This document shows positions 1 through 64,000 of a stretch of 64,000 nucleotides of DNA, piece after piece. Source of the DNA: a virus. The stretch spans positions 1-64,000 of the IMG/VR virus record IMGVR_UViG_3300037502_003155; one strand, given 5' to 3'. The notes beneath the pieces were generated by a model, which did no database searches, had not been told where the DNA came from, and was given only the letters and a program-made list of their open reading frames with translations. Within the stretch, counting starts at the first letter, position 1; the number at the start of each line of letters is the position of its first letter. The position numbers and the translations under genes were made by a program.

Positions 1-297
1 CCGCCGTGCCAAAAATAGGACTGATTAACGGAGTACCTTGCATGAGCCTCAACAAATCACTACCCCAAACCTAAGGCCCAAGCCACAGCCCGACCAGGTT
101 GCAGCGTTGCACTATACCCCAAAAAAATATCTAGCCCATTGCCTATTTCCCGCCCGCCCGGAACAGATCTCGCAGGGCTAGGTAATCCTCAAGGAGTTGC
201 AAGAACTGCATTTCCAGTAAGTCACGGGGCATTTCGGGCAAGTGTACTCGGTAGCTGCAAAGGGTGAACTCTCGCTCTAGATTAGGGTTGAGCATCG

Positions 298-927
298 CTA
301 CACCTTGGCTAGGGTCACAGTATTGCCCTGGTCTTGGTACTTGCCCCGTCGGGTTTCGTAGCTAACTTCGCAGGGTTCGCCCTCGAAAAACAGGAGTTGG
401 CAGATGCCCTCGTTGGCGTAGACCCGGCAGTCAGCATCGGAGCTATTGGATAGTTCTAGGGTGAGCCAGCCCCGCCAGCCTGCTTCGCCGGGGGTTAGGT
501 TGGCGATGATACCTGCGCGGGCATAGGTCGATTTGCCAATACAGATCACGGTGATGTTGCCCGGTATTTGCAGGCGTTCCACGGCTACCCCAAGTCCGTA
601 TGTGTGGGCAGGCAGGATAAAGAAATCACCCATTTCATCTCTGTGCAAAGGGGCGGGCTCTAGGTTGGCGGGGTTAAACCGTTTGGGGTCTACCACGGTG
701 CCGGGGATATGGCGGAAGATGCGAAAGTCTTTGGGGCTTAGGCGGATGTCGTAGCCGTAGGATGATGAGCCGTAGGAAATAACTTTTCTGTGCTTTCGGA
801 ACATAGGACTTTCAGGCGTTTGGGCGTTGCCGTCTGCATCTACAGCTCGAACCAACAATGGCTCAAACGGTTCAATCATGCCGTTTTCAAGGGCTTGGCG
901 TTCAATCCATTTGTCGTGCTTAATCAC
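298..927 (-). CDS. dcd: dCTP deaminase
   Basis: SYGxSSYGYDIRL, GKSTYARAG, TPxEAGWRGxLTLE and C-terminal GKYQxQ motifs; cyanobacterial type. Confidence 0.95.
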   Translation of the reverse strand: MIKHDKWIERQALENGMIEPFEPLLVRAVDADGNAQTPESPMFRKHRKVISYGSSSYGYDIRLSPKDFRIFRHIPGTVVDPKRFNPANLEPAPLHRDEMGDFFILPAHTYGLGVAVERLQIPGNITVICIGKSTYARAGIIANLTPGEAGWRGWLTLELSNSSDADCRVYANEGICQLLFFEGEPCEVSYETRRGKYQDQGNTVTLAKV

Positions 928-1118
928 GGTTGTTCTCCCGATGTTTGAGGTTTGAAGTCTTCAGCTAGCAGAGGATTGTCCGGTAGGCGATGTGTTTTGC
1001 CGCAATGGGGGCAGATAATCAGCGCTCGATCTACCCACTGGTAATCACCGATTGACCACCATCTATCGCAGGCGTGGCAACGAAAGTGGTATAGAAACTC
1101 AACCGAAACAGTTATCAT
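924..1118 (-). CDS. small zinc-ribbon protein
   Basis: CxxC...CPHC pairs; overlaps neighbouring genes. Confidence 0.6.
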   Translation of the reverse strand: MITVSVEFLYHFRCHACDRWWSIGDYQWVDRALIICPHCGKTHRLPDNPLLAEDFKPQTSGEQP

Positions 1119-1333
1119 TCGGCGTCAGGGATTTGCGTAAACGACTCTAGAAAATTGGCAAGAGTGCGGATGTACAAATCTCCGTTGTAGGAACGGTATT
1201 GAACCCACGGGCCATCTAACCAGCCGCCTCCGGGAATTTTGACCATGCCAATATCAGGGCAGGCTTCCACGGGGTAGCCACCGCCATCTTTGTGTAGCCA
1301 ATGAGAACCAGGCTTAGGGGCGCTAAGGCTCAC
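1115..1333 (-). CDS. hypothetical protein (DUF1653-like)
   Basis: HKDGGxY...VQYRS...YIRxLxNFLESF pattern. Confidence 0.5.
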   Translation of the reverse strand: MSLSAPKPGSHWLHKDGGGYPVEACPDIGMVKIPGGGWLDGPWVQYRSYNGDLYIRTLANFLESFTQIPDAE

Positions 1334-1607
1334 GGTCGTCCTCCAAGATCACATCCAAAAACACCACACTAGCTAGCCCTACAACCGCTAGCAACGTCAA
1401 TCCCCAGAGCATGGCTTTACCCTCCCCACTGTGGCCCCTAGGTCTGTCTCCCGATCAAAGCAGCGTTGGCCCTCCACACGGGGTAGCCATGGTTCCCCAT
1501 CGGTGCCCTCGGTGTAGTGCAGGCAGCTTTCCCGGTAGGGGCATGGTCGCCCATCGGGAGGGAATAGCCCCAGGCAGCGGGGGAATGTTAATTGAAGCAT
1601 TGGCCTC

Positions 1608-2210
1608 CTAGCGGTGAATAATCCACAGCACGGCAATAAAAGCAACCACAAAAATCAGTAACACTTGCAGCCAATAGGGCAACGACCGCACCCAGTTAAT
1701 TGCCGCCTGCACATCGCTGGTGGGGGCCGCAGGGATGTCCGAGGGCAACTCCTCTGGTGGCGTGCAAACCCCTGGCGATACCGCAATGGCGGCGGAGCTA
1801 TCTTCCTTTGATAAAGGATTGTTGCCATAGTTGTTAGGAAAGGTATCGTGTTCCCCATCGGCCACAATAATTCTGTTTTTGCCTAGCCAGAAGACATCAC
1901 CCACCGACAGCGGAAAGGGGGCGCCCACGGGCAACTTTCGCCCCCGCAGGAAGGTACCGTTCTTGCTGTTCACATCGGTGATTGACCAGGCATCGCTAGC
2001 GGGATGGTAGGCGATCACCGCATGGCGGTTGCTGATGTCGCTCACATCAAACCGCACATGGGCCGCAGGGTGACGCCCTAGCAGCCACTCGGTTGCCAAC
2101 GGAGCCCCATCAATCCGTGGGGGCTTTAGCGACTGGCAACGGTCGGCCCACTCCGGATCGGGGAACTCTGGCCCAAATTGCAAGCTCAGCAGCGCGTCAG
2201 TCACCGCCAC
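1608..2210 (-). CDS. FHA-domain protein with C-terminal membrane anchor
   Basis: FHA motifs LGR, ISNRHA and DVNSKNGT; hydrophobic C-terminus. Confidence 0.85.
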   Translation of the reverse strand: MAVTDALLSLQFGPEFPDPEWADRCQSLKPPRIDGAPLATEWLLGRHPAAHVRFDVSDISNRHAVIAYHPASDAWSITDVNSKNGTFLRGRKLPVGAPFPLSVGDVFWLGKNRIIVADGEHDTFPNNYGNNPLSKEDSSAAIAVSPGVCTPPEELPSDIPAAPTSDVQAAINWVRSLPYWLQVLLIFVVAFIAVLWIIHR

Positions 2211-2216
2211 ACCAAC

Positions 2217-2621
2217 TCAGAACAAACTCAATTGTCGTTGGGTCATGGGCTTAGGTGCAGAGTGCAAGGGTGCAGCGGGGGGCGACTCAAGGACGTTATA
2301 GACCTGCCGGATTGAGAGGTGATGCCGTTTTGCGATGGTGGCCACGGGCACACGCGCGGCTCTATCCGCCCGGATCGCTTTGTTGCGAGTTTCTAGAGCA
2401 AACTGCTGGCCTAGCGGTATCAGCAACCGGGAACCGCCAAAGCGCTCACAAAGCAACCTGGCGGCGTGTTCTCCTAGGGCGTCGGTGATAGGATGATCGA
2501 GGTGGCATTGGGGGATGTAGAGTAGATCGCCCCCGTAAATGTCGATTAAGCGGCAGGTAAGCTCGTGGCCAATGAGGTCGATTAGCTCGGCGGTAAACGA
2601 GCCTTTAGCAGTGCTGGGCAT
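2217..2621 (-). CDS. Mor/C-family transcription activator (probable late activator)
   Basis: YGGxxLYIP...FGGxxLxIP...RNxxI plus C-terminal HTH (IAKRHHLSIRQVYNVL); ATG at 2621 preferred. Confidence 0.85.
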   Translation of the reverse strand: MPSTAKGSFTAELIDLIGHELTCRLIDIYGGDLLYIPQCHLDHPITDALGEHAARLLCERFGGSRLLIPLGQQFALETRNKAIRADRAARVPVATIAKRHHLSIRQVYNVLESPPAAPLHSAPKPMTQRQLSLF

Positions 2622-2738
2622 GGTTGGGCTCTGGCTTTTGTTGGGTATTTTCAGTTTATCCAATCGGCAAACGAAAAACCCCGCAGCTTCAATGAGGCTA
2701 CGGGGGTGAGTTATTGAGTTTTGTTTTCAGTGTTTTCG

Positions 2739-3224
2739 CTACGCCGCCACCAACCCCAGCACCGCTTCCACCGAGGGCCGACGCAGCACCAGGATGGCTG
2801 CTAGGGGTATGGCATGGGTGCCGCTGAATCGTTTGCCAGATACCGTGGCTATGTCGCCGTTGATGCGGTCAATAACGAAATCGCTGTACAGCCACGACTG
2901 TAGGTTGTTGTAGTCCTTAAAGGCTTTCTCAATCTTTGCCATGGCCTTCTTATTGTCAGCCGCCTTGGCATCATCCCAATGGCAGGTAAGCCAGCGTTGG
3001 TAGTTAGCGGGAAGCCCGGTGCCCACATCGCCCACGGCTGGCCACAAATGCACGGCTTCGACCATGGTTAGCTTTTCGGTGCCATCGGAGGCTGTCACCA
3101 TCAGCATGACGTTGCCGAACTTATCTCGAAATCGGCGGGTAACGGTGAGGGGAACGCCATAGACCAGGCTCACCATATCGCCTGCCTTGGGGAGGGTTTC
3201 GGGGGGGTAGGTGGAGAAAAGCAT
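2739..3224 (-). CDS. hypothetical protein
   Basis: 161-aa ORF in operon order. Confidence 0.6.
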   Translation of the reverse strand: MLFSTYPPETLPKAGDMVSLVYGVPLTVTRRFRDKFGNVMLMVTASDGTEKLTMVEAVHLWPAVGDVGTGLPANYQRWLTCHWDDAKAADNKKAMAKIEKAFKDYNNLQSWLYSDFVIDRINGDIATVSGKRFSGTHAIPLAAILVLRRPSVEAVLGLVAA

Positions 3225-3226
3225 GG

Positions 3227-4183
3227 TTAGAATGCCTCCATGATCCGCTGCATCATTAGGCAGGGGACGCCATTGCCGATCACCTTGCAGGCCAGGGTGT
3301 TCTTTTCTGGTAAGGCGTAATCGTCCGGCACGGTCTGGAACCGGGCTAGGGCACGGGGCGTCATGCGAACAACACGACCGGATGGGGTGGTGGCTCTGCT
3401 TGCCTTTTTGCCGCTAGAAGCTTTGACGGTATTGGCGGGGTTGGTGCCATCAACTACCGTGACCGTTGCCCCATAGCTGTTGCCAGTGCCGTCTACTAGG
3501 TAGGCTTTGGTATCCGCAGTAGTATTTCCACTTTTTAATACCACTGAGTTCGATTCCCACAAGTTTTTATGCTGACTTAACCTTTCCAACTGCCACGCCG
3601 CAAACTGAGTCTCTGGCAACGTCGGGATTATATCTTCAATCGCCTGATACCACCCTTTCCACGGGCGTACAGGCTCCGGCAACGGCCCAGGGAAGCCACC
3701 CCTCACCGCTCGTAGGATAAGGCGGCGGCGGGTCTGAGGCACCCCCATATCAGCGCTATTAAGCACATCCACATTTACCCAATACCCCAGCCCCCAGAGT
3801 GCATCTACAATCGCCTGAAAGCCCTTTGCTTTGCGGTAGCCCTCGACGTTCTCAAGGGTAACGGTGGACGGTTCTAGCGCCTTGATAGCGTCGATACAGG
3901 CTTGTGCTAGGGCGTCGTTATCGTTGCTGATTTTGCCTGTGCTTTTGGCCACGCTGAAATCTTGGCAGGGGGGCGACATATGGAGATGGTCGGGACGTTC
4001 CAAGGTGGCCCAGTCCATATCCACTACTGAAGATTGGTACACCGGATGCCCTAGATTTTGCTGAGCAACGGCGGCAATAGTGGGGTCTAGCTCCACTCCC
4101 CAGAGGAGGGAGTATCCGGCTTGCTTAGCCCCAATGTCGGCTAAGCCCCCGCCTGTGAATAGCGATGCAAATGTTTTGTTCAT
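3227..4183 (-). CDS. DNA (cytosine-5) methyltransferase, orphan
   Basis: FxGGG, SPPCQ, ENV, QxRxR and IGNGV motifs. Confidence 0.93.
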   Translation of the reverse strand: MNKTFASLFTGGGLADIGAKQAGYSLLWGVELDPTIAAVAQQNLGHPVYQSSVVDMDWATLERPDHLHMSPPCQDFSVAKSTGKISNDNDALAQACIDAIKALEPSTVTLENVEGYRKAKGFQAIVDALWGLGYWVNVDVLNSADMGVPQTRRRLILRAVRGGFPGPLPEPVRPWKGWYQAIEDIIPTLPETQFAAWQLERLSQHKNLWESNSVVLKSGNTTADTKAYLVDGTGNSYGATVTVVDGTNPANTVKASSGKKASRATTPSGRVVRMTPRALARFQTVPDDYALPEKNTLACKVIGNGVPCLMMQRIMEAF

Positions 4184-4270
4184 TGTCTTTTGTTGGTTGG
4201 GTTACGCCCGCCTATTTTTGGTGGTGAATCGCGTATAACCTAGGCGGGCTGGGGGTTATACGCCCGACGG

Positions 4271-5197
4271 TTAGGCTGCGTCCTTGCGTTGCTGGGCCTC
4301 GGCTTCTAATCGTTGGAACTCGGATGCCCAGGGGATGTTTATTACCATGTTTAGGATATAGATTTTTAATGCCCCAACGGACGCTGGATCAACAAAACAA
4401 TAGATTGCATCTTCAAAGTTCTGAAAACCTTTAATCATGCACGATGCGCACAGCCAGGAGATTACAATTTCGCTTAAAATCCCTACAGCTTTTTTGGAAA
4501 ACAAAAAGTTTAAGGCCTCCGTAATAACCTTGATGTCAATCCCAGACTTTACAACAACCTCAAGGTGGGCAAACGTGGCCTTAATTAGCCCCTTGTAGTT
4601 TGGATGGACATCTTCACTAAGCTTGATGTCTTCCCATTTAGAGTTGCTGATCTCCAAAACAGTAGAGATGTAAGAACTGACATATTCATGATCAAACTGA
4701 AAATCAGTCAGGAGTGCCGTTAATCGGCTTGCCCATTCTTCCATTTCGCTAGAGTACATAGCATCTCTTTGCAATCTGTATATGGAAGAAAAAGGTTCTA
4801 AAACAAATTCACCATTATCGCCAATTGCAAATTCACCATTATCGCCAATTGACGGCATAACTGAATCGCTTAAAGCCCGCCAAAACCACCGCTGCAACAG
4901 CTTCAACCGTTGCCCCCGTGCCTGGGCGGCAATCTTGGCCCGGTCTTTCTCGGTGTAGCCATTGACACTCAACTCGCACCCGGCGACCTGTTCCCTAGAA
5001 GTGCCTTTGAAGTGGCACCAATGGGGGCCAATCTGGTACGCCTTGCCCTTCACCGATTCCCTCTGGCCACCGATGCGAAGGTACACAGGCTCCTTGCAGT
5101 TGGGGCATAGGGGCACCATCTCCTTAAAGCTGTCGTAATCACAATCCACGGCGGCTACCAGTTCACCGCCGTACTTCATTGCCGATGCGTATTTCAT
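4271..5197 (-). CDS. hypothetical protein with N-terminal Zn-finger (CoiA-like)
   Basis: CPNCKEPV...HxxH...C N-terminus; AT-richer body. Confidence 0.6.
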   Translation of the reverse strand: MKYASAMKYGGELVAAVDCDYDSFKEMVPLCPNCKEPVYLRIGGQRESVKGKAYQIGPHWCHFKGTSREQVAGCELSVNGYTEKDRAKIAAQARGQRLKLLQRWFWRALSDSVMPSIGDNGEFAIGDNGEFVLEPFSSIYRLQRDAMYSSEMEEWASRLTALLTDFQFDHEYVSSYISTVLEISNSKWEDIKLSEDVHPNYKGLIKATFAHLEVVVKSGIDIKVITEALNFLFSKKAVGILSEIVISWLCASCMIKGFQNFEDAIYCFVDPASVGALKIYILNMVINIPWASEFQRLEAEAQQRKDAA

Positions 5198-5283
5198 GGT
5201 TACTTATCCTTTGTTGGTTGGGACGGATCAGATTTTTTTGGAAAAAGGGCGGTTAAACCCTTGCACTCCGGCCAGTTCACGGA

Positions 5284-6588
5284 TCAGAAAATGCTTAAGC
5301 CTAGCTGGGTTTCTTCGGTGTCATCCTCAATCATTCGCATCCAATCAATAAAGCCTTCGATACGCTTGCGTTCTTCTGCGGTTAGCCTGCCCGCCGTCTT
5401 GCGCTTGTGAAGTTCAAGTGACATTGGAACGCAGTTGTCATAAACGTTTCGGGATTCATTCCCGTCCCAATGGTCAAACTGCATGGGGCTGATTTTGTCT
5501 CCGTTGGCGTCAATGATTTGAATGTTCCGGTTGCCAAGGCAACCACCCCCACGGGTGTACTCGTAAAAAAGTCGTCCTACTCGCTTTTGCACCGACAGCG
5601 GAAACTGACGCCGTTTATTTTCGGGGGTTTTCTCCTGAAGCTCGGTTTTTATTACCTCAAGCTGCTGATTGAACTGCTGTTGCATGATTTCAATAGCCGT
5701 CAGCACTGTAGACACTCCATTGTCCAGGCTTTCCCCAATCTCACTTACAGCCGCCGTTAGTTGCTGCTCTGCCTCGTTCCTGGCTACCCGCCGGACAACG
5801 TTTTCAAGATTGGCGGGGTCAATGGATGTTTGGAGGGACTCACCTTTGACCGCCGCCCGAAACCGCTGCTCAGCCTCCATGAAATACTTTCGGATCAATG
5901 GCCCCCGCTTAGCCCCCGCCCGGAGGCAGAAATCCTTGAAGCACTCAGCACTGAGGCGGATTTGTTCGGAGACCACAAAGCCACCCTGGGGAACCGGATC
6001 GTGAATCTTCACGATCCGGTAATCAGAGCCCGCTTTGTAACCCAGCTTCAGCAGCGCTGCTTTAGCGTTTCGCTTTTGGTCTGAGGGCTTGCCGCTATAC
6101 CCCAGCCACCGTGCGGCCTCTCCCAGGTCTACGGGGAACGGGTCTGAGCTTAGGTCGATAGCGTCAATCGTTAGGTAAATTTCGGCTAGTTCCTTTTCTA
6201 GCTCCCTCTGCTCCGATGCTTCATCCACCCGTGCGGTGTAGGCAAGATCGATAGACGGCACGGCGGCTTTGGTGGCATGGGTGGGGGCTAAAGAGTAGTC
6301 GATAAACTTCAGGGGCAAACCCTCGGAGCTGGTTACTTTGGGAAAGTAGGGAAAGATTCGGTCTAGAAAATCCTTGGTAAGTGTATTGTTATTCCTCCTG
6401 AGTACATACTCTTTCCTTAGGCTGTCATTGCCATGTGTTGACTTAAAGAAGTCGCAGGCACGGAGAAATCCGTTCAGGAGACTTTCCCTTTTGGTGTACG
6501 GTTTTTTGCCATCCCTACTACTCTGGCTATGGCGGGTATAGCAAATCATCTGCATAAGTTGATCGATGGTATAGGTAGGTTCAGTCAT
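5284..6588 (-). CDS. antirepressor-like (AntA/B-type) protein with C-terminal HNH-like motif
   Basis: FPVDLxxAxxWLGYS..KxxAK...IRxYF; C-terminal DHWDGN..N...N..P....H; ATG at 6588 has an SD. Confidence 0.6.
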   Translation of the reverse strand: MTEPTYTIDQLMQMICYTRHSQSSRDGKKPYTKRESLLNGFLRACDFFKSTHGNDSLRKEYVLRRNNNTLTKDFLDRIFPYFPKVTSSEGLPLKFIDYSLAPTHATKAAVPSIDLAYTARVDEASEQRELEKELAEIYLTIDAIDLSSDPFPVDLGEAARWLGYSGKPSDQKRNAKAALLKLGYKAGSDYRIVKIHDPVPQGGFVVSEQIRLSAECFKDFCLRAGAKRGPLIRKYFMEAEQRFRAAVKGESLQTSIDPANLENVVRRVARNEAEQQLTAAVSEIGESLDNGVSTVLTAIEIMQQQFNQQLEVIKTELQEKTPENKRRQFPLSVQKRVGRLFYEYTRGGGCLGNRNIQIIDANGDKISPMQFDHWDGNESRNVYDNCVPMSLELHKRKTAGRLTAEERKRIEGFIDWMRMIEDDTEETQLGLSIF

Positions 6589-6607
6589 TGTCCTTTGTTG
6601 GTAAACG

Positions 6608-7117
6608 TCAAAACTCCTCACACTGCGCGAGGGCTTGTTCTAAGCCCCCATGCATCGCGATCCATTCGGCCACATTCTGGGGTGACTGGGTCTGCCCCCG
6701 TGCCTGGCGGCGTTGCTCGGCCCAGGCCCGCTCACGTTTGGCCACGGCTTCTTTCCATGAGTTCATCCAGTCGTAGAACTCCCAAGCCGTTATCCGAGAA
6801 GGGTCTGATCTCTTCAATGGCGCATTAAACGCCCGCCAGACGTTTCGCTCTACTAGGGTCATGTTCTCCATAGCAAAGCGCTTTTCCTCGGTCATGTAGA
6901 TTCCATGCTTGCCCTGCGCCTCAGCATGGCGGTTGTAGGTCTCTACTACCGATCTATGGGTCTCGGCCTTGCAATGGGCTTTAGCGGCCTCATACTGGCG
7001 CTGTAGCTCATGGAATGCCCAGCCTTGCCCTCCTACATCCGGGTGCAGGATACTAGCTAACTCTCGGTAGCGGGCCTTAACCTCCGCTACCGATTGGCAA
7101 TGAGTGAATAGTTCCAT
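6608..7117 (-). CDS. J-domain (DnaJ-like) protein
   Basis: VKARYRELASILHPDVGG...F..LQ..YE. Confidence 0.8.
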   Translation of the reverse strand: MELFTHCQSVAEVKARYRELASILHPDVGGQGWAFHELQRQYEAAKAHCKAETHRSVVETYNRHAEAQGKHGIYMTEEKRFAMENMTLVERNVWRAFNAPLKRSDPSRITAWEFYDWMNSWKEAVAKRERAWAEQRRQARGQTQSPQNVAEWIAMHGGLEQALAQCEEF

Positions 7118-7119
7118 GG

Positions 7120-9921
7120 TTAGAACTCCTCAAAGCCATAGTCTTTGAAGTTGTCGGGGTTTAGCCCGGTGTAGTCAGGCGGAGCGGATCCATTCTGGTG
7201 ATGACCATTGGTAGAACCATTCCCATTGGTGCTATGGGGTGGGGATTGATTTTGAGAGATAGGAATAGAGTGCTCTACTTCTCCATTATTTGATTGGTCA
7301 GTAAATCCATTTTCATTACTGACATACTCAAAACCCTTATTCCTCGTATCTTTCAGGGATGTATCAGGCGGTTGGTCAATCGATTGGTCAGCGTCAGTCA
7401 GTGGTTCACTGACCAATCGTAAGCCTTGATGTTCAGGGATTTGAGCGTCGTCAGTCAGTTGGTCAGTAGATTTTGAGCAATGATTTTCAAAAGCGTGGTA
7501 GGTCACGCGCTTGCGACCATTGCTGGTAATGGCCTCCCGAACCTCGCCCCAACCGTTGTCTGCAAGCTCATGGAAAAGGGTTAGACAGAATGCGGCGGGC
7601 TTCATCCCTTCGGCCCGTGCCATCTTGTCTACGCGGCTACCAGCGGGGCCACGGGCAACATCTCTGGGGGTAATGCCCTCGCCACTACAGCAGGCAACCT
7701 CTTGAATTTTGGCCAGGATGCCTTCAACGCCATCGGAAGCCGATGCCCCCATCAGGTAGTAGAAATGCCGTTGATAGTGCTGAGCCATGTGGTAGGCCCG
7801 CGCCATGGTGTCAGAGGTAAGCGTTTGGGTAGCCTTGCTGCGGTCGTAATAGCATTCGATGGCATGAATGGCCATCGCCAATCGCAGGGTGTGCCCAGGC
7901 AGCTTCAGGAGCCACGGTTCAACGTTTCCGCTAGGGGGCTTCTGGTTCAGAAAATCTTCGGCCACCTCGGTAAACAGATCATCGGCCTCTGTCGTGGGGG
8001 TGATGGTTCCCCAGTCCACAGAGTCAATGAATTGGTAGACCTTAGCCAATTCAACGGGTAGCACCGAGGCTCCCTTAAATCGCTTATAGGGAATACGTGC
8101 AGGCACTACGCACAGGCTGCGGCCCAACGTACCGTTAGCGTCTTCCTTGGTTTCAAAGATTTTGGAAAAGATCTTGAGTTGAATGCCGCCCGCTAGCGAC
8201 ATCCTGGACGACTCAACAGCAAAAGAACGATCTTCGTCGGCCCGATCAACCATGATGGCCCCACCGTCCCAGCTTTCCAAAAGCATTTCAGGGCCGTCGC
8301 TGTCTTTGCTGTACTGGGTTAGCCCCTTAAACAGCCCTGCCACCTCATCCCTCACCCACACCATGCCGTTGTTTTCCTGGTCGGCAAGGCGACGCACCAC
8401 GCCCTCAGGGGTACTTTGGGCGACCATCCACCGACGGCACTTGGGCTTTGGGTTTGGGGTGCTATCGTCGCTCTTGTCTTTGGCTTTTGCCTTTTCCTGC
8501 TGCGCCCAGTCGTCAACCCGGAGCTTCCAATTCTCAAACTCTTCAATGTTCCATTTTTCAATGGGGCGCATCACCAGGTTTTTTGCACGGCTTTTCCCGG
8601 TGCCAGAGTCCCCGATCAGAAGGCTCCAAGCGATATTAGGAACCCGGTAGCCCGACATATCTAGCCATGTGTCGCGCCCCATCATGCTCAGCGTGGCAGG
8701 GAGGAGGTAAGCCCAGATCGCCATCGGGTCGATGGAGTTGCGGGCGGCATCCGACCGCGCCATCTTCGCCAGTCGTTCCGGCAACCACAAGAACGGGTCA
8801 AAGCTACCGGGGCTAGTCATCGCCTGCCGGAACCGTGCCCATTCCTGGTCAGTGATCAGGGATTCTTCTGTGTCCTTTTCAGAAATATCATCTTTAGATT
8901 TTACTGACTGACTGACTGACGAGCCGGAATCCTTGCCCTGCCTAGTTTTGAGTTTGTCAGAATCCTCCTGACCAACGGTGACTGACTTACTGACCAATGG
9001 TGCCCAACCGTTCTTCTTAGCCAAGTACCCTAGGGTGCCAAGGCTACGCCCAGAACGCTCAAACCGTGCCCAGCGGTAGGCACAAGCCTTTGCGTCGTAA
9101 TTGGTAGCCCCCTTACTCCAGGACTCCCAATCTTCTAGCAAATCCGGGCTAACGCTGTGCAGCGCCATCCCCACATGCAGCCAGGTGTCATAGTCTGCGG
9201 TGGCAGGAATAGCTGCCAGGTATTCCCGCGCCCAGTCAATATCTGAATATCCCTTATAGGATTTCGCTGACTGACTGACTGACGAGCTAGCTGACGAACC
9301 CTGCCTAGACTTGGGTTCATCAGCCACGCTCTGACTAACTCTGACCGACTCGCTGACTTGCTGACTGACTAGCATTTGCTCAATCATCCACAGCGGAGCA
9401 GTGGTGATGGACTCAGCATCGTAAAGCCACTTGTAGCCAGCCGTAGCAGGGTGCGCCCCCATGACGATGCTTTGGCACCCATCCCAGCGAAACTCTAGCT
9501 GCTCAGGCTTGCCATCCTCGCCAAAAGCCCCGGTCGGCACCTTGTGAGTTTGGATGCCTCCCCAAAACATCTCAGGCACACGGTAAACATACTGCGCCCG
9601 ACCAGCGCGCCCGCTGGAAATCACCAAGGTTGATGGCAGGGCATTATCGACCGATTCCCCAGACAACTGCTCAATCAGCGCTGTGCAGCTAGGGCCATCA
9701 TGATCCACGAACAGCAAACCGCCCGACGGTGTGCCACAAAGAACACCCACGGCATGGCAGCGACTAGCCTTAACCTCTGCTCCAACCTGATCCTTATTCA
9801 GCGGATTTTTTTGCCAAGCCTTTTGATAGGGCTGTTTCTTCCGTCCACAGGCGACCAATCCCCACTGCTCAGGGAGTAGATCCAAATTGATAATGCCAGC
9901 CTTCAAGGTTTCGTTGTTCAT
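7120..9921 (-). CDS. bifunctional primase-polymerase / PriCT-2 / DUF3987 helicase-like replication protein
   Basis: N-terminal prim-pol (DHD; GAHP), PriCT-2 (YDTWLHVGMALH), Walker A GDSGTGKS, DE motif, C-terminal wHTH. Confidence 0.88.
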   Translation of the reverse strand: MNNETLKAGIINLDLLPEQWGLVACGRKKQPYQKAWQKNPLNKDQVGAEVKASRCHAVGVLCGTPSGGLLFVDHDGPSCTALIEQLSGESVDNALPSTLVISSGRAGRAQYVYRVPEMFWGGIQTHKVPTGAFGEDGKPEQLEFRWDGCQSIVMGAHPATAGYKWLYDAESITTAPLWMIEQMLVSQQVSESVRVSQSVADEPKSRQGSSASSSVSQSAKSYKGYSDIDWAREYLAAIPATADYDTWLHVGMALHSVSPDLLEDWESWSKGATNYDAKACAYRWARFERSGRSLGTLGYLAKKNGWAPLVSKSVTVGQEDSDKLKTRQGKDSGSSVSQSVKSKDDISEKDTEESLITDQEWARFRQAMTSPGSFDPFLWLPERLAKMARSDAARNSIDPMAIWAYLLPATLSMMGRDTWLDMSGYRVPNIAWSLLIGDSGTGKSRAKNLVMRPIEKWNIEEFENWKLRVDDWAQQEKAKAKDKSDDSTPNPKPKCRRWMVAQSTPEGVVRRLADQENNGMVWVRDEVAGLFKGLTQYSKDSDGPEMLLESWDGGAIMVDRADEDRSFAVESSRMSLAGGIQLKIFSKIFETKEDANGTLGRSLCVVPARIPYKRFKGASVLPVELAKVYQFIDSVDWGTITPTTEADDLFTEVAEDFLNQKPPSGNVEPWLLKLPGHTLRLAMAIHAIECYYDRSKATQTLTSDTMARAYHMAQHYQRHFYYLMGASASDGVEGILAKIQEVACCSGEGITPRDVARGPAGSRVDKMARAEGMKPAAFCLTLFHELADNGWGEVREAITSNGRKRVTYHAFENHCSKSTDQLTDDAQIPEHQGLRLVSEPLTDADQSIDQPPDTSLKDTRNKGFEYVSNENGFTDQSNNGEVEHSIPISQNQSPPHSTNGNGSTNGHHQNGSAPPDYTGLNPDNFKDYGFEEF

Positions 9922-10092
9922 GGCTACACCCCCTGAAAAGCTAGGGTTGCCACGAAATACAGGCAATTAAGCCTGAAATGCGCTAAACTATTCATAATTA
10001 TCCTACTTGTTTTTTGATTCGTCGGGGTGGTATCCGACTTTCACTATTCTAAGGCGTTCTGCCTTTCTGTGTTTCATTTCTGTGGTTCATTC

Positions 10093-10121
10093 CCCCCGGC
10101 TAATCACCGGGGGATTTTTTT
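10093..10121 (+). terminator. intrinsic terminator-like hairpin
   Basis: CCCCCGG-loop-CCGGGGG followed by a T run. Confidence 0.5.
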
Positions 10122-10135
10122 AGCCCACGGCCTTG

Positions 10136-10531
10136 CTACTGGCGAGGCTTTCTAGGTACTCCACCACCGCTTTTTTGTGCAGGGTTGGGCGTCCATGCTT
10201 TGCACAAATCCCTGAGGTGTTTTACCAGGGCTCCCGTTTCGCTATGATGCCGAACAACGGTGCCATCTGCATCGATCATTAGCACTGGATTGTTTGTGCC
10301 GTTGCACTGAATCGGGCCTTTGATTTGTGCCGCAACGGCCTGATTTTTTTCGTCTTCGTCAATGTTGTAAGCTACTGCAATAGCACAACATTCGTCTTCG
10401 TAGACAACAGCAAATTCAAAGTCTTTCGTTACGACGCCTGTAATCCGGTTAACTAGGTTGCTGGCATCGCAGGCACATTGTCCTAGCTTGTAAACCATGG
10501 TGCGGATTTCATCGATGTTGTAGTTGATCAT
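10136..10531 (-). CDS. hypothetical protein
   Basis: ORF coupled to upstream gene (ATGA overlap). Confidence 0.55.
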   Translation of the reverse strand: MINYNIDEIRTMVYKLGQCACDASNLVNRITGVVTKDFEFAVVYEDECCAIAVAYNIDEDEKNQAVAAQIKGPIQCNGTNNPVLMIDADGTVVRHHSETGALVKHLRDLCKAWTPNPAQKSGGGVPRKPRQ

Positions 10532-10839
10532 AGGTTTGCCTTCCTGTAGTCTTCGTAATCTTCAATCGTTTGGAAATCTCTAGGCTCAACCGGAAGCCCC
10601 AGCCACGGCAGGCTAGATGTGCTTAGCTCAGTAGGCTTAAATCGACGATCCGGCCTAGCCAGCACAATCTCAACTGTTTGCCACAGGCAGCAGTAGCCAC
10701 CGGGGGCTTTTGAGCTTATCGTCGCCACTGGCATACCGTACCCGCCAAACTGGCACCGCAGGCCATTGGGTAGATAAGCATACTCGTTTTCACAAATCGC
10801 CTTGCGGCGATTTACGGGGGTTTCATTCTTCATGGTCAC
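10528..10839 (-). CDS. hypothetical protein
   Basis: 103-aa ORF in operon. Confidence 0.55.
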   Translation of the reverse strand: MTMKNETPVNRRKAICENEYAYLPNGLRCQFGGYGMPVATISSKAPGGYCCLWQTVEIVLARPDRRFKPTELSTSSLPWLGLPVEPRDFQTIEDYEDYRKANL

Positions 10840-11085
10840 AAAGGGGCTATCTCACAATCCAGTCCACTAAATCCAATCCAGGATGGGCCTTGGCAATATG
10901 GCCCTCAAGGTGCGACGCCATTCGGTACGCTGGCAGCACCGCCTCGCCCTCAACGCTATCAACCACGTCATAGCCCGCGTCATCCACGAGCAGCACGCCC
11001 GCTTGATTATGTTTAAAGCGTTAATTGTTTTTTGTTAGTTGGCTGGCGCGGGGTGGTACCCGGTAAAACGCCACCATTTTTTTGC

Positions 11086-11544
11086 CTAAAATTCTTCGTT
11101 GCAGGCCATGACGGATACGGGGGCCACACTTAGGCGAATCCCTGAAACCTCCCATCCGTCGGCCATAGCCTTCTTCACGGCCTTGGATTCGTAGATCCCT
11201 GCAAAGCAATGGGCTTCTACCAATTCGTAATCACGCTCATGGTCTGAGTAGCAATCTGGGATGCCGTCGATATAGTCGCAGCGGGTAAATTCTCGGCACA
11301 ATTCCACCACCCAAAAACGCAGCTTTGGCGCGATAGGTGGGGAGGGTGCCAAATCCACAATTTTGTAGCCCGCCACGGCTAACCCATGGCGGGCCATCGA
11401 CACATCTTGCAGCCGCGCAATTTCGCCGCCACCGCCAGCAGGGATATACCCCTGCTGAACGGTGATGGCAACCTTGCGGCCCGTAACGGCCAGCGTGGCC
11501 ATGTAAGTACGCCCCTCGTAGCGGGGCTTGGTCAGAGTGTTCAT
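11086..11544 (-). CDS. hypothetical protein
   Basis: ATG at 11544 preceded by a CCAACCAAC leader; first gene of leftward early operon. Confidence 0.6.
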   Translation of the reverse strand: MNTLTKPRYEGRTYMATLAVTGRKVAITVQQGYIPAGGGGEIARLQDVSMARHGLAVAGYKIVDLAPSPPIAPKLRFWVVELCREFTRCDYIDGIPDCYSDHERDYELVEAHCFAGIYESKAVKKAMADGWEVSGIRLSVAPVSVMACNEEF

Positions 11545-11687
11545 AGTGTTAATTGTCTTTCGTTGGTTGGCGGGCTTGGTGATGCCCTGGGTAAAAGTAT
11601 AACACGCCAACATGTAGCACATCAATATTGACTATTGGCGACGATAGGCGTTATTCTTGACGTGTCCAGTCCTGTATTATTTGGAGG

Positions 11688-11930
11688 ATGGGTATGGGTC
11701 TAACCTTGACTATTCGCAATCGAATTAGGCAGTTTGTTGACGAGCGGGGTCTGACGGTCTACCGCTTGATTAAGGACACTGGAATTAGCGGTACCACTGG
11801 GTATGCCCTTGCAAAGCACCCAGATCGCATTCCTGATTCAACGACAATGGACGCTATCTGCCGGACGTACAAATGTCAGCCAGGAGCGTTTATTGAGTAC
11901 GTTCCAGATGAAGTGAGCGGGAATGCTTAA
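11688..11930 (+). CDS. Cro/CI-type HTH regulator
   Basis: LTVYRLIKDTGIS..T.Y.L HTH; lies at the divergence point of the early operons. Confidence 0.85.
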   Translation: MGMGLTLTIRNRIRQFVDERGLTVYRLIKDTGISGTTGYALAKHPDRIPDSTTMDAICRTYKCQPGAFIEYVPDEVSGNA

Positions 11931-11970
11931 CCCCGCCGAGACTTAAGAACCACCAACCAACAAAAGCAAA

Positions 11971-12411
11971 ATGACCAAACAACCCCTAAGCACCGACGAG
12001 GTGCGCCAACTTGCAACGGTCTATGCCCTGGAATGCCGAGAGGCCAAACGCCGCCCCACGATGGCGGAGATGAGCCGACGCCTAGGCAAGCACACTCGCT
12101 GGTTAACCGCGAGGGCAGGGCAGTCAATCAGATCAGAGATAGTGCGTGCCGAGGTGGTCAAAGCCTGGATACAGGCAGGAACGCCCCCCGCTGTGTTGCC
12201 CCCACCCTCTGACGGCAACACCGATGATCTGGTATCTCCATCAATGAGCAAAACCCCTATCAAGGGAGAGGCTCTACACAGGGTACTGAGTGACCCTGAC
12301 TGTCTGCGTCAGTTTTGCAGCTTATCCGAATCCTTTGGCATCGAAACCGCCTTGCGCTATGCACAGCAATGGTGGGAGCGCGTTTATGCCCCAAAGGAAT
12401 CCGCACGTTAG
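11971..12411 (+). CDS. hypothetical protein (possible HTH)
   Basis: TMAEMSRRLGKHTRWL helix-turn-helix-like segment. Confidence 0.55.
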   Translation: MTKQPLSTDEVRQLATVYALECREAKRRPTMAEMSRRLGKHTRWLTARAGQSIRSEIVRAEVVKAWIQAGTPPAVLPPPSDGNTDDLVSPSMSKTPIKGEALHRVLSDPDCLRQFCSLSESFGIETALRYAQQWWERVYAPKESAR

Positions 12412-12437
12412 TTACCACCCAACCAACGATTAACACC

Positions 12438-12626
12438 ATGACCAACACAAACCTTGCATCCCGCATTGTCGCGGGAGTGCAATCTGCTAGCCCTGAACTG
12501 CTAGCGGATCTATCCCTATGCATCACCCTAGCCGCAGAGGCCCACCCTAGCGAGGCCGCTGCCTATTGGCTGTCCATCGCCGCTGAAATGCGCAGCACAT
12601 CCTACGAACGGAGGACGGGGGCATGA
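12438..12626 (+). CDS. hypothetical protein
   Basis: ATG at 12438 after a CA-rich leader; overlaps rusA start. Confidence 0.5.
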   Translation: MTNTNLASRIVAGVQSASPELLADLSLCITLAAEAHPSEAAAYWLSIAAEMRSTSYERRTGA

Positions 12627-13045
12627 TTGAGTTCACAATCCCCACCGTTCCCGTAGCCCAGCCTCGGCAGCGCCATGCTGTACATGGGGGCCACGTTCGC
12701 AACTACATCCCCAAGGACAATCCCGTGTGGGCATTCAAGGCCGCTGCCCAGGTTGCCGTTGCCAATGCTTACCAAGGGGCACCGCTCGACCATCCCCTGA
12801 GGGTAGATGTGGTGTTTGTCATGCCACGGCCTAAGTCAATGGTCTGGAAACGTCGCCCAATGCCCCGTGAACCATTCGGCAAAAAGCCCGACCGGGACAA
12901 CCTAGAGAAGTCGCTTTACGATGCGCTGAACGGTTTGCTATGGCGGGATGATTCGCTGATCTGCGATGGCAGGGTACAGAAGGTCTACGCCGCTGGCGAC
13001 GAGCAACCCCATGTCGAGGTCGTTGTTAGCGAGGCCACCGCATGA
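12623..13045 (+). CDS. rusA: RusA Holliday junction resolvase
   Basis: KPDxDNLxKxxxDALNG..WxDD motif. Confidence 0.92.
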   Translation: MIEFTIPTVPVAQPRQRHAVHGGHVRNYIPKDNPVWAFKAAAQVAVANAYQGAPLDHPLRVDVVFVMPRPKSMVWKRRPMPREPFGKKPDRDNLEKSLYDALNGLLWRDDSLICDGRVQKVYAAGDEQPHVEVVVSEATA

Positions 13046-13404
13046 CCTCTCATGCAAGACGCATCGCCCGCCCACGATGGGAGCCTGAAGCCGTCGCATG
13101 GCTCCAGGAATACGCCCCACAGATGGGTTTTGCCAAACTGGTTGATCGCTTTGGTCATGCCGCACGGCAAAACGCATGGAAGCCACGAACAAGCCCCGCT
13201 CTGACAATGAAATTGTTTGATTTGGGACTAGAAACTAATCGCCGCGTCATCAACTTGGACACTGGCGAGGTATACCCTGCGGTCAAGAATGCAGCCAAGG
13301 CCGTAGGGCGCAAGCCGGAATCAATACGTTCAGCCATCCGTGGAGGCGGTACCTGCGCTAGCTACCGCTGGGCTTACGTTGACGATCTGGAGGACGCCGC
13401 ATGA
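13042..13404 (+). CDS. NUMOD1-like DNA-binding protein
   Basis: VINLDTGEVYP.V..AA......I...I..GG...YRWAY. Confidence 0.7.
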   Translation: MTSHARRIARPRWEPEAVAWLQEYAPQMGFAKLVDRFGHAARQNAWKPRTSPALTMKLFDLGLETNRRVINLDTGEVYPAVKNAAKAVGRKPESIRSAIRGGGTCASYRWAYVDDLEDAA

Positions 13405-13730
13405 CTCTGGCCTTCAGCTTTGGCCCGTGGGGTGGCTTCTACCTTCACACGGGTTACACCTTTCGTATTTGCCTAGGGTGGGTTGCCATCACCTTTTTGC
13501 CTGTTGATTTTGATTATTTACTGGAGATTTCCATGCTCGATCCCGCCATCATCACAGCCCTGTATAGGGTAGCCGACTGTGCCGCTGCCATTACCGAAAC
13601 GGCCTACCACGATGACACCGAAGACCCCACACGCCGCACCATTGGCGAGGCTGATTATGTGGCCCTGCACAATGCTCTGGCCGTGCTAGAGGCGCTAGAA
13701 GCGGCGGCTAAACAGGAGGTGCAGGAATAA
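13401..13730 (+). CDS. hypothetical protein
   Basis: ORF coupled to both neighbours. Confidence 0.5.
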   Translation: MTLAFSFGPWGGFYLHTGYTFRICLGWVAITFLPVDFDYLLEISMLDPAIITALYRVADCAAAITETAYHDDTEDPTRRTIGEADYVALHNALAVLEALEAAAKQEVQE

Positions 13731-14443
13731 TGTACACCAGCAATTGCGCGTATTGCGGCACTCAATTTACGTCTTTACGACCTAGAGAATGTTGCCAGCG
13801 GTCTTGCTCAGGCAAACTCAATCATCAACGACTAGGAACCGACTGGTCTCAAGATGCAGAGTTGTGGTTAGAACAAAAAGCAGGAACTATGCCTCTACCA
13901 AATTTAACCGCAGCCTACAACCGGTCGGCAGTTCAATATGGCTGGGCTAATAGAAGCTTAAATTCCATAAAGCTTAAGCTCAAGCGGCTAAATCTTAGCC
14001 GCAAGTGTACAGAGAACAACATCACTCGCTATGAGTTGGCCAGGGTGCTAGAGATTTCCCCTGACAAGGTACGTGTCTGGACAAAGAATGGATTGCCGTA
14101 TCGCAAAGTAGCCCGCAATCAAACCGCCATAAAAATCAGCGATGTTCGTGCGTTTTTGCTGAACAATCCTAGTCGGGCTTTTGGCGTATCTTTTGATGGG
14201 CTGTCGTGGCTGATTGGTGAAATTGATGCAACCGCTATTTGCGAAGCAGACCATTCTCGGAGAGGACATCGTCGCCCCGTTGTAAATCTGGATACGGGAA
14301 AGGTTTACCCCGGCGTTAAGGCAGCAGCCCGAGAAAACTATCTTACTCACAACTGTATTGCACAATCAATTCAGAGGGGAGGCCGGAGTGGCGGTTGCAG
14401 ATGGGCCTACATTGATCAAATGGAGGAACAACGTCATGCCTAA
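13730..14443 (+). CDS. Zn-finger/HTH/NUMOD1-like DNA-binding protein
   Basis: CAYC..CC..C; ELARVLEIS HTH; C-terminal VVNLDTGKVYP..RWAY; paralog of 13042. Confidence 0.7.
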   Translation: MYTSNCAYCGTQFTSLRPRECCQRSCSGKLNHQRLGTDWSQDAELWLEQKAGTMPLPNLTAAYNRSAVQYGWANRSLNSIKLKLKRLNLSRKCTENNITRYELARVLEISPDKVRVWTKNGLPYRKVARNQTAIKISDVRAFLLNNPSRAFGVSFDGLSWLIGEIDATAICEADHSRRGHRRPVVNLDTGKVYPGVKAAARENYLTHNCIAQSIQRGGRSGGCRWAYIDQMEEQRHA

Positions 14444-14714
14444 GGCCATAAAGCCCGTAGCCAACCTTGACGAACTCCTAGATGCCACAGTAGATCTCGA
14501 GTCCGGCCATCCCATTGAGGCCGTCTTGGCCCAGCACGGTATCCCAGCACGGCATAGCGCCTACGATGTGGTGCGCCGATACCAAAAGAATTTGGCCTAC
14601 TACGAAGGGTCTACAACCACCGTGTATCAAACGATGTGGCTCAATGCCTGCAAGGAACTAGAGCCTGTAATTAAGGCCATTGCAAAGCATCTGGAGGAAC
14701 AGCACCATGACTAA
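14436..14714 (+). CDS. hypothetical protein
   Basis: ATG with GGAGG SD. Confidence 0.55.
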   Translation: MPKAIKPVANLDELLDATVDLESGHPIEAVLAQHGIPARHSAYDVVRRYQKNLAYYEGSTTTVYQTMWLNACKELEPVIKAIAKHLEEQHHD

Positions 14715-15096
14715 AGGCTTTGCACCACCTCGCCCATGGCAATGCCGGATCTACCAAGGTCAGCGCATCCACACCAGCCTGAAGATCGGCACGGTGGACG
14801 GCACCACCATCACCCGCAGCAATGCCCTGAAAACAGCCAAGATCGTCACAGCATTGTTGCAAGAGCCGACCAATACCGACTACCAATGTGGCCTAGCCCG
14901 ACAAAAAAGGATGAACGCCATCATACATCAAATTGCCTACGCTGCCCTTACCTTGGGGGTTGCCGTCGCCCTCGCTTTGCCCGTGGAAGCCACCACACGC
15001 CGAGGGTGTGATGACGTAACTGATCCCCTGTGCGTGCCCTTTGGGGCTACGGAGGGCGATGAACAGGGCAGTGCCCAGCGGGGTACTGGCCGCTAG
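14707..15096 (+). CDS. hypothetical protein with one hydrophobic helix
   Basis: GGAGG SD; IAYAALTLGVAVALAL. Confidence 0.5.
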   Translation: MTKGFAPPRPWQCRIYQGQRIHTSLKIGTVDGTTITRSNALKTAKIVTALLQEPTNTDYQCGLARQKRMNAIIHQIAYAALTLGVAVALALPVEATTRRGCDDVTDPLCVPFGATEGDEQGSAQRGTGR

Positions 15097-15163
15097 GCTC
15101 GATGCACGTAACCGGGAGTCGTGCCCCGGTGCTGCCAGCCCACAGCGTTAGCGAGGCAGATCA

Positions 15164-15415
15164 ATGACCACCGATGTTTTATCAGTCAGGACAATGGACA
15201 TTGATGTTAAAAGCCGATGGATTGCTGGAGGTGTTTTAGATGACGGGCAAACGATTGCCTACCCTGCGGTTTATAGCCGAGAAGAGGCTTGGGCCTTCGT
15301 CGCGGAACACTACCCAGGGCGTTGCCTAGTCCGCCATATTAGGGCCACCGTTGACAACATGCCAGCGCAAATGAGCGCTGGCGAAATACCACTGTTTTTT
15401 AGTTCACTGGATTAA
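15164..15415 (+). CDS. hypothetical protein (moron-like)
   Basis: ORF bracketed by a ~22-bp direct repeat. Confidence 0.5.
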   Translation: MTTDVLSVRTMDIDVKSRWIAGGVLDDGQTIAYPAVYSREEAWAFVAEHYPGRCLVRHIRATVDNMPAQMSAGEIPLFFSSLD

Positions 15416-15480
15416 CCGCCCGCCGCCAGCCCACAGCGTAGCGAGGGCATACCGATGAATAAACCAACAAGGACAAACGT

Positions 15481-16281
15481 ATGAGCGACGATATTGTTTT
15501 GCATGAAGGGGCCGGAGTATCCGGCGGGCTTCAGATCCGCACCATGGACGACCTTAGCCGAGTGGCCAAAATGTTGGCTATGTCCAAGTTTTTCAGCGAT
15601 GCCGCTGACGCTGCTCAGTGTGGCGTCAAGGTGCTGGCAGGTGCCGAGATGGGCTTTGGTGCCTTTGCCTCGATGACGGGCATCAACATCATCAAGGGGA
15701 AGCCCAGCATCGGGGCTAACCTGATGGCGGCGGCGGTGAAGCGCCACCCTAATTACAACTATCGGGTTTTGGAGCATACCCCCGAAGTGTGCCGCATTGC
15801 ATTCTATGAACGTTGGGACGGCAAGTTGGAGCAGGTAGGGGTAAGCGAATTTACCCTAGCTGACGCCAAAAAAGCAGGCACTCAAAATCTAGAAAAGTTT
15901 GCCCGCAACATGCTTTTTGCCCGCGCCATGAGCAACGGTGTGCGGTGGTATTGCCCCGATGTGTTTGACTCCCCCGTGTACACCCCTGAGGAGTTAGGGG
16001 CCAATGTAGACGGAGAGGGCAATTATGTAGATGTGCAGGTATTGGAACCGGAAACGGCCCCGACGCCCCTGCGAGTGGCAGAGAACCACCTCGAGGAGCA
16101 GGTGGCCGAAATCATCCGCTACGGCATGGAGAACGGGCTAGAGGTAGACCGAATCCGCGCACTATGCCGCAAGAGCAACCTGCCCGACACCAAAACGGGC
16201 TACACCAACTCCGCCCAGGTAACGACCCTGGCGCAACTGATTGAAGACGAAATTAACCTAGCCACCACGGAGGCCGCTTAA
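15481..16281 (+). CDS. RecT/Sak-like single-strand annealing recombinase
   Basis: G.E.G......I..I.GKP, RNMLFARA.S...R..CPD....YTPEEL; adjacent to ssb. Confidence 0.8.
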   Translation: MSDDIVLHEGAGVSGGLQIRTMDDLSRVAKMLAMSKFFSDAADAAQCGVKVLAGAEMGFGAFASMTGINIIKGKPSIGANLMAAAVKRHPNYNYRVLEHTPEVCRIAFYERWDGKLEQVGVSEFTLADAKKAGTQNLEKFARNMLFARAMSNGVRWYCPDVFDSPVYTPEELGANVDGEGNYVDVQVLEPETAPTPLRVAENHLEEQVAEIIRYGMENGLEVDRIRALCRKSNLPDTKTGYTNSAQVTTLAQLIEDEINLATTEAA

Positions 16282-16283
16282 CC

Positions 16284-16679
16284 ATGCCCGCAGAAGCTAC
16301 TAACTACAACAGTGTTCAATTGATCGGCAACCTGGGGGCAGACCCCGAGGTTAAATTCTTCGACTCTGGCTCCCGTGTTGCAGAATGCCGAATTGCCGTT
16401 TATGCGGGGAAAGACAAGTCTACGGGAGAGAATAAGCCCTCGATGTGGTTCACGGTCAAGGCTTGGAATGCCTGCGCCGATGACTTGATGGACTTACGCA
16501 AGGGGGATCGACTCCAAGTAGTTGAGGGGCAACTTTCCCAGGACGCTTGGCAAGATCGGGAAACCGGAGCCAAGCGTAGCAAGGACTATGTGTTGGCCTG
16601 GAAAGTAGCCAAGGTTGAACGGCAACCACGGGAAGCCCAACCCGCCGCCGCTACCAACTACGACGACATCCCTTTCTAA
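16284..16679 (+). CDS. ssb: single-stranded DNA-binding protein
   Basis: LIGNLGADPE, KGD..V.G.L, C-terminal DDIPF. Confidence 0.95.
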   Translation: MPAEATNYNSVQLIGNLGADPEVKFFDSGSRVAECRIAVYAGKDKSTGENKPSMWFTVKAWNACADDLMDLRKGDRLQVVEGQLSQDAWQDRETGAKRSKDYVLAWKVAKVERQPREAQPAAATNYDDIPF

Positions 16680-16750
16680 CCCCACACCCTAGCCCCACAC
16701 CAGCCCCGGCACTCGCTGGGGCTTTGCTGTTTACCCAACCAAGGGACACT

Positions 16751-17434
16751 ATGCTAGTCGCGATTGTTGACGTTGAAACCACAGGATTGAACCCCGAAAC
16801 CGATGCAGTGATTGAGGTTGCCGCCATCCTGTATAGCACTGAACACCGAGCCATCTTGCAGCAGGCTTCTACGCTGTTGCCCGTGGCGGCGAACCCTGCC
16901 GAGACGGTGAATGGAATATCTCTGGACATGGTTAATGCAAGCAACAACCATGCCTGGGACTCCCAAGATTCGATCACGGATGCCATCGTTGAAATGATGG
17001 AGGATAGCGCCTACATTGTTGCCTTCAATTCTGATTTTGATCAGTCGTTCATTGAAACCATGGGCGACACGGCTTGGCAAGTAGAAACACCCTGGGCAGA
17101 CGCCGCTGCCATCACCTACCCCCGTATGGGCCACAAGCGCGATCTGGTGAACATTGCCCTCGCCAACGGTATCCCCATTGTCAATGCCCACCGGGCCTTA
17201 GACGATTGCAGAATCCTTGCTGAGCTACTGAGCAAGGTGCCTGACCTGGATGAGCAGCTAGCTAGAGCGGCACGGTCTAAGGCGACGGTTAAGGCGCTGG
17301 TGAGCTACAACCAAAGAGACCTCGCCAAGGCGGCTGGCTTTATATGGGATGCCATTGTACCCCGTGCATGGGCTAAACGGATGCCCCTTGAGGATGCGGA
17401 AGCACTGCCCTTCCCCGTGGAGGTGGTAGGCTAA
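16751..17434 (+). CDS. DnaQ-like 3'-5' exonuclease (DEDDh)
   Basis: DVETTG, AFNxxFD, AHRALDD. Confidence 0.92.
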   Translation: MLVAIVDVETTGLNPETDAVIEVAAILYSTEHRAILQQASTLLPVAANPAETVNGISLDMVNASNNHAWDSQDSITDAIVEMMEDSAYIVAFNSDFDQSFIETMGDTAWQVETPWADAAAITYPRMGHKRDLVNIALANGIPIVNAHRALDDCRILAELLSKVPDLDEQLARAARSKATVKALVSYNQRDLAKAAGFIWDAIVPRAWAKRMPLEDAEALPFPVEVVG

Positions 17435-17457
17435 GCCCAACAACAACCACACACAAT

Positions 17458-17493
17458 AAACCCCCAGTACCGCAAGGCGCTGGGGGCTTTTTG
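17458..17493. terminator. bidirectional terminator between convergent operons
   Basis: AAACCCCCAG...CTGGGGGCTTTTT. Confidence 0.65.
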
Positions 17494-17897
17494 TTGGGGT
17501 GGGGTTAGGGTTCAAAAACTGTTACTGGGAATGCGCCTCTTCCTGGTTTGTGGCAAAAATGAAGCCGTGCCATCCTCATGCATATCAAAAACTTCCGGCA
17601 AATCATCCATCACCCAACCCTCCTAGGATCAATCGTTTTTATCTCATCCTTAACCCCCAACCGCCGCCACTTGGCCCGCTCCAATGCCGCCGCCTTTTGG
17701 CTATAACCCTCGGCGGTAACATGGCCATCGGGCGAAACCATCACCACCCGGAACACGTCGCCTAGTTCCGTTGCTAGGGCCATGAGTGCCTGGGCCGCAT
17801 CATCGCCTAGGTGTCGGGTGTTCAGCCCCGCTTGGGCCTCAGAAACGCAGGCGGGGTTTTTACGTGCCTGGGTTAGTCCCCTCCCCAGGGCTTCTAT

Positions 17898-18476
17898 CTA
17901 GGCTAGTGCGGCGATCATCTCGGCTTTGGATAGGTGGCGACCTTGCCCGTGGGCATTCCGCCATTTCACCCCAGCGGCCTGGCAACGGCAGCGCAATTCG
18001 GCACTGGTCACGGGCTTGGGTGCCTCCACCTTGACCACAGCGACGGCCACGGGTTGGCTGATGGTAGCGGCCATGTCGGGGTAGTGCTGGTTGGTGGCAG
18101 GGCTGAAGGGGTCAGATTCGACCATTTTCCCGGCGTCGGGAATATGGTCGGCGGGGAGGCAGGCGGCAACCTCCAGCCGTTCGGGCAAGCTCGGCAGGTC
18201 GTCCTCGAGGGCGATGGCGGGAAGCTGCTGGGCAGCGATGAACCATTCCCAGGCTGCGCGGGTCAGCATCCCGGCCCCGATGGCGTAGCACATCACCACG
18301 CCGATGATGGTGCCGATGTCCTCGTAGCGGCGGACGGCTTCAGGGCCGATAAAGGTGTTGACGTACCAGTGATAGGTGGCCTCGGTCTTGGCGGTGGCGA
18401 CTTCAGAGAACTGATACCAGCGCTCGGCGGCGAGGGCGATATTGTCGATAGCGTTAATAGGTGCGGCGTAAGTCAT
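17898..18476 (-). CDS. hypothetical protein, C-terminal LEM/Rho-N-like motif
   Basis: ATG at 18476; AELR..C...G.......LSKAEMIAAL. Confidence 0.55.
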   Translation of the reverse strand: MTYAAPINAIDNIALAAERWYQFSEVATAKTEATYHWYVNTFIGPEAVRRYEDIGTIIGVVMCYAIGAGMLTRAAWEWFIAAQQLPAIALEDDLPSLPERLEVAACLPADHIPDAGKMVESDPFSPATNQHYPDMAATISQPVAVAVVKVEAPKPVTSAELRCRCQAAGVKWRNAHGQGRHLSKAEMIAALA

Positions 18477-18539
18477 CGATTTCAAAGCTCCAAAATCTTG
18501 TGGTGAGGTGGCCCCTGTAGCGGTGGGGCCTACCTTATT

Positions 18540-18619
18540 GGCGTGGCTGCTGCTATTCCAGCCTGTCACCCATGCAACGCTTGGGGGGCGTTCCCGCTGC
18601 TGTTCCGGGACTGTCACCC
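18540..18619 (-). ncRNA. tandem structured leader RNA motif
   Basis: two units GGGTGACAG-stem-GAAYAGCAG-stem-ACGCC with different but paired stems, downstream of a TTGACA promoter. Confidence 0.45.
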
Positions 18620-18674
18620 TATTTGTATTCCGCCGGGGGGCGGCTGGTAGGCCGTGTTGCCTGCCGATGTAATA

Positions 18675-18704
18675 ACAATAACTGCCCCCCGGTTATCCTG
18701 TCAA
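18675..18704 (-). promoter_or_regulatory. sigma70-type promoter
   Basis: TTGACA-N18-TATTGT. Confidence 0.6.
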
Positions 18705-18889
18705 CCCTTTTCTGAAATTTTTTTCAAAACCAGAACTTCGCCCTTGGCAATAGCGTCCAAAAGCTTGCTAACGCTAGGGCGTGAATTGTAGGTATAGCCT
18801 AGGGTCTGGGCGATATTGGCAAGGGCCAAAGGCGTATCGGTATCTACTCTGGGCTTAATGGTTGTGCGATTTTCTTTGCGGCGGGGCAT
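18701..18889 (-). CDS. small RHH-like regulator
   Basis: beta-strand then helices (TIKPRV...SVSKLLDAIA). Confidence 0.55.
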   Translation of the reverse strand: MPRRKENRTTIKPRVDTDTPLALANIAQTLGYTYNSRPSVSKLLDAIAKGEVLVLKKISEKG

Positions 18890-18938
18890 GGCGAGAATAC
18901 GTTAAACTGTACCCCAGTTATAGCAGAGAGGACGCCCA

Positions 18939-19091
18939 ATGAGAACCCGTAAGGAACGCGCCACTGATCTCGCCACCATGCAGCAGACGGTGGCAGAAGC
19001 CCAGGCCCAAGCCGATGCTATGCAGCGCAAGATGGAGCAGCAGCTACGAGAATTGGGGGACGCCAAGGCCATGATCGAGGAGTGCTGGTAG
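18939..19091 (+). CDS. small coiled-coil protein (50 aa)
   Basis: MRTRKERATDLATMQQTV...EECW*, GAGG SD, followed by a hairpin; below the ORF-track cutoff. Confidence 0.45.
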   Translation: MRTRKERATDLATMQQTVAEAQAQADAMQRKMEQQLRELGDAKAMIEECW

Positions 19092-19297
19092 CCTACGCAT
19101 AGCTCCAACAACAAAACCCCCGGCACCACACGGCACCGGGGGTTTGTGTTAGTCATCTTCCAGAGTCTCCCAAGACAGCTTCTCAGCGTAAGCTTTGACT
19201 TGGGCCACGATACGCTTTGGGACTCGCATCGTGGTGAGAAGTTCACCTGGGGGGTAGGGTGAGTGGCCTCGCCCACCCCGGCTGTAGTCGCGGCCCT

Positions 19298-19603
19298 TTA
19301 TGCGGGCACTTTTGGGATTTCTACCACAGTCCCCACGGGGGGGGCGGTGCGGCTGTGGCGGGAAGTGACGACAGCACCGCCTAGACGAGGGTCGAAGGTG
19401 CCGACCCATTGAGTGGTGTGGTAATGATGGGCAAGGGCGGCGTAGAGCCACACAGGCCCACGTCCAGAGATGACTACGCCTTTGGTGCCGTCCACGTCGG
19501 GCGGGTTGAGGGTAGCAAGGTCTGCGGGTTCGCAGACCCCGCCGGGGATCTCGAACTCAAGCAGGGTCGCCCCTGCGAAGGGAGTGGTAGTGAACTGAAT
19601 CAT
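19298..19603 (-). CDS. csx3: Csx3/Crn3 cyclic-oligoadenylate ring nuclease, phage-encoded
   Basis: GVVISGRGPVWLY..LAHHYH...W...FDPRLGGAVV..RHS signature; AAGGAGG SD before ATG 19603. Confidence 0.88.
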   Translation of the reverse strand: MIQFTTTPFAGATLLEFEIPGGVCEPADLATLNPPDVDGTKGVVISGRGPVWLYAALAHHYHTTQWVGTFDPRLGGAVVTSRHSRTAPPVGTVVEIPKVPA

Positions 19604-19665
19604 GCTGCCTCCTTGGGCTGGTTGGGTGTGCAGGGCTTTACCTGCGGGGCTTGAGAGCGGTGACA

Positions 19666-20133
19666 TTAACGACGCTTGACGGGCCGGGGCTTGCCACTGG
19701 GGAGCGACTTGAACTCAGCCCCGACCCATTGGCCGAGTTCGTCCAGCACCCACTGAGGGATCGGGATAGGTTCCCCTTTGTAGGCCGCTTTTGTGCGACC
19801 CAAGGCAGGGTTCCGGCGGCGGATAAATCCGCGCTCCAGAGTTTTTTGGGTTTTGTCCTCAATGACCGCGACCATTTTCGCGGGTACGCGAAAATCTTTG
19901 TAAACATTTTCGTCAATAGACCATCTTTTCATGTCAATAAACAACCCGTCTTTGATTACCCGGGTTTTTACTTGGTCTACTTCAACCAGATCGGTTTTTT
20001 TGCCGATCCGGATAAAAGTTTCCCAGTCCTCTCGACTAGGAACGACGGTGCCCTCAGCAAAGAACCATTCTGGGCCCCCATCCGAGGTTCCAGGCATAAA
20101 CCCCCGGTAATGTCTCAACGCATCAGTTGCCAT
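19666..20133 (-). CDS. hypothetical protein (candidate anti-defence)
   Basis: preceded by the repeated 58-bp leader; same operon as csx3. Confidence 0.65.
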   Translation of the reverse strand: MATDALRHYRGFMPGTSDGGPEWFFAEGTVVPSREDWETFIRIGKKTDLVEVDQVKTRVIKDGLFIDMKRWSIDENVYKDFRVPAKMVAVIEDKTQKTLERGFIRRRNPALGRTKAAYKGEPIPIPQWVLDELGQWVGAEFKSLPSGKPRPVKRR

Positions 20134-20150
20134 AGTCTTATCGCCGCCCC

Positions 20151-20779
20151 TCTTTTCGGCGCACCCTGCCCACCATGCAGGTTTCTTGGGGATAGTGTTG
20201 GTGGAATGCAGGGCTTTACCTGCTGAGCTTGAGATCGAGTGTGGCTATTCGTCCAAGGCGTCCAAGGCGTCCAAGACAATGTTAAACATTGCCTCAAACC
20301 GATACCACTCGGGCTCGGTCGTTGATTCGAAAGAAACGACATCTCCCGAATCGGAATCGACAAACCTCAGCAGCCAGTCCATCCACTCTGGGATAACCTG
20401 CCCGTAAGCAGGGTATCCGTGAATGGGAGCAACGGGGACGGAAACCCCGAAGACGGATTTGATGTAGCGGCGGTAGAAGTCTGGCCGCACATCGCAATGC
20501 GGGCCGTCTCCACCTCCGTAGCTGCGAGCTATGCCGAGAGCGGCATAGCCTACAATCACCTCCATCTCGTCGATGGAGTCACACCCTTCGTACTGAAGGA
20601 TGTGAACTTCCTCCCATTGGGAGGTGGAAGGGTCTTCCATGTAAGAGCGTTCGGTGCGCTCTTCAGAGACCACGCTGAAATACTGGTCTTGGCTCAAACG
20701 ACTGTTGTACGCAGGCATAATCTTTTCGGCGTACCCTGCCCACCATGCAGGTTTACTTGGGGATTTAGTTGGTGGAATG
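20151..20779. repeat. 58/59-bp direct repeat (20151-20208, 20721-20779) preceding consecutive genes
   Basis: TCTTTTCGGCGYACCCTGCCCACCATGCAGGTTT..TTGGGGAT..GTTGGTGGAATG in both copies. Confidence 0.9.
20245..20718 (-). CDS. acidic hypothetical protein (candidate anti-defence)
   Basis: D/E-rich 157-aa ORF, first gene after a strong promoter. Confidence 0.65.
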   Translation of the reverse strand: MPAYNSRLSQDQYFSVVSEERTERSYMEDPSTSQWEEVHILQYEGCDSIDEMEVIVGYAALGIARSYGGGDGPHCDVRPDFYRRYIKSVFGVSVPVAPIHGYPAYGQVIPEWMDWLLRFVDSDSGDVVSFESTTEPEWYRFEAMFNIVLDALDALDE

Positions 20780-20867
20780 GGGCACCGTGCAACTGCTGCA
20801 CTTTTGGCCGCTTGCTAGGGTTGTCGTGGCTGCTCCACCGTGCCCGGTTGCAGTAGCGCCCCTCTCG

Positions 20868-20954
20868 TGAACGCTAGCGGGACTCGAACCCACCATTTAA
20901 CTTGCCTAGGGCTGACATCCTGAGAACCCTGCCTTGCGGGCTGGTTCAGTGCCC
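20868..20954 (-). ncRNA. tRNA-like structured RNA (not a canonical tRNA)
   Basis: T-arm GTGGG-TTCGAGT-CCCGC, imperfect closing stem GGGCACTG/TAGCGTTC, GCAA-capped hairpin; begins just after a promoter. Confidence 0.4.
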
Positions 20955-20963
20955 ATGAACATA

Positions 20964-20992
20964 ACTGTATACGGTTTGTTTAATGTTGTCAA
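20964..20992 (-). promoter_or_regulatory. strong sigma70-type early promoter
   Basis: TTGACA-N17-TACAGT. Confidence 0.75.
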
Positions 20993-20999
20993 CGCCTTT

Positions 21000-22751
21000 T
21001 TATAAATCCAGTAGCAGGTGCCCCACATCATTTGGAATCTGGTATCGTGCTGGGCTACCCCCATCGCTCACCACAAAGCCGTCATCGGTGGCCATGCGGT
21101 CGAGGGTGAAGGCTACCTGGTCAGTGGTCAGTTTTTTGAGAGCTGTGGATTGTTGCCGGATCTCTGAGGCCAGCATGGGGGCGTTGGCCTTGTGCTCCAG
21201 GATGGCAAGAATGAGTTGCTTAACCTCGCTCATGGTTTCGGGGGTTACGGCCACCGCAACCTCAGGGAAAGTCCCCAATGTGTTGAGCGTGGGAATCTCA
21301 AGCTCTGGCGTTTGCCCCACGAACAACCGTGACGCATGAACGGCAAACGTGCGGTTCACTGCTGACTGACGACGTAGGGCAGTGTGATAGGTTTGAGCCG
21401 ATTCGCGCTCAGACTTTGCGCGGATCAGTGCATCGTCCGTGAGCACGTTGTCGATGGTTTTGGCGTTGCCCTCCATGGGCTTGCCTTCGTGGTCTTTGGT
21501 CGTTTTGCAGCCCAAAGCTAGGGTGCAAATGTTGTCGCGCAATCCGCTGGATAACGTGTTTTTGCCAGGGGAAAAGCTGATGTCTCCGAGCAAATGGCTT
21601 TGGTTTACCAAAATCATGTGCATATTTAGCTCACGGCCCGCCACGATAAGATCAAGAAAAACGGTGGTGATTAGCTTTTGCTCATCCTTCTCAAGCCAAG
21701 CCAGCTTGCCTTTGGCTAACATCCACTCATCGAAGACAAACCAGAGATGTTTTCCCACGGGTTGCCCTTGATTCAGCCGTCCTTTGCGCTTCGTTAGCTC
21801 AGTATTGATCTGGTTAAACAATTTCAGGTAATCGTTATCCGACTGCATAAACCGAGCGGCGGGCTTAAGGTTTGCCCAGTCAGATCCTTTAGGGTCAGCA
21901 ATGGTGATAAGGTGCCCCTGGTTGGCCAGATGGGTACAGAGATTCCGCAGCACCCAGGTTTTTCCGCTACCTGTAGTAGCAGCGATCAGAATGTGTATTT
22001 GGCTAGCCAGGTAGGGAACAAAGGCTTGTGGCAATTCGGCGGGTTGCCAGCCAGTAGATTCAGCTTCCATCGGGGGCGCTACAGCCTCTATGTGTTCCCA
22101 CGGCTCCGTCACCATGTCAGGGGTGCCCTGGGGGGCTTCTATGGGCTGGGTCGGCTGGTCAGTTCCTTCAACAGCCGAGGATGATTCTTGAGGCGAGGAT
22201 GATTCTTGAGGCTTCTGAAGCCATTGGAACGGGCCTAGTTCAGTCGGCACGCCCTTAGGCTCAATCCCCCAATCCTCTAGCAGTTGCTCTAGCCGTTGAA
22301 TGGGCAGCATGACGTTAGTGGGGTCGCTAGGGTCAATCCAGCAATAGACCTCTCCATATTTGGCCAAGGGGTGCTTGTCCTTGGGGCTAAACTCAATCCA
22401 GCCTGTATGGCCGAGCATCCCTTCAATGGCTCGGTTGATGGCGGCTACGTCGTAGCGTTTTTTAAGTTGTGCGCGAAGATCGTTGATGCTGGGATGCTTT
22501 GGGGTAGAGGCGCTCAAGATTTCCTGCAATTCATCCCCCTCTTCCTTAGGGCGAAACTTTTTGATTTCGTCCAAAAAATAAGCCCCCATACCAACAACCG
22601 CCGCAACACTGGCAATGGGCAGTGTTGCGGCGGTTGTATATAAAACAACGATACCCCCACCCACAACGATTGCCCTTTCTAGCAGCCCGCCGCTAGCTGG
22701 TTTAATGAGCGCGGGCTGTTTCTTTTTCGGGCTGATGGTGGTCAGGGTCAT
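21000..22751 (-). CDS. FtsK/TraB/VirD4-like membrane-anchored ATPase with C-terminal winged helix
   Basis: two N-terminal TM helices, Walker A AATTGSGKT, DPKG, Walker B FVFDE, GRELNMHMILVNQS, terminal wHTH-like segment. Confidence 0.8.
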   Translation of the reverse strand: MTLTTISPKKKQPALIKPASGGLLERAIVVGGGIVVLYTTAATLPIASVAAVVGMGAYFLDEIKKFRPKEEGDELQEILSASTPKHPSINDLRAQLKKRYDVAAINRAIEGMLGHTGWIEFSPKDKHPLAKYGEVYCWIDPSDPTNVMLPIQRLEQLLEDWGIEPKGVPTELGPFQWLQKPQESSSPQESSSAVEGTDQPTQPIEAPQGTPDMVTEPWEHIEAVAPPMEAESTGWQPAELPQAFVPYLASQIHILIAATTGSGKTWVLRNLCTHLANQGHLITIADPKGSDWANLKPAARFMQSDNDYLKLFNQINTELTKRKGRLNQGQPVGKHLWFVFDEWMLAKGKLAWLEKDEQKLITTVFLDLIVAGRELNMHMILVNQSHLLGDISFSPGKNTLSSGLRDNICTLALGCKTTKDHEGKPMEGNAKTIDNVLTDDALIRAKSERESAQTYHTALRRQSAVNRTFAVHASRLFVGQTPELEIPTLNTLGTFPEVAVAVTPETMSEVKQLILAILEHKANAPMLASEIRQQSTALKKLTTDQVAFTLDRMATDDGFVVSDGGSPARYQIPNDVGHLLLDL

Positions 22752-22757
22752 GGCTGA

Positions 22758-23414
22758 TTACTCTCCATACTTTCTCATGTTTGATTTTTTGCCCCCGCCG
22801 AACACCCCGGCAAAGGCGAAGGTGGCACCGATCAACGCATCGAGGGCGAGGCTATCAACCAAGGCCGCAGTCATTGAGGCTTCACCCCCACGGGCTACCC
22901 ACACGATCCAGGCTTCCACCACAAAGGCGGCAACAGAAAACAGAAGGATCGTCCGCAGTTGCTCGGCACTGAGTTTGTTGTGGCGGTCTACCAGGCGTTT
23001 AATTTCGCCGCTGTCGTTGGACTCAGCCGCCAACAGATTGCGGTTGCGTTGCTGCCCTCGCAGGTGGCTAATCATGCCCTCGATGACTCTGGGGTGAAAG
23101 TAGAGGCCAGTAGGGAGGGATTGCAGAATGGTGAGGACAATCAACACCACCACAGGGAGCAGTCCCACGAGGACGGACGCTGTTAGGTTGCAGAACCCCC
23201 GCAAGAATCCCCCTATCAATGGGGCGGCAACGAACTGGACGCATACCCCACTGATACGGCTTATCCCCCAGCTAGCAAAGGCCGCTTGGTATAAGCCCAG
23301 GGCACGGTAGAGAAGGAACGTCCCCACCATGCCAGAGGCAACGTAGACGGGCCATTTGACCCACGAAAGGCCCACTTGCTTGCGAGGTGCGGCACTCTTG
23401 AATTCTTGAGTCAT
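22758..23414 (-). CDS. multi-pass membrane protein
   Basis: 4-5 hydrophobic segments; ATG at 23414 likely. Confidence 0.7.
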   Translation of the reverse strand: MTQEFKSAAPRKQVGLSWVKWPVYVASGMVGTFLLYRALGLYQAAFASWGISRISGVCVQFVAAPLIGGFLRGFCNLTASVLVGLLPVVVLIVLTILQSLPTGLYFHPRVIEGMISHLRGQQRNRNLLAAESNDSGEIKRLVDRHNKLSAEQLRTILLFSVAAFVVEAWIVWVARGGEASMTAALVDSLALDALIGATFAFAGVFGGGKKSNMRKYGE

Positions 23415-23418
23415 GCCC

Positions 23419-23889
23419 TTACTGCTCCTGGCTGATTTGATAAACAATCTGGGCGCGTTGCTGCATCGCCTGGGCTTCCAGGGCAAAACCACCAGCCACT
23501 AGCGCCTCTCTGATTCGGGGGCTGGTGCCAATATGCTCAACGATCTGGCCAGACTCCACCCGGAATAAACTCCCGTCGCTGCTGCACACATAGCCTCCCT
23601 GGATAGGCGTGCCTTGGGGGTAGAGCGTCGTCACGCTCATAGGGTCGATGGGAACATCGCCAACAGCAAAGTTGGTCGTCTGGGTTTCACGATTGATCGC
23701 CTGAGCAATGCAGCTTTGCTCTACGAAAATGTTTTCAGCCCGTAGCTGGGCTTTGGCTCCGGCCTCATCAGACTGGCTTGCCTGAACCTGGGCACGGAAC
23801 CGCTCAGCCCCTCCTAGGTACAAGCTCCCGCCAATCACGCCAGCGCAGGCCAGCAAAATAAACGTCGTCTTGTGATCATCTAGCTCCAT
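23419..23889 (-). CDS. single-pass membrane/periplasmic protein
   Basis: ATG at 23889 with GGAGG SD; N-terminal TM FILLACAGVIGGSLYL. Confidence 0.7.
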   Translation of the reverse strand: MELDDHKTTFILLACAGVIGGSLYLGGAERFRAQVQASQSDEAGAKAQLRAENIFVEQSCIAQAINRETQTTNFAVGDVPIDPMSVTTLYPQGTPIQGGYVCSSDGSLFRVESGQIVEHIGTSPRIREALVAGGFALEAQAMQQRAQIVYQISQEQ

Positions 23890-23933
23890 ATCTGGCCTCC
23901 CTAAAATCGTCGCGAGAATCCTCGAAAGCATTG

Positions 23934-24043
23934 ATCTAAGGCCATCTAAGGGGTATCTGGTAGTATCTGGCAGAGCATCTAGCGAGGGCCGTTTTAGATA
24001 CCCCTTAGATGCCTCCGAGATGGCCCGCCAGATAGCCCTAGAT
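23934..24043. repeat. symmetric helically phased ATCT/AGAT array with a 16-bp inverted repeat
   Basis: ATCT at 23934, 23944, 23955, 23965, 23977; AGAT at 23996, 24007, 24018, 24030, 24040; CATCTAAGGGGTATCT / AGATACCCCTTAGATG. Confidence 0.85.
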
Positions 24044-24074
24044 GGGTGCGCGGCATCATCGCGCATGGCCAGAA

Positions 24075-24551
24075 TTAGCCGTGCGATGCGGTACTGCTGG
24101 CTCCGTCCGAACTTGTCAAGTAAGCCGACTGCGTCCCCTGTTGCAATGGCGCGAAGGACACTGGCTTCAAGCTCGGCGCGACGATGCCCGTCTTCGGCCC
24201 GGTCGGGTGAGCCGCTACTAGCTCCCCTACGTTCCGGGCAATTTGCCCGAAAAAAGAGCCACCTAGCAGAATGTCAGCAAGCATCACACTGCTGTCATTT
24301 ACCAATGGCTGTGCCGCCGCTTGGTATTCATTGCCAATCTTCTGAATAGCCTGAGCCTTGGCGGTTAGAGACTCTTGCACCTGAGTTCGGATCTGGGCAA
24401 GCTCAGCCGCCACCTGAGCCCGATATGCGGCATCTTCGCCGCCAAGAGGCGTCTTGGTGCTGCTAGCCTCCGAAGAAGTTTGCCCACTGGCTTGCGCTGT
24501 CTGGGGCTGGGCTTTGGGGTTGGCTTTGGGGTCGAATCCGTTGTTTGCCAT
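24075..24551 (-). CDS. coiled-coil protein
   Basis: AGGAG SD; Q/A-rich helical central region. Confidence 0.65.
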   Translation of the reverse strand: MANNGFDPKANPKAQPQTAQASGQTSSEASSTKTPLGGEDAAYRAQVAAELAQIRTQVQESLTAKAQAIQKIGNEYQAAAQPLVNDSSVMLADILLGGSFFGQIARNVGELVAAHPTGPKTGIVAPSLKPVSFAPLQQGTQSAYLTSSDGASSTASHG

Positions 24552-24804
24552 GATTGGGTTCTCCTAAAAACAATGAAATTTGGTCGTCGCTGTAGCCCTG
24601 GCGTTTCCACAAAGCCACCTGGGCTAATCGGTGGCATTGGCTTTCTGTTAACTCTCGGAGCCGTGACGGGATGCCTGCTAGATTGCACCATCGCCATAGG
24701 GTGGGTTCCGAGATTACCTGCCTACTTTCGGGGTATCGAATCCGCGAAAGCTCTTGCCGTGCGGTCAATCTGTCGAATGTGGCAGGCGCGTGAAAAGCTT
24801 TCAT
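24463..24804 (-). CDS. MerR/Xis-like HTH protein
   Basis: ISEPTLWRWC..AGI....LTE.Q...L; first gene of operon. Confidence 0.6.
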   Translation of the reverse strand: MKAFHAPATFDRLTARQELSRIRYPESRQVISEPTLWRWCNLAGIPSRLRELTESQCHRLAQVALWKRQGYSDDQISLFLGEPNHGKQRIRPQSQPQSPAPDSASQWANFFGG

Positions 24805-24840
24805 CAGCTTTCACCGTCCTTTCATCGGGCTTATAGAAAT

Positions 24841-24868
24841 AGCCTAGCGCTAAAATCTCCCCTGTCAA
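24841..24868 (-). promoter_or_regulatory. promoter of the ATPase operon
   Basis: TTGACA-N16-TAGGCT. Confidence 0.5.
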
Positions 24869-24939
24869 CCCCTAAGAAGGGAGGCTATAGGGGTAAAATA
24901 TGGCGAGTGCCAATGTGTCGTAATTTGGAGAGAACGATT

Positions 24940-25194
24940 ATGGAGAGTCCCATGGCCCCTCGAAGTGCCCAGCCAAACTTGCAGGAGATTAAGATCAACG
25001 TCCCGTCTGAGTTGCTAGCTGATGCGCTGGAAATGTTTGAGGCCATGGGACTGAAGCCAGGGGACGCCCACCGGGACGCATGGATCGAGGGCGTTCAGGC
25101 CATGGCGGAAAAGTACAACAAAGTTTTGGTTAACAAGCGCCTGCGGCGACGGCTGGCACAAGGGGATGTTTCTAATAGCCATGAGGAAAACTAA
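24940..25194 (+). CDS. RHH-like regulator divergent from the ATPase operon
   Basis: EIKINVPSELL..A.....A.G....D pattern. Confidence 0.6.
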   Translation: MESPMAPRSAQPNLQEIKINVPSELLADALEMFEAMGLKPGDAHRDAWIEGVQAMAEKYNKVLVNKRLRRRLAQGDVSNSHEEN

Positions 25195-25275
25195 CCATGC
25201 CCGACAAGAAACCCAAGCCCAAGACCTACACACCCGATTGGCATGTAGACACCAACCCACAGGAGAACACCGACT

Positions 25276-25593
25276 ATGGCAACCAGCACAGCCCTAAGTC
25301 CGACCCGCATGGTTGGGATGCCCCACCAGCTTGAGCTAGAACTCGTCACCATTGGCAGTCAGCCGACCGCACACAACACCCCTTGCGGTGTAGCCCTAGG
25401 CACCGCCACTCACCCCCGAACTATCCCAGGGCTAGACGCTGACCTATGCCGTTGCCCTGCCTGCACCGACCGAGCCGAGGGCGGTATCTGGTGGTTCAAT
25501 TCAGCCATGCGAGAGGCTGTACTGAAGCGACGTACAGCGTTTCGGTTTCGGCTAGATGGCGGCGACCTGGCACGGGATGAAGCTGCCGCCTAG
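25276..25593 (+). CDS. hypothetical protein
   Basis: AGGAG SD; followed by a terminator hairpin. Confidence 0.55.
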   Translation: MATSTALSPTRMVGMPHQLELELVTIGSQPTAHNTPCGVALGTATHPRTIPGLDADLCRCPACTDRAEGGIWWFNSAMREAVLKRRTAFRFRLDGGDLARDEAAA

Positions 25594-25667
25594 ACCATTT
25601 TCCCGACGCCAACAAAAAGCCCTGCTATCGGTGGATGGCAGGGCTTTTGTGTGGGGTTAGGGACAAC

Positions 25668-26582
25668 CTAGTGCCAACCCAGTGAATCCATAGCGTCATC
25701 ACTGATCGGTGTAAACAGCATTTTTTCATGCCCGTTGCTGTCTTGACCGCATTGAATAGCCAAAGGGAATGTTCCGAACTCAGCAAGACCTCTAGCTAAT
25801 TGCTGGTTTTGCTCTGTCAGATATTTTCTGCATGGATAAGCGGTAACAGACAGATGACATACCCCATTTTGCTTATCAGCGTGAATCAGGCTGACAACTG
25901 GAATCACTGGTTCGCTATTGTCAAACTTTGGGTCTTGAAGAATATCCAAGATGTCGTGTCGAATTTGAGGATAAACATCGGCAACAATCAATCCAACGGC
26001 TTCCTCCTGTTGCTCTCTTGGCATTGCCCAAAATTCTTCTGGTGATTCAATGATCTTTACCCACATTTGCACCCCGCTATAGTCTTGCTCTAAACCAACC
26101 GGGTCTTTGCACTGAATGACAATGCTCTGTAGCGGCGTATTGTTTTTGATGGCGTCTCGCAAAGCCAGGGTAGGAATCATCATGGTTCCGTCAGGCGTAT
26201 CAATGAAGCTGAGCAAAGACGGTTTGCTATTGAGGATTTTTCTCTGCTGCTTTTTTGTCAGCACCTTCTGTAAATCAACAGAAGCAAAGCCTTTAGGCTT
26301 CTTCCTGGATTTTTTGGTTTGCTTTATGTTGTGGTTCCCCACCAATAGGGCAACATGATCCAAGACAGGGCGGCACAATTCAAACCATTCCCCTTCTAAT
26401 CGATGATGTGCCAATTCAGAATGAATACGGCTTTCTACTTCAACCCCACCGGGGATAAAGCCTAAGAGCCTTAGTTTGCGAGGGTTAGCGGTTTGCAAAG
26501 CCCTCAGCCTTTTTTCTGGATTTTTATCTTTGGTGTAGCCAATCTTTACGGCATCGCCGTCTTCGATGAAATAGACCGTCAT
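25668..26582 (-). CDS. GIY-YIG-like (T5orf172/MUG113) domain protein
   Basis: VYFI....VKIGYT...KRL..LQTANP...E..IH......GEWF. Confidence 0.8.
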   Translation of the reverse strand: MTVYFIEDGDAVKIGYTKDKNPEKRLRALQTANPRKLRLLGFIPGGVEVESRIHSELAHHRLEGEWFELCRPVLDHVALLVGNHNIKQTKKSRKKPKGFASVDLQKVLTKKQQRKILNSKPSLLSFIDTPDGTMMIPTLALRDAIKNNTPLQSIVIQCKDPVGLEQDYSGVQMWVKIIESPEEFWAMPREQQEEAVGLIVADVYPQIRHDILDILQDPKFDNSEPVIPVVSLIHADKQNGVCHLSVTAYPCRKYLTEQNQQLARGLAEFGTFPLAIQCGQDSNGHEKMLFTPISDDAMDSLGWH

Positions 26583-26636
26583 TGATTCTCTCCAAACAAC
26601 GATGCCCCGGTCAATGCCGGGGCTATGTGGTCTCAC

Positions 26637-27206
26637 CTAGTCTTCTAGCACTCTCTTAACCTTGCGGGCTACGTCAGAGCAAATGCCCTCACACTGATCG
26701 GCCCCCCAAGCCTGGGTATCTTCAATCGTTCGGCCCGACTTAATCTCTGCCAACGTTAGGGCGGCTAACTCCAGTTCATCAAGGCCGTCCCTAGTTGACT
26801 TTACCTTGCGCGATGCCTGAAGCTGCTTGGCTGTCTGCCCAAATAGCCCCACGTTCACCGCATTGGTGCATCGGGCATATTCATGGGGGTAAGCAACGCC
26901 GTGATTCTTGAGCGTGTCAGTAAGCTGGTATCGCGCCACCTTGCCGTCAAGGCGTGCCTTAATCTGCTTGTCTGACCAACCTAAGCGACTGTATTTGCGA
27001 ACGGCATGGTCAAGTGCTTTATCTGGGTCGGCAATGATGCCAGCAGCCCACCGCCGAAACTCAGCCCCACGCTTACCAGGGCACAGCATGAGGATTTGGT
27101 ACATCCCCTCTTCATTGGTAACGGGGGTTTCCCGTTGCCCACGACCGGGGAATTTGAAGTCCGAACAAAAGTCGCTAACCTCAGGATTCTGCTTTTCAAG
27201 TCGCTG
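26637..27206 (-). pseudogene. N-terminally truncated Bro-N/antirepressor-like gene
   Basis: frame continues upstream of the listed ATG as QRLEKQNPEVSDFCSDFKFPGRGQRETPVT until a TAG inside int sequence; no native start. Confidence 0.7.
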
Positions 27207-28272
27207 CCGCTACATGAGGGATGCTAGCCCCCTGCTCCAGCAGGTGACTGCCTAGGCTATGCCGTGCGGAGTAGGGCACTCGGTCAACGCCCGCCGCTTT
27301 GCAGATCCGTTTCCATGTGCGTTGGGAAAAATCGCAATCATTGATCGGGTTGCCCCGTGGGGTTAAAAATATCAAGTCGTCCGGCTTAGCCCCGGCGGGC
27401 CTCCGGGCGTTCAGCATCGCCACCATGTCAGCGTGCAGTGTCAGTGTCCTCACCTTGTTGGTCTTGGTGCCCTTTCTTTGCCGTGCCCAGCCAGCCGCCT
27501 TGCCATCGGGGGCTCGGGCGAGGGCTTCAGCAATGGTTGCCACACCGCGCTCTAGGTCAATGTGTCGCCACCTCAAGCCCGCTGCCTCGCTAACTCGCAG
27601 CCCCAAGTAGAACAGGGTCATTACAAAATCATGGTAGGGCTCGGTGCAGGGATCAGCCTTGGTGGCATCCAAGAAAGCCCGGATCTGCCCAGCAGTTAGC
27701 GGTGCCCGTTTTGGGTTGGGTTGGCGGCTGGCTTTGATGCGTGGCACGTCTGTCCACGGGTTGGACTCTAAGTGCCCCCGCTGCATGGCCCATTGACCAA
27801 AACTTCGCAGCCTCGATAGATTCTGGTTCGCCACAATGCCCGACTGAGAGGCCCGTAGGCGTTCGAGAAAGGCCGCTGCCTCTTTGGTGGTCACAATGTC
27901 CTTTCCCCATCGCTGTAGATGCCCTAGCAGTGGCTTATAGCTAGCGGTAATGGTTTGGCCGCTGGTGCCGTCCTCCCTGCGATGCTCGATAAATTGCTCG
28001 AACAGATCGGCGGTGGTTAGCCGGGGTGGCTCTGGCTCCGGCTCTGGCTGGGGTTTGTATTTGGCTAGCGTTGGGTCAAACTGCTCACGGGCAATATCAG
28101 CCTGAATCTCGGTGGCTAGTATCTCGGCACGATGGCGGTTGAGGGGGCTATCGGGTAGGCCAATGGCAAGCTGATACGGTCGCCCCTGGTGTGTCCACCT
28201 CAGGCGTAGCATTTCATTTCGCGTTGACACTGACACTGCCCCCCGTTTGTTACGGCGGTTTTTCCTGGGCAT
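27196..28272 (-). pseudogene. int: tyrosine integrase, C-terminally truncated
   Basis: Arm-binding N-terminus, GLRVSE, K, YSARHS present; ends at VAAAT* without LGH or catalytic Tyr. Confidence 0.85.
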
Positions 28273-28320
28273 GGTGGTTCATCTGCGTTCCTTCTCTGGT
28301 GTTCAGATCCTACCAAGGCA

Positions 28321-28920
28321 CCAGTCAGTAATTTACTGACTAACTGACAAAAGCCCAAAACCATTGAAGCGCAAAGGGTTTGGAGTTCTGTCAGCAACCC
28401 CAGTCAGTGAACTGTCAGCACCAGTCAGTAGAGCACTGACCAATAGAAATCCTTACGCAGCAAGGCTTTGAGGGGGACGAGTCAGTAAGTCAGTGAAATC
28501 CTTATATAGATATTTAAAATATCCCCCCCTAAAAGATCCCAAAAACTCTAATAGTTTTTGGCTCAACATCTCAATTTTTACTGACTTGCTGACTGGGATA
28601 CCTCAAACCCTTATATATCAAGGGTTTGCATTAGTCAGTGGCCTACTGACTTGTACTGACTGGCCTGCTGACAAATCCCCATACAAAATCTAGAAAGCTA
28701 TATACATCAATACTTTTAAGGATTATTCTATTCACTGACACTTACTGACTGGTCTACTGACAAATCCCCCTTTACTTCTCATTCCCATCACCATCAATAA
28801 ATAAATGGTTATCAGATCTATATACCTATAGCTATAGAAGGGCGTTGTATACGGTACACAATAAGGATTGATAGTGATGCCTCTGGTCAATGAGTTGGAC
28901 AGGGATTCACTGACTGACTG
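28321..28920. repeat. ACTGAC/GTCAGT iteron module A (origin-like)
   Basis: many GTCAG/CTGAC copies, CCTT-N7-AAGG dyads, AT-rich core; 36 bp identical to module B. Confidence 0.8.
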
Positions 28921-28974
28921 CCACGGCCTAGCGGGGTAGGATAAAGAGGTTGTTTACCACCCCAACCCCAACCA

Positions 28975-31341
28975 ATGGTTGTGAGTCAACAAAGACAAAT
29001 TGACTTTCCCGCTAGCGCCCCCGTGGCGTATCCGCTGTTCTACCGCACCTATAGCCGCGTCACCGACGAGGGCCAACGCGAATCCTGGGAACAGGTCTGC
29101 CGCCGCACTGTGGCGGGACTCAAAGAACTGGGGGCGCTGAATGACGACGAAACCGCACTGCTGGCCCGGATGCAGCGCCAGGTTGTTGCCTTGCCCTCCG
29201 GTCGGTGGCTATGGGTCGGCGGAACTGACTGGAGCAAGAAACCTGAGAACTTTTCGGGTAGCTATAACTGCACAAGCACGAACGTACTAGACTGGCGTGC
29301 CTTTGGCTTGATGATGGATTTGGCCATGCAAGGCTGTGGCACCGGGGCCGTGCTTGAAGATCGGTATATCAGCCAGTTGCCCGTGATTCGCAATCGGCTG
29401 AACGTGGTGGTTGATGGGGAGATTGGTAGCGCCCGACCTGAGGAAAAGCACGATAGTACGGTATTGGCCATCAATGGCAATCGCGTCATCATCCAGGTGG
29501 GCGATAGTCGCCAAGGATGGGCAGAGTCTTATCAGAAGTTGCTAGAGCTATCCAGTGCAGGGCGCTTTGATGGCCCTGTTGATGTGGTTGTTGACCTGTC
29601 CTCTGTACGCCCTTCCGGGGCACGTCTGCGGGGCTTCGGGGGCATTGCTAATCCAGTTAAGCTGCCGGGGCTCTATGGCCGTTGTGCGGCGATTCTGAAT
29701 AAGGCCATTGGACGAAAACTCAATGCCGTAGAATGCTGCCTTCTGATTGATGAGGCGGCGTCAGTAGTGGTGGCGGGCAATGTCCGAAGATCAGCGGGGA
29801 TGCGTCAATTTGACAGCACCGACGCCCTTGCCGCCACCGCCAAAGACGACCTTTGGCAACAAGACGCCGAGGGCAACTGGCGGATCGACCCAGAACGCGA
29901 TGCCTTGCGGATGGCCAACCATACCCGTGTGTTCCACCAAAAGCCTAGCCTGGAGGACTGCACTGCCGCCGTGCAGAAGCAGTTTTACTCTGGCGAGGGT
30001 GCGATTCAATGGGCGGGTGAGGCCGTCGCCCGCTCCAATGCGGATCTGCTCAACACCCCTGAAAAGAAACGGGAATTTATTGCCCAGTATGTTGAGGGCA
30101 AGGGCGCGGAATATTTAGGGGCATTGATGGCCGATGGCCCTAGCTTTGAAAGTGAGTTACAACACCGATTGCAGCGCTATGCCCTGAATCCATGTGGTGA
30201 GATAATCTCCGCAGATTTCTTTTGTAACCTTTCTGAGGTGCATCTGAATCAACTCAATCCGCACGATTTCGAGGCTCAAAACGACGCCTTCACAGCAGCG
30301 GGGTTATCGGTGGCTGTGTTGTTAAACCACCAATTTGTTGAGCCACGTTATAAACAAGCCCGTGAATTTGACCCCATCGTAGGGGTATCCTTTACCGGGC
30401 TATTCGACTTCTTTGTGAATGCCTTTGGCGTAGACTGGCTGCGCTGGTGGGAGGCGGGACGGCCTAGCAACTGGAGCAGCTTGGGAGAGGATGCCGTATG
30501 GATTCCCCTTGGTGAAAAATTCAGCCAGGCCAACGCCGAATTTATGGCCCAAAGCGAATACTTCAGGTTGCGTGAACAGGAATACCTCACCCGCTGGGGC
30601 AACATCGCTCACCAAGCCGTGTGGGACTACTGCGACCGCCACGGCCTAAAGCGCCCCAACCGTTGCACCACCGTGCAGCCTGCGGGATCTAAGTCCCTGC
30701 TAACCGGGGCATCCCCAGGCTGGCATCCTCCCAAGGCACAGCGCTTTATCCGGCGCGTCACCTTCCGCAAGGGCGACCCCGTGGCCCTGGCCTGCATCGA
30801 CTATGGCTATACCGTGGTGCCCTCGCAGTCCGACAAAGACGATGACGGCAACCTACTCAACGATCCCTTCGACCCCCGTTGTACCGAGTGGCTGGTAGAG
30901 ATTCCGGTAGAGGTGCCCTGGGCTAACCTGCCGGGTGCCGATGCCATCCACATCGAGCGATTCAGTGTGGCGGCACAGTTTGATTTCTACATGCAGGTGC
31001 AGAAGCACTATGCGACCCATAACGTTTCTAGTACCTTGGAAATGCGCGAGGGCGAAATTGAGGAACTAGCTGAGCTAATCCACAACGCCATCGAAAACGA
31101 CGAGGGCTATATTTCAGCGGCCCTCCTAGCCCGCTTCGATGACCTCCAGACGTTTCCCCGATTGCCCTTTGAGCCCATCGACAAGGCCACCTATGATACG
31201 CTGTCAGCGGCGGTGCTAGAACGGCGGGCGACTGATGATTTCCACCAAGCTTTGGCCCGGTACGATGCCGGAGAATTAGTCGAGGCTGGCCCCGCTGGTT
31301 GCGACTCGGATAAGTGCATGATGCCGGAGAAAAAGCGCTAA
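28975..31341 (+). CDS. nrdJ: class II (adenosylcobalamin-dependent) ribonucleotide reductase
   Basis: YRTYSR, SGRWLW, YNC, NPCGEI, CNLSE, TVQPAG, C-terminal GCDSDKC; no intein. Confidence 0.95.
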   Translation: MVVSQQRQIDFPASAPVAYPLFYRTYSRVTDEGQRESWEQVCRRTVAGLKELGALNDDETALLARMQRQVVALPSGRWLWVGGTDWSKKPENFSGSYNCTSTNVLDWRAFGLMMDLAMQGCGTGAVLEDRYISQLPVIRNRLNVVVDGEIGSARPEEKHDSTVLAINGNRVIIQVGDSRQGWAESYQKLLELSSAGRFDGPVDVVVDLSSVRPSGARLRGFGGIANPVKLPGLYGRCAAILNKAIGRKLNAVECCLLIDEAASVVVAGNVRRSAGMRQFDSTDALAATAKDDLWQQDAEGNWRIDPERDALRMANHTRVFHQKPSLEDCTAAVQKQFYSGEGAIQWAGEAVARSNADLLNTPEKKREFIAQYVEGKGAEYLGALMADGPSFESELQHRLQRYALNPCGEIISADFFCNLSEVHLNQLNPHDFEAQNDAFTAAGLSVAVLLNHQFVEPRYKQAREFDPIVGVSFTGLFDFFVNAFGVDWLRWWEAGRPSNWSSLGEDAVWIPLGEKFSQANAEFMAQSEYFRLREQEYLTRWGNIAHQAVWDYCDRHGLKRPNRCTTVQPAGSKSLLTGASPGWHPPKAQRFIRRVTFRKGDPVALACIDYGYTVVPSQSDKDDDGNLLNDPFDPRCTEWLVEIPVEVPWANLPGADAIHIERFSVAAQFDFYMQVQKHYATHNVSSTLEMREGEIEELAELIHNAIENDEGYISAALLARFDDLQTFPRLPFEPIDKATYDTLSAAVLERRATDDFHQALARYDAGELVEAGPAGCDSDKCMMPEKKR

Positions 31342-31520
31342 TGGACATTCGCCCCCGCACAGACGAATTGATTGATGAAGTCGTAGACAGCCAAACCATG
31401 CTTCACCTTGAGAAGATGTGTGGGGGTGTATGGCATCTGAAGCTTTCAAAAGGAAATCAATGGTGCTTGTTTAACTTTTACCGTGGGCAAATGATTTTAA
31501 TTGACAGAGGCACAGCATGA
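31341..31520 (+). CDS. small hypothetical protein
   Basis: TAATG coupling to nrdJ; paralog of 31711. Confidence 0.55.
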   Translation: MDIRPRTDELIDEVVDSQTMLHLEKMCGGVWHLKLSKGNQWCLFNFYRGQMILIDRGTA

Positions 31521-31710
31521 TTAACTTGTTACCTCTTTGCCTGAAAACGGTGACATGGCACAATCGCATTTTTCGATTTAGTCAACCGATTTTCTTGCAA
31601 CCTGAATTAAACAAGGAAAGCCAACAGCTTTATGTTGTCGAAGAACCACGCCTAACGCTGTATGCTTATGCCCAAACCCGTGAACAGTTGACTCAGGAAA
31701 TTAGAACGAC

Positions 31711-31893
31711 ATGGAAATTCGCCGCAACCCTGACAACTCCATTGATGAAATCGTGGCTAATGGTGCCTCGGTTCATATTGAGGACATGGGCGGCGGCGAA
31801 TGGTTCCTTCGGATAGATGAGGGAGATCGATGGTGGATCTTCTTTCAGCACAAGGGCAAGTGGTCGCTGTTTGAATCGTCAGACGAATCGTAA
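31711..31893 (+). CDS. small hypothetical protein
   Basis: paralog of 31341; followed by a terminator hairpin. Confidence 0.55.
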   Translation: MEIRRNPDNSIDEIVANGASVHIEDMGGGEWFLRIDEGDRWWIFFQHKGKWSLFESSDES

Positions 31894-32010
31894 CCCCTCT
31901 CTGCAATGCCCCGATGCCTATGGTGTTGGGGGCATTGCTTTTCTGAGTGAACGACGAAACTTTTGCACAGGCCGATCCACTGCAATCACCAACAGCCAGG
32001 ATAGTGATTA

Positions 32011-32721
32011 TCAATTTGTTGGGTAAGGATCTGAGGGAATGCCTGATATTGCCCTAACAACGCCGCGTGTTACCCTAATATCGTCTATTCTCCCTGCAAA
32101 TTGCCAGGAGGGATTTATAGTAGAAGACCCTCCAATTTGATTTGCAAATGGACTGGAATTAATCAACCCACCATTAGTCCCTGAGTTTTCAAGGTTGCCA
32201 TCTATATAGATAGCCCATATTCCTGTCGAGTGATTATAAGTAAATGCTACATAATAAGTAGTATTTGCAACCAAAGATGTGGTGGAATTTAGAAAATTAG
32301 TTCCGGATCTACTGGCAGATAATTTGTTTCCCTGGACAAATAAAATAAAAGATCCAATCTGGGTGGCACTACTGTTTCCATAACTGGTATAGATAATCTT
32401 ATTTCCCGTTACATTGTCTGGGCGTATAAAAGCTTCAATTGTAAAGCTTTCGTTTCTTAGTCCAAAATGAGGGATAGACAGGTTCCCACCAGAACCGCTA
32501 AACAATCCTGAGCTTGTACCTCTTAGAGGGGTTGTGGTTGTAATTACCGGGGTTGTAGAAACTACATTAACTGTTCTAGAAAATGCGCTTGAGTCAGTAA
32601 AGGTAGTGCTGTTATTCGCACCCTCAAAACTTAGAAGTAAGTTGACATTACTCCAATTAGGGTCAGTCTCACCACCACCCCGAAACGCTTTCCGTCGGTG
32701 CATCAAATAGGGGTTTACCAT
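32011..32721 (-). CDS. LamG/ConA-like tail-associated protein
   Basis: DP.W.NV.LLL..EG.N.STTFTDSS, FTIEA.I, G.IDDIRVT.GV. Confidence 0.85.
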   Translation of the reverse strand: MVNPYLMHRRKAFRGGGETDPNWSNVNLLLSFEGANNSTTFTDSSAFSRTVNVVSTTPVITTTTPLRGTSSGLFSGSGGNLSIPHFGLRNESFTIEAFIRPDNVTGNKIIYTSYGNSSATQIGSFILFVQGNKLSASRSGTNFLNSTTSLVANTTYYVAFTYNHSTGIWAIYIDGNLENSGTNGGLINSSPFANQIGGSSTINPSWQFAGRIDDIRVTRGVVRAISGIPSDPYPTN

Positions 32722-35700
32722 GCTGTTGGCTCCGTCGCTGTTTCGGTGTATTGAAGCCTGATTCCAATCAGCCGCGCATCAGCGGTTAGGGTGTCGGCCA
32801 CATCCCGGAACACCTCAAAATACAGCCAGTCATCTACCGCAGGGGTGCCCGCAATGGTGATGGCCGCTGTGGATGCGGTGACGTGCAAATCCCCCGTAGC
32901 GATCAGGGTATCGGTCACGCTCTGAGGTGTCCCGTAGGCCGTGTCTAGGGCGTCGTCATCGGCCAAACTGCCAGCCTCCAGTGCCCAGGTAACGGTGCCT
33001 GTACCCGCCGCTGCTGTCCAATAGAATTTGGCCTTTACCGTGCCCCCATTCCACGCCTGAGGCAGGGATAGCTGAAAACACGCGGCCTCGCTGGTGGTTT
33101 GGTCAAAGTCCAAAACATCGTAGGTGATGTCATTGGTGGCAGTCTCCACCGTCGCCACCGCTGCGCCGTTGGTCGTCCTGGGCGTCATCGCCCCGGCCCC
33201 GATCCACAGTTCGCGCACTATCCCTGTTCGGGTGCCGTTGGATGCAGCGGTGATGCGCCCTTGGGCGTCCACGGTTAGGTTGGTGTTGGTATAGCTACCC
33301 GCCGAAACAGCGGTGCTTGCTAGCTTTGCCGCCGTTACAGCCCCCGTGTCGATTGTCCAGGTTGCCCCGGCACTAGACACAGTAATATCGCCCTTGTCCC
33401 CATCAGATACCCCGCTACCTGTGCCTATCTGAGTCTCACTACCCCCGGACGGTCGGTAGTAAAGCAGGTTGTCCGATTTTGCGTAGACAATAGTATTCCC
33501 CGCCGCAGGGGCCGATGGGGTGGCGATATGCTCTAGGGTGAGGCCAGAGGCAGCGGAGACTGACCCGGATGCACCCGTGGGGCCAATTAGCGAGGTTGGG
33601 CTACCCCATGAACCGCCAACCTTGGGGCCGTAGATGGCGTTGGCTGTAGTGTCAATGTAGAAATCCCCGTCGGCACCTGTCCCACCTCCAGGGGCTCCGC
33701 TTCCGCTTAGGATGGTGCTACCATCGGCCCCCGCTGCACCCGTCGTCCCTTGCGGCCCGATCAACGAGGTCGGGCTTCCCCATGCGCCCCCAGTTTTTGG
33801 GCCATAGAGGGCATCTGCGGTGGTATCAAGGTAGAAGTCACCGTTCACCCCCGTTCCACCGCTAGGGGCACCGTTTCCGCTCAGAATGGTATTTCCCGCT
33901 GGCCCCTGTTCCCCCGGTCGGCCCGCAATGTAGGTTTTACTGCCACTGGCCACGGTCGCCCCTGGCGAAGCATTGCCCGTGGCCCCAGTATTTTGCAGGG
34001 AGAGGGATGTCGATGAGGGCTTGCTAACCACGGTATAAGCCCCGCCCCCCTCCACAAACACCGTCGCCACTGCCGGGAAGATCCGCGAGTTACGAACGTT
34101 GACGGTGACGTTAGCCCCGATAGAAGGCTGGGTAAAGCTAGCGGTGGTCAGGGAGTAGGGCAAAAAATTAAACAGCGTTGACCAAGTGGTGGCACTGCTC
34201 TTTTTGAGGACATCGCCATAGGTGGTAAGAGCATCATTCGCCATTACCGCCAAATCCCCTGTTTCCCCCGTTGCCGCCGTAGGTGCCGCCTGAAGCACTA
34301 GGATTTGATCGGAGTCATCCTTGACCCAACGCCCTGCACTGGGATAGGCGATATCGAATGGGCGAACAAATTGAGTCCCCCAACTCGCCACGATGGCCGC
34401 ACCATTGGCTAAGGTGCCGTTGCCACTAGAGTAGGTCACGGTGACCGTGCGGTAGGCTCCGCTATCTGCCACCGCGCTGATGATGTACTCGGCATAGGTC
34501 GCTTCTGTGGAGACCGATTGCAGCCTCAAAGTCTGGTTTGCCGCAAGGGCATCTAACAGTGTCGCCACCGATGTACTAGCGCTGTTGGTTTCGGAGAGGT
34601 AAACCGTGGTGACGCTGGCCAGGGTGGCATTGTTGACCCGGACTTGCCCCGATGCTGGCCCTGGTGTTGTGGTTGTGGAAAACAGGTAATCAGCGTCTTC
34701 GGTGACAGTCTCAGCCGCCTGCCAACGGTAGGGATTCCCTTCGGCTGCGCAAAAGACTTCTTTGTAGGTGGTACGGTCACTAGGGCCAAGGCTCTGCAAA
34801 TCCCAAACCGTATCGACCGGACGGCCTAGGTAAGTCAGCAGTTGAAACAGGTCGGCTAGGTTGCCGTCTACTTCAGTGATGCAGCCCGACGTGGTGCGAT
34901 GGTCAATACTGGTGACGGTGCTATCAAACCGAAAGGCTATGGCGACTTCATAGTTCTGGGAAGTGAAGACCGAACTACCTGCGGTGGGTACCGGGACAAA
35001 GCTATCGTCGGCGGGCTCGTATAGCCCAAAGCGATCATTGGGCCTTGCCGGGGGTTCAGTGCCCCCGCTATCCACACCAGACACAGCCCCCACGGTGAAG
35101 ACATCAGAGGCGTTGCCTTGGGTAACGGGGAAATCCCAGTAGATCGCATTGCCGCCCCCGGTGGGTCTAACGTAAACCCGTACCGTATCCGCATTAAATT
35201 GGCCTAGGGTGCTACCTGCAATTGCGTCGTCATAGTCGAGGCGGATTGCCGTGGGGTAGGTGACGGTGACTTGGGCATAAAGGGCGTTGGAGAGGGTGAC
35301 GGGGGCGCTCCATGCCGTGGCCTTGCCTTGTCCGTCTACGGTGCCCACAATGGCCCTCAATGGGGCATAATCAGGCACGGTGCTAGACACCAGGCAATCG
35401 CCACTGGCATTGATGACCACGTTTTGGTTGGCCGTGTTGGCCAGCAGTCCCGTTACTGATTGTTCCCCCACATTGGTAAAACTGAACCCCTTGTTTAGGG
35501 GTAACTGAAGGATGCCTGACCCATTTAAGGACAAAGGGTTCAGCGTCCTAGTAGGGACTAGGCGGCGACGGTCGTACTCTCCCAAGATGACCGACCCCGT
35601 GATGGCAGCGGCATTGTTGGGGGTAGCATTCTCAGCAAAGAAGGATGGGGTAATCCTCAGAACGGTGCCGTCGGGGATCTGGGTGGTCAGCGTGGCTACA

Positions 35701-36674
35701 TCAAGGTTGGCGCGAATGCTCACCACGTAGGCCGAGCCAGCGGGCAACGCCTTTTGCAGGATAAGCCCCGTGTCACCATCCCCGGTATAGGTCACGGATT
35801 CCCCAATACCCGCCATGGTGCCCACACCACCGCTACCTGTGGTGTCTAATACCCCAGTAGAGACGTTGACAAACCCTAGAAAGGCTAGCTCGATGCCGCC
35901 AATGATGCCCGCCAGGTTCGTTAGGTCAGTGTCGATGCCGCCAATATCTGCCGAAACGGTGAGGCCCACACGAGTCCCCTGAGCAACGGGGCTAGCGTCG
36001 TTGTTGGTTAGCCAGTATTTGATGGGTTCTGAGTCCCCAGAAAGGGCATAGCTGGGGTAGATGATGGCGCTTAGGTCTGTGATGGCCGATAGACTTTGGC
36101 TGGCCCCTAACGTCCCCTCAAGGCTGGTGGTGTAGCCGCTGAATACCTGAGGGATAGCCACGACCCAGGCTGTAGATGCAGCGCTCCATTCGTAGATCGC
36201 CCCGTCGAGGTCGTCGATAGAGCGGCGTATCCCGTTGATCCTGTTTGCCCCCGTGGGTAGGTTGGCACTGCTGGCGACGGTTAGGGAGGTGAGATTGATG
36301 TGTTCGTTCTCGGTGAGGTCGATGGTAAAGGGCGGGGGCAATACCGTCGTTCCGTCGGTGTCGATGCCAGGTTTAGCCGCAATGATGACGGCATTAAGGG
36401 GGTTAGTGTCAGCGCTGCAAAGGATGCTGTAGGAACGAATATCCACTCCCCCTGACGGGTATGGTAGGACAGTTGATGGAATGGTGAGGCGTAAACCCGA
36501 TCCGCTGGCGATAGTGGCCTCTACACGGGTTGAAACGAGAGAGAACCCGCCACGGGATTGAGTTTGTAGCCAGAACGAATAGGTGCCCGCCCGTGTGGTG
36601 ATATTCCCGGCAATGATGCCCGTAGTGAGTGCCGGGGGATTGGATGGGGCCGCTGCATATTGGTATCTGGGCAT
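32715..36674 (-). CDS. tail fibre / large virion protein with collagen-like repeats
   Basis: Gxx triplets, duplicated GAP..G.G.DGDFY.DT....YGPK unit, GSYTN...TVDAQGRIT fibre motif. Confidence 0.85.
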   Translation of the reverse strand: MPRYQYAAAPSNPPALTTGIIAGNITTRAGTYSFWLQTQSRGGFSLVSTRVEATIASGSGLRLTIPSTVLPYPSGGVDIRSYSILCSADTNPLNAVIIAAKPGIDTDGTTVLPPPFTIDLTENEHINLTSLTVASSANLPTGANRINGIRRSIDDLDGAIYEWSAASTAWVVAIPQVFSGYTTSLEGTLGASQSLSAITDLSAIIYPSYALSGDSEPIKYWLTNNDASPVAQGTRVGLTVSADIGGIDTDLTNLAGIIGGIELAFLGFVNVSTGVLDTTGSGGVGTMAGIGESVTYTGDGDTGLILQKALPAGSAYVVSIRANLDVATLTTQIPDGTVLRITPSFFAENATPNNAAAITGSVILGEYDRRRLVPTRTLNPLSLNGSGILQLPLNKGFSFTNVGEQSVTGLLANTANQNVVINASGDCLVSSTVPDYAPLRAIVGTVDGQGKATAWSAPVTLSNALYAQVTVTYPTAIRLDYDDAIAGSTLGQFNADTVRVYVRPTGGGNAIYWDFPVTQGNASDVFTVGAVSGVDSGGTEPPARPNDRFGLYEPADDSFVPVPTAGSSVFTSQNYEVAIAFRFDSTVTSIDHRTTSGCITEVDGNLADLFQLLTYLGRPVDTVWDLQSLGPSDRTTYKEVFCAAEGNPYRWQAAETVTEDADYLFSTTTTPGPASGQVRVNNATLASVTTVYLSETNSASTSVATLLDALAANQTLRLQSVSTEATYAEYIISAVADSGAYRTVTVTYSSGNGTLANGAAIVASWGTQFVRPFDIAYPSAGRWVKDDSDQILVLQAAPTAATGETGDLAVMANDALTTYGDVLKKSSATTWSTLFNFLPYSLTTASFTQPSIGANVTVNVRNSRIFPAVATVFVEGGGAYTVVSKPSSTSLSLQNTGATGNASPGATVASGSKTYIAGRPGEQGPAGNTILSGNGAPSGGTGVNGDFYLDTTADALYGPKTGGAWGSPTSLIGPQGTTGAAGADGSTILSGSGAPGGGTGADGDFYIDTTANAIYGPKVGGSWGSPTSLIGPTGASGSVSAASGLTLEHIATPSAPAAGNTIVYAKSDNLLYYRPSGGSETQIGTGSGVSDGDKGDITVSSAGATWTIDTGAVTAAKLASTAVSAGSYTNTNLTVDAQGRITAASNGTRTGIVRELWIGAGAMTPRTTNGAAVATVETATNDITYDVLDFDQTTSEAACFQLSLPQAWNGGTVKAKFYWTAAAGTGTVTWALEAGSLADDDALDTAYGTPQSVTDTLIATGDLHVTASTAAITIAGTPAVDDWLYFEVFRDVADTLTADARLIGIRLQYTETATEPTAW

Positions 36675-36700
36675 GGGTAGGCCGCAATGGGGTCATGCTC

Positions 36701-36750
36701 AGTATGCCGAGGATGGCCTTAGTTGGTCGGGAGTTTGCGGAATCCGCTAA
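36701..36750 (-). promoter_or_regulatory. late promoter (dyad + -10)
   Basis: TTAGCGGATTCCGCAAA-N27-CATACT. Confidence 0.8.
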
Positions 36751-36753
36751 AGG

Positions 36754-37923
36754 CTAGCCCCGTGGGTAGATGGCGACCGATAGGACTTGGCGGGCATTGG
36801 CGGGGGCACCTTGAAAATCAGAACTCAATGATTCGGAAAAGAAACTAGGGTCGCCGTTAGCATCGACTGTCACATATTCCTTGCTAAAAGCAAAGTTTTT
36901 CACCACTCCTCCTTCTGTCAAGAAGAGATCTGTAAAGAAAAAAGTTGAATAACCCTCGTAGGGATTTTGTTTGACAACGTTTCGGCCTTGGAAGATACGT
37001 TTGCCAATCCCTGACAGCATGGGGTCTTCTGGGCTGATGTCGTAAACAAACCTTTTAGGGTCAGCGACAATGTGCCCTGTAATATCCAATGGGTTAGGCT
37101 CCGACACATCAATATCAAGGGTGCCATTAACCCAATACTGAGACTCCATCCAAACGTCACCGTCGGTACGGTCTGGGGCAGGCGTGCCAGGGCTGTGATA
37201 GGGGTTGTGGCGAAGATAGACAAATGTATTATCCCTGCGACGCTGCAAAAAAACAGATACTTGGTTAGACATTGAGTTTAATGTGATTGAGCTAGCGTCA
37301 CTAACGTGTAGCAATCGGCTGTACAAGTGTTGAAATGTAGGGGCAAAATTAGGGCCATAATAGGCAAAATTGTCTACACCCGTCCCTAAAGGTAGGTTAA
37401 ATAGATTGATACCCAATGTCGCATCTGTGTTTTGTGCTACGACACTAGATGATCCATTTTCAAGGGTTGAGGTGATTTGCAGGTTTTCCTTGTCAACAAA
37501 GCCACTATTGATAACGTCTGCCGCATCCTTAGGATCTAAAATAACTGCGTCTAAAGATTGCCTTATGATGTAGCCCAAAAGTGACGGGGGGCTTGCTGAG
37601 CTTAGCCTCGTGCTTGTCCAGCCTAGGGTTATCCGCCGTGGCAGGGTGGTAATTAGCACAGGTGTGCCCCCGTCATCTTGCAGCCACACTTCAGAGTTAG
37701 TGCCATTGACCACCTCGTAAAGGATGGCCGCTGCATAGCCCTCAATAACGACTGGTTCTCGCCGCCGCCTATCCCGTGCCACCTGGCTACGAATTTCAAC
37801 CGTGCCATTGCCAAGGGCGTAGCCATCGAGGTACGTCATCCCATTGCGAATCTGTACCCGGTCACTGCGGGAACCTAAATCGAGTAGCTTTCTGGCAATG
37901 CGTTCGTCGTCTTGCTGGCTCAT
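36754..37923 (-). CDS. putative tail protein
   Basis: position in tail cluster; AT-richer core. Confidence 0.65.
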   Translation of the reverse strand: MSQQDDERIARKLLDLGSRSDRVQIRNGMTYLDGYALGNGTVEIRSQVARDRRRREPVVIEGYAAAILYEVVNGTNSEVWLQDDGGTPVLITTLPRRITLGWTSTRLSSASPPSLLGYIIRQSLDAVILDPKDAADVINSGFVDKENLQITSTLENGSSSVVAQNTDATLGINLFNLPLGTGVDNFAYYGPNFAPTFQHLYSRLLHVSDASSITLNSMSNQVSVFLQRRRDNTFVYLRHNPYHSPGTPAPDRTDGDVWMESQYWVNGTLDIDVSEPNPLDITGHIVADPKRFVYDISPEDPMLSGIGKRIFQGRNVVKQNPYEGYSTFFFTDLFLTEGGVVKNFAFSKEYVTVDANGDPSFFSESLSSDFQGAPANARQVLSVAIYPRG

Positions 37924-38093
37924 CGGAATCGAGGGGTAGACCCGGATTGTTGTACGGTCTGCCCTAGCTGCACGGTGATGGTTTGGTTGCCCTGCTGAAT
38001 CACCAATCGGTTGCCATTCTGTGACACCTGGGGGCCGCTGCGGTCTATCAAGGTTAGCAGCTTGCGGGCTAGGCGTTTGTCTTGGTCGCTCAT
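37920..38093 (-). CDS. small protein paralogous to the N-terminus of the downstream gene (57 aa)
   Basis: MSDQDKRLARKLL vs MSQQDDERIARKLL; coupled at both ends. Confidence 0.6.
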   Translation of the reverse strand: MSDQDKRLARKLLTLIDRSGPQVSQNGNRLVIQQGNQTITVQLGQTVQQSGSTPRFR

Positions 38094-40387
38094 TAGAAGT
38101 TCCTCCGATTAGGCAATGGCTTGAGAATGCGACCGAGGGCCGTTCCAGTCGTACCCGTTACCCGTCCTGCTACCGTAGGGCTTCCCCCTTGGGCAGAACT
38201 AGGGCGGGTGTCGTAGCGTATAGGTCGAGGACGGTCTAGCCCTAGCGATAGGCTCATGCCCTCGCAGCTTACCGTGGGCGTTCCCAGGTCGGCTATGTTG
38301 CCATCAAAGGTCAACTTCCAACTGAGTTGGGTAATCAGCCATTGCCCCAAGTGTCGGTGCCGATCTCCCTCAATCGCCACGGTATCCCCCGGTTTCATAT
38401 TTGGGTAAAAGCCATGCACTTTGTATTGGGCCTGGGTATTTTGCAGCCCAGACCGACGCAGACGCACCCGCAACCCTGCCTTAGCCTCGCTCAATGTCTT
38501 AGCCCCTGGAATATTAATGCTGCCCTCGCCTTCTGCGTAGCGGTCGGCCACGTCTGGCGTGGTGACGAGGGTAATGGTGGTGGTGTCGGGCTTCTGTTTG
38601 GTGTCAAGCTCCTCTGGCTCAAACTGATTTCGGCGCACCGTGGGCGAGGGCGGCGTACCCTGCATTTCCTTGAAGGTGGTTTGCTCGGCCACGGCAATAA
38701 ACTGAGGGTCTTGGGAGCTATACTGCCGGGTTGTTTCGGTGTAGCGTCCCTCCTCTGGCTTGGTAGGGGTGCGTTTGATGCGTGTCTCCGATTCTTCCCC
38801 CGTCTGAAAGTGTTCTGGGGGTTTCGGTGGATCGTCTGGGTCGGGTGCAATGTCTACGTCGGCCTCTGGGTCAGGTGCCCAGCGGTAGCTATTCGCTTGC
38901 CGCCCCTCTTCCGCGATCCATAATGGTTCAACAAAATTGGGGTCAGGATACAGAATAGCGACCTGTCCGGTGCTGGTGGTCACGGACTCTTCTACTAATT
39001 CCTGGATGCGTGGCTCTAGGCTATCGTAGGCCGCAAATTCTACCCTGAAGGGCAGTTGCTCATCCTCTGGGGTAAAGGTACCTCGTGAGGGCTTCAATAG
39101 GTAGGCCGTGCGGTCTTCGTAGGGCGTCCAGGTGGGTTCAAATAATTCAGCCTCAACCCATGGATCGGTGGGGTCGAGGGTGTTCCTTGCGTCGGATTCT
39201 TGCACCAATCGGGTTAGCTTGCGCCCTTTGGTGACAGATCCTAAAAGATACTGTGTTTCAGATTTGATGCTAGTACTTGAAACAATGGGGCCGCCCGACA
39301 CAAACCGCTGAAAATCGGGATGAACAAGGGCTTTTAGCCGCCGTTCACGCTTCGGGTCGGACGAGTCAGTGATGGTAATGGCAATCCCGGTGAAGTTGTC
39401 GAGGTTAGAGTAGGTGTGTGTCGTCGTTCGTTCTTCTACCTTGCGCCAGAAATCGGCGGGTTTATATTCTGAAGGTTTGCGGGGGTATCCATCCTCATCA
39501 AAGATGTCGATGTATCGGTAAACGTAGCCCCAGAGTTCATAGGATTCTGACTCCGGTGTCCCGTCTACCGTTGTAACAACTCTCTTAAATTTGGTTGGCC
39601 CAGACTGGTCGAAATTGCTGCTCATGTCTCTCAGCTTTTTGGCTTCCGCTGACTGGGCCTCATCCGAAAGCCAAAGCTGAGCATCATTATCGGGTGGCTT
39701 CTCAGGGTTCGTGTCGCCTTCGGTCAGCGTCAATCTTTCCGGCTTTTTGGGGGTCAGAGGCGCATTAGGTGAGGGCGTTTTGGCTCCGTCTGTTCCCCAG
39801 GTCAGCGGTGCTTTGTTGTAGCCTTCCGAGGGCAACGCCACAGAACTGCCCCCCACCTCGATCACCTGCTCACGGGTGAATTTCCATGTACTACCAAACC
39901 CTAGCGCCTTTACCCGCAATCCATCGGAGTAGGCTAGGAACCCCTTCAGGTCGGCTTCATTGCCCAGTTCTTCGAGCTTTTCTTGCCACTTGGGTCGGCT
40001 ACTTTGCCCTGGCGTGACCCGTCCAGAGGTACCACTGCCATACCGGGCTTTGGCCTGCAAAACAATGCTCAAAAACTGTAGGGATATGGTGACGGTGTAG
40101 CTGTCGAGCCACCCCACCCGATCCACCTTCACCGAATCTTGGCTGTAGCTGCGATTATTGACCTCCATGGGCACACCGTAAAGGAAGATGCGCTGACCCA
40201 TGGGGTAGGCCCGTTCAATCTCAGCAATAGTCCCGCTGGATACCCCCGTATAGACCAACGTTGCCGTGGGTTCGCTGGTCATGCTGTCGCTGTAGCTAAT
40301 CTCCCCCGCCATCATCGGGTAGGGGAGCCTGGGTGCATCGAAGACCAGAGGGCTATGGGTAAAGCTGGTGCGGGTGAGGATGGGCAT
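38093..40387 (-). CDS. putative tail hub/baseplate protein
   Basis: 764 aa; C-terminal P.MKPGD.V...W.IT...W hub-like motif. Confidence 0.7.
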   Translation of the reverse strand: MPILTRTSFTHSPLVFDAPRLPYPMMAGEISYSDSMTSEPTATLVYTGVSSGTIAEIERAYPMGQRIFLYGVPMEVNNRSYSQDSVKVDRVGWLDSYTVTISLQFLSIVLQAKARYGSGTSGRVTPGQSSRPKWQEKLEELGNEADLKGFLAYSDGLRVKALGFGSTWKFTREQVIEVGGSSVALPSEGYNKAPLTWGTDGAKTPSPNAPLTPKKPERLTLTEGDTNPEKPPDNDAQLWLSDEAQSAEAKKLRDMSSNFDQSGPTKFKRVVTTVDGTPESESYELWGYVYRYIDIFDEDGYPRKPSEYKPADFWRKVEERTTTHTYSNLDNFTGIAITITDSSDPKRERRLKALVHPDFQRFVSGGPIVSSTSIKSETQYLLGSVTKGRKLTRLVQESDARNTLDPTDPWVEAELFEPTWTPYEDRTAYLLKPSRGTFTPEDEQLPFRVEFAAYDSLEPRIQELVEESVTTSTGQVAILYPDPNFVEPLWIAEEGRQANSYRWAPDPEADVDIAPDPDDPPKPPEHFQTGEESETRIKRTPTKPEEGRYTETTRQYSSQDPQFIAVAEQTTFKEMQGTPPSPTVRRNQFEPEELDTKQKPDTTTITLVTTPDVADRYAEGEGSINIPGAKTLSEAKAGLRVRLRRSGLQNTQAQYKVHGFYPNMKPGDTVAIEGDRHRHLGQWLITQLSWKLTFDGNIADLGTPTVSCEGMSLSLGLDRPRPIRYDTRPSSAQGGSPTVAGRVTGTTGTALGRILKPLPNRRNF

Positions 40388-40391
40388 GGGG

Positions 40392-41480
40392 TTATGAACG
40401 AGTCCTTCTCATTTTTTCAGTCACCTCTCGCCCGAAGTAGGCTGATGTCACCGTTACATCGGGGATTCTCTCTAATCCGCCATGTTGGGCGAGGGCATCG
40501 GGGTTGATGTATTCCATCATGTCTCTGGTGTAAAACGCCCCATTGTTGGCGGCTACCTGTTCAGCCACCATGCCCAGATCGGTACGACTAGGCTTACCTG
40601 TTGCCGCGTTTTGCCGAGCAATGCCAATATCTTTAGGGGACTCAAAGGAACCGTCATCAAACCCGACCATCATTCGATGGAACTCCGCCTTGCCATCGGG
40701 GGCATAGACGGCATTCGTGACGGATACGGGTTGTCTCTCTCCCATCGACAGGGATTTCTTGAAGGTTTCTAGGCTATCTTCACTATTGGCGATAGCCTTG
40801 CGCTCTTCTTCCCCCGCATTCTCCCAGAATTGCCTAGCGGCCCCCTGGATATCCCCACGGGCAAGCGACTTCTTGAGCCGATTATAGCTTTCCGGCTGAG
40901 ACAACAAAAAAGCAGAATCAAGCCCCTGTGTTGTACCGTCCGACATCACGGCATAGTATCGGGCCAGTTGGCCGCTATTTTGGCTGCGAATCATGTAGTT
41001 ATCGCTATAGGCATCTTCCGCGTAAACCTTGCGGTCTCCAAATGGCCCTTCTTCAATGAGGTATGGCGCGTCATTTTCTTTAAATGAGTCAGCGATGCGA
41101 GTGATCTTGGGTCGCTTTTCTGGAGGGGTTTCTAGCGATTCTTTTAGGGTTATGCGCTTTGTCTTAGCTGGTCTTTTAGGCTTTGTTTCAACGGGCTTAG
41201 GCTTCACATAAGGTTTCTGTCCCTTCGCAGCCTTAACCTCACTCTTTAACTTCGCCCGTTCTTTCGCTTTCTCTACTGTCTTCGCCTTGGCCTCTTTACT
41301 GGTCTGCGAAGCCTTATCCCGGCTGCATTTCTTCGTCCTGGGAATCCAACCCCGACCACAAGCAACGCCTTGGCCTCGTTGGTCTAGACGCATCCCGTCA
41401 GCATACCCTTGGATGAACTCCGGGGAAGCGTCCAACCTAAGGTCATACTGAAGCGCTAGAAGGTGATGGGATAAGGCCAT
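40392..41480 (-). CDS. leader-bearing putative internal head protein 1
   Basis: shared N-terminal FIQGYADGMRLD..CGRGWIP..KKC leader; own late promoter. Confidence 0.75.
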   Translation of the reverse strand: MALSHHLLALQYDLRLDASPEFIQGYADGMRLDQRGQGVACGRGWIPRTKKCSRDKASQTSKEAKAKTVEKAKERAKLKSEVKAAKGQKPYVKPKPVETKPKRPAKTKRITLKESLETPPEKRPKITRIADSFKENDAPYLIEEGPFGDRKVYAEDAYSDNYMIRSQNSGQLARYYAVMSDGTTQGLDSAFLLSQPESYNRLKKSLARGDIQGAARQFWENAGEEERKAIANSEDSLETFKKSLSMGERQPVSVTNAVYAPDGKAEFHRMMVGFDDGSFESPKDIGIARQNAATGKPSRTDLGMVAEQVAANNGAFYTRDMMEYINPDALAQHGGLERIPDVTVTSAYFGREVTEKMRRTRS

Positions 41481-41507
41481 GCTGCCAAGTTGAACTCATT
41501 AATTCCA

Positions 41508-41557
41508 ATCCTGTCACCCTACCTCACCTATACCCTCTATTTTGCGAAATCCGCTAA
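41508..41557 (-). promoter_or_regulatory. late promoter
   Basis: TTAGCGGATTTCGCAAA-N27-CAGGAT. Confidence 0.75.
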
Positions 41558-42486
41558 CCTAGCCCCGACAGATACGACAATTCACCCAATGCACTAACCC
41601 CGGTGCCACCATCAGCCCCCGTCCCTCGTACCCATAGCGCACGGGCATAGGGCACACACACGGTCGCAATGTTTCGGGTCGCTAGCAGATCCCCGACCTG
41701 CACGGCAAAAACATCCCTCGCAGGCCGACACACAATGCCGAGATAGGTCAGTTCATCCACCACTTCGCCGCTGATGGCCGACAGGTCGAACGACACCAGC
41801 ACCCCGGTCATCTCTGGTAATGACCCTTGCCAAACGCCCTCGATCTGCACCGATTGGAACGACCGGGGGCGGTAGGTTGTGCTGCCGTACAGCGTCACAA
41901 TGTCGCCAACTTGCACCAATTCCCCGACCTGGGGACTGGCAGGGTTAGCGGCGGCGGTAAAGCTCAGTCCTTCACTCACTGCCCTCGCCACGGTGAAGGT
42001 ATTGGCCCCAATAAAGTCGGCTAGATCAATGGCATAGTTCAGGTTGTTATCGGGGGCCGGGGCTTGGGCCTCTACCGTTAGCTGCACCGTCACCTCATCG
42101 CCCGCCACGGTGCCCACGGGGGCATAGAGGCTTAGCCCTTGGGTATCCGCCCATCCCATCAATGGCACGACACCAGGAATAGCGTTAGGGTCTGCCTTGA
42201 GGGTATAGAGTTGGCCCCCTAGCGCTACCCTTGCCACCGCTGACACCGTGTAGTTCTCGGCTTCGCTGAATGGCACCGTGAACAATCGGCCCGCATAGGT
42301 TGGGGCTGGCAGTGGCACCGATACCGCATCAAACCCAGGGCGCAACCCAAAGCCCCCGTAGGCACTCACCAGGGCGAACGGGGGCCGTACCTGGGGCGTG
42401 GTGATAGTTTGTACCCTGAGTAAAGGTGCCTTCGCCAATGGTGGCTCTGGGGTGGTGGGTAGGCTAGCGTTGGTGAGTAGGAGCAT
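41554..42486 (-). CDS. putative structural protein
   Basis: beta-rich composition, tail cluster. Confidence 0.65.
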   Translation of the reverse strand: MLLLTNASLPTTPEPPLAKAPLLRVQTITTPQVRPPFALVSAYGGFGLRPGFDAVSVPLPAPTYAGRLFTVPFSEAENYTVSAVARVALGGQLYTLKADPNAIPGVVPLMGWADTQGLSLYAPVGTVAGDEVTVQLTVEAQAPAPDNNLNYAIDLADFIGANTFTVARAVSEGLSFTAAANPASPQVGELVQVGDIVTLYGSTTYRPRSFQSVQIEGVWQGSLPEMTGVLVSFDLSAISGEVVDELTYLGIVCRPARDVFAVQVGDLLATRNIATVCVPYARALWVRGTGADGGTGVSALGELSYLSGLG

Positions 42487-42488
42487 GG

Positions 42489-43856
42489 TTAGCCGTAAAG
42501 AGCTTCTGCTAGGGAGATGTCACTAGAGTCAAGCTTTACGCCATTTTTTGTCCAAGTCAGGAAATCGGCCAATGATTCACGTTCTTGACGAGCTAGCTTT
42601 TGTGGATTCCCACTCCAGTCAATCCCAGACTCAAGCAAAGCGGATGCGATGGCCCTAGCCTCTTTGCCGTTACTTGATGCCGTAATTTGCATTCCCGATG
42701 GAATATGGGTGATGCTATAACCCGTTCTCTTCCCAGCAGCATTCGGGTTTAAGTTGATATCTTTTAGCGGAACAATCGCCAAATCTCCCTCAACCTTGGC
42801 GTTAACTTTTTGACTGCCATTAAGGCCAACAATCTCAATTTCTTGGGATTTGAATTTCTTTCCTTCCATGGCGTCTTGAAAAAATTGCCTGCGTTCTTCC
42901 ATTCCTGCCTTGGAACTAAGAGTCATTGCCGTCATCCTTTTTGGCAGGAAGGCGTCAGAAAACTTTTCCATTTTTTCAGGATCGGCTGGCTTTGGATTTG
43001 AAAGCCCTGATGTTGCTTTCTTGGTGGCTGTCCTCCGTTGTTTCCGTTCTTCTTTGTATTTCTTATCAAATTCCTCTTGTGACGTTGTTTTTGATCGGGT
43101 TTTTCCTGGTTGTTGTTTTGATTGCCGTTTAGCCCGATTTTCCATGCCGACACGCTCAGACCCCTGAATATCAGACGGCATCGAAAAAGCTTTGCCAGAT
43201 TTTTGAGATTCACGGGCCAGTCTTGCCGCTTTCTCCACCTGAAATGCAGCAGACCTAGGATTCCCTTTCGGGCCTCCTGATGCGCTCATGGTGCCCTTGA
43301 CGTTTCGTTGCCAATTCTTAGCCCACGAATTAGCCACTTCCATACCCGCAGCTTCCGCCTTGCCAACATCCCCCGTCTCGGCCAATGTACGGGAAAAGGT
43401 CAGCAAGGAATCACCCATCGACTCTAATTCAACATGACGGGCACCTATAGCGATTTCGCCTTGACGGGGCTTAGCGTTATTGGCTTCCTTTAGATATTCC
43501 GTGGCAACGTCCGTAACTCGCCTAGAAAACTCAGTATTGACCTTCTGAAGCTTAGCCGGATCTTGCTTAGGCTCTGGCTTTTCCTTATCCCGTGGCTTCT
43601 GCCCTTTCGCCGCCTTAACCTCGCCCTTGAGCTTCGCCCGTTCTCTAGCCTTCTCAGCCGTCCGTGCCTTAGCTTCTTTGGGTGTAGCCGTCGCCTTATC
43701 CCGCGAGCACTTCTTGCTCCTGGGAATCCAACCCTTACCACAAGCCACCCCCTGACCACGCTGGTCGAGGCGCATTCCATCCACATACCCTTGGATAAAG
43801 GCTTCAGAAGCATCTAGCCGTAGCCCATACCGAAGCGCCAAAGAAACCGTAGACAT
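42489..43856 (-). CDS. leader-bearing putative internal head protein 2
   Basis: near-identical ~90-aa leader to 40392; unrelated C-terminus. Confidence 0.75.
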   Translation of the reverse strand: MSTVSLALRYGLRLDASEAFIQGYVDGMRLDQRGQGVACGKGWIPRSKKCSRDKATATPKEAKARTAEKARERAKLKGEVKAAKGQKPRDKEKPEPKQDPAKLQKVNTEFSRRVTDVATEYLKEANNAKPRQGEIAIGARHVELESMGDSLLTFSRTLAETGDVGKAEAAGMEVANSWAKNWQRNVKGTMSASGGPKGNPRSAAFQVEKAARLARESQKSGKAFSMPSDIQGSERVGMENRAKRQSKQQPGKTRSKTTSQEEFDKKYKEERKQRRTATKKATSGLSNPKPADPEKMEKFSDAFLPKRMTAMTLSSKAGMEERRQFFQDAMEGKKFKSQEIEIVGLNGSQKVNAKVEGDLAIVPLKDINLNPNAAGKRTGYSITHIPSGMQITASSNGKEARAIASALLESGIDWSGNPQKLARQERESLADFLTWTKNGVKLDSSDISLAEALYG

Positions 43857-43858
43857 CG

Positions 43859-44521
43859 TTAAGCCTCCATATTCAAAACTTCCACCAACACCCGATCCGG
43901 GTCACAGGTCAGCGACAGCACCTTAGCCACCGCTGCACACTCACAGCCCGCCAACCTCACATAGACCACATCATCCCCCCGCCGTGCCAACAAATGGGCG
44001 GTGACTGGCCCTAGCGGTTCCTCTGTGGTCACAATGGCTTGGCCGTACTGCACCCTTACCCTTAGCGCACGGTCGTATAGGTCGGGGCTACACTTTGCGG
44101 TGGCCCCCTTGCCCACATCAGGAAACACCTGGATCGAGTTGGGGCCAGTGCCCAGCGTGGCCTCGGTCGCCTGAACCTGTTGCCCATCTACGCTCTTAGG
44201 CAGGGAGTAGGCCACAATCGTTGCGCTGGTCAGGTCTGCCGCTTCTAGGGTATAGCCCGTGCCCGATGGCCGTAGGGTGAGCAACCCAGGCCCACCCACG
44301 GCTTCAAACATCCCCACAAAGGGCATTCCCGATACCTCCCACCGTCGCCCCTTCAGCAGCGCATCCCGTTCAGGGCATGGGTTAAGCTCTACCGTCAGCA
44401 CATGGCCCGCCAACTTGGTTTTGCTGGGCTTGGCATAGACGGGCACCGCTAACCCCTGGAGGTCGCCTATGGGGTCAACCTCCAGCCATGTACGGTAGAT
44501 GTGGGTTAGGGAGGGGAGCAT
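43859..44521 (-). CDS. putative structural protein
   Basis: coupled ORF in late operon. Confidence 0.6.
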   Translation of the reverse strand: MLPSLTHIYRTWLEVDPIGDLQGLAVPVYAKPSKTKLAGHVLTVELNPCPERDALLKGRRWEVSGMPFVGMFEAVGGPGLLTLRPSGTGYTLEAADLTSATIVAYSLPKSVDGQQVQATEATLGTGPNSIQVFPDVGKGATAKCSPDLYDRALRVRVQYGQAIVTTEEPLGPVTAHLLARRGDDVVYVRLAGCECAAVAKVLSLTCDPDRVLVEVLNMEA

Positions 44522-45210
44522 TACTCACCCTGAGCCGTCCGAATCGCATCCATCGTTTGAGGATGGGTAAACGATCCGCTGGTGGTATTGACAGCCGTAG
44601 GCGATGCCGCGCCATCAAAGAACGAAATCCCGGTAGCCTGTACGGTAAACTTCCGGTTGGCATCAATGTCGGGGGCAATGGTCAACTGCGCCAACTTGCG
44701 TACCTTGCCACTCCCACTAGCGGCGGTCGTCGTCGTTCGAGAAATGGCATTCGATACTGCACTGCCATTTGACAAAGACAAGCAGGTAACGGTACAGGTA
44801 AACGCGCCCGTCGTGCCAGGGGTAACACCCGTCACAACCACGGTATTTTCTACGCCTGTTCCACCCTGTACCGCCATTACGTCAGGGTGTAGGTTAATCA
44901 ATTCAGCCAGGGCAGCCGCTACATCATCTTCGGTCGGGGTCTCGCTGGAATCAAAGAACCAGGAAAAAACCCGCGCCGCCCCCGTGGGGCCATCAATGCT
45001 CACCTGGTAATGGGCATCAGCCACGGGCAGGTTAGCCTGAGAAACGGTGATGGTCTCTACCTGTGGTTCGCTGGTCGCATCCAAATTTACCCAGTGCTCT
45101 ACCCGTACATTGGCACCCCCGGCAATGGGCACCACACGGGCTTCGACCTCCAACGACACCGAGGACGTGGACGTGGTAATAGCGGTATAGGTTAAGTCAG
45201 CAATACTCAT
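44521..45210 (-). CDS. putative virion structural protein
   Basis: T/S/V/A-rich; own late promoter. Confidence 0.65.
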   Translation of the reverse strand: MSIADLTYTAITTSTSSVSLEVEARVVPIAGGANVRVEHWVNLDATSEPQVETITVSQANLPVADAHYQVSIDGPTGAARVFSWFFDSSETPTEDDVAAALAELINLHPDVMAVQGGTGVENTVVVTGVTPGTTGAFTCTVTCLSLSNGSAVSNAISRTTTTAASGSGKVRKLAQLTIAPDIDANRKFTVQATGISFFDGAASPTAVNTTSGSFTHPQTMDAIRTAQGE

Positions 45211-45247
45211 GGGGAACCCCTAAAACAAGTGGTGTGATCACGTTGCT

Positions 45248-45297
45248 ACAGTGACAGGGCTAAGGCACGATAGGCGACAGTTTGCGGAATTAGCTAA
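45248..45297 (-). promoter_or_regulatory. late promoter
   Basis: TTAGCTAATTCCGCAAA-N27-CACTGT. Confidence 0.75.
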
Positions 45298-45772
45298 ACA
45301 ACCCTGCCAATGACCTCAATTCCCTTTCCAGCACCGGCCCCGTCACCCTACACAGTCGATTGCGGGGGCAACGCCCCAACCCACAGGAAAATGTAGCCCG
45401 GTCATTCACCATGGCTTGGTGCTGCGCCCGTTTCTCGCTAGAAAGCCGTCGGGTAAGCTTCCCAGGGTTAGGCACCGTCAGGCTATGGGCCAACATCGGC
45501 TGTACCGCACCGATCTGACGATAGGACAAGGTATTCCCTCGCCATTCAAAGCCGTAGACCACCCCATCTAGCCCCTTGAACCAACCCCGAAACCAGCGCT
45601 CAGCCCCCAGTTGCTCTGCCTGGAATGACACCTGTTGGATGCCATCGGTAAACCCGTGGCGGGCCAGGGCTTGGTATACCTTCAACCGGGCTTGCCCCTG
45701 CTGTCGGCGTTGGTAAAGGGTGGGGAGGATGGCCACTAAGAACGCCCCCGTCGTCTCAACACCATTGACCAA
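45290..45772 (-). CDS. hypothetical late protein
   Basis: ORF in head-tail joining cluster; start uncertain. Confidence 0.45.
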   Translation of the reverse strand: MVNGVETTGAFLVAILPTLYQRRQQGQARLKVYQALARHGFTDGIQQVSFQAEQLGAERWFRGWFKGLDGVVYGFEWRGNTLSYRQIGAVQPMLAHSLTVPNPGKLTRRLSSEKRAQHQAMVNDRATFSCGLGRCPRNRLCRVTGPVLERELRSLAGLFS

Positions 45773-46194
45773 TGCAGTTGACTCTGTTCTTCCACCTCCA
45801 CTCCCGGCACCAGGTCGCAGAGGATGCCTCCAAACGATTCAATCAACCCTTGGTCTAGCCGTTCTGAAACCAAGGCCGATAGTTGGTCTGCCGTTAGCCC
45901 CACCACATAGAATTTGCCCCTGCCGTGGATTTGGTCGAGGGCGTAGGCTTTGCTAATCCCCTGCACTTGGAGATCGTCAAGCTCGACCTCTACCCCCTGA
46001 ATGCCCTCGTACCGCTGCACCAGTCGAGGGGAAATCAGATCAATCGCTGGGTTAGGGCAGATGGTCAGCCAGGAAAAGCCCTCGGTGCGGTCGCCAATGG
46101 TTAGCACGCGGTTAGTCGGCAAGCCATAGCTACTGGCATGGTGGGCAGCGGCGTCCCTGGATGACTGGAATAGGGCGGTGAGGTTGATGGCCAT
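45736..46194 (-). CDS. putative head-closure protein
   Basis: follows the adaptor; size and C-terminal W..VLRR. Confidence 0.55.
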   Translation of the reverse strand: MAINLTALFQSSRDAAAHHASSYGLPTNRVLTIGDRTEGFSWLTICPNPAIDLISPRLVQRYEGIQGVEVELDDLQVQGISKAYALDQIHGRGKFYVVGLTADQLSALVSERLDQGLIESFGGILCDLVPGVEVEEQSQLHWSMVLRRRGRS

Positions 46195-46556
46195 TAGAAC
46201 GCAAACCCTAAACGTTTAGGCAATGTCCGGCGCAAGCGCTTAAACTGCTGTCCGTACAAGGTCTGGGAAAGGTCATCCTCTCCACCGGGGGCATTTACAC
46301 TGGCTTGCCCTTGCGCCACACTCTGAGCCGTTGCTGCACTCATCGCCTGCTGTAGCCGCTGACACTCAAGGGTATGCGCCGTCAACAACTTTACCCCTCG
46401 TTCCCGTATCGTGGCCACATCCCACACCGTTGCAGGGCATTGAAGCTCAGCAATGGCAAGGGCTTCTGAGATTTGGCCCTCAGTGAACCCGTCAAAGTCT
46501 GGGTAGGCCGTCTTGAATTGGGCAACGGTGATCGCCATGGCATCCTCAACGCTCAT
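46194..46556 (-). CDS. head-tail adaptor (DUF4054-like)
   Basis: F...YP.F, L.TAH.L, L..T.YGQQF..L. Confidence 0.85.
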   Translation of the reverse strand: MSVEDAMAITVAQFKTAYPDFDGFTEGQISEALAIAELQCPATVWDVATIRERGVKLLTAHTLECQRLQQAMSAATAQSVAQGQASVNAPGGEDDLSQTLYGQQFKRLRRTLPKRLGFAF

Positions 46557-46559
46557 CCC

Positions 46560-46609
46560 ACGGTGCCACGGGGGAACGACGTTGATTTAGGCTTTGCGAA
46601 ATGCGCTAA
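46560..46609 (-). promoter_or_regulatory. late promoter
   Basis: TTAGCGCATTTCGCAAA-N27-CACCGT. Confidence 0.75.
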
Positions 46610-46929
46610 TTCAGCCAGCCAGGGGTAAACCGGGTCTGCCCCACCCTAAACTTGCGGCGTCCCGTGGCCCACACCACGCCGCTGCCTACCGCTTGTACCT
46701 CGTATTCCCCGGTTGTTTGGGGCACGATGGTAAACCGATAGACCCCCGTGGCCGTCTTGGTCACTTCAGCGTTAGTGCCATAGACAAAGTTGCTTTGCTG
46801 CCCATTGGGGTTGATCAAGGCAAACCCGACCTTCTCTGGGTCGGTAAGAACTTCATCCTCATCGCGGAACTCGCCCGTGTAGATGATGGCCGTCCCTGGT
46901 TCAACAAGGGTCGTCGTTTCCTGGTTCAC
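46606..46929 (-). CDS. Ig-like small structural protein
   Basis: L.DP..V......P.G.....ATGVY.....G.Y pattern. Confidence 0.6.
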   Translation of the reverse strand: MNQETTTLVEPGTAIIYTGEFRDEDEVLTDPEKVGFALINPNGQQSNFVYGTNAEVTKTATGVYRFTIVPQTTGEYEVQAVGSGVVWATGRRKFRVGQTRFTPGWLN

Positions 46930-47235
46930 TTCGGTAAAGCCTCATGGAATGGGTAGCGGTGGTTAGGCCGAGCAAGGGCTCTGAGGGATGCAGAATCACA
47001 GCATGGGGCAACACGCTAAGCCCAGGAGATGGCATCGCTAGCCGCTCCAACGACAGACGATGCGTGGCGGCATTGAGCGTATGCACCCACAGCGGGGGCC
47101 GCTCAACACGACGGGAGGAAGGGTTTAAACCCAGCGGGCTGAGATTTCCTTTTAGGCCAAGCGGGAAGAGGGCCATGACTCTACAAAACTCACCCCACCA
47201 TCTTACCAAGGCCACCCATAGCCTCCACTGCCAAT

Positions 47236-47840
47236 GAGTCAGTGTTCACTGACTGGCTGACAAAACGCCAGAACCGCCACCGCGCAAGGGTTTTGAGCAA
47301 CGTCAATAATCCCAGTCAGTGATTTGTCAGCGCCAGTCAGTACCAGTCAATAGCCTACTGACTGGCCAAAACCATTGATATACAAGGCTTTAGGGTACAC
47401 CAGTCAGCAAGTCAGTGAAATCCTTATATAGATATTTAAAATATTCCTCCCTGAAATGCCCTAAAGGATAAAAATGTACTACCTATAAAAATAATCGCGA
47501 TACCTCAATTTTCACTGACTTACTGACTCGTCCTACTCAAACCCTTGATATATAAGGTTTTTCACCAGTCAGAGCCTTACTGACTGACACTGACTGACAC
47601 TGACTGGTCTGCTGACAATTCTCCTAGAACCCTTGATATATAAGGCTTTCCATTAGTCAGTAGTTACTGACTGGTTTTACTGACTTGGATTATTGACTGA
47701 GATAGCTTCCCTCTAATCCAAAGATGGAAGTAAATATATCTACTAAGAGTTATTTATCTATATCTATAAAGAGCGCATTGTATACAGTACACAGTCAGTT
47801 TTCCGCAGATCGGCCAGTGGTGTTGGCGCTGACTGACTGG
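47236..47840. repeat. ACTGAC iteron module B (origin-like)
   Basis: collinear with module A; opposed iteron arrays around an AT-rich core; ends TTGTATACAGTACACA. Confidence 0.8.
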
Positions 47841-47909
47841 GCAGCAAAAAGCCCCACCGTGGGGCGGGGCTGGTCAGCGGGCTTTTGAGGGGCAGTGGTG
47901 CGGGCTGGG

Positions 47910-48146
47910 CTACAGAACCGGGCGAGTACCCTTGCCAGCGGCCCGCCACCCGCTGACAAACGCCTTGGCCCATTCGTGCGAGGAGCGCACGATCTGAATG
48001 TCGCGCCCTGCGATGGGGGCATGGACGGGGAGCTTGGTGTGGCCCTGTTGTGCCCAGCGACGGCCTGCCTCGTAGCAAGCCTCCTCGGTAGCGTTGAAAT
48101 CGGGGCTAGGGGTAAAGGTTCCCCCGAATGATGCGTATGCGGTCAT
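47910..48146 (-). CDS. hypothetical protein
   Basis: own TTGACA promoter (48220-48225), AAGGA SD, downstream hairpin. Confidence 0.55.
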   Translation of the reverse strand: MTAYASFGGTFTPSPDFNATEEACYEAGRRWAQQGHTKLPVHAPIAGRDIQIVRSSHEWAKAFVSGWRAAGKGTRPVL

Positions 48147-48221
48147 GGTGTTTCCTTGTTGATTGGGTGGTGAGGTTGGTTGCCTCATGTAAATCAATAT
48201 GCCACACTTGACCGTGACGTG

Positions 48222-48467
48222 TCAAGCGTTTTCTGAATTATCTTTTTGCTGTTGGCGTTTAATGTTACGCAGGATTCTGTTGACTGCTCGGCTGCGTCGT
48301 TGGCGTTCAGCGTCGGGGGTGCCACCTGGTGCGCCGTGGCGGTGCCCGCCGTGGGAAGACTGAGAGTCGGTCACGGTTTTTCCGCAGGGCTTGCATCGCC
48401 AGCGCTGGGCATAGCTTGACGTTCTTCCGTTGCGAACCATGGGTCTATTGCAGTGGGGGCAGTTCAT
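48222..48467 (-). CDS. InsA-like zinc-ribbon protein
   Basis: CPHC....RNG......QRWRCK.CGK; AERQRRSR tail; AGGAGG SD. Confidence 0.65.
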   Translation of the reverse strand: MNCPHCNRPMVRNGRTSSYAQRWRCKPCGKTVTDSQSSHGGHRHGAPGGTPDAERQRRSRAVNRILRNIKRQQQKDNSENA

Positions 48468-48601
48468 GTCGTTGTCATCGTTGCCTACCTCCTTAATATA
48501 CGCGCTTGAGTGTGACGGGCTAATCAAGGTTGCAGCACGTTTTAATGACCCAACAAAAAAGCCCCTCGGGCGGAGGGGCTATCACACACTCAATCACGCA
48601 T

Positions 48602-48871
48602 CTATCGCACAGCCACGCCCGCCGCCTGATAGACCTGCTGGGCATCCACCGCATCCTCGAGGCGCGTCCCCACGGGGGCGCCGGGCAACGTCTCCACCGT
48701 GGGCACCGAGGACACCCGCAGCCCTACCGAGTCAGGATGGGCCAATGCGGCCTCTTCACTGCGGAAATACCAGGGCTTACCATCGTGGGCTGATTGGATC
48801 GTGCCATCGGCCATCAGCCGGAAACGGTCGTGGCGGTCGGCTAGGTAGTAAAGGGTCTTGGGTAGGGTCAT
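48602..48871 (-). CDS. hypothetical protein
   Basis: ATGA overlap with upstream ORF. Confidence 0.5.
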   Translation of the reverse strand: MTLPKTLYYLADRHDRFRLMADGTIQSAHDGKPWYFRSEEAALAHPDSVGLRVSSVPTVETLPGAPVGTRLEDAVDAQQVYQAAGVAVR

Positions 48872-49137
48872 GGCGTCACCGGGGCAAACTCTAGGCATTC
48901 TCTGACCTCCGGGTGCATGGCCGCAATGGCGTCGTCTAGCGCCCCCATGCGCCCCTCTAGGGTTTCTCGCTGATCTACAACCCGGCATGGATTAATGCAG
49001 CCCTGCCGCCCCCGCTGTCGGGCATAGTGGCAGCATCGGCTATTGAATTTTATCTCGCTCATCGGTGGGCCATGGCTCACAATAAAGCGCTGTTGGTTGG
49101 GGTCGTGAACAGCGGTGCAAAGCTCACATCGTCGCAT
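48868..49137 (-). CDS. Cys-rich hypothetical protein
   Basis: CxxC...RCC.Y......CINP. Confidence 0.55.
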   Translation of the reverse strand: MRRCELCTAVHDPNQQRFIVSHGPPMSEIKFNSRCCHYARQRGRQGCINPCRVVDQRETLEGRMGALDDAIAAMHPEVRECLEFAPVTP

Positions 49138-49461
49138 GGTGGTCCCCAGAATTTTGCCAAGGCTAGCACAGGGGTATTATCGCGGTGTAGTAAGGGATAC
49201 AGAGGGTAATAAAAACCACCCTCACTACATTAGTGAGGGTGGTTTGGTTTAGCTGTTGAACAGGATTTGGCAACCTTGTTCGCCGTATGAGCTACTTTTG
49301 ACCCACTCCCTTCTCTGGGAACCCTAACCGTAATTTGGTACGCCGTGAAACCCTTGCTGAGTAAGGCTTTCAGCTTTTTAGGCAATTTTTTGGTACGCTG
49401 TGAATTTAGCAGACGGCGATAATAATTCTCTGCATACAGTCCCACCTCGAAGCGTGATAAG

Positions 49462-49505
49462 AGCAGGGGAGCGTTCCCTCAGATCTGAGGGAACGCTCCC
49501 CTGCT
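49462..49505. repeat. perfect 44-bp palindrome
   Basis: AGCAGGGGAGCGTTCCCTCAGA|TCTGAGGGAACGCTCCCCTGCT, no loop. Confidence 0.95.
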
Positions 49506-49637
49506 GAGCCTCAAACTCAGCTATTAAGTCTTGAGTCTTGACCGTTACAAGTCAAATAATTAGTGGCACACATTACTGGCACAACAAAAAGCCCGCCTAT
49601 TCAGCGGGCTAAGGACTCATCATGGATTGGCTCTAGT

Positions 49638-49937
49638 TTAGCCTGCCCACTGAGCTACGGCCTCAGGGTCAACCTTATAGCGTCCCTCGAACAGCGCCGG
49701 GTTCAGTTCCCAGGCTTGCTCTAGGCTGGCATAGCCCCCGTCCGGGCGATTCTCAATCAGCACCTTGGCCGCGCCCTGGCCAATGGTGGGGATGATCGCT
49801 ACATCGCGAGCCACGTCGGAGCCGTTGATTAGGGTAAGGGCGGCGGGGATAGGTTCTAGGGATTCTTCTGGGGGTGTCTCAGGTTTTGCGGGGGCTTTGG
49901 CCAGGGCCATCTGCCACGCATTAGATAGTCTAGACAT
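49638..49937 (-). CDS. helix-hairpin-helix protein
   Basis: LIN......IPTIG...A..LI..RP..GY.SL; own late promoter. Confidence 0.7.
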   Translation of the reverse strand: MSRLSNAWQMALAKAPAKPETPPEESLEPIPAALTLINGSDVARDVAIIPTIGQGAAKVLIENRPDGGYASLEQAWELNPALFEGRYKVDPEAVAQWAG

Positions 49938-49961
49938 GGGGTCACCGGGGTTGTTTCCCTT

Positions 49962-50011
49962 ACCGTGGCATAGACACATTTTGGTGTAGATACCTTTGCG
50001 AAATCCACTAA
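49962..50011 (-). promoter_or_regulatory. late promoter
   Basis: TTAGTGGATTTCGCAAA-N27-CACGGT. Confidence 0.75.
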
Positions 50012-50073
50012 AAAAACCCCGATCACCGCAAGGGCAATCGGGGTAGCGTAGGGAGATAGGCGCGGAGGGAAAA

Positions 50074-50568
50074 CTATTCGTTGGCCATAGCTCGCTTACT
50101 GAGGGCTTGCAGGCGGCTATCAATGGCGTCCATCTGCTTTTTCAAGGCTTCGCGGATGGCAGGGCGTTTCTCCTGTTTCTCAGAGGTTTCGAGCCATACC
50201 CGATCTTCAGAGTCGCGGATGATGCTGAGGGCTGTCACATCGTCGTAATCGCTGGTGGTGCCGCTGGCTTCTTCGGGCTTTTCGGGGCTGATAAATTGCA
50301 GAACGCCCTGGTCTAGCAGTTTCTTGCCCTCGTCGGACGCCTTGATAATTTCCAGTTGCTCCCCCGTCAGGTTATGGTTAGGGCCACCGGGGGTAAGCCA
50401 GACGCTTTTTAGTTCGGGGTTAGCCTTACCCTTGGGGCTATTGTCGGCAAAGGCGACAAACCGCACGGGGCCAGTGATTCTCATGCCCCCGCAGACACGG
50501 GAGTAGCGGTCATTATTGAAAATCACAGTATGAACAGCGGCGTCTTTGATGGGGGTAGCGGTGGGCAT
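50074..50568 (-). CDS. hypothetical late protein
   Basis: L.PG.N...L..G.L; E.R..I..AL C-terminus, a pattern often seen after capsid genes. Confidence 0.65.
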   Translation of the reverse strand: MPTATPIKDAAVHTVIFNNDRYSRVCGGMRITGPVRFVAFADNSPKGKANPELKSVWLTPGGPNHNLTGEQLEIIKASDEGKKLLDQGVLQFISPEKPEEASGTTSDYDDVTALSIIRDSEDRVWLETSEKQEKRPAIREALKKQMDAIDSRLQALSKRAMANE

Positions 50569-50597
50569 AGAGGGTTGTCTTTTGAAGGGATACCACT

Positions 50598-50646
50598 ATC
50601 ATGCCCTGTCGTTTGAGGACAGGGCTGATTTTGCGGAAATCGCTAA
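50598..50646 (-). promoter_or_regulatory. late promoter
   Basis: TTAGCGATTTCCGCAAA-N26-CATGAT. Confidence 0.7.
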
Positions 50647-50679
50647 CTGAGTGTGTAGGGAGTGGTCATGGGTCGTTGC

Positions 50680-51252
50680 CTATCGGTAGAGGTTGGCCCG
50701 TGCTGAACTACGACCTTTTACAGCCCTAGTCTTTCTTACCTTGCCCCCTTCAATCTTGACCGTCTGCCGTTGCAATCGTTTCGGGGTGTTTGCACGACTT
50801 CCCCATAGTGCTTGCTGCTTTGCTTTCTTAGCCTCACGGGTAGCCTTCTGCTTTGCAATGGTTTCAGGGCTGCGTTGCCGCTTAGCCTTCTGCGGTGCAG
50901 GAGAGTTATCACCACCCTCAAACGGGTTAGCCATTTCCACTCCAAAGAACTCCTCCTCTTGAGGTGCGGGCTGTGGTCTTTGAGCCCTTCTTGCGGCCTG
51001 TTGCGCCATCGCATTCCGCTTACCTGTGGCCACTCGTGCCTTAGCCCCGGCATCACCCGCTTTCAGATCTGCGGCAAGCTGTCGCGATCCTTTAGCGCTA
51101 CATTTCTTCCCTGGGGCAATAAACCCCCGACCGCAGGGCTTTCCTTGGCCCTTAGCATCGAGACGCATTCCATCGGCATAGCCCTGAACAAAGTCTTCGG
51201 GGGCATTGAGGGGCAGTCCATAATGCGCTGCCCACGCTTGTGTTGAATACAT
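50680..51252 (-). CDS. leader-bearing basic protein 3 (putative internal head/DNA-binding)
   Basis: FVQGYADGMRLDAKGQGKPCGRGFI..KKC; K/R-rich; immediately after the capsid gene. Confidence 0.75.
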   Translation of the reverse strand: MYSTQAWAAHYGLPLNAPEDFVQGYADGMRLDAKGQGKPCGRGFIAPGKKCSAKGSRQLAADLKAGDAGAKARVATGKRNAMAQQAARRAQRPQPAPQEEEFFGVEMANPFEGGDNSPAPQKAKRQRSPETIAKQKATREAKKAKQQALWGSRANTPKRLQRQTVKIEGGKVRKTRAVKGRSSARANLYR

Positions 51253-51324
51253 GGCAAAACCTCTTGAGTGCCAGAACGATAAACAGCGGCAGGCTCCCCA
51301 CGGGGCAAGCCTACCGAACCCAAC

Positions 51325-52236
51325 CTAGACGTTGATCACCAGATGGACGCTGTAGGGGCGATACAGGCGAATCCCGGCATAGCGGAAGATGGCGGGCCGC
51401 TCATAACCCAGGCCACGACGTTGAAGATCCAGGAATTTGAAATCTTCGTAGACCATGGCTTTCAGCTTGCGACGGTCACGCTTCATCACCAGCATCACGT
51501 CTTCGCCGTCAGGCCCAGCCCCATCGCACTCAATCAGGGGTTCCACGTTCTTGATGTACGGAGAAGCCGCCAAAAACTGCTCCAGAATGGTGCGGTCGGT
51601 GTTGTCGGTGCGGTTGGTGGTGCTCACGTAGTCGAACTGGGCCGTGGGCAAAAACAGCGTATCCGGCTGCTCTACCCGTTGGGTTAGGTTAACTACGGTC
51701 GTCACCGCATCGTTCATGGTGGCCAAGATTTGAGCCGGGGTAGCGGTGCTATTGAACCGGACGGGGCTGTAAGAGCGCAGTACGTCGGGATGATTCAGCA
51801 GTCCGGGCATCCGCAGTTCATCAGAACCGACCGCCATCAGTCGGTTCATTTCCTGCATCGCCGCTTCACGAACAGCGGTGATTTCCTCAGCTTCTAGGGG
51901 GAAATCAGCGACTTGGGCGCTAGCAATGTCGTCATCGCTGAAGTAGTACATCCCTGCCCATTTATGGATCTGCTGAGTAAACTCCTCAGACAGAACATTG
52001 ATGGAAGGGATAGAGGTGCTGTAGGAACGAACCAAACCAAACTGACCCACGCGAGTCAGTTGGCGGTAGGTGCTGGTACGAAAACCGGGCTTATTTTGGA
52101 TGTCTACGGGGCAAACCTTACCATCGGCAAAGCTCAATTCCGCAAACTGTACCCGTTGGGCCTCGGCTTCAATGTCCTCCAACTGGCGAAGAAACATCCC
52201 AGGAATGGCGTCATCTTTTCGGATTGAAATAGACAT
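51325..52236 (-). CDS. major capsid protein (DUF2184/encapsulin-like HK97 fold)
   Basis: FL.RQLE.IE, G......GLLNHP, PDTL.LP, G....RP motifs. Confidence 0.88.
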   Translation of the reverse strand: MSISIRKDDAIPGMFLRQLEDIEAEAQRVQFAELSFADGKVCPVDIQNKPGFRTSTYRQLTRVGQFGLVRSYSTSIPSINVLSEEFTQQIHKWAGMYYFSDDDIASAQVADFPLEAEEITAVREAAMQEMNRLMAVGSDELRMPGLLNHPDVLRSYSPVRFNSTATPAQILATMNDAVTTVVNLTQRVEQPDTLFLPTAQFDYVSTTNRTDNTDRTILEQFLAASPYIKNVEPLIECDGAGPDGEDVMLVMKRDRRKLKAMVYEDFKFLDLQRRGLGYERPAIFRYAGIRLYRPYSVHLVINV

Positions 52237-52292
52237 AATTTGTCTCCAGAACAGGGGAATAAAACGTGGTTACGCAGGGGCTAGGCCGAAAC

Positions 52293-53144
52293 CTAGTTCA
52301 AGAACAGCGCAACCTTCACGACAAAGCCCCCGTTCGGGTCGGCTGTCGCAGGTTCAACGATTTTCACACCCGTAGGTAGGGCGAGGTTGCTGGTGCTGGT
52401 GGCCGTCACAACGCCTAGGGTGGTGTTGCAATCGATGTAGGCCGTAGTGGTCGGCAGGATGCTGCCAGAATCACACTTCACCCACACCCCACCACCGGGG
52501 GCGGTGCGGTCGATGACGTCCATCACATCGTTAGCGGCGTACTGGGCAGCCGCCGTATTGCCAACAGCGCCCCGCTCAATGGCATGGGTCGGGGCGATGG
52601 CCACCCCAGCCACCGTCACGTTGCTGGCAGTAGCAGGCAGTCGGGCTTCGTTGAACGAATCCACGGTGCCAGAGGTAGAGCGAACCACGAAACGCCCAAA
52701 AGGCACCGCAGTTGAACCCGATGCCGCCACCGTTTGAGTGAGGGTGAGGTCATTAGTCGTGGTGGCATTGGTCGGGCTAGTGACCGTGTAGCCCACGTTG
52801 GGTGTCAACGCCCGCAACGTGATGACGTTGGACGCTTCACTGACGGCAAAGTATTGGCTAAGGTCGCTAGCCTGAATCGCCGCCAGAAGGCCCGCCGTTA
52901 GCTCGGCGCGGGTTGCACTGCCATCGGTGGTAAACGAAGCCACGATGGCCGCAGGGATAGCCCCACCGACGACCGAGATCGAGTAGGTGCCGCTATTGTC
53001 TACCGTGGCTGGGGTGGTGACCGTCCAAGTGTTCTGGGCATCCAGGGCAGAGTTAATCATGGCGCGTACGCCCATATCCCCTAGGCCATCGACTTGACCG
53101 GGGAACGCCTTAGCGCTGGTTTGGCTGTAGTTGGTTTGTGACAT
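52293..53144 (-). CDS. capsid decoration/cement protein
   Basis: Q..Y......FPG, VPFGR.V, GVWV; between DUF2213 and capsid. Confidence 0.75.
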   Translation of the reverse strand: MSQTNYSQTSAKAFPGQVDGLGDMGVRAMINSALDAQNTWTVTTPATVDNSGTYSISVVGGAIPAAIVASFTTDGSATRAELTAGLLAAIQASDLSQYFAVSEASNVITLRALTPNVGYTVTSPTNATTTNDLTLTQTVAASGSTAVPFGRFVVRSTSGTVDSFNEARLPATASNVTVAGVAIAPTHAIERGAVGNTAAAQYAANDVMDVIDRTAPGGGVWVKCDSGSILPTTTAYIDCNTTLGVVTATSTSNLALPTGVKIVEPATADPNGGFVVKVALFLN

Positions 53145-53192
53145 GGCTGAAAAATCCTCAAAACAGGGAGCTAGTTAGCTGAAATCAAGCGC

Positions 53193-54755
53193 CTAGCGAC
53201 GTTTGCCGTAGTTGTCTTTGTTGGCCGTCAACGGGGTAGCAAAATTGTTCATCCGCCGTTCCCGATCTGCCGCACCCGCATCCATGGCACGGCCACTGGT
53301 AGCGGTGCCCAGCACGAGGCTCAACTCATCGGCATAGCCAGAGTCAGAACGACGGCTAGGGGCGCTGTGTTGGCCCATGGCGTCGTCAACAATGGCGTCG
53401 TAGAGGGCTTGGATGTAGGGATCGCTGGCATCGTCCCGGTACAGGTTGGGGCGCTTTTGCTCGACCACAAAGCGGCGAATGTCGGCAGCATCGTCGATGG
53501 CATCCATCCGCAGATCGGAGAAGTCAACGCCAATGGCCTCAGCTTCGCGAATAACTTTGACCATTTCGACAGCATCAGACCGGACAGAATCCTTCTTAGA
53601 TTTCATGTCCTTTTTGGTCTTCTTAGACTTGGCGGGGGCGGGCATCTCGTCCTCGTCCTCGTCCATATACTCTTCGTCTTCGTAGTCTTCGTCCTCGTAG
53701 TCTTCCATATCATCCATGTCTTCGACGTATTCCTCGTCTTCCTCCATGTCCTCTAGGAAGGCAGGCATCTTGCCTTTTTTCTTGCCCTTGCCATCTAGGC
53801 GCACATAGCTATCGCCACGCCATGCAATGTCGGCATCCTCTAGCAACGATTCGGCCTGGTCTAGGCGGTCACGCAGGGCTTCGATCATGCCGTCCTTGTA
53901 CTGAACTTGCCCTTGAACATCGCCTAGGGCCGATTCGGCGCTATCAGCGCGATCCTCAGCCTCTTCTAGCTCAGCCTCAAGACTGTTGACGGCAGAGTCA
54001 TTGCGGGCCAGTAGGGGAGAGATGGTGTTGAAAACATCTTGGGGCACCTGAACGGAGCCACCAGGAAGATTCAAAGTTGCCAAAGGCATATATCCGTTGG
54101 TACTCATGGTTTCCTCTTGGGTAAACAGATTGGAGTATGGTGGCTCCTGTGCTTTAACCTGATAAGCCAGGTCGTTTTCTTCCAAATCAGCGCTATCAAA
54201 GCGACCTAACACCTTCACCGAGGGGCCTGCTCGACCCATCCGAGTAAGGGCAATGTGGTTTACCTTGATGTCTCGCTGAATGGCGTCGTAGCGTTCGCTT
54301 TGGCCTGTGGCAGGGTTAAACCACACCCCAGAGGTTTCCTCGATTCGGCACTTATAGCCCGCGCTAATTTCGGAGGCATCCCCGCGATGCACCGCATCCT
54401 GGGCATCGCGGCTCATCACCGCAATTTGCCCCGTTACAAAACCACCCTTCCCAGGCACAACGACGTACCGAGGGGTTTGCAACGAAATGCCCTTTCGCAG
54501 CCGATCACCGTTCGACTCATCGACTAACCCCGTGGGATGTTCGAGGGTTAGCGAGGCTAAGCCAAATTCGGCAATGGACTTTTGGTTCTCCTCAGGGGGC
54601 CGAAATTCGCGCCGTGTTTTGCCGCCCGGAGCTTTATACTCCAGTACCCCATCCCGGGCAAAGATGGCATCACACAACAAAATCCCGTCATCAGTACGAT
54701 GCGGGTTCAGAACTTGGCCGCTATCAAATCGAATCGCCAAAGGAACACTAGCCAA
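53193..54755 (-). CDS. DUF2213 prohead protease/scaffold
   Basis: ARxGVL.Y, E.RPPEE, T.EHP, E.SAGY, YDAIQR.I..NHIA....GRAG; acidic scaffold tail. Confidence 0.9.
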   Translation of the reverse strand: MASVPLAIRFDSGQVLNPHRTDDGILLCDAIFARDGVLEYKAPGGKTRREFRPPEENQKSIAEFGLASLTLEHPTGLVDESNGDRLRKGISLQTPRYVVVPGKGGFVTGQIAVMSRDAQDAVHRGDASEISAGYKCRIEETSGVWFNPATGQSERYDAIQRDIKVNHIALTRMGRAGPSVKVLGRFDSADLEENDLAYQVKAQEPPYSNLFTQEETMSTNGYMPLATLNLPGGSVQVPQDVFNTISPLLARNDSAVNSLEAELEEAEDRADSAESALGDVQGQVQYKDGMIEALRDRLDQAESLLEDADIAWRGDSYVRLDGKGKKKGKMPAFLEDMEEDEEYVEDMDDMEDYEDEDYEDEEYMDEDEDEMPAPAKSKKTKKDMKSKKDSVRSDAVEMVKVIREAEAIGVDFSDLRMDAIDDAADIRRFVVEQKRPNLYRDDASDPYIQALYDAIVDDAMGQHSAPSRRSDSGYADELSLVLGTATSGRAMDAGAADRERRMNNFATPLTANKDNYGKRR

Positions 54756-54769
54756 ACGCTATTAGCGCT

Positions 54770-54819
54770 ACTTTGACAAAGGGCTTTCTAAATTGGATAA
54801 AATTAGCGAAATACGCAAA
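54770..54819 (-). promoter_or_regulatory. late promoter (capsid operon)
   Basis: TTTGCGTATTTCGCTAA-N27-CAAAGT. Confidence 0.7.
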
Positions 54820-54827
54820 ATCGGGAT

Positions 54828-55271
54828 ATGCCACTAACCCGCGAAGAAGAATTAGGGATTATCAGAAACAAGTTGGTGCGACTCGGAATCCTCACCGATA
54901 CCGATACCGCCCACAACCTTGCACTCCTAGAAAGCCACCTGGTACGAGCATTGGCTGAGCACAATGAGAAGATCAACCCCTACGAACGGGTCGGCAAAAT
55001 CCTGCGCCACCATCGGGAACAACGCCTACAGATGCCTCGACACATTGCGGTAGCGAGGGCAAACCGTATCCTCCATTCATTGGGAGACCAAGGCATCTGT
55101 CATCAATCTGCCCTCTGCCACATGGAGGCAGGCACCCAGCGGATCTACTACCTCCAAGCCTTGGCCCTCGCTGATGTCTACGGCATTCCCTACGACGGTC
55201 TACTCCCCCCAGGCTACGACCCTGAGCTAGGACTGACGGATTGGGACGACGCCGCACCAGACCTAGGCTAG
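54828..55271 (+). CDS. XRE-like HTH regulator
   Basis: G..LR..RE....QS.L..ME.G...I.....LA.VYG. Confidence 0.7.
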   Translation: MPLTREEELGIIRNKLVRLGILTDTDTAHNLALLESHLVRALAEHNEKINPYERVGKILRHHREQRLQMPRHIAVARANRILHSLGDQGICHQSALCHMEAGTQRIYYLQALALADVYGIPYDGLLPPGYDPELGLTDWDDAAPDLG

Positions 55272-55321
55272 GCAACACCACACGATGACACAGCCCCGAC
55301 CAGGGGCTTTTCTTTTGCCTT

Positions 55322-55970
55322 GAGTCAGTCAGCACTGTCAGCACTGTCAGCAAAACCCTGACAGACCACCTTAACCCCGCAGTCCGTGGAAAACTCTTTG
55401 TGTACTGTATACAATCCCTCTATATATAGATATAGATAAATCTTCTAATAGATTTTTATTTATCTATCTCCATTGGTGGGGGTAGATTTAGGGGGATTTG
55501 TCAGTAAAAAAATAGTTTTGTCAGTGCCTAGTCAGTGAATTGTCAGTAAAGGTGTTTAAGAAAGAATCCTTATATATCAATGCTTTCAGGTTTTTGGTAG
55601 GGGATTTGTCAACAAGTCAGTGAATTTTGAGGGTTAGCGCAGAAAACTATAGAGGCCACAAAAATACCCCCTGAGGAAAACCTAGGGGGTGATGGAGGTA
55701 TCTAGTGCGTTTTTGAAATATACCCCTAGGTTTTTACTGACTTGCTGACTCGTCCTGCTCAAACCCTTGATATATAAGGATTCTTGGTACTGACTAGCCA
55801 CTGACTAATCACTGACTAGTCACTGACAAATCCCTTTTTTACTGACAAATCTCTTTTTGCTTTGAAGCGTGAAGCCCTTACAGTATAAGGTTTCTGGGCA
55901 ACGATGGGGATAAAGTTTGATGCGTTTTAGCCAAGTCAGCGTTTTACTGACACATCTCCTGGCTGACTGG
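55322..55970. repeat. ACTGAC iteron module C (inverted relative to A and B)
   Basis: TGTGTACTGTATACAA end motif reversed; shares ACTGACTT.CTGACTCGTCCT.CTCAAACCCTTGATATATAAGG with B. Confidence 0.8.
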
Positions 55971-55981
55971 CAGCGCCCTCG

Positions 55982-56413
55982 CTACCCTCGCAGGTAGTCC
56001 GCCATGATTTGCTCAATCTCGGCTCGGTCTTCATCGGATAGCCCGATGAACTCCCGCTTAACCTGCCCCTGGCCGTTCTGGTGGTAGGTCATGTAGGCCA
56101 GCGGCGTCCCCACTGACACGCTAAACCGATTGGCCTGGTAGTTGATGGAGGCCCGACCCGTCCCGGTGTCCTGGAGAATCTTGTCAATGCGCCCCTTGGC
56201 TCGTTTGATGGCACGGGTTCGGGGGCTAATGTCTTCCCAGTGCACCCCCATGGGGTCTACTTCTTTCTCAAAGCGTTCATCGGTGCTGAGTAGTAGTGCT
56301 TCCCCGATCTCTCTCATGGGGGCTGAGAACCCCCGCAGACGCAACAATATGCCCACGATGTAGCGGCGTAGGTCTTTGTCTAGGTAGGAGATGGATAGGA
56401 GTGGTTTGGCCAT
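55982..56413 (-). CDS. phage virion morphogenesis protein (Mu gpG-like)
   Basis: IG..L..ST..RF..E.DP.G..W, IL..TG, VGT...Y..HQ.G, R.F.G.S. Confidence 0.9.
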   Translation of the reverse strand: MAKPLLSISYLDKDLRRYIVGILLRLRGFSAPMREIGEALLLSTDERFEKEVDPMGVHWEDISPRTRAIKRAKGRIDKILQDTGTGRASINYQANRFSVSVGTPLAYMTYHQNGQGQVKREFIGLSDEDRAEIEQIMADYLRG

Positions 56414-56542
56414 TAGGTGACGGCCCCCGATGGAATACCTGGATCATAGTCTTCGACCTGGCTATCCCCTACGCTCTCCGGTTGCCAGCCGTTGAGCATA
56501 AACAGGGCATAGTCAAGGTCTATAGCGGTGGTGCGCTCCACA

Positions 56543-58291
56543 TCAAAGGTATGGCCAAAGGCACCGGTAGCCTTGGAGGGAGGAGTCGGTGCGGTTGGGT
56601 TTCTTTTGTTGGCGCTTGAAATGCTGTAGTTGAGTAAATAGCGAGTTGCCCCAAAAGCTTCCTTCGCCGCCTAATATTTTGTCCGCCGCAGCAATTCGCG
56701 CCATCACCGTCCCCTTCCCTACCTGAAGGTTTGTGGCGATCTGCTGAGCGCTAAGACCTTGTGCTGTCAGTCCTAGTACGTCTTTGTTGAGAATGTCTTT
56801 GGCAAACTCTTTTAATTCGCCAACCTGCTTATCTGTAAAAGGAAAAGCATTCTCTTTCACCCTCGCCTTCTGCCCCTTAGCCTCTTTCACCGCCCGCTTA
56901 AGCTCAGCCCTAGCCTTAGACTTTTCAACGGTGCGATCCAAAGCGGCTCTAGGGGTTTGCCTAGCTTTCTCTGGGCTGCATTGCTTCCCCCTAGGAATCC
57001 AGCCATTTCCACACGCTACCCCTTGCCCCCGTTGGTCAAAGCGGTTGTGCATCACATCTAGGTAGCCTTGAAGGAAGGCATCAGCACGGGTATTCTTCGC
57101 TTCCTGGGCCTTCCATAGTTGATCCATAATCCAGTTGTAAGGCCGTTCCCCGTTGGCGTCCTCTGTGCCAATGGTCTGCATTGTCTTAAGGGTCTTTCTT
57201 AACTCTGGATGCGAAGCCGCTAACAACGTCCGTTCTCTGCGTTCAAGCTCATCCCTAGAATATCCGTCTGAGGCTTGGTCAAGTTCAGCTTCAGGATCCC
57301 ATTTGGTGTATTTGTTGAACGCTTTGCGTGCATCAGGGTTAGCCGCAACTTGCTTTAAGTCGTCCCGTGCATCGTCATACCCTGCCAATTCCTTAGGAGA
57401 GTATTCAAACAACTCCATCACTTCATCAAAGTCGCCTGAGTCAATGCCCTTCAACTGTTGAGCGAGATCCTTAGCCTTAGGAAAAGCTTCAACCTGGCTC
57501 AAGTCGCCGCTTTCTATGGCAACCCTCAGCACTTCTTTGGCCGCATAGGGGTCATCGCCAAATGCCGCATATTGATCGGCTAGCCGTAGCGCATTCTGGG
57601 TCTTAGCTAGGTCTTTCTTGACACTAGCAGCGGACGTTTCCGTTGCTAGCTCTAATACTTCCTCTGGCTCATCCAACTGCATCAGATCAGACAGAAATGC
57701 CTGGGTATCCTCAGTGGGGGTATAGGGGTAATCCCGCTCATCTGGTTCCTGCCCTGCCCCCGTTGATTCCCATTGCTCTAGGTCTTTTTCGTAGCGCTCA
57801 TAGTTAGGATCGGCCAAGACCTTTTTAACGTCGGCTTTTGCTAGTGTCTCCCCAGGATTATTCACCCGGCACACATAGGCTTGGCTGATATGACTACCGC
57901 CACACTTTTGCCCCCGTGCTGCCTCCCCCTGGTCAAACCGCCATACCCCATGTTGGTTCAACGCTTCCAGGATAGTTTCAAACTCAATGACTCCCCCCTG
58001 CTGGTAGCGCTTGCGAATATCCCGCAGCAGTGCCGATAGCTCAGGGCGCATATCCGCCGATTCTTCCGCCGCCTCATGGAGGTGCCCTATCGCCAATAGC
58101 TTGTGCTCTGGGTAACCTGCCTCAGCTTCCCCCATTAGCACCAGGGCAGCGCCAAGGTGTTTCTCCACGCACTCCATGCAGGATGGCCGTACCGAGTCCA
58201 TCCGCATCGTATCGGCATACCCCCACACAAACTCCGGGGGCGTATCCAGTGGCAACCCATATCGGGACGCAAGCACAACAGTAGACGGCAT
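56543..58291 (-). CDS. leader-bearing polyprotein 4 (multiple leader copies; last module LuxR-like HTH)
   Basis: ATG 58291 lies downstream of the late promoter; leader motifs at the N-terminus, internally twice and at the C-terminus. Confidence 0.75.
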   Translation of the reverse strand: MPSTVVLASRYGLPLDTPPEFVWGYADTMRMDSVRPSCMECVEKHLGAALVLMGEAEAGYPEHKLLAIGHLHEAAEESADMRPELSALLRDIRKRYQQGGVIEFETILEALNQHGVWRFDQGEAARGQKCGGSHISQAYVCRVNNPGETLAKADVKKVLADPNYERYEKDLEQWESTGAGQEPDERDYPYTPTEDTQAFLSDLMQLDEPEEVLELATETSAASVKKDLAKTQNALRLADQYAAFGDDPYAAKEVLRVAIESGDLSQVEAFPKAKDLAQQLKGIDSGDFDEVMELFEYSPKELAGYDDARDDLKQVAANPDARKAFNKYTKWDPEAELDQASDGYSRDELERRERTLLAASHPELRKTLKTMQTIGTEDANGERPYNWIMDQLWKAQEAKNTRADAFLQGYLDVMHNRFDQRGQGVACGNGWIPRGKQCSPEKARQTPRAALDRTVEKSKARAELKRAVKEAKGQKARVKENAFPFTDKQVGELKEFAKDILNKDVLGLTAQGLSAQQIATNLQVGKGTVMARIAAADKILGGEGSFWGNSLFTQLQHFKRQQKKPNRTDSSLQGYRCLWPYL

Positions 58292-58315
58292 GGGACATTC
58301 CGCGAAACTGTCACC

Positions 58316-58365
58316 AGTCTGCCAAGGGTGCGGGGGCATGGCTTAGCGTTTGCGGAATGCGCTAA
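58316..58365 (-). promoter_or_regulatory. late promoter
   Basis: TTAGCGCATTCCGCAAA-N27-CAGACT. Confidence 0.8.
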
Positions 58366-59564
58366 AACAGTTTGCTCAAGAACCCTTGCAAGTTCGGCTC
58401 ATACTTTTTGATGGCCTCGTTCAGATAGGTCTGCCGATCTCGGCTACCGTAGGGGGTTTCCGCATTGAACGGTGTGTCAAAACCCTTTTCAAAGATGGTT
58501 TTGGGGTCGGGTGGGTCGGTTAGGATTTCGATGCCCTTGCGTTTGGCCCCGTCTTCAGACATAGAGAAGATGGCACAGCGACACCCCCAGCCAGCCGGAA
58601 CTCTGCCCGCCCTCCAGAATGGGTCATCGGCATAGATCGCTTTGTTGTGCAGCGCTTTGTGGTGGTCACGGGGCTGGGGCGAATCACGCCACCGCCAGAC
58701 CCACAGCGGGCGACGCACCAACACCGATGGTTCCCGCATCTGCTGATACCGTCCGGCCCCCATGGCCCCCCTGAAGTTGGTATCAAAGATTGTCCAGATG
58801 TGGCGGGGGTTGGCAGGTTTCCAGCCCTTGCGGCCAATCAACCTAGACCACGACTTTTCAAAGTCAGCAAAGCTCATCCCCTCGGTAACGGCCTGTTCCA
58901 CCAACCACTTCGCAGCCTTAATCAGGTCAGCCTGGGCCATCCTTGCCACCACAAAGGCCCAATCGTGAAAGTCTGCGGTAAGTTGCTGGTAGGTCTCCGC
59001 TGGTAGCGCTACCTTAGCCCTGAAATAATCCACGGCCTCCTTGAACGGCAACTTAAGCCATGCGGGCTTAGCCCTGCCATCAAAGCGCACCCCGTCGCCA
59101 TCGTCGCCCTCATCTAGCACCTGTTCCCGCCCTGCCAAGTTAGCCAGCACCATGCCCTGGTAAACCTCCCGCTCTAGGCCACGGTAGGGCAGTCGAGTAA
59201 ACAATTCCCCCGGTTGCATGGAGATGCGTTGTAGGGCCGCTTTCATGTCCCCTTGCGCCAGAATCCAGGCTAGAGTACGTTTCTGCCATTGCTCCATGAT
59301 GGGCTTCACATGAGCCAAGCTACGTTCCCTCAGCCATCGGCCAAGGGCATCGGGGTCATCCCCGGCATCGTGGCGCAGGTCATCCCCTAGCCAGCCATCG
59401 CGGCGTAGCTTGGCCCCCGTCATCGACTCCACCGCAAACAGGGCCAAGGCTCGGCCCTCGGCTACCAGTGCCGATTCATCGAGGGAGTCTAGGCGGGTGG
59501 GGGTGATTCTGGGGTCAGCAATGCCGATGAGAGCGGCGTAAAATTCAGCTTCGGTTAGGTTCAT
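58362..59564 (-). CDS. minor head morphogenesis protein (Mu gpF/MuF)
   Basis: LPF.EA..YFR.K, TI..TN...A..AGR, R..H..L, DDPFW, P.GWGCRC. Confidence 0.9.
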   Translation of the reverse strand: MNLTEAEFYAALIGIADPRITPTRLDSLDESALVAEGRALALFAVESMTGAKLRRDGWLGDDLRHDAGDDPDALGRWLRERSLAHVKPIMEQWQKRTLAWILAQGDMKAALQRISMQPGELFTRLPYRGLEREVYQGMVLANLAGREQVLDEGDDGDGVRFDGRAKPAWLKLPFKEAVDYFRAKVALPAETYQQLTADFHDWAFVVARMAQADLIKAAKWLVEQAVTEGMSFADFEKSWSRLIGRKGWKPANPRHIWTIFDTNFRGAMGAGRYQQMREPSVLVRRPLWVWRWRDSPQPRDHHKALHNKAIYADDPFWRAGRVPAGWGCRCAIFSMSEDGAKRKGIEILTDPPDPKTIFEKGFDTPFNAETPYGSRDRQTYLNEAIKKYEPNLQGFLSKLF

Positions 59565-59947
59565 GGGCGCGTCACCTTCATACTTAATCCATCCTGATAC
59601 CCCTGCAAAAATGCGCTATCAGGCCGATACCGTTCCTTTTGGCGGTTGGCCCTAGCCAATATCCCTTGCACATCCTTGTAGTTTTTAGGCACCTTCTCAC
59701 CCCATCTGCGAAACTGCATGGCGGCGGGTGTGGGCATTCCCTTGTCATCCACCAACGGATCTTTACGGCTGAGGATCTGCGCGGCCTTTCGACTGTTGAA
59801 CTTAGCCCGATCCCACTTATCGCCATCACTGGCCCCTGTGGCCTTCCGCACGGGCTTACGCACCGCACCGCTGCCCTCGTTATACTGGGCCATCTTGCGA
59901 TTGGTGCGACGGTCGTAGGCGGCGTAATGTTCGGCTAGGGTGGTCAT
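59561..59947 (-). CDS. small basic head-region protein with C-terminal leader half-motif
   Basis: ends RPDSAFLQGYQDG. Confidence 0.7.
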   Translation of the reverse strand: MTTLAEHYAAYDRRTNRKMAQYNEGSGAVRKPVRKATGASDGDKWDRAKFNSRKAAQILSRKDPLVDDKGMPTPAAMQFRRWGEKVPKNYKDVQGILARANRQKERYRPDSAFLQGYQDGLSMKVTRP

Positions 59948-61608
59948 TGTGTTAGCTCCTGATACCGTCTATCCCGCCACGCCACTGCATAGCGGCTAGG
60001 CCAAATCACAAACCTCTGCTGGGCTTCCTGGGTAGCGATGGCGAGGGCATCCAACCGCACCGAGTCACCCCTTGCTCCCTCCAATACCTCAAGGCTCATA
60101 TCCTCTTCTTCGGGGGGCAGTGCCTCATCAACAAACTCCCCATCATCCACGGGGGCATCCTCAAAGCCCTCTTCGGGAATCCCCTCATCCATCGGCATCT
60201 CCCCTTCCATGCCCCCGGCCTGTTGTTGAGCCGCCTGGAATGCCTCATCATCCAGCGTCGTTTCAAAGCTGAACGATGCCCCTCCAAAGCGCGATTTCCG
60301 TACCTCTTCGGGCACCAATACCCCCGCCTGAAGGTAAACGCTATCGGTCTGGGCTTGGCTGCTACGATTGGCAATCTTTTCAGCTTCGGTCTGCTCTAGC
60401 AGTGGGTTGAATGCAATACTCCATCCCTCCAGTGGCTTGCCCCCGGTGGGGCCGTCCTTGGCTAAGAACATCAACTGATAGATTCGGTTCAGCGCTGCCA
60501 AGGGCCACCCCTCTTGGTAGGCTCCCACCTTCTTAGCCCAAGTCTTTTCCTCACTTTCCCCAGTTGCCCCAAGGCCGCTAGGCGACTCGCCAAAGAGGAT
60601 GGTGTGGGGAATCCCCAGGGCACCGATCAGCATATCCCGGTAGCTGCTAATCAGGTCGTTCAGCCCTGAGAACTGGCGAGACACAAAGTTAACCGATTCC
60701 TCATCCTTATCCAGCACCACCCCGCCCATCATCGAGGCCATCATTTGGAGTGAGGTAATGCGCTGACGAATCGCGGCTTCATTGCCTTCGGTCATCATGT
60801 CGCCAAAGCCCGCCACCTGGTAGACGAACAGGCTATAGTCTTTCACCAGATGCTCAACCCCCCTGGTCATCGACTCCCAAGCCGAGAACTGATCCCAGAC
60901 CACCTCTAGCAATGACCGATCCCATCCGTTGTTGTAGCGCATCACTTGCGGGGGCACGGGTATCCCCGGCACACGAATCACGCGACTGCGGTGGATAGGA
61001 TAGCTTTGGCTATACCCTTGCCCAGAGAATCGCCCTTGAAACATACTGACCAAGCCAGGATGCCAATCAGGGGTAATTTGCAGATGGTAATGAGTGGTCT
61101 TCAGTGGGTTAGCAATGGCGGTTTGACCGGGGTAAAGCTGAAAGCTGTCGAGGACTTCAATCTCGCGGATCGTCTTGATGTTGGCTGTATCGATGGGTTC
61201 ATGGGGCGGTCTGCCATCGTCCACGTTCAGCACAATCGCGGCACCTCGATACACATTGGCTAGATACCCTGCCCATCGAATAATTTCTCGGTCACTCGAT
61301 AGAGGTTGGTCTCTCAGGTCAGAATCCTTTGTGCGCGTACCCACCACGTTACGGTACACCTCAAAGGCCGTCTTTACCTTGTCGCTCACCCCTTCCGGCC
61401 ATGAGATTTCCCAGCCCTTAGCCGTGGCGGCATCAGGGTAAGCGGTACACGCCACATTTAGGGGCCACACCTGACACAGTTGGTCTAACTGCCCCTGCCC
61501 TAGGCGATGAACAGCTCCGACCTGGGTATACAGGGTGCTATCTGAGGCTGTCCCTAGCCCCGTCAGGGCATTGATGAGAACCCCGTCATTGCGGATTACG
61601 TCAGACAT
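59944..61608 (-). CDS. portal protein (DUF1073 family)
   Basis: NDG.L.N..TGLG, IH.SRV, GIP.T.LFGESP.GL.ATGE, F.PL. Confidence 0.9.
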   Translation of the reverse strand: MSDVIRNDGVLINALTGLGTASDSTLYTQVGAVHRLGQGQLDQLCQVWPLNVACTAYPDAATAKGWEISWPEGVSDKVKTAFEVYRNVVGTRTKDSDLRDQPLSSDREIIRWAGYLANVYRGAAIVLNVDDGRPPHEPIDTANIKTIREIEVLDSFQLYPGQTAIANPLKTTHYHLQITPDWHPGLVSMFQGRFSGQGYSQSYPIHRSRVIRVPGIPVPPQVMRYNNGWDRSLLEVVWDQFSAWESMTRGVEHLVKDYSLFVYQVAGFGDMMTEGNEAAIRQRITSLQMMASMMGGVVLDKDEESVNFVSRQFSGLNDLISSYRDMLIGALGIPHTILFGESPSGLGATGESEEKTWAKKVGAYQEGWPLAALNRIYQLMFLAKDGPTGGKPLEGWSIAFNPLLEQTEAEKIANRSSQAQTDSVYLQAGVLVPEEVRKSRFGGASFSFETTLDDEAFQAAQQQAGGMEGEMPMDEGIPEEGFEDAPVDDGEFVDEALPPEEEDMSLEVLEGARGDSVRLDALAIATQEAQQRFVIWPSRYAVAWRDRRYQELTQ

Positions 61609-61633
61609 AGCCCCTGCCAAACAGAACCCCTCT

Positions 61634-61683
61634 ACCGTGCAGGATAAAGGGGTCTGCGGGGGCTAGTTTGCGAAATGCGCTAA
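61634..61683 (-). promoter_or_regulatory. late promoter (portal)
   Basis: TTAGCGCATTTCGCAAA-N27-CACGGT. Confidence 0.8.
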
Positions 61684-62069
61684 TCATTGAACTCAGGGCA
61701 AAGGTACTCAGGGGCATAGGTGGCTACCGCTGCCATCACCGTTACGGGTTCATCGTCAAGGTATCCATAGTTGCCAATGGTAATATCAACCTGCTCAGAG
61801 GCGATCTCGTCGCGGGTCATGCCTCCCCGCAATTGTTCGCAGTAGCGTTTCCCCAAGGCTACAACTTGCCAGGTTGTCCCGTCCCATCCTTGGTCTTCAA
61901 TGGCGGATAGGGTTTGTCGTTCATATTGTGCCGTTGCGGTGGCTACGGTCGCTTGCTGTCGCACTACCCCGCACATCTCTGCCAGGTTCACTACCGCCCC
62001 CGTGGGAGTCTCCATGTAGCAATAGTGGTCTCCGGTCGCAATCTGGGCAATCAACAATAGTTCAATCAT
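61680..62069 (-). CDS. small exported protein
   Basis: hydrophobic N-terminus, CYM.T..G..V.L..MC, C-terminal A...LCPE. Confidence 0.6.
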   Translation of the reverse strand: MIELLLIAQIATGDHYCYMETPTGAVVNLAEMCGVVRQQATVATATAQYERQTLSAIEDQGWDGTTWQVVALGKRYCEQLRGGMTRDEIASEQVDITIGNYGYLDDEPVTVMAAVATYAPEYLCPEFND

Positions 62070-62105
62070 GGTGATGGTCTCCTACGTTGCCCCTAGTGTT
62101 CCCCG

Positions 62106-62155
62106 TTAGTGAATCCCGCAAACATCTGACTAGGTCGGCATATTCCCCCTAGCCT
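62106..62155 (+). promoter_or_regulatory. late promoter (tape measure)
   Basis: TTAGTGAATCCCGCAAA-N27-TAGCCT. Confidence 0.75.
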
Positions 62156-62173
62156 AGACCTAGTTTTGACGGT

Positions 62174-64000
62174 ATGGCTATGGCACGGGGCAATGGTGAC
62201 AATTTAGCGGTCAAGATGGTGCTTCAGGCCCAGGACTTGGCCTCCAAGGTATTCGCCAAGGCTCAAGCCCAAATGCAGTCCTTTGGCGACACATCTGAAG
62301 CCGTCTCGCAGCAGATCGCAGAACAATTTGAAGCCCTCACCAAAGAAGCCGAAAAGTTTGCTGAGCAAATCAAGGGGCTAGAGGGTAAGCGGATTCGCCT
62401 AGAACTGAATCAGCAGGACATTCAGGGCAAAATCGCCCAGGTGGATGCTGACCTCAAAAGCCTGAGCGACCAAAAAATTAAGCTTGAGGCCGAGGGTGGC
62501 AGTGCTGAAGAAATTGCCAAGCTTCAGCGCAAGATTGAGGCTCTAAGCCGTACCAAGATCCGCCTAGGGTTGGATGCCGGGGACGTTGAGGCTCAGATTA
62601 AGGGCATTGATGACCAGATTGAGGGGCTGAATGGGAGTATTGCCGGGGTCAAAAAGCGACTCGGCACCGTTGGGGATGACATCAAATCGGCCAATAAGCC
62701 CGCCCGTGGTTTTGGGGAAACGATCAAGGGATTCTCAGGCGCTTTTGACAAGGCGGCTGGCCTTAGCTCCAAAATCTTTTTCATCGGGGAAGCCTTTCAA
62801 CAAATCTCAGGACTCGTTAATGTCGCGAGGGCATCCGTTGCAGGCTTTTACGACTCCTTCATTAATAGCAACGTTCAGCTACAGGAGCAATTGCTAGGCA
62901 CTCAAGCCACCCTCGCCGCCACCCAAGACGTATTTAGGAATGGGGTTCGTATTGAAGACCCCACAGAGGCCATTCAGGCGCTAGAAGCCCCCCTACGCCA
63001 GTCCTTGGCTAACATTCGACGCGATTCATTAGAACTAGTTGGCGTCACTTCGGCTGAACTGGTGCCATTATTCCAGGTTATTGCCCAGGGGACGGGACAG
63101 ATCAACGGCACCCTTCAAGATGCAGAACGGCTAACCATCGACTTTGCCGCCGCATTGGGGACACTCGCTATCCCCGCAGAACAGGCGCGATTTGAGATTA
63201 ATTCAATCTTTCAAGGCCAGATTACTCAAGACTCTGACCTTGCCCAGAGGCTAGGGATTACCAACGAAACAGTAGCCATCTGGAAGGCTCAAGGGAATGC
63301 CGCTGAGGAACTATCAAAACGATTGGCCGCATTCCGACAAGGTAATGCCCTCGCGGCTCAATCCATCGGTGGTGTTACGTCAAACATCCAAGAAATCTTT
63401 CAGGAAGTTACTCGTGTTGCGGGGGAACCCTTACTAACGCCCATCATCCAACAACTAGACCGCTTTTACCAAGCCCTCGCCCTCGCTCGACCCACCATTG
63501 AAGCCACACTAGGTCAGGCTATCAACTTCCTGATTGAGGTTTTTAAACGTGGTGTTGCCGTTGTTGATGCGTTATTGCCATCCTTGGGTCGGCTAGGAAG
63601 TGCCTTGTTTGACGCAGTAGGTAGCAGCGCCCAGGCCGTAGGTGAACTATTTCTCCAGTTGGTGGACGCCGCCGTTACTCTTGCCCCTGCCCTAGGGGTC
63701 ATCATTGACTTGGTTGCAGGGTTGGCTCAACGTTTTGCCGATTTTGCCGAAACGGGGGTAGGAAAAGCAGTCATTAAGATTGTTGCCTTTGGGGCTGTCA
63801 TTGGCACCATTGCGGCGGGCATTGCGGGGCTTGTTGCTCTGTTTGGCGTGGTTGGCCCAGCGATTGCCGGAGTTGCCGGAAGCATGGCTTCTGCCGCCGC
63901 CATTGGTGGGGGGCTTGCCGCTGCCTTTGTGGTACTTCAAAAGCCTCTCACAGCAGTAGGCAAAGCCGTTGGTGGGTTCCTCGTCAATTCGTTTGAGAAG
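62174..64000 (+). CDS. tail tape measure protein (partial, runs off window)
   Basis: MAMARGNGDNLAVKMVLQAQDLAS...; long helical A/G/L-rich reading frame; not in ORF track, presumably because no stop falls in the window. Confidence 0.85.
   Translation, partial: MAMARGNGDNLAVKMVLQAQDLASKVFAKAQAQMQSFGDTSEAVSQQIAEQFEALTKEAEKFAEQIKGLEGKRIRLELNQQDIQGKIAQVDADLKSLSDQKIKLEAEGGSAEEIAKLQRKIEALSRTKIRLGLDAGDVEAQIKGIDDQIEGLNGSIAGVKKRLGTVGDDIKSANKPARGFGETIKGFSGAFDKAAGLSSKIFFIGEAFQQISGLVNVARASVAGFYDSFINSNVQLQEQLLGTQATLAATQDVFRNGVRIEDPTEAIQALEAPLRQSLANIRRDSLELVGVTSAELVPLFQVIAQGTGQINGTLQDAERLTIDFAAALGTLAIPAEQARFEINSIFQGQITQDSDLAQRLGITNETVAIWKAQGNAAEELSKRLAAFRQGNALAAQSIGGVTSNIQEIFQEVTRVAGEPLLTPIIQQLDRFYQALALARPTIEATLGQAINFLIEVFKRGVAVVDALLPSLGRLGSALFDAVGSSAQAVGELFLQLVDAAVTLAPALGVIIDLVAGLAQRFADFAETGVGKAVIKIVAFGAVIGTIAAGIAGLVALFGVVGPAIAGVAGSMASAAAIGGGLAAAFVVLQKPLTAVGKAVGGFLVNSFEK

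Follow-up and report, generated by a model that had tools for sequence, protein, structure and literature searches.

A stand-alone Csx3/Crn3 ring nuclease gene in a cassette operon of a temperate phage, probably a freshwater cyanophage: a candidate anti-type III CRISPR protein

Viral ring nucleases are the best-understood phage means of defeating the signalling arm of type III CRISPR systems. So far AcrIII-1 and AcrIII-2 have been put forward as families of viral ring nucleases, and homologues of Csx16, Csx20, Crn4b and Csx15 have been seen in phages. A survey of 2025, which searched 28,114 phage genomes with models for Crn1-3, Csx15, Csx16 and Csx20, reports 36 genomes with AcrIII-1, four with Csx20 and two with Csx16; Crn3 is absent from its list (PMC12409355). 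Crn4b (PMC12830947), AcrIII-2 (PMC12751052) and, rarely, Csx15 (bioRxiv 10.64898/2026.10.26.761840) were later additions in viral records. Our full-text literature search found no report of a phage Csx3.

Cells use Csx3/Crn3 to remove cyclic tetra-adenylate (cA4), by which type III CRISPR raises the alarm. The A. fulgidus enzyme, AfCsx3, presents a ‘D69 face’ made up of a loop with S44, G45 and R46, of I49, D69 and R71, and an ‘H60 face’ made up of three absolutely conserved histidines, H57, H60 and H80; I49, together with I22, contacts cA4 through the main chain (PMC7371418). Csx3 of M. mazei brings some relief from Csx1 immunity in E. coli (PMC7371418), and the relief that cellular Csx3 gives in E. 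coli is partial only, less complete than that given by AcrIII-1 (PMC8284326).

The DNA analysed here, hereafter the window, is a stretch of 64,000 nucleotides, the first 64 kb of a 76,925-bp linear, metagenome-derived IMG/VR record that is 91% complete. A preliminary description had reported a stand-alone Csx3/Crn3 gene in it, read as a host off-switch captured by a phage and turned into an anti-CRISPR, and had pointed to the literature as the place to look for phage-encoded precedents; the search and survey above supply none. We think it probable that the phage Csx3 is a functional Crn3-type ring nuclease acting against type III CRISPR immunity, encoded by a temperate phage that is probably a freshwater cyanophage. 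The gene and its ribosome-binding site are as follows.

19298..19603, minus strand: csx3/crn3 coding sequence, 101 amino acids plus stop, a stand-alone ring-nuclease domain
19608..19614, minus strand: Shine-Dalgarno sequence AAGGAGG, 4 nt upstream of the csx3 ATG (19603), found by sequence inspection

Coordinates and strand had been given correctly, and the family assignment held when profile models were run on the protein. Pfam model PF09620 (Cas_csx3) matched it with an E-value of 6.5e-27 and 93.6 bits (cut-off 21), and the NCBIfam equivalog model TIGR02579, ‘ring nuclease Crn3/Csx3’, with 87.8 bits (cut-off 55.4). Cas_csx3 was the sole above-threshold Pfam match, in line with the earlier statement that the protein is unrelated to AcrIII-1. 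By sequence, the closest solved structures are the five entries for AfCsx3 (3WZG, 3WZH, 3WZI, 6VJG and 6YUD; locus AF1864), at E ~1e-18. An AlphaFold2 model, computed from an alignment of 33 sequences, had a pLDDT of 94.3 and a pTM of 0.86. When this model was searched against the PDB with Foldseek, the top 13 matches were all AfCsx3 chains (TM 0.85-0.87, rmsd 1.0-2.3 A, 40-44% identity; TM 0.86 and rmsd 1.1 A for 3wzg/6yud), the next were to the Csx3-like domain of Cat1, and no DUF1874 structure was among the PDB matches.

Alignment to AfCsx3 identifies S46, G47, R48, V51, D71 and R73 as the equivalents of the D69 face and H59, H62 and H83 as those of the H60 face. The two residues that contact cA4 through the main chain are valines here, V51 for I49 and V23 for I22. 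With V51 as the exception, the residues of both faces are invariant across the 33-sequence alignment, as is the DPR motif D71-P72-R73; the signature first noticed, a His pair (H59/H62), DPR and a distal His (H83), was therefore read correctly. Among 42 sequences comprising the phage clade described below and seven IMG/VR copies, the cA4-contact and catalytic residues are retained in 41-42. With these named residues kept, both half-sites of the composite active site are intact, and judged by its sequence the 101-aa protein is a true, complete and canonical stand-alone Csx3/Crn3.

The same residues bear on whether the protein might act mainly by binding. Phages are known to counter cyclic-nucleotide immunity with sponges, and a Csx3 that sequestered cA4 in head-to-tail filaments, with little turnover, would be one. 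Catalytically dead AfCsx3 H60A does form fibres with cA4 (PMC7371418). For the phage protein we hold this to be very improbable, since a pure sponge would not need the catalytic H62, D71, R73 and H83, all of which are retained and near-invariant in the phage clade.

The stored gene call for this locus in the 76,925-bp record, P0122, appears to be a 65-aa truncation starting at an internal GTG at V37, so the full 101-aa Csx3 may be absent from the annotation of the record.

Phage genes surround csx3. To its left are a dCTP-deaminase-like gene, genes for an FHA protein and a C5 methyltransferase, and a set comprising a PrimPol-DUF3987 primase-helicase, RusA, SSB and a DnaQ-like exonuclease. To its right comes a membrane FtsK/HerA-like ATPase, then integrase and RNR, and then the structural genes, among them those for head protease, MuF and portal. 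Two of these genes, lying between the csx3 region and the structural genes, are used below.

27196-28272, minus strand: tyrosine integrase with arm-binding domain
28975-31341, plus strand: class II ribonucleotide reductase (RNR)

The DNA had been called phage, rightly in view of its portal, MuF, head protease, integrase, PrimPol-helicase, RusA, SSB and RNR genes, and the tyrosine integrase marks the phage as temperate. The integrase lies mid-record and is bordered by phage genes to left and right, so csx3 does not fall in flanking host DNA. Two independent contigs, L091 and L093, also tie csx3 to the same phage flanks. A linear, metagenome-derived contig that is 91% complete, and in which IMG's own gene call is a 65-aa truncation, might still be suspected of carrying csx3 as host DNA, through chimeric assembly or as a decaying passenger. 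We give hardly any credence to this suspicion, with phage genes on either flank and the same linkage in independent assemblies. The ORF is intact and has a strong Shine-Dalgarno sequence, and dN/dS among five csx3 sequences was 0.12-0.23 at dS of 0.34-0.76, so that csx3, where present, is maintained by purifying selection. A cellular source is no better supported, the best match to the phage Csx3 among GTDB species-representative genomes having at most 56% identity.

Csx3 is usually found in a type III CRISPR-Cas locus, and csx3 of the phage is not associated with one. Neither Cas10 (TIGR02578, TIGR02577) nor the Csx1 HEPN domain (PF09455) was found in the whole 76,925-bp record, and a k-mer scan found no CRISPR-like array in the 64-kb window; the same scan detected arrays in 25 cellular loci and in one metagenome contig. 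For Cas10 and Csx1 across the record, and for arrays across the window, the earlier remark that no cas genes or arrays are nearby is thus confirmed.

Among cultured phages the nearest are without exception cyanophages: Aphanizomenon phage CL131, which has the closest cultured portal (38.6% identity), Synechococcus S-CBS4, Planktothrix PaV-LD and Nodularia phages. Parts of the window were found in freshwater and lake metagenomes from more than 12 studies. Taken together, these relationships and this occurrence make a cyanobacterial host likely. The G+C content of the window is 54-55%, well above the base composition of Nostocales and Planktothrix. A search of 401 cyanobacterial genomes gave no close prophage, the best portal match having 35% identity, and none of the spacers in 26 arrays from the fetched loci matched the window. 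Megablast of 20 kb against phages and plasmids gave no match.

A search of 5.8 billion clustered proteins with the phage Csx3 gave 143 matches. About 27 of the clusters, at 70-90% identity to the query, form one clade (SH-aLRT 86), and the addition of eight sequences, one of them from IMG/VR record L004, gives a clade of 35 rows (SH-aLRT 88). This phage clade is known only from metagenomes and viral records, with no sequence from the GTDB species-representative genomes, and is marked by a short AP(P/A)VG insertion and a proline-rich C-terminal tail. A tblastn search with Csx3 of 50,697 cultured-phage records gave no match, a search of plasmids gave just two cyanobacterial crn3 genes, and no PHROG family matched Csx3.

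An IMG/VR scan yielded eight loci, seven of which (L002-L008) have a full-length stand-alone Csx3 that retains all catalytic residues. These seven records are 7-273 kb long, three have direct terminal repeats, and Cas10 was found in none. Besides csx3 they have nothing in common with the phage of the window: the neighbours of csx3 are DnaG primase, RecA and RNR in one setting, an intein-bearing terminase, helicases or another terminase in others. Six of the seven Csx3 copies are scattered over the tree, which suggests several acquisitions of Csx3 by viruses. IMG/VR scans with Csx3 alone or with the neighbouring ATPase gave no relatives, with the proviso that near-identical records may fall outside such a scan.

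Phylogeny separates the phage clade from the Csx3 of cyanobacterial CRISPR loci. In the genome scan the latter are fusions of about 310 aa that form a clade of their own (SH-aLRT 97-99). A joint clade of phage and cyanobacterial Csx3 was neither supported nor rejected by the AU test (p-AU 0.72), which used 65 rows and 99 columns, against 208 rows in the full Csx3 tree. Of the interpretation offered in the preliminary description, then, one part stands, a stand-alone Csx3 in an accessory operon of a cas-less phage; the step by which a host off-switch was captured is not established by the tree, there being no cellular member of the phage clade above 56% identity, and such an origin is neither backed nor rejected.

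The accessory operon is 1.9 kb long, runs on the minus strand from promoter to terminator, and has csx3 as its last enzyme gene. The order is promoter, leader of about 240 nt, repeat A, gene 1, repeat B with repeat A, gene 2, repeat B, Shine-Dalgarno sequence and csx3, spacer of about 70 nt, 26-codon ORF and terminator hairpin. In the direction of transcription its elements, apart from csx3, are:

20964..20992, minus strand: putative sigma-70-like promoter, by consensus match (TTGACA, 17-nt spacer, TACAGT; 10/12 matches)
20721..20779, minus strand: repeat A copy 1, about 58 nt with a CCTGC..GCAGG hairpin, immediately upstream of gene 1 (families D1 and D3)
20245..20718, minus strand: gene 1, 157 aa, orphan cassette gene
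20151..20237, minus strand: intergenic unit of repeat B copy 1 (20207-20237) and repeat A copy 2 (20151-20208) (families D1-D3)
19666..20133, minus strand: gene 2, 155 aa, orphan cassette gene
19629..19659, minus strand: repeat B copy 2, 31 nt with a 5-bp GCAGG/CCTGC hairpin, between the gene 2 stop and csx3
19149..19229, minus strand: 26-codon ORF (MRVPKRIV...EDD), between csx3 and the terminator
19114..19145, minus strand: intrinsic-terminator-like hairpin of 14 pairs, 9 of them G-C, with a T-rich tail, at the operon end

The putative promoter directly follows the stop of the upstream ATPase gene. Gene 1 and gene 2 each lack a Pfam or PHROG match and a usable Atlas match. Repeats A and B are confined to the operon within the window, where repeat B has just two exact copies; its copy 2 (family D2) is 90% identical to 20207-20237 and is present in L091 and L093. 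Both repeats fold no better than shuffled sequences (z 0.03 to -0.97), which leaves a structured-RNA role for them unsupported. A 17-mer of repeat A also occurs in 11 IMG/VR contigs that have no other similarity to the window, and we take this for chance. A longer, 122-aa reading of csx3 from an ATG at 19666 is unlikely: the extension is repeat B sequence, which is non-coding at the other copy, it is not conserved in the relative L090, and most homologues begin MI(Q/T)F.

Downstream of csx3, the 26-codon ORF keeps its ATG and TAA in L090 and L091, and window and L090 differ in it by 7 synonymous and 5 conservative changes. With start and stop conserved and the changes mostly synonymous or conservative, translation is probable. 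A complete ribbon-helix-helix regulator of the Aca type would need more than its 26 codons. Pairing in the terminator-like hairpin is preserved in L090 although both arms have changed.

Two stretches of the operon outside its genes deserve mention. The spacer at 19230-19297 (minus strand, about 70 nt) hardly varies even among relatives that differ by about 12% in their coding parts. Its fold is somewhat better than that of shuffled sequences (z -2.3), and it may be a regulatory RNA element. The leader contains, at 20868-20954 (minus strand), the T-arm-like motif GGTTCGAGTCC. A tRNA-like leader is unsupported: ARAGORN found no tRNA or tmRNA gene in the window, and Rfam found no family, and nothing meaningful, in 18400-21300.

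The arrangement of the operon varies among relatives. Four short contigs from JGI carry a gene whose Csx3 product has 85-98% identity. In contig L093 csx3 is linked to the ATPase gene, the promoter-leader and repeat A, from which it is separated by an additional repeat B copy and about 1 kb of unrelated sequence. Contig L091 has repeat A and then, after 700 bp of unrelated sequence, repeat B followed by csx3, the small ORF and the terminator; a different insert comes next, and beyond it the downstream sequence of the window resumes. In both contigs gene 2 is replaced by other DNA.

Loss was seen as well when contigs from four lake metagenomes, of four studies, were compared with the operon region. 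Three joints were found, given here by the window positions that they bring together. In 19310->21015, found in two studies, the whole csx3 operon is swapped for 26 other letters, so phage variants that have no csx3 operon co-occur with carriers. In 19660->20141, found in runs X3 and X7 of two studies, gene 2 is missing. In 20204->20780, found in run X4 of one study, gene 1 has dropped out, precisely between the two repeat A copies. These joints, with the swapped cassettes of the relatives, place csx3 in an optional cassette array that recombines at repeats, and the many co-occurring phages that lack the operon show that it is not essential.

Gain and loss of a repeat-delimited module is what would be expected of counter-defence loci, for which it is typical without being proof of the role. 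It is possible, and we propose it only tentatively, that the csx3 operon is a repeat-delimited, recombination-shuffled cassette array, in effect a small integron-like anti-defence locus without an integrase of its own, in a widespread lineage of freshwater temperate cyanophages. Csx3 would then be a recurrent cassette, the A/B units would be the exchange points, and genes 1 and 2 and the cassettes of L091 and L093 would encode further counter-defence proteins.

Promoter and dispensability are also where another use of the same enzyme has to be weighed. Csx3 made by the prophage could damp cA4 for the benefit of the lysogen, conferring tolerance of self-targeting or resetting immunity, and give no help in lytic growth. 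Type III targeting depends on transcription, and a host type III spacer could target a transcript of the prophage; the phage is temperate (integrase at 27196-28272), and the operon promoter is host-type, sigma-70-like. The description of cellular Crn3 as a reset switch (PMC7371418) counts in the same direction. We nevertheless think it unlikely that this is what the gene is kept for, the operon being dispensable in many co-occurring variants; the mechanism would be chemically identical to that of the explanation we prefer, and the two are compatible.

In our preferred reading, a counter to type III immunity, the host type III complex would recognise phage RNA and its Cas10 would make cA4. Dimers of the phage Csx3 would stack head-to-tail around cA4, bringing the D71/R73/S46-G47-R48 face of one dimer against the H59/H62/H83 face of the next to form a composite, Mn2+-dependent site, which would cut cA4 to linear di-adenylate. 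Provided that csx3 is expressed in time, cA4-activated effectors of the Csx1/Csm6, Can, Cam and CalpL types would never come on, or would go off early, and by removing cA4 csx3 would act as an anti-type III CRISPR gene. Exchange or loss of cassettes at the 31-58-nt repeats would keep the module optional in the phage population. Because the kinetics of Crn3 are cooperative in enzyme concentration (PMC8284326), a strongly expressed phage copy could be effective.

Two cyanobacterial loci illustrate the signalling that such an enzyme would meet.

L074:7908-8861, Planktothrix: Csx3-domain fusion directly upstream of Cas10, type III-A
L081:7902-8825, Chrysosporum: Csx3-domain fusion directly upstream of Cas10, type III-D-like

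Nine further loci, from cyanobacterial or cyanobacteria-like genomes, have Csx3 fusions of about 310 aa. The cyanobacterial fusions have Cas1 and an array nearby and match TIGR02579 with 100-113 bits. Their C-terminal domain (about 195 aa) has no NCBIfam match and is called AAA+ in the literature; Slr7080 of Synechocystis is an example of such a fusion. In Synechocystis the effector SyCsx1 is cA4-dependent, and deletion of the csx3 homologue left interference unchanged (PMC9676260). The prevalence of type III systems in cyanobacteria, on which the preliminary description drew, is matched to this extent: filamentous cyanobacteria of the sort infected by the nearest cultured phages include some that have cA4-signalling type III systems with Csx3-domain genes.

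With the phage of the window itself not tied to any host type III system, there is some room for a substrate other than cA4, either a different cyclic oligonucleotide (from CBASS or another cOA) or RNA 3′ ends, and for a role unrelated to type III immunity. The earliest activity reported for AfCsx3 was that of a Mn-dependent deadenylating exoribonuclease (Yan et al. 2015, relayed in PMC7371418), and the ring nuclease Csx15 also cleaves CBASS signals (bioRxiv 10.64898/2026.10.26.761840). Such a substrate is decidedly improbable for the phage protein, since Crn1-3 are reported to be cA4-specific (PMC12830947) and every cA4-contacting residue is conserved in it. An anti-CRISPR role for the phage Csx3, to go by residues, fold and setting, is credible and well motivated.

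Type III systems abound in cyanobacteria, and phages account for part of the control of bloom-forming species; csx3 would accordingly give a direct handle on the conflict between cyanophage and host. Presence and absence of the operon in lake metagenomes amounts to a natural experiment on whether csx3 variants track hosts that signal with cA4. Small, soluble-looking and mesophilic, the protein lends itself directly to the published Crn3 assays.

Set beside the known systems, the phage Csx3 is closest in kind to AfCsx3 and M. mazei Csx3, with which it shares family, a size of about 100 aa and fold (TM 0.86, about 42% identity). Those enzymes cleave cA4 in a Mn2+-dependent manner between stacked dimers, and by analogy the same chemistry would be expected of the phage protein, which differs from them in being phage-encoded, outside a type III locus and without cas neighbours. 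With the cyanobacterial Csx3-AAA+ fusions it has the Csx3 domain in common and, probably, the host phylum; the fusions are about 310 aa long, stand at Cas10, Cas1 and an array and form a separate clade, whereas the phage protein is the bare domain.

Its most likely working analogue is AcrIII-1 (DUF1874; cellular form, Crn2), a small virus-encoded enzyme that destroys cA4 and so neutralises type III CRISPR signalling. AcrIII-1 has an unrelated fold, metal-independent catalysis and no sequence relationship to the phage Csx3, and it has been tested in vivo. AcrIII-2, a viral SAVED ring nuclease, has like Crn3 a composite active site that sandwiches cA4 (PMC12751052). AcrIII-2, Csx16, Csx20 and Crn4b belong to protein families other than Csx3, and are precedents for cellular cOA-binding or -cleaving domains that occur in phages and are presumed to be anti-CRISPRs (PMC12751052, PMC12409355, PMC12830947). 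As with the viral ring-nuclease anti-CRISPRs, the phage Csx3 is virus-encoded and lies outside a CRISPR locus. A canonical phage Crn3 would add a metal-dependent, cooperative, filament-forming enzyme to the viral ring nucleases, and would show that viruses, too, make use of the ring nuclease found most often in euryarchaeal and cyanobacterial type III loci.

Follow-up and report, generated by a model that had tools for sequence, protein, structure and literature searches.

A cyanophage cassette that joins a membrane-protein operon, a DNA-pump-like ATPase and a repeat array, with a candidate role in cell-to-cell DNA movement

The 64-kb window (the whole stretch of DNA analysed), which is part of a linear virus record of 76.9 kb, carries a cassette that combines a conserved membrane-protein operon with a DNA-pump-like ATPase and an array of short repeats, and cell-to-cell movement of DNA is a candidate role for it. 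The carrier is a temperate freshwater cyanophage, and the best explanation is a cassette type that temperate cyanophages have in common with small plasmids found in filamentous cyanobacteria. Our leading reading, to which we assign a probability of roughly 0.35, is that the cassette is an accessory, self-regulated membrane DNA translocase that would move the element's own DNA, chiefly for passage along the filament or for septum clearing. The 583-aa product of the last gene is most likely a motor of the FtsK/coupling-protein type, which would form a ring, with its N-terminal helices as the anchor in the cytoplasmic membrane. Its N-terminal part may dock on the two small membrane proteins encoded upstream, and the resulting inner-membrane sub-complex would need no relaxase to move the element's double-stranded DNA at the membrane or through it; the logic would be that of the Streptomyces TraB and Spd system. 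Transport would be directed to neighbouring cells of the filament, or would clear phage DNA across a closing septum. In the window's lineage, the array may be a protein-binding site, used either for loading the motor through its terminal helical domains or as an operator that gates toxic membrane genes.

The cassette is an operon of five genes, all on the minus strand (24804-21000), that ends in a membrane-anchored P-loop ATPase, in the order described in the earlier note (Table 1). The 3' end of gene 1 overlaps gene 2 by 89 nt, and the last three genes are separated by 4 and 6 nt. The most likely start of gene 3 is ATG 23889, with GGAGG 6 nt upstream, and that of gene 4 is ATG 23414. Gene 1 and the first gene of the L015 module match weakly and collinearly (BLASTP E 0.01), as do gene 2 and the second gene in type-I modules (BLASTP E 0.05, hhalign E 0.03). 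The gene 3 product, in which an N-terminal TM helix is followed by a long helix and then by a small domain containing Cys, has the same position and architecture as the type-I 2-Cys family, with a motif-level hhalign match (E 0.0023). In a model of its L008 homologue (pLDDT 74), a TM helix, a 45-residue helix and a small beta domain are predicted, and structure searches for a VirB8/TcpC-like scaffold with an NTF2-like periplasmic domain, dominated by the long helix, gave no Foldseek match at E<0.09 and VIA Z scores of at most 3.2. The gene 4 family comprises 8 clusters with an invariant LTILQSLPT..FHP motif, and has no detectable homology to the type-I multi-TM protein; the longest contig of one member, 8169 nt, is the same as that for the ATPase P0062, which shares its N-terminal domain with the window ATPase. 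Searches of Pfam, NCBIfam and PDB sequences returned no family match for gene 1, labelled MerR-like in the earlier note, or for the divergent 84-aa gene, labelled RHH-like there, genes 3 and 4 had no match in Pfam, NCBIfam, PHROG or PDB, and no wall hydrolase or outer-envelope component is encoded in the operon.

Table 1. Features of the cassette in the 64-kb window.
Feature	Position	Strand	Remarks
Divergent gene, possible ribbon-helix-helix regulator, 84 aa	24940..25194	+	ORF; ATG 24940 read from sequence
Divergent intergenic region	24805..24939		TTGACA 24868-24863 (minus strand)
Gene 1, putative DNA-binding regulator, 113 aa	24463..24804	-	ORF; HTH-like motif EPTLWRWCNLAGI
Gene 2, helical Ala/Gln-rich ("coiled-coil") protein, 158 aa	24075..24551	-	ORF
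ATCT/AGAT array, mirror-symmetric 5+5, 10-12-bp spacing	23934..24043		Sequence reading
Gene 3, 1-TM protein, 156 aa	23419..23889	-	ORF; TM helix 10-28
Gene 4, multi-TM protein, 218 aa, about 4 TM helices	22758..23414	-	ORF
Gene 5, ATPase, 583 aa	21000..22751	-	ORF; Pfam P-loop matches only

The ATPase consists of TM or hydrophobic segments (residues 19-60), a small alpha/beta domain (about 74-160), a disordered linker, a core (235-498) and a helical C-terminal tail (504-557), and its Walker A (ATTGSGKT) and Walker B (VFDEW) motifs are invariant across a family that has 74 representatives among 1.8 billion proteins. Within the FtsK/HerA superfamily it falls in a rare branch that has no name, and it has a RecA-like core, both Walker motifs and a fold closest to FtsK-clade ATPases. 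When the AlphaFold2 model of the core (pLDDT about 90) was compared with solved structures, the top 30 matches were TcpA, FtsK, EccC/EssC, HerA, VirB4 and STIV B204, at Z 11-15 in VIA-align. TcpA ranked first (Z 15.1), ahead of FtsK and EccC (both 13.7), HerA (12.5), VirB4 and the viral packaging ATPase STIV B204 (both 12.2), and was also first in Foldseek (E 8e-8). Judged by the predicted fold, the closest relatives of solved structure are DNA motors of conjugation and cell division, and the FtsK/HerA-type assignment made in the earlier note held up, since the protein groups with TcpA, FtsK and EccC rather than with packaging or defence ATPases. Profile searches gave a similar picture: the family profile matched TcpA (3e-4), TrwB (6.5e-4) and YukB (5e-3) in the PDB, all 20 family members tested matched TrwB_AAD_bind and DUF87, and 7 of the 20 matched PF01580 at E<=0.01. 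The tail, for which a "wHTH-like" label had been proposed, is modelled only as a helical segment (pLDDT 55-71), and has no Pfam, NCBIfam or PDB sequence match.

Assignment to the FtsK/SpoIIIE family, to type IV coupling proteins (TrwB/VirD4; PF10412, PF02534) and to type VII secretion ATPases was rejected. For FtsK/SpoIIIE (PF01580), the window ATPase scored 14.4 bits against a cut-off of 24, over profile positions 40-64 only (14.9 bits in a six-frame search). QRP is a conserved FtsK signature, and the ATPase family has QSH in its place; QRP was seen here only in the FtsK-like protein of phage CrV-01T. The type IV coupling protein profile PF10412 was matched at 21.1 bits (cut-off 20.5), over positions 13-54 of 387 only, and the NCBIfam EssC/EccCb matches (E 0.009-0.08) lie far under their cut-offs. 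As to a relationship with Streptomyces TraB, a tblastn search matched two Streptomyces plasmid ORFs over residues 236-385 of the ATPase (E 4e-4 to 5e-4), and the one of 735 aa is unannotated and without a PF01580 match.

Because EccC and EssC, which export proteins, lie within 2 Z units of TcpA, the fold does not in itself establish DNA as the substrate. We nevertheless consider it very improbable that the cassette serves to carry its small helical protein, or further proteins of the phage, across the membrane in the manner of a type VII system. The proximity of EccC/EssC in fold, the YukB match of the family profile and the small helical protein encoded upstream of the motor are consistent with export; against it, the cassette motor has one ATPase domain in place of the three tandem FtsK-like domains of EccC and EssC, the helical protein sequences lack a WXG motif, and Pfam and NCBIfam searches found no relatives of EssA, EssB or EsaA. 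Consistent with DNA movement by a single motor, and as the earlier note had reported for the window, family searches of the whole 76.9-kb record for VirB4, Relaxase (PF03432) and TrwC gave no match.

The array lies in a 185-bp non-coding gap (23890-24074) between genes 2 and 3, where it had been placed in the earlier note. Read on the operon strand, the ATCT copies begin at 24043, 24033, 24021, 24010 and 23999, and the AGAT copies at 23980, 23968, 23958, 23947 and 23937; a perfect inverted repeat of 16 bp (23943-23958 and 23996-24011) lies within the array. The phased ATCT pattern has 6 matches in the window, all at the array, with 0.04 expected, and one RNA-library contig covers the array (23920-24060). 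Upstream of the operon, the TTGACA element is followed by a weak -10 sequence, TAGGCT, 16 nt downstream (minus strand, by eye), and a consensus promoter scan found none upstream of 24804. The array was not found in any type-I locus; type-I modules have strong palindromic operators upstream. Array and ATPase C-terminal tail co-occur in one lineage only, and because both are missing from most family members, a clt-like site does not characterise the family. An operator is an equally good reading of the array.

At least nine other loci of viral or metagenomic origin (L003, L004, L006, L009, L010, L012, L014, L015 and L016) have the order of regulator, helical protein, membrane proteins and TM-anchored ATPase, with ATPase identities of 38-60% and accessory proteins that have diverged beyond BLAST detection, so that the gene-order check set in the earlier note was passed. 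The sister locus, L008, keeps gene 2 (94% identity), residues 202-446 of the ATPase (88%) and the array (about 98% nucleotide identity, with no similarity beyond the start codon that follows it), and both membrane genes, together with the first 200 residues of the ATPase, have been swapped as one block. The membrane genes of L008 are homologous to type-I families. The swap counts in favour of the leading reading.

The cassette lies within an accessory island, with an integrase, a PDC-S13/DinD-like gene (PADLOC E 1e-18) and a T5orf172 gene on one flank, and a Csx3 ring nuclease gene (PF09620, 1e-26) on the other. Given these defence and counter-defence neighbours, a role in superinfection exclusion or defence fits the location equally well: in lysogens or early in infection, the complex would block, expel or trap incoming DNA at the membrane, and the array and small regulators would only control expression of toxic membrane genes. 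The order ATPase, 155-aa gene, csx3 is preserved in L011 and L016, the membrane partners are replaced rapidly by non-homologous ones, as an arms race would predict, and the palindromic operators of type-I modules also suit this role. Since the phage backbones that carry the cassette have no matching portal, it behaves as accessory cargo, as a defence system would. Overall, we regard this role as possible but rather unlikely. We know of no exclusion or defence system with a membrane-anchored FtsK-like motor, and PADLOC gave weak matches confined to the P-loop region, the best being mad8 (29 bits, ATPase residues 252-324 only) with HerA (13 bits) and PtuA at E>0.009, and none for the other four genes, so that classification as a PADLOC defence system was rejected.

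The same island, which is of an early, anti-defence type and contiguous with the cassette, would also suit a motor that pulls the rest of an infecting genome into the cell, much as T5 second-step transfer proteins and phi29 p17 assist genome entry, with the repeats as loading site. The DNA-translocase fold and the opposite orientation of the array halves agree with such a motor, yet a related form of the cassette is found on plasmids, the cassette travels as cargo across unrelated phage backbones, and the record, linear and without end repeats, does not give the genome termini; we consider this role highly unlikely.

The link to plasmids also counts in favour of the leading reading. One ATPase (P0004) has the N- and C-terminal domains of the window ATPase around a different core, and a second (P0094) has the C-terminal domain with a different core; these cores are homologous to the 588-aa ATPase of the Nostoc PCC 7120 plasmid pCC7120epsilon (BLASTP 3e-10 and 1e-10). 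Compared directly, the window core and the plasmid ATPase match weakly, with a profile E of 4.7e-4 and, across the Walker A region, a BLASTP E of 2e-4. The plasmid-type core occurs on 47 plasmids, 47/47 of them from filamentous cyanobacterial genera, most from a single order, such that phylogeny confounds the filament-only distribution. The check on unicellular hosts set in the earlier note was passed only through the linked plasmid-type ATPase, and not for the window's own family, which has no named host and to which the link is indirect. The only host leads for that family are one match of an accessory protein to a Rhizonema MAG and a cyanophage-like capsid. At 54%, the G+C content of the window is far above the roughly 40% of Nostocales and Planktothrix genomes, which counts against the leading reading. 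Phages of unicellular hosts such as Bacillus, Mycobacterium and Listeria commonly carry FtsK-like genes too, so that such a gene alone does not imply spread along filaments.

The pCC7120epsilon module (10824-13876: coiled-coil gene, multi-TM gene, ATPase) has a ParM-like gene in front of it, and ParG is transcribed divergently from it. Partition genes rather than defence genes are thus its neighbours, which argues against exclusion and for a segregation device, in which an FtsK/SpoIIIE-like septal motor would clear the element's DNA from the closing septum and the array would be a centromere-like or orienting site bound by the divergent regulator or the motor's terminal domains. The R1 parC centromere has two-times-five 11-bp repeats bound by a ribbon-helix-helix protein, and the phased 5+5 array may be analogous; FtsK is among the top fold matches, and the plasmid family is confined to filamentous genera. 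Against this, the phage has an integrase, the module lacks ParA and ParM, the array is missing from most family members, and the periplasm-facing 2-Cys accessory protein has no obvious segregation role. We judge such a segregation role to be unlikely.

Among characterized systems, TcpA of Clostridium perfringens pCW3 (PDB 6o1w-6o1z) is structurally closest, aligning with an rmsd of 3.4 over 213 residues and having, like the cassette ATPase, an N-terminal membrane anchor, but sequence identity is only 15-19%. TcpA works in the Tcp type IV system with a VirB4-like ATPase and a relaxase-type protein, whereas the phage record has no match to either. The pCC7120epsilon module, of an unstudied kind, has the same three-part layout of coiled-coil, multi-TM and membrane ATPase proteins, with a divergent ribbon-helix-helix gene. 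Phages of filamentous cyanobacteria, namely CrV-01T and Cr-LKS4 (Cylindrospermopsis) and PaV-LD (Planktothrix), also carry FtsK-like genes, and the family profile matched the CrV-01T protein (1e-9) and a PaV-LD ORF (0.004). In CrV-01T, gp046-gp053 encode a Cro-like regulator, a coiled-coil protein and small TM proteins, followed by a 672-aa FtsK-like protein; this protein, however, belongs to the canonical FtsK/SpoIIIE type (PF01580, 87 bits) and lacks an N-terminal TM helix, and its accessory genes are unrelated in sequence to those of the cassette.

TdtA of the Thermus thermophilus element ICETh1 is likewise a single motor on an integrated element, a hexameric, membrane-associated FtsK/HerA-type ATPase that pushes DNA from a diderm donor without a type IV system (PMC5365140). 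It is HerA-like and acts together with a restriction enzyme and a nuclease of NurA type (PMC5365140), and it differs from the cassette motor in having no small membrane partners. The Streptomyces TraB/clt/Spd/KorA systems (TraR; pSVH1, pIJ101; PMC4447253) differ in that their membrane genes lie downstream of the motor and not upstream, that clt, which TraB binds through a C-terminal winged helix, consists of direct 8-bp repeats in place of mirror-symmetric 5+5 repeats with 4-bp cores, that the cassette's tail and array are confined to one sublineage, and that the cassette has a diderm cyanobacterial host and a tailed phage as carrier. Spd genes are small, diverse, translationally coupled membrane genes, too diverse to be defined by sequence, and for the SpdB2-like genes of actinophages a role in spreading phage DNA has been suggested (PMC4447253). 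The observations of the earlier note are confirmed and its interpretation is partly supported: sequence searches found no TraB, Spd or Kor homology for the cassette proteins, while the FtsK-type motor, the small membrane genes and the absence of a relaxase agree with its TraB/Spd-like reading. What the cassette shares with the Streptomyces systems is a single membrane-associated FtsK-like motor without relaxase or VirB4, an operon whose small membrane proteins diverge fast and are translationally coupled, and a small regulator and short repeats on an element whose host is likely multicellular, and by analogy it is plausible that it works like TraB and Spd.

The cassette consists of five minus-strand genes whose membrane segments and ATPase motifs are as the earlier note described, and searches of the entire virus record for VirB4, Relaxase and TrwC gave no match, in agreement with its statement that the window has no relaxase or type IV secretion genes. 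Apart from two details, the observation made there is confirmed, and the TraB/Spd-like interpretation offered with it is partly supported. The fold labels given to the two small regulators and to the C-terminal tail were confirmed by no profile or sequence search, and the single promoter for all five genes is putative. Judged from the sequence, the third gene most likely begins at an ATG with GGAGG ahead of it, and its homologues in other loci start just ahead of the TM helix. This start leaves a non-coding gap of 185 bp, and the last three genes are spaced by 4 and 6 nt. An Rfam search of 19000-29000 gave no match. In one study, RNA-library contigs span parts of the module, but as DNA carry-over is possible they were not counted as proof of transcription.

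Coordinates of features in the window and in related loci
Locus	Position	Strand	Feature
Window	11086-11625		Gene divergent from the early operon
Window	11688-11930	+	80-aa Cro/XRE-like gene, first of the plus-strand early operon
Window	14911-15096	+	61-aa ORF with hydrophobic N-terminus and C-terminal end QRGTGR
Window	19298-19666	-	Stand-alone gene for a Csx3 ring nuclease (PF09620, E 1e-26), two genes downstream of the ATPase
Window	19666-20133		155-aa gene
Window	24804-21000	-	Five-gene cassette
Window	23889	-	Most likely start of the third cassette gene
Window	23890-24074		Non-coding gap resulting from this start
Window	23934-24043		Array of ATCT and AGAT repeats
Window	25668-27104	-	T5orf172/MUG113 GIY-YIG-like gene and DinD/DdrC-like gene (PADLOC PDC-S13, E 1e-18)
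Window	27196-28272		Tyrosine integrase
L004	7120-7172		Palindrome upstream of the type-I module
L004	15384-16637	+	Cas7-type gene (Cas_CT1975, E 1e-67), about 4.5 kb downstream of the ATPase
L006	7173-7308		Palindrome upstream of the type-I module
L009	1-600	+	Open-ended first ORF
L020	1242-6134		gp046-gp053 of Cylindrospermopsis phage CrV-01T

In Pfam, NCBIfam, PHROGs and PADLOC, the ATPase gave short P-loop matches only (TrwB_AAD_bind, DUF87, FtsK, SXT_TraD, mad8), and its PF01580 score is under the cut-off. Searched exhaustively with phmmer, 1.84 billion representatives yielded only 74 relatives at E<=0.001, 13 of them at E<=1e-30; a word-indexed search returned 71 clusters, none informatively named (one member is labelled EcfA2); core members of the family are all of metagenome origin. 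A pattern-based scan of genome contigs yielded one spurious archaeal P-loop match, which is no evidence of absence, and scans of viral contigs with the ATPase or its relative P0054 as single sequences, or with a multi-TM alignment, gave no match. The AlphaFold2 model is confident at residues 235-498 (pLDDT about 90), and its best Foldseek match is TcpA, the coupling protein of pCW3 (E 8e-8), followed by EccC and FtsK. VIA-align likewise placed TcpA highest (Z 15.1), followed by FtsK and EccC (13.7 each), EssC (13.2), SIR2-HerA (12.5), and VirB4 and the STIV B204 packaging ATPase (12.2 each), and the family profile matched TcpA (3e-4), TrwB (6.5e-4) and YukB (5e-3) among PDB sequences. These fold and profile neighbours make the ATPase a divergent member of the FtsK clade in the FtsK/HerA superfamily, with conjugative DNA motors as its nearest neighbours. 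Its low PF01580 score and the QSH motif of its family set it apart from canonical FtsK/SpoIIIE proteins.

A packaging ATPase of the PRD1 membrane-virus type was ruled out, because the phage has genes for a portal, for a head-maturation protease and for a major head protein of HK97 type (PHROG matches), and B204 ranks below the FtsK clade. Entry of the phage genome and type VII-like export, each powered by the cassette motor, are minor alternatives. FtsK-like genes are carried in 290 phage records, chiefly from phages of Bacillus, Mycobacterium and Listeria, and therefore such a gene alone is uninformative about filaments. We read the cassette as a possible relaxase-free membrane DNA translocase working like Streptomyces TraB with Spd proteins, at a probability of 0.35, on the basis of the motor's nearest characterised relatives, the lack of VirB4 and relaxase, the small, fast-evolving membrane partners, and carriage by both phages and plasmids. 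To our knowledge, only in mycelial Actinobacteria is it established that a single FtsK-like motor with small membrane proteins transfers double-stranded DNA in the absence of a relaxase.

Relatives of the ATPase are encoded on four viral contigs (40-78 kb) and 13 metagenome contigs. Of the four viral records, three have integrases and a single one has the capsid family in common with the window, but a portal like that of the window is absent from all four, indicating that the cassette moves between phage backbones. The gene order recurs as well: in nine loci (L003, L004, L006, L009, L010, L012, L014, L015 and L016), read wherever the upstream sequence suffices, the ATPase is preceded by genes of the same type, and we refer to this set as the type-I module. 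Its order is a putative regulator (81-92 aa), a helical protein (134-152 aa), sometimes an 80-aa TM protein, a tail-anchored protein (about 130-160 aa), a protein (about 160 aa) that has a TM helix at its N-terminus and two invariant cysteines, a multi-TM protein (about 165-175 aa) and, last, the ATPase (about 410-455 aa where complete). The window has no tail-anchored gene, and its array occupies that position.

By tblastn, the ATPase alone is similar between the window and the other loci; the accessory proteins have no BLAST or tblastn similarity to those of other loci, and profile comparisons were weak (E 0.0023 to 0.61). The regulator and helical protein gave weak, collinear matches to their type-I counterparts (E 0.01-0.05), and the 1-TM protein matched a deeper 2-Cys profile at the level of the motif only (E 0.0023). 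No match was obtained between the multi-TM protein and the type-I multi-TM family, and the 1-TM protein gave no usable match in a protein atlas. A fold search for this protein, with the model of its L008 counterpart, gave no meaningful match either. Two side observations concern individual type-I loci. The first ORF of L009 connects helicase C-terminal-like sequence in frame with the tail-anchored module protein, and may be a fusion or the product of a chimeric contig; the Cas7-type gene of L004 (IMGVR_UViG_3300042470_001171) may belong to a CRISPR-Cas system carried by the phage, or to host DNA within the contig.

Locus L008 is sister to that of the window. The two loci are 88% identical over ATPase residues 202-446 and 94% in the helical protein, and the array region has about 98% nucleotide identity as far as the ribosome-binding site, but from the following start codon on the sequences are unrelated. 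By hhalign, the 1-TM and multi-TM proteins of L008 fall into the type-I families (E 5.5e-12 and 1e-6), and the first 200 residues of its ATPase are unlike those of the window. Therefore, about 1.75 kb, comprising both membrane genes and the membrane-anchoring N-terminus of the ATPase, was swapped as a single unit, and we infer from these sequences that the motor's N-terminus would dock on the 1-TM and multi-TM proteins. The window-type multi-TM protein is found in eight clusters only, one of which has a longest contig of the same length (8169 nt) as that of P0062, a relative whose window-type N-terminal domain is attached to another ATPase core. Cores are exchanged too. P0004 has the window ATPase's N- and C-terminal domains around a different core, and P0094 combines the C-terminal domain with a different core; both cores are homologous to that of a plasmid ATPase described below, so that the window's motor core and the plasmid-type core are interchangeable in one scaffold. 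Among near relatives (P0004, P0094 and P0054-P0069), the N-terminal 165 residues (45-64% identical) and/or the C-terminal 80 (about 60-90%) of the window ATPase are present, bordering at least two other, unrelated-looking P-loop cores. Even if the cassette serves exclusion or segregation, these block-wise swaps are a clear case of modular evolution in a membrane machine.

The boundary of the exchanged unit coincides exactly with the conserved array, in which five ATCT and five AGAT motifs are spaced by 10-12 bp in mirror symmetry and include a perfect 16-bp inverted repeat. The phased pattern has 6 matches in the window, all at this site, where 0.04 were expected. The array and the C-terminal ATPase tail co-occur in the lineage of the window and L008 only, which is a single evolutionary event and so no correlation. 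The motor's terminal domains may load at the array, or it may act as a centromere-like site or as an operator or roadblock over the three toxic membrane genes; a metatranscriptome contig spanning it fits read-through, with DNA carry-over possible. Type-I modules have strong palindromes directly upstream of the first gene, likely operators, and hairpins behind the helical-protein gene, suggesting together with the array that modules generally have some control element behind the second gene and ahead of the membrane genes. The palindromes of L004 and L006 have perfect 16-17-nt arms of repeated TCGAAC or GTGAAC units.

The T5orf172 and DinD/DdrC-like genes lie between the integrase and the cassette and look like a small defence-type island. 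Homologues of Csx3 and of the 155-aa protein are encoded directly behind the ATPase in loci L011 and L016 too, so that the cassette's tie to this candidate anti-type-III-CRISPR gene is an old one. The main rival to a translocase, that the cassette is an exclusion or defence system, draws on these PDC-S13-like, T5orf172 and Csx3 neighbours and on the downstream linkage of Csx3 kept in L011 and L016; we consider it doubtful.

The translocase reading also draws on plasmids and phages of cyanobacteria. The family profile matched the FtsK-like gp053 of phage CrV-01T (1e-9), a 588-aa ORF of plasmid pCC7120epsilon (4.7e-4) and a 486-aa ORF of Planktothrix phage PaV-LD (0.004), and gave no match on pCC7120 alpha, beta, gamma or delta. 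The pCC7120epsilon ORF is the last of an operon divergent from ParG; this operon contains a ParM-like gene, small ORFs, and genes for a coiled-coil protein (238 aa) and a multi-TM protein (179 aa). Its ATPase has one N-terminal TM helix and a core clearly homologous to P0094 and P0004 (BLASTP 1e-10 and 3e-10). With this plasmid ATPase as query, a tblastn search of 72,556 plasmids identified 47 records, all from filamentous genera (Nostoc 29, Tolypothrix 9, Microchaete 4, Aulosira 2, Oscillatoria 2, Calothrix 1), a distribution dominated by one order. Matches to the plasmid ATPase in PLSDB split into separate N- and C-terminal halves. The ParG/ParM-like neighbours, and an array that looks like parC, would also suit a segregation device acting at the septum, which we regard as quite improbable.

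The IMG/VR virus record (76.9 kb, rated 91% complete) also carries, in its first 64 kb, Prim-Pol/DUF3987 primase-helicase and C5 methylase genes. The best matches of its capsid protein among 50,697 phage records are PaV-LD (37%), Aphanizomenon phage CL131 and Synechococcus phage S-CBS4, and 67-77% of sampled words from the cassette's 4-kb stretch are found in lake or freshwater metagenomes from at least 12 studies. The capsid relatives, integrase and freshwater spread identify a widespread temperate-type, cyanophage-like freshwater phage. The Cro/XRE-like gene of the early operon is probably its main lysis-lysogeny switch, distinct from the cassette's own regulators; because this separate gene leads that operon, a lambda cI-rexAB-like arrangement of the cassette was judged less likely. 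Among relatives of the accessory proteins, the only one with a name comes from a Rhizonema (Nostocales) MAG. The RGTGR ending of the 61-aa ORF is the PatS/PatX-type HetR-inhibitor motif of filamentous cyanobacteria, a possible host clue. Accordingly, we favour a filamentous cyanobacterial host from the plasmid link, the Rhizonema relative and this ORF, although this evidence is indirect and the window's G+C content of 54% lies well above the roughly 40% of Nostocales.

That the translocase spreads the phage genome from cell to cell without virions is a further step, which we hold to be unlikely. The motor would load at the array and pump the phage genome, as double-stranded DNA, from an infected or lysogenic cell either to the periplasm that the filament's cells share or through the septum, and neighbouring cells would gain the phage without lysis. 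The downstream anti-defence genes, Csx3 among them, would serve as a leading region expressed upon arrival, and small plasmids of filamentous cyanobacteria would use the same machine, whose motor cores and membrane adaptors can be exchanged. Such a machine would be a TraB/Spd-like system for dsDNA transfer outside Actinobacteria. If this is true, non-lytic spread would be available to cyanophages, a common, unstudied gene set on Nostoc plasmids would have its first candidate role, with tractable model strains at hand, and multicellular bacteria might be suggested to evolve repeatedly machines that carry the DNA of mobile elements from one sister cell to another.

Modules in which an FtsK-like protein drives transfer or translocation without a relaxase are already known as a kind, and the cassette belongs to a broader, unstudied class that is open to testing in Nostoc model strains. 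Spd genes are small, diverse, translationally coupled membrane genes whose products interact with TraB, and SpdB2-like genes of actinophages have been proposed to spread phage DNA (PMC4447253). In Thermus, a distant analogue, the lone FtsK/HerA-type ATPase TdtA is able to push DNA from a diderm donor (PMC5365140). Closer in setting, gp046-gp053 of CrV-01T form an analogous, non-homologous module, 96% conserved in phage Cr-LKS4, in which the motor is preceded by genes for a Cro-like protein, a 125-aa protein, a coiled-coil protein of 216 aa, three small TM proteins and another coiled-coil protein. In contrast to the membrane-anchored ATPase of the window, whose family has QSH versus QRP in the CrV-01T protein, this motor (672 aa) is a canonical FtsK/SpoIIIE protein and has no TM anchor.

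Follow-up and report, generated by a model that had tools for sequence, protein, structure and literature searches.

A folded two-cysteine module shared by unrelated late proteins of an uncultured freshwater cyanophage: a candidate address for the procapsid interior

To our knowledge, little has been described beyond the short leader of T4 about how tailed phages select the proteins borne in their capsids. Herpesvirus UL26/UL26.5 combines assemblin with a scaffold in one polypeptide, and the shared C-terminal capsid-binding tail is cut off at the M site (A-S). Encapsulin cargo-loading peptides and the C-terminal targeting tail of the HK97 protease are short terminal peptides that bring foreign cargo into an HK97-fold shell and may be located at either end of the protein. 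The T4 capsid-targeting sequence contains 10–19 residues and is cut after L/I-x-E (PMC3012670). Polyvalent phage proteins contain effector domains, two to 15 domains per polypeptide, show fusion to portal or MuF, and are predicted to be packaged in the head and processed (Iyer et al. 2017, PMC5512222). MuF polymorphic toxins of temperate phages carry a conserved N-terminal head-associated part and a variable C-terminal part, and undergo cassette exchange (PMC5576092).

The stretch analyzed here, henceforth referred to as the window, comprises 64,000 nucleotides of the 76,925-bp genome of an uncultured freshwater cyanophage. Four late ORFs, o40392, o42489, o50680 and o56543, share an N-terminal module of ~ 90 residues, and o56543 contains one additional internal copy. 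The N-terminal leader in these four ORFs had been noticed in a sequence-only reading and was seen again in the translations, in a six-frame motif scan, which confined the leader motif to the named minus-strand ORFs, and in a profile search. A search of the whole genome with the profile, constructed from the five copies, returned these five and no others, all located in late genes, with E-values of 5e-19 to 6e-52 that rule out chance or low complexity as the source of the likeness. DNA identity between the copies is only 49–70%, and approximately half of the identical residues are encoded by different codons. This divergence rules out recent duplication or gene conversion, and selection on the module is therefore at the level of the peptide and not the DNA.

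The module consists of helix 1, an A helix (F.QGY.D.M), a two-Cys beta-hairpin “knuckle” and a long basic helix with a net charge of +7 to +12. The AlphaFold2 model is compact (pLDDT 79) and displays two short helices, the two-Cys hairpin and the long basic helix. As had been claimed, the knuckle motif GQG..CG.G[WF]I...KKC follows the leader in o40392, o42489 and o50680; two of these, o40392 and o42489, have the basic helix with its KGQK end, as does the internal module of o56543. The module had no match in Pfam, PHROGs or PDB sequences and is thus undescribed and absent from these curated families. A Foldseek search of the module model against the PDB gave no row below E 1. IMG/VR scans using the A-motif pattern and the capsid protein returned no matches. 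Two scans of 185,579 species genomes also gave no match, and the module phages therefore look lytic.

All module genes are on the minus strand. The 362-aa protein of o40392 (40392–41480) contains the module at its N-terminus (41196–41480) followed by unique cargo (40392–41195). The 455-aa protein of o42489 (42489–43856) consists of the module (43578–43856), cargo and a C-terminal tail, LDSSDISLAEALYG (42492–42533). The 190-aa protein of o50680 (50680–51252) carries a type II module at ~ 51028–51252, in which the knuckle GQGKPCGRGFI...KKC is joined to an LKAGD helix, and then a short basic tail. The 598-aa protein of o56543 (56543–58339) is multi-module, with a probable start at Met17 (58291) and a leader that begins at residue 24 when counted in the longest ORF. 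The leader helices are followed by a CxxC helical insert, a degenerate knuckle, RGQKCGGSHISQAYVC, ~ 87 residues past the leader (57863–57913), an acidic middle, a second, full module (residues 416–496; 56852–57094), a weak HTH and a C-terminal half motif (RTDSSLQGY...; 56546–56593) that the sequence-only reading had missed. It had correctly assigned the half motif DSAFLQGYQDG to the end of o59561 (59561–59947; 128 aa, weak DUF6321 match), where a further 10 residues follow it and the A-helix tail occupies 59564–59626. The helix continues into a knuckle and cargo in o59561 homologs from relatives P0038, P0068 and P0104. Beyond the stop codons of o56543 and o59561, the other frames contain no leader remnants.

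The module genes are interspersed, as previously noted, with genes for the portal, MuF, Mu-G-like, DUF2213, cement, major capsid and DUF4054 proteins. The portal gene (PF06381; 59944–61620), which encodes RGDSVRLDA in its C-terminal tail, adjoins o59561; a MuF-like minor head protein (58362–59564) is encoded between o59561 and o56543; and the major capsid protein gene (PF09950/DUF2184; 51325–52236) is directly upstream of o50680, all on the minus strand. The downstream parts had been described as unrelated and AT-richer, and both statements are accurate: the window cargos are mutually unrelated (best BLASTP E 0.66), with a G+C content of 0.48–0.51 compared to 0.53–0.57 for the modules and 0.55–0.60 for the structural genes. 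Domain searches found no recognisable enzymatic domain in the window’s own cargos, and an ESM Atlas search with the two main cargos returned nothing. The late promoters proposed for two of the genes were not recovered. None of the leader genes is preceded by a sigma-70-like site (8 in the region compared to 11.3 expected) and the gaps upstream of the leader genes have no common motif, although the late promoter type of this phage may differ.

The 520-aa DUF2213 protein (53193–54755, minus strand) comprises a prohead protease domain (54198–54755) and a scaffold half. Its N-domain matched T4 gp21 (5jbl; VIA) with Z 10.9 and an rmsd of 2.8 Å over 131 residues, and herpesvirus proteases with Z 7–8.6 (VIA), the next unrelated fold scoring Z 4.8. 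A PDB sequence search with the protein gave no match. All 72 homologs retain residues H73, S131 and H167. As modelled, the DUF2213 protein is a prohead protease of gp21/assemblin fold fused to scaffold. The dipeptide D187-S188 at the protease/scaffold junction is invariant, and the otherwise variable scaffold half, which contains an acidic tract with a charge of −22, has ~ 7 further conserved D-S/A sites. R[LFMIV]D occurs five times in the protein compared to 1.06 expected, and is modestly enriched in head proteins.

Similar dipeptides are enriched in the module family. In 24 of 103 proteins a tail beginning with x-D-S/A is located in the final 25 residues, compared to 9.8% of internal windows, and [LFIM]D[SA] is found in 56 of 93 pre-knuckle segments compared to a 9.6% background; in both sets the sequences are interrelated and the p-values ignore kinship. 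The tail and pre-knuckle enrichment, the conserved scaffold sites and the opposite charges of the basic helix and the scaffold are suggestive, and the flanking helices may be removed at putative hydrophobic-D-S/A sites. A scaffold helix (53373–53456) that weakly resembles the A motif was the top local hhalign hit for the A helix (P 0.054). An HMM of the scaffold helix did not retrieve the leaders; the reverse HMM scored at most 2.4 bits, yet 12 of 26 homologs were matched at this helix, and it performed better than all 60 shuffles. Homology between the two helices was set aside, as the likeness was not significant by hhalign or by HMMs in both directions.

Among 1.84 billion protein representatives, the module is found in only 93 clusters. 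The knuckle is within the first 60 residues in 78 of 112 family proteins, and 70 proteins with an N-terminal module fall into 46 unrelated cargo groups, so that the cargo is, as a profile-based catalogue of relatives was expected to reveal, variable. Cargo domains in relatives include DnaJ (eight proteins), InPase (three), GNAT (two), APH/ABC1 (two), Pkinase (one) and ADP-ribosyltransferase (one), and HExxH peptidase motifs were read by eye. The leader is N-terminal in the four window ORFs, as proposed, but relatives contain up to four knuckles per protein, the module also occurs internally, and its helices are found as C-terminal tails. The portal C-terminus bears the module in P0069 and in a 1049-aa protein of L011, where an Alt-like ADP-ribosyltransferase with the module at its N-terminus adjoins the portal. 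The C-terminus of the DUF2213 protease carries it in G001, in which the scaffold is a separate gene. The module is retained down to ~ 35% identity across lineages without DNA similarity, and P0009 has a chimeric leader.

The predicted co-occurrence with a particular head type was observed in each of the four contexts that could be read, namely the window, L007, G001/L011 and L022, all of which encode DUF2213 and DUF2184 heads; the window and L022 each have a MuF gene directly before a knuckle protein. Eight IMG/VR stretches matched a degenerate DNA pattern for the knuckle, of which L018, L019, L021 and L023 are chance matches. L020 is possibly a distant family member, in a context without annotation.

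In the close relative L007 the structural genes are collinear and 79–97% identical, with module genes in other slots carrying other cargo; the ortholog of o50680 is 89% identical over its first 89 aa only. Contigs from four lake studies showed module genes absent, cargo replaced and one in-frame joint between two leaders; the breakpoints fall at the end of the module and at the C-terminal tail. Two metatranscriptome runs shared only 8–9% of the sampled words. For o40392, divergence in other lakes begins exactly at 41194/41195 or the gene is missing (joint 40393->41599). In lake metagenomes o42489 is either missing (joints 42486/7->43858/71) or carries substituted cargo (joint 42519->43590, with 926 other letters between). 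These observations support the module as the exchangeable part and the cargo as the variable part, both in relatives and in natural populations. The earlier idea of an exchangeable tag on variable effectors therefore holds for exchange and for variable, effector-like cargo in relatives; the tag itself is a folded module of ~ 90 residues and not a short T4-like leader.

The unrelated, naturally swapped back halves behind the module are probably variable effectors loaded into the capsid. Neither megablast nor tblastn detected a cultured phage with the module among 50,697 phage records, and for this reason we infer packaging, cleavage and injection of the module proteins from gene fusions and gene position. 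On balance, the module would mark proteins for the procapsid interior, serving as the address of a split, polymorphic set of “polyvalent” head-packaged effectors, a reading that we consider reasonably probable. This phage and a narrow set of uncultured relatives, sharing the same DUF2213 protease-scaffold, DUF2184 capsid, DUF1073 portal and MuF head, would attach the module to many unrelated cargos, encoded by separate small genes scattered over the late operon that together would form the effector set. During procapsid assembly, cargo would be docked through the amphipathic helices or the basic helix, either on the very acidic scaffold or on the shell. The assemblin-like protease may then trim the flanking helices at hydrophobic-D-S/A sites and would probably cut its own scaffold at such sites too. 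Once packaging is done the basic helix would be placed on DNA, and the cargo would exit together with it. Since the module is conserved, we propose that it would also provide homology for the exchange of cargo cassettes between co-infecting relatives. Since a portal has no need of an address tag, its fusions to the module suggest a further function besides targeting, for instance contacting DNA or acting as an assembly hub.

The module could instead be a DNA- or nucleoid-binding domain that tethers late-made host-takeover enzymes to DNA of the producing cell or of the phage, with no packaging involved. The modelled helix-helix-hairpin followed by a very basic helix would suit such a domain, the sole weak Foldseek rows are winged-helix regulators (all E > 1), and one source names a family member ‘sRNA-binding protein’. 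Fusion of the module to the portal C-terminus and the prohead protease, the position of the genes beside portal and MuF within late structural operons, and a cargo repertoire typical of packaged polyvalent proteins make this unlikely. The same portal fusions, which would place 12 copies at the crown, are consistent with an oligomerisation unit within a structural inner core or an ejection apparatus seated at the portal; in that case the variable parts would be structural or host-envelope-specific rather than cytoplasmic enzymes. The long helix could form a coiled coil, two of the window genes lie among large tail-like genes, and no enzymatic function is apparent in the window cargos. In relatives, however, the cargo includes DnaJ, kinase, ADP-ribosyltransferase, GNAT and InPase domains, and whole genes are dispensable in natural populations, unlike core structural parts; we regard this explanation as quite unlikely.

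It appears very improbable that the conserved part is mainly a recombination handle with no targeting role, similar to the conserved junction of polymorphic toxin genes. Breakpoints at module borders, the in-frame leader-to-leader joint, the chimeric leader of P0009 and the cassettes in different slots in L007 would all be expected from a handle, but copies within one genome retain the peptide despite their low DNA identity, the module fold is confident, conservation reaches lineages without DNA similarity, and the module is fused to portal and protease.

The procapsid address may also be one instance of a portable encapsidation system in general use among phages whose protease-scaffold is assemblin-like, an extension that is possible but doubtful. 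Short amphipathic helices between hydrophobic-D-S/A sites would mimic the docking helix of the scaffold and load any fused protein, the Cys-knuckle and basic helix would pass the cargo from the acidic scaffold to the DNA, and lake phages would trade cassettes at module borders as a polymorphic injected counter-defence arsenal. The module is defined by sequence, natural fusions link it with many enzymes of effector type as well as with the portal and the prohead protease, and it marks the points of cargo swapping in natural populations. If it is an address, it would provide a testable protein-loading rule for the large class of HK97-fold phages whose protease-scaffold is assemblin-like, a way to list the injected effectors of uncultured cyanophages, including kinases, DnaJ and ADP-ribosyltransferases, and, in laboratory strains, a tag to bring proteins into phage capsids.

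Compared with the systems introduced above, encapsulin peptides and the HK97 tail are related to the module by analogy only, with no sequence relation. As in UL26/UL26.5, the DUF2213 protein joins an assemblin/gp21-fold protease to a scaffold through an invariant junction dipeptide, and cargo and scaffold have short terminal helices behind a conserved dipeptide; the putative site is hydrophobic-D-S/A and not A-S. The targeting of T4 IPI-III and Alt is similar in that several unrelated proteins of one phage carry a common N-terminal element, an Alt-like ADP-ribosyltransferase is one cargo class in a relative, and this phage encodes a gp21-fold prohead protease. Unlike the T4 peptide, the module is folded, far longer at ~ 90 residues and without sequence likeness to it, is also found internally, C-terminally and fused to portal and protease, and is only a candidate for cleavage. 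Module proteins share with MuF toxins a constant N-terminal part, a variable remainder and cassette exchange, but Pfam detected no MuF domain (PF04233) in the window module proteins, MuF being a separate gene, and no immunity gene is evident. The polyvalent proteins have a repertoire that largely overlaps the InPase, ART, GNAT, kinase and zincin-like/HExxH peptidase cargo of relatives; portal fusions occur in both, and P0087 (1391 aa), P0079 and the L011 portal fusion are themselves polyvalent proteins. In contrast, the window’s arsenal is divided over four to five genes, each with its own module copy; o40392, o42489 and o50680 have one cargo each, and o56543 is multi-module. The module also differs in lying outside the Pfam LPD families, and it repeats between domains like punctuation.

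The leader motif was confined to the ORFs named by the sequence-only reading (o40392, o42489, o50680, o56543 and o59561, minus-strand late ORFs designated by their lower coordinates), as judged from translations and a six-frame scan, and a profile built from the copies matched five places in the whole genome (E 5e-19 to 6e-52). The shared part is ~90 residues long and is termed the module, its two-cysteine beta-hairpin the knuckle and the remainder of each protein the cargo. As had been noticed, the cargo parts are unrelated to one another and lower in G+C than the modules and the structural genes, and o59561 ends in a half motif; the C-terminus of o56543 carries one too. The accompanying claim that two of the leader genes have their own promoter was not supported. 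DNA identity between copies within the genome is 49–70%, and where residues agree, roughly half are encoded by different codons. Selection acts on the module peptide and not on the DNA.

An AlphaFold2 model of the module (mean pLDDT 79; 49 aligned sequences) comprises a helix at residues 3–9, a second at 18–28 bearing F.QGY.D.M (the "A helix"), a beta-hairpin at 37–44 carrying the first cysteine, the second cysteine six residues past the hairpin, and a long basic helix at 60–83. Across the family the knuckle forms the invariant core, and R-x-D and a basic residue come before it. Both of two subtypes are present in the window: in type I, GQGVACG.GWIPR.KKCS leads into a helix that ends in KGQK, and in type II, GQGKPCGRGFI...KKCS leads into an LKAGD helix. 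The module had no match in Pfam, PHROGs, PDB sequences or Foldseek.

In o56543, Met17 is the probable start; after the leader helices come a CxxC helical insert of 87 residues, a knuckle in degenerate form and a second, complete module (residues 416–496). The CxxC helical domain (C.EC.EKH...GYP.H...GHL; residues 49–142, window 57914–58195, minus strand), which separates the A helix from the knuckle, has no Pfam match; it recurs in ten relatives from the module family (P0031, P0035, P0038, P0042, P0043, P0047, P0052, P0090, P0102 and P0110), where its position may be N-terminal, internal or C-terminal. After the second module, residues 519–547 (56699–56785, minus strand) gave weak GerE/LuxR and HTH_23 matches (E 0.004–0.006, below cut-offs) and could be a DNA-binding cargo.

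The 64-kb window belongs to a 76,925-bp IMG/VR virus record with an estimated completeness of 91%. Its late genes run on the minus strand in the order portal (PF06381), o59561, MuF, o56543, a Mu-G-like gene, the DUF2213 protein, cement protein, major capsid protein (PF09950), o50680, small genes including DUF4054, o42489, a 310-aa gene, o40392, a 764-aa protein and a 1319-aa protein. By capsid protein the nearest cultured phage is Planktothrix phage PaV-LD (37% identity), followed by other cyanophages, and one relative of the module proteins carries the source label Cyanobacteriota MAG. For 40392–43856, 72–99% of sampled words were present in lake and freshwater metagenomes of at least 13 studies; such near-identical DNA marks the phage as widespread in freshwater. 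Two ORF-poor stretches lie inside the late region (46957–50050 and 54756–55981). The former has terminator-like minus-strand hairpins at 47871, 48580, 49610 and 50044, three of which read AGCCC...GGGCT followed by a run of T, and loose ends and small indels are numerous in lake contigs around 47300–48700. A ribonucleotide reductase gene (28975–31341, plus strand; phrog_367, E 1e-153) lies on the strand opposite to the late genes, with the late region on one side of it and the early genes on the other.

The design is modular, with variable, effector-type cargo that is exchanged in nature. A module profile search of 1.84 billion representatives returned only 93 clusters. In 78 of 112 proteins the knuckle falls within residues 1–60; in 21 it lies further along, and 10 contain at least two; the 70 proteins with an N-terminal module fall into 46 unrelated cargo groups. 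By Pfam, cargo includes DnaJ, InPase, GNAT, APH/ABC1, protein kinase and ADP-ribosyltransferase domains, plus one portal fusion. L007, a close relative, has structural genes collinear with those of the window and 79–97% identical to them, but its module genes differ in five ways: 3' of the capsid gene the modules share 89% identity and the protein remainder is different; L007 has an additional module gene between DUF4054 and neighbour gene g152; P0032 lies between g229 and g220 in L007; o42489, between g220 and g310, is present in the window only; and an o42489 ortholog occupies the slot between g310 and g764 held by o40392 in the window. Contigs of four lake studies aligned to 38000–52500 included cases that lack exactly the o42489 gene, that lack o40392, or in which 926 other bases replace the o42489 cargo from the module end (just past KGQKP) to the last ten codons. 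Contigs of two studies diverge exactly at the o40392 module/cargo border, and one in-frame leader-to-leader joint matches the chimeric leader of P0009.

The DUF2213 protein (53193–54755, minus strand), whose family is still uncharacterised in Pfam, is, on its modelled fold, a prohead protease of the gp21/assemblin type fused to a scaffold. The N-domain model (pLDDT 88) matched T4 gp21 with Z 10.9 (rmsd 2.8 Å over 131 residues) and herpesvirus proteases with Z 7–8.6, versus 4.8 for the first unrelated fold; the same families held the top Foldseek ranks. H73, S131 and H167 do not vary across 72 homologs, nor does D187 at the domain end, which is followed by Ser in every sequence of a 26-homolog alignment and marks the protease/scaffold junction. 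The scaffold half is poorly conserved overall, yet about seven more D-S/A sites are kept; it contains a hyper-acidic, Tyr-rich tract with a net charge of -22.

D-S/A preceded by a hydrophobic or basic residue also occurs ahead of the A helix at N-termini, internal junctions and C-terminal tails. [LFIM]D[SA] was present in 56 of 93 pre-knuckle segments (background 9.6%), and a D-S/A-type tail within the last 25 residues in 24 of 103 proteins (versus 9.8% of internal windows). Some C-terminal tails mimic their own lineage's N-terminal helix, as in o42489, P0064 and P0083. These motifs may be prohead protease sites, and the flanking helices removable docking peptides. A resemblance between the A helix and a conserved DUF2213 scaffold helix was not significant.

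In other lineages the module is joined to head proteins directly. P0069, a portal, carries the module on its C-terminus. Locus L011 of IMG/VR record G001, which represents a second lineage, encodes a 1049-aa portal fusion (L011:8504–11653) with two knuckles and, at its C-terminus, a domain with HExxH, a peptidase motif also visible in P0030; the next gene (L011:11923–13077) encodes an Alt-like ADP-ribosyltransferase whose N-terminus bears a leader and knuckle, and an 854-aa InPase protein of this lineage has three knuckles. In the G001 DUF2213 protein, an A-like helix, knuckle and Lys-rich tail replace the scaffold half, and a separate gene encodes an acidic scaffold. In a third lineage, represented by L022 from an unrelated IMG/VR phage, MuF comes first, then a knuckle protein of 314 aa, DUF5872, DUF2213 and the capsid protein; its MuF-like head protein (L022:8783–10504, minus strand) has an intein splicing domain match below the Pfam cut-off (26.3 versus 35.8 bits). 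The o59561 homologs in P0038, P0068 and P0104 do not stop at the A helix but go on to a knuckle and cargo. Because of the three kinds of fusion and the gene position, the module probably resides inside the procapsid.

The protease–scaffold fusion has a counterpart in herpesvirus UL26. Phage polyvalent proteins, an effector repertoire predicted to be packaged and injected, have been described without any such module (Iyer et al., PMC5512222), and their repertoire is largely that of the module-family cargo.
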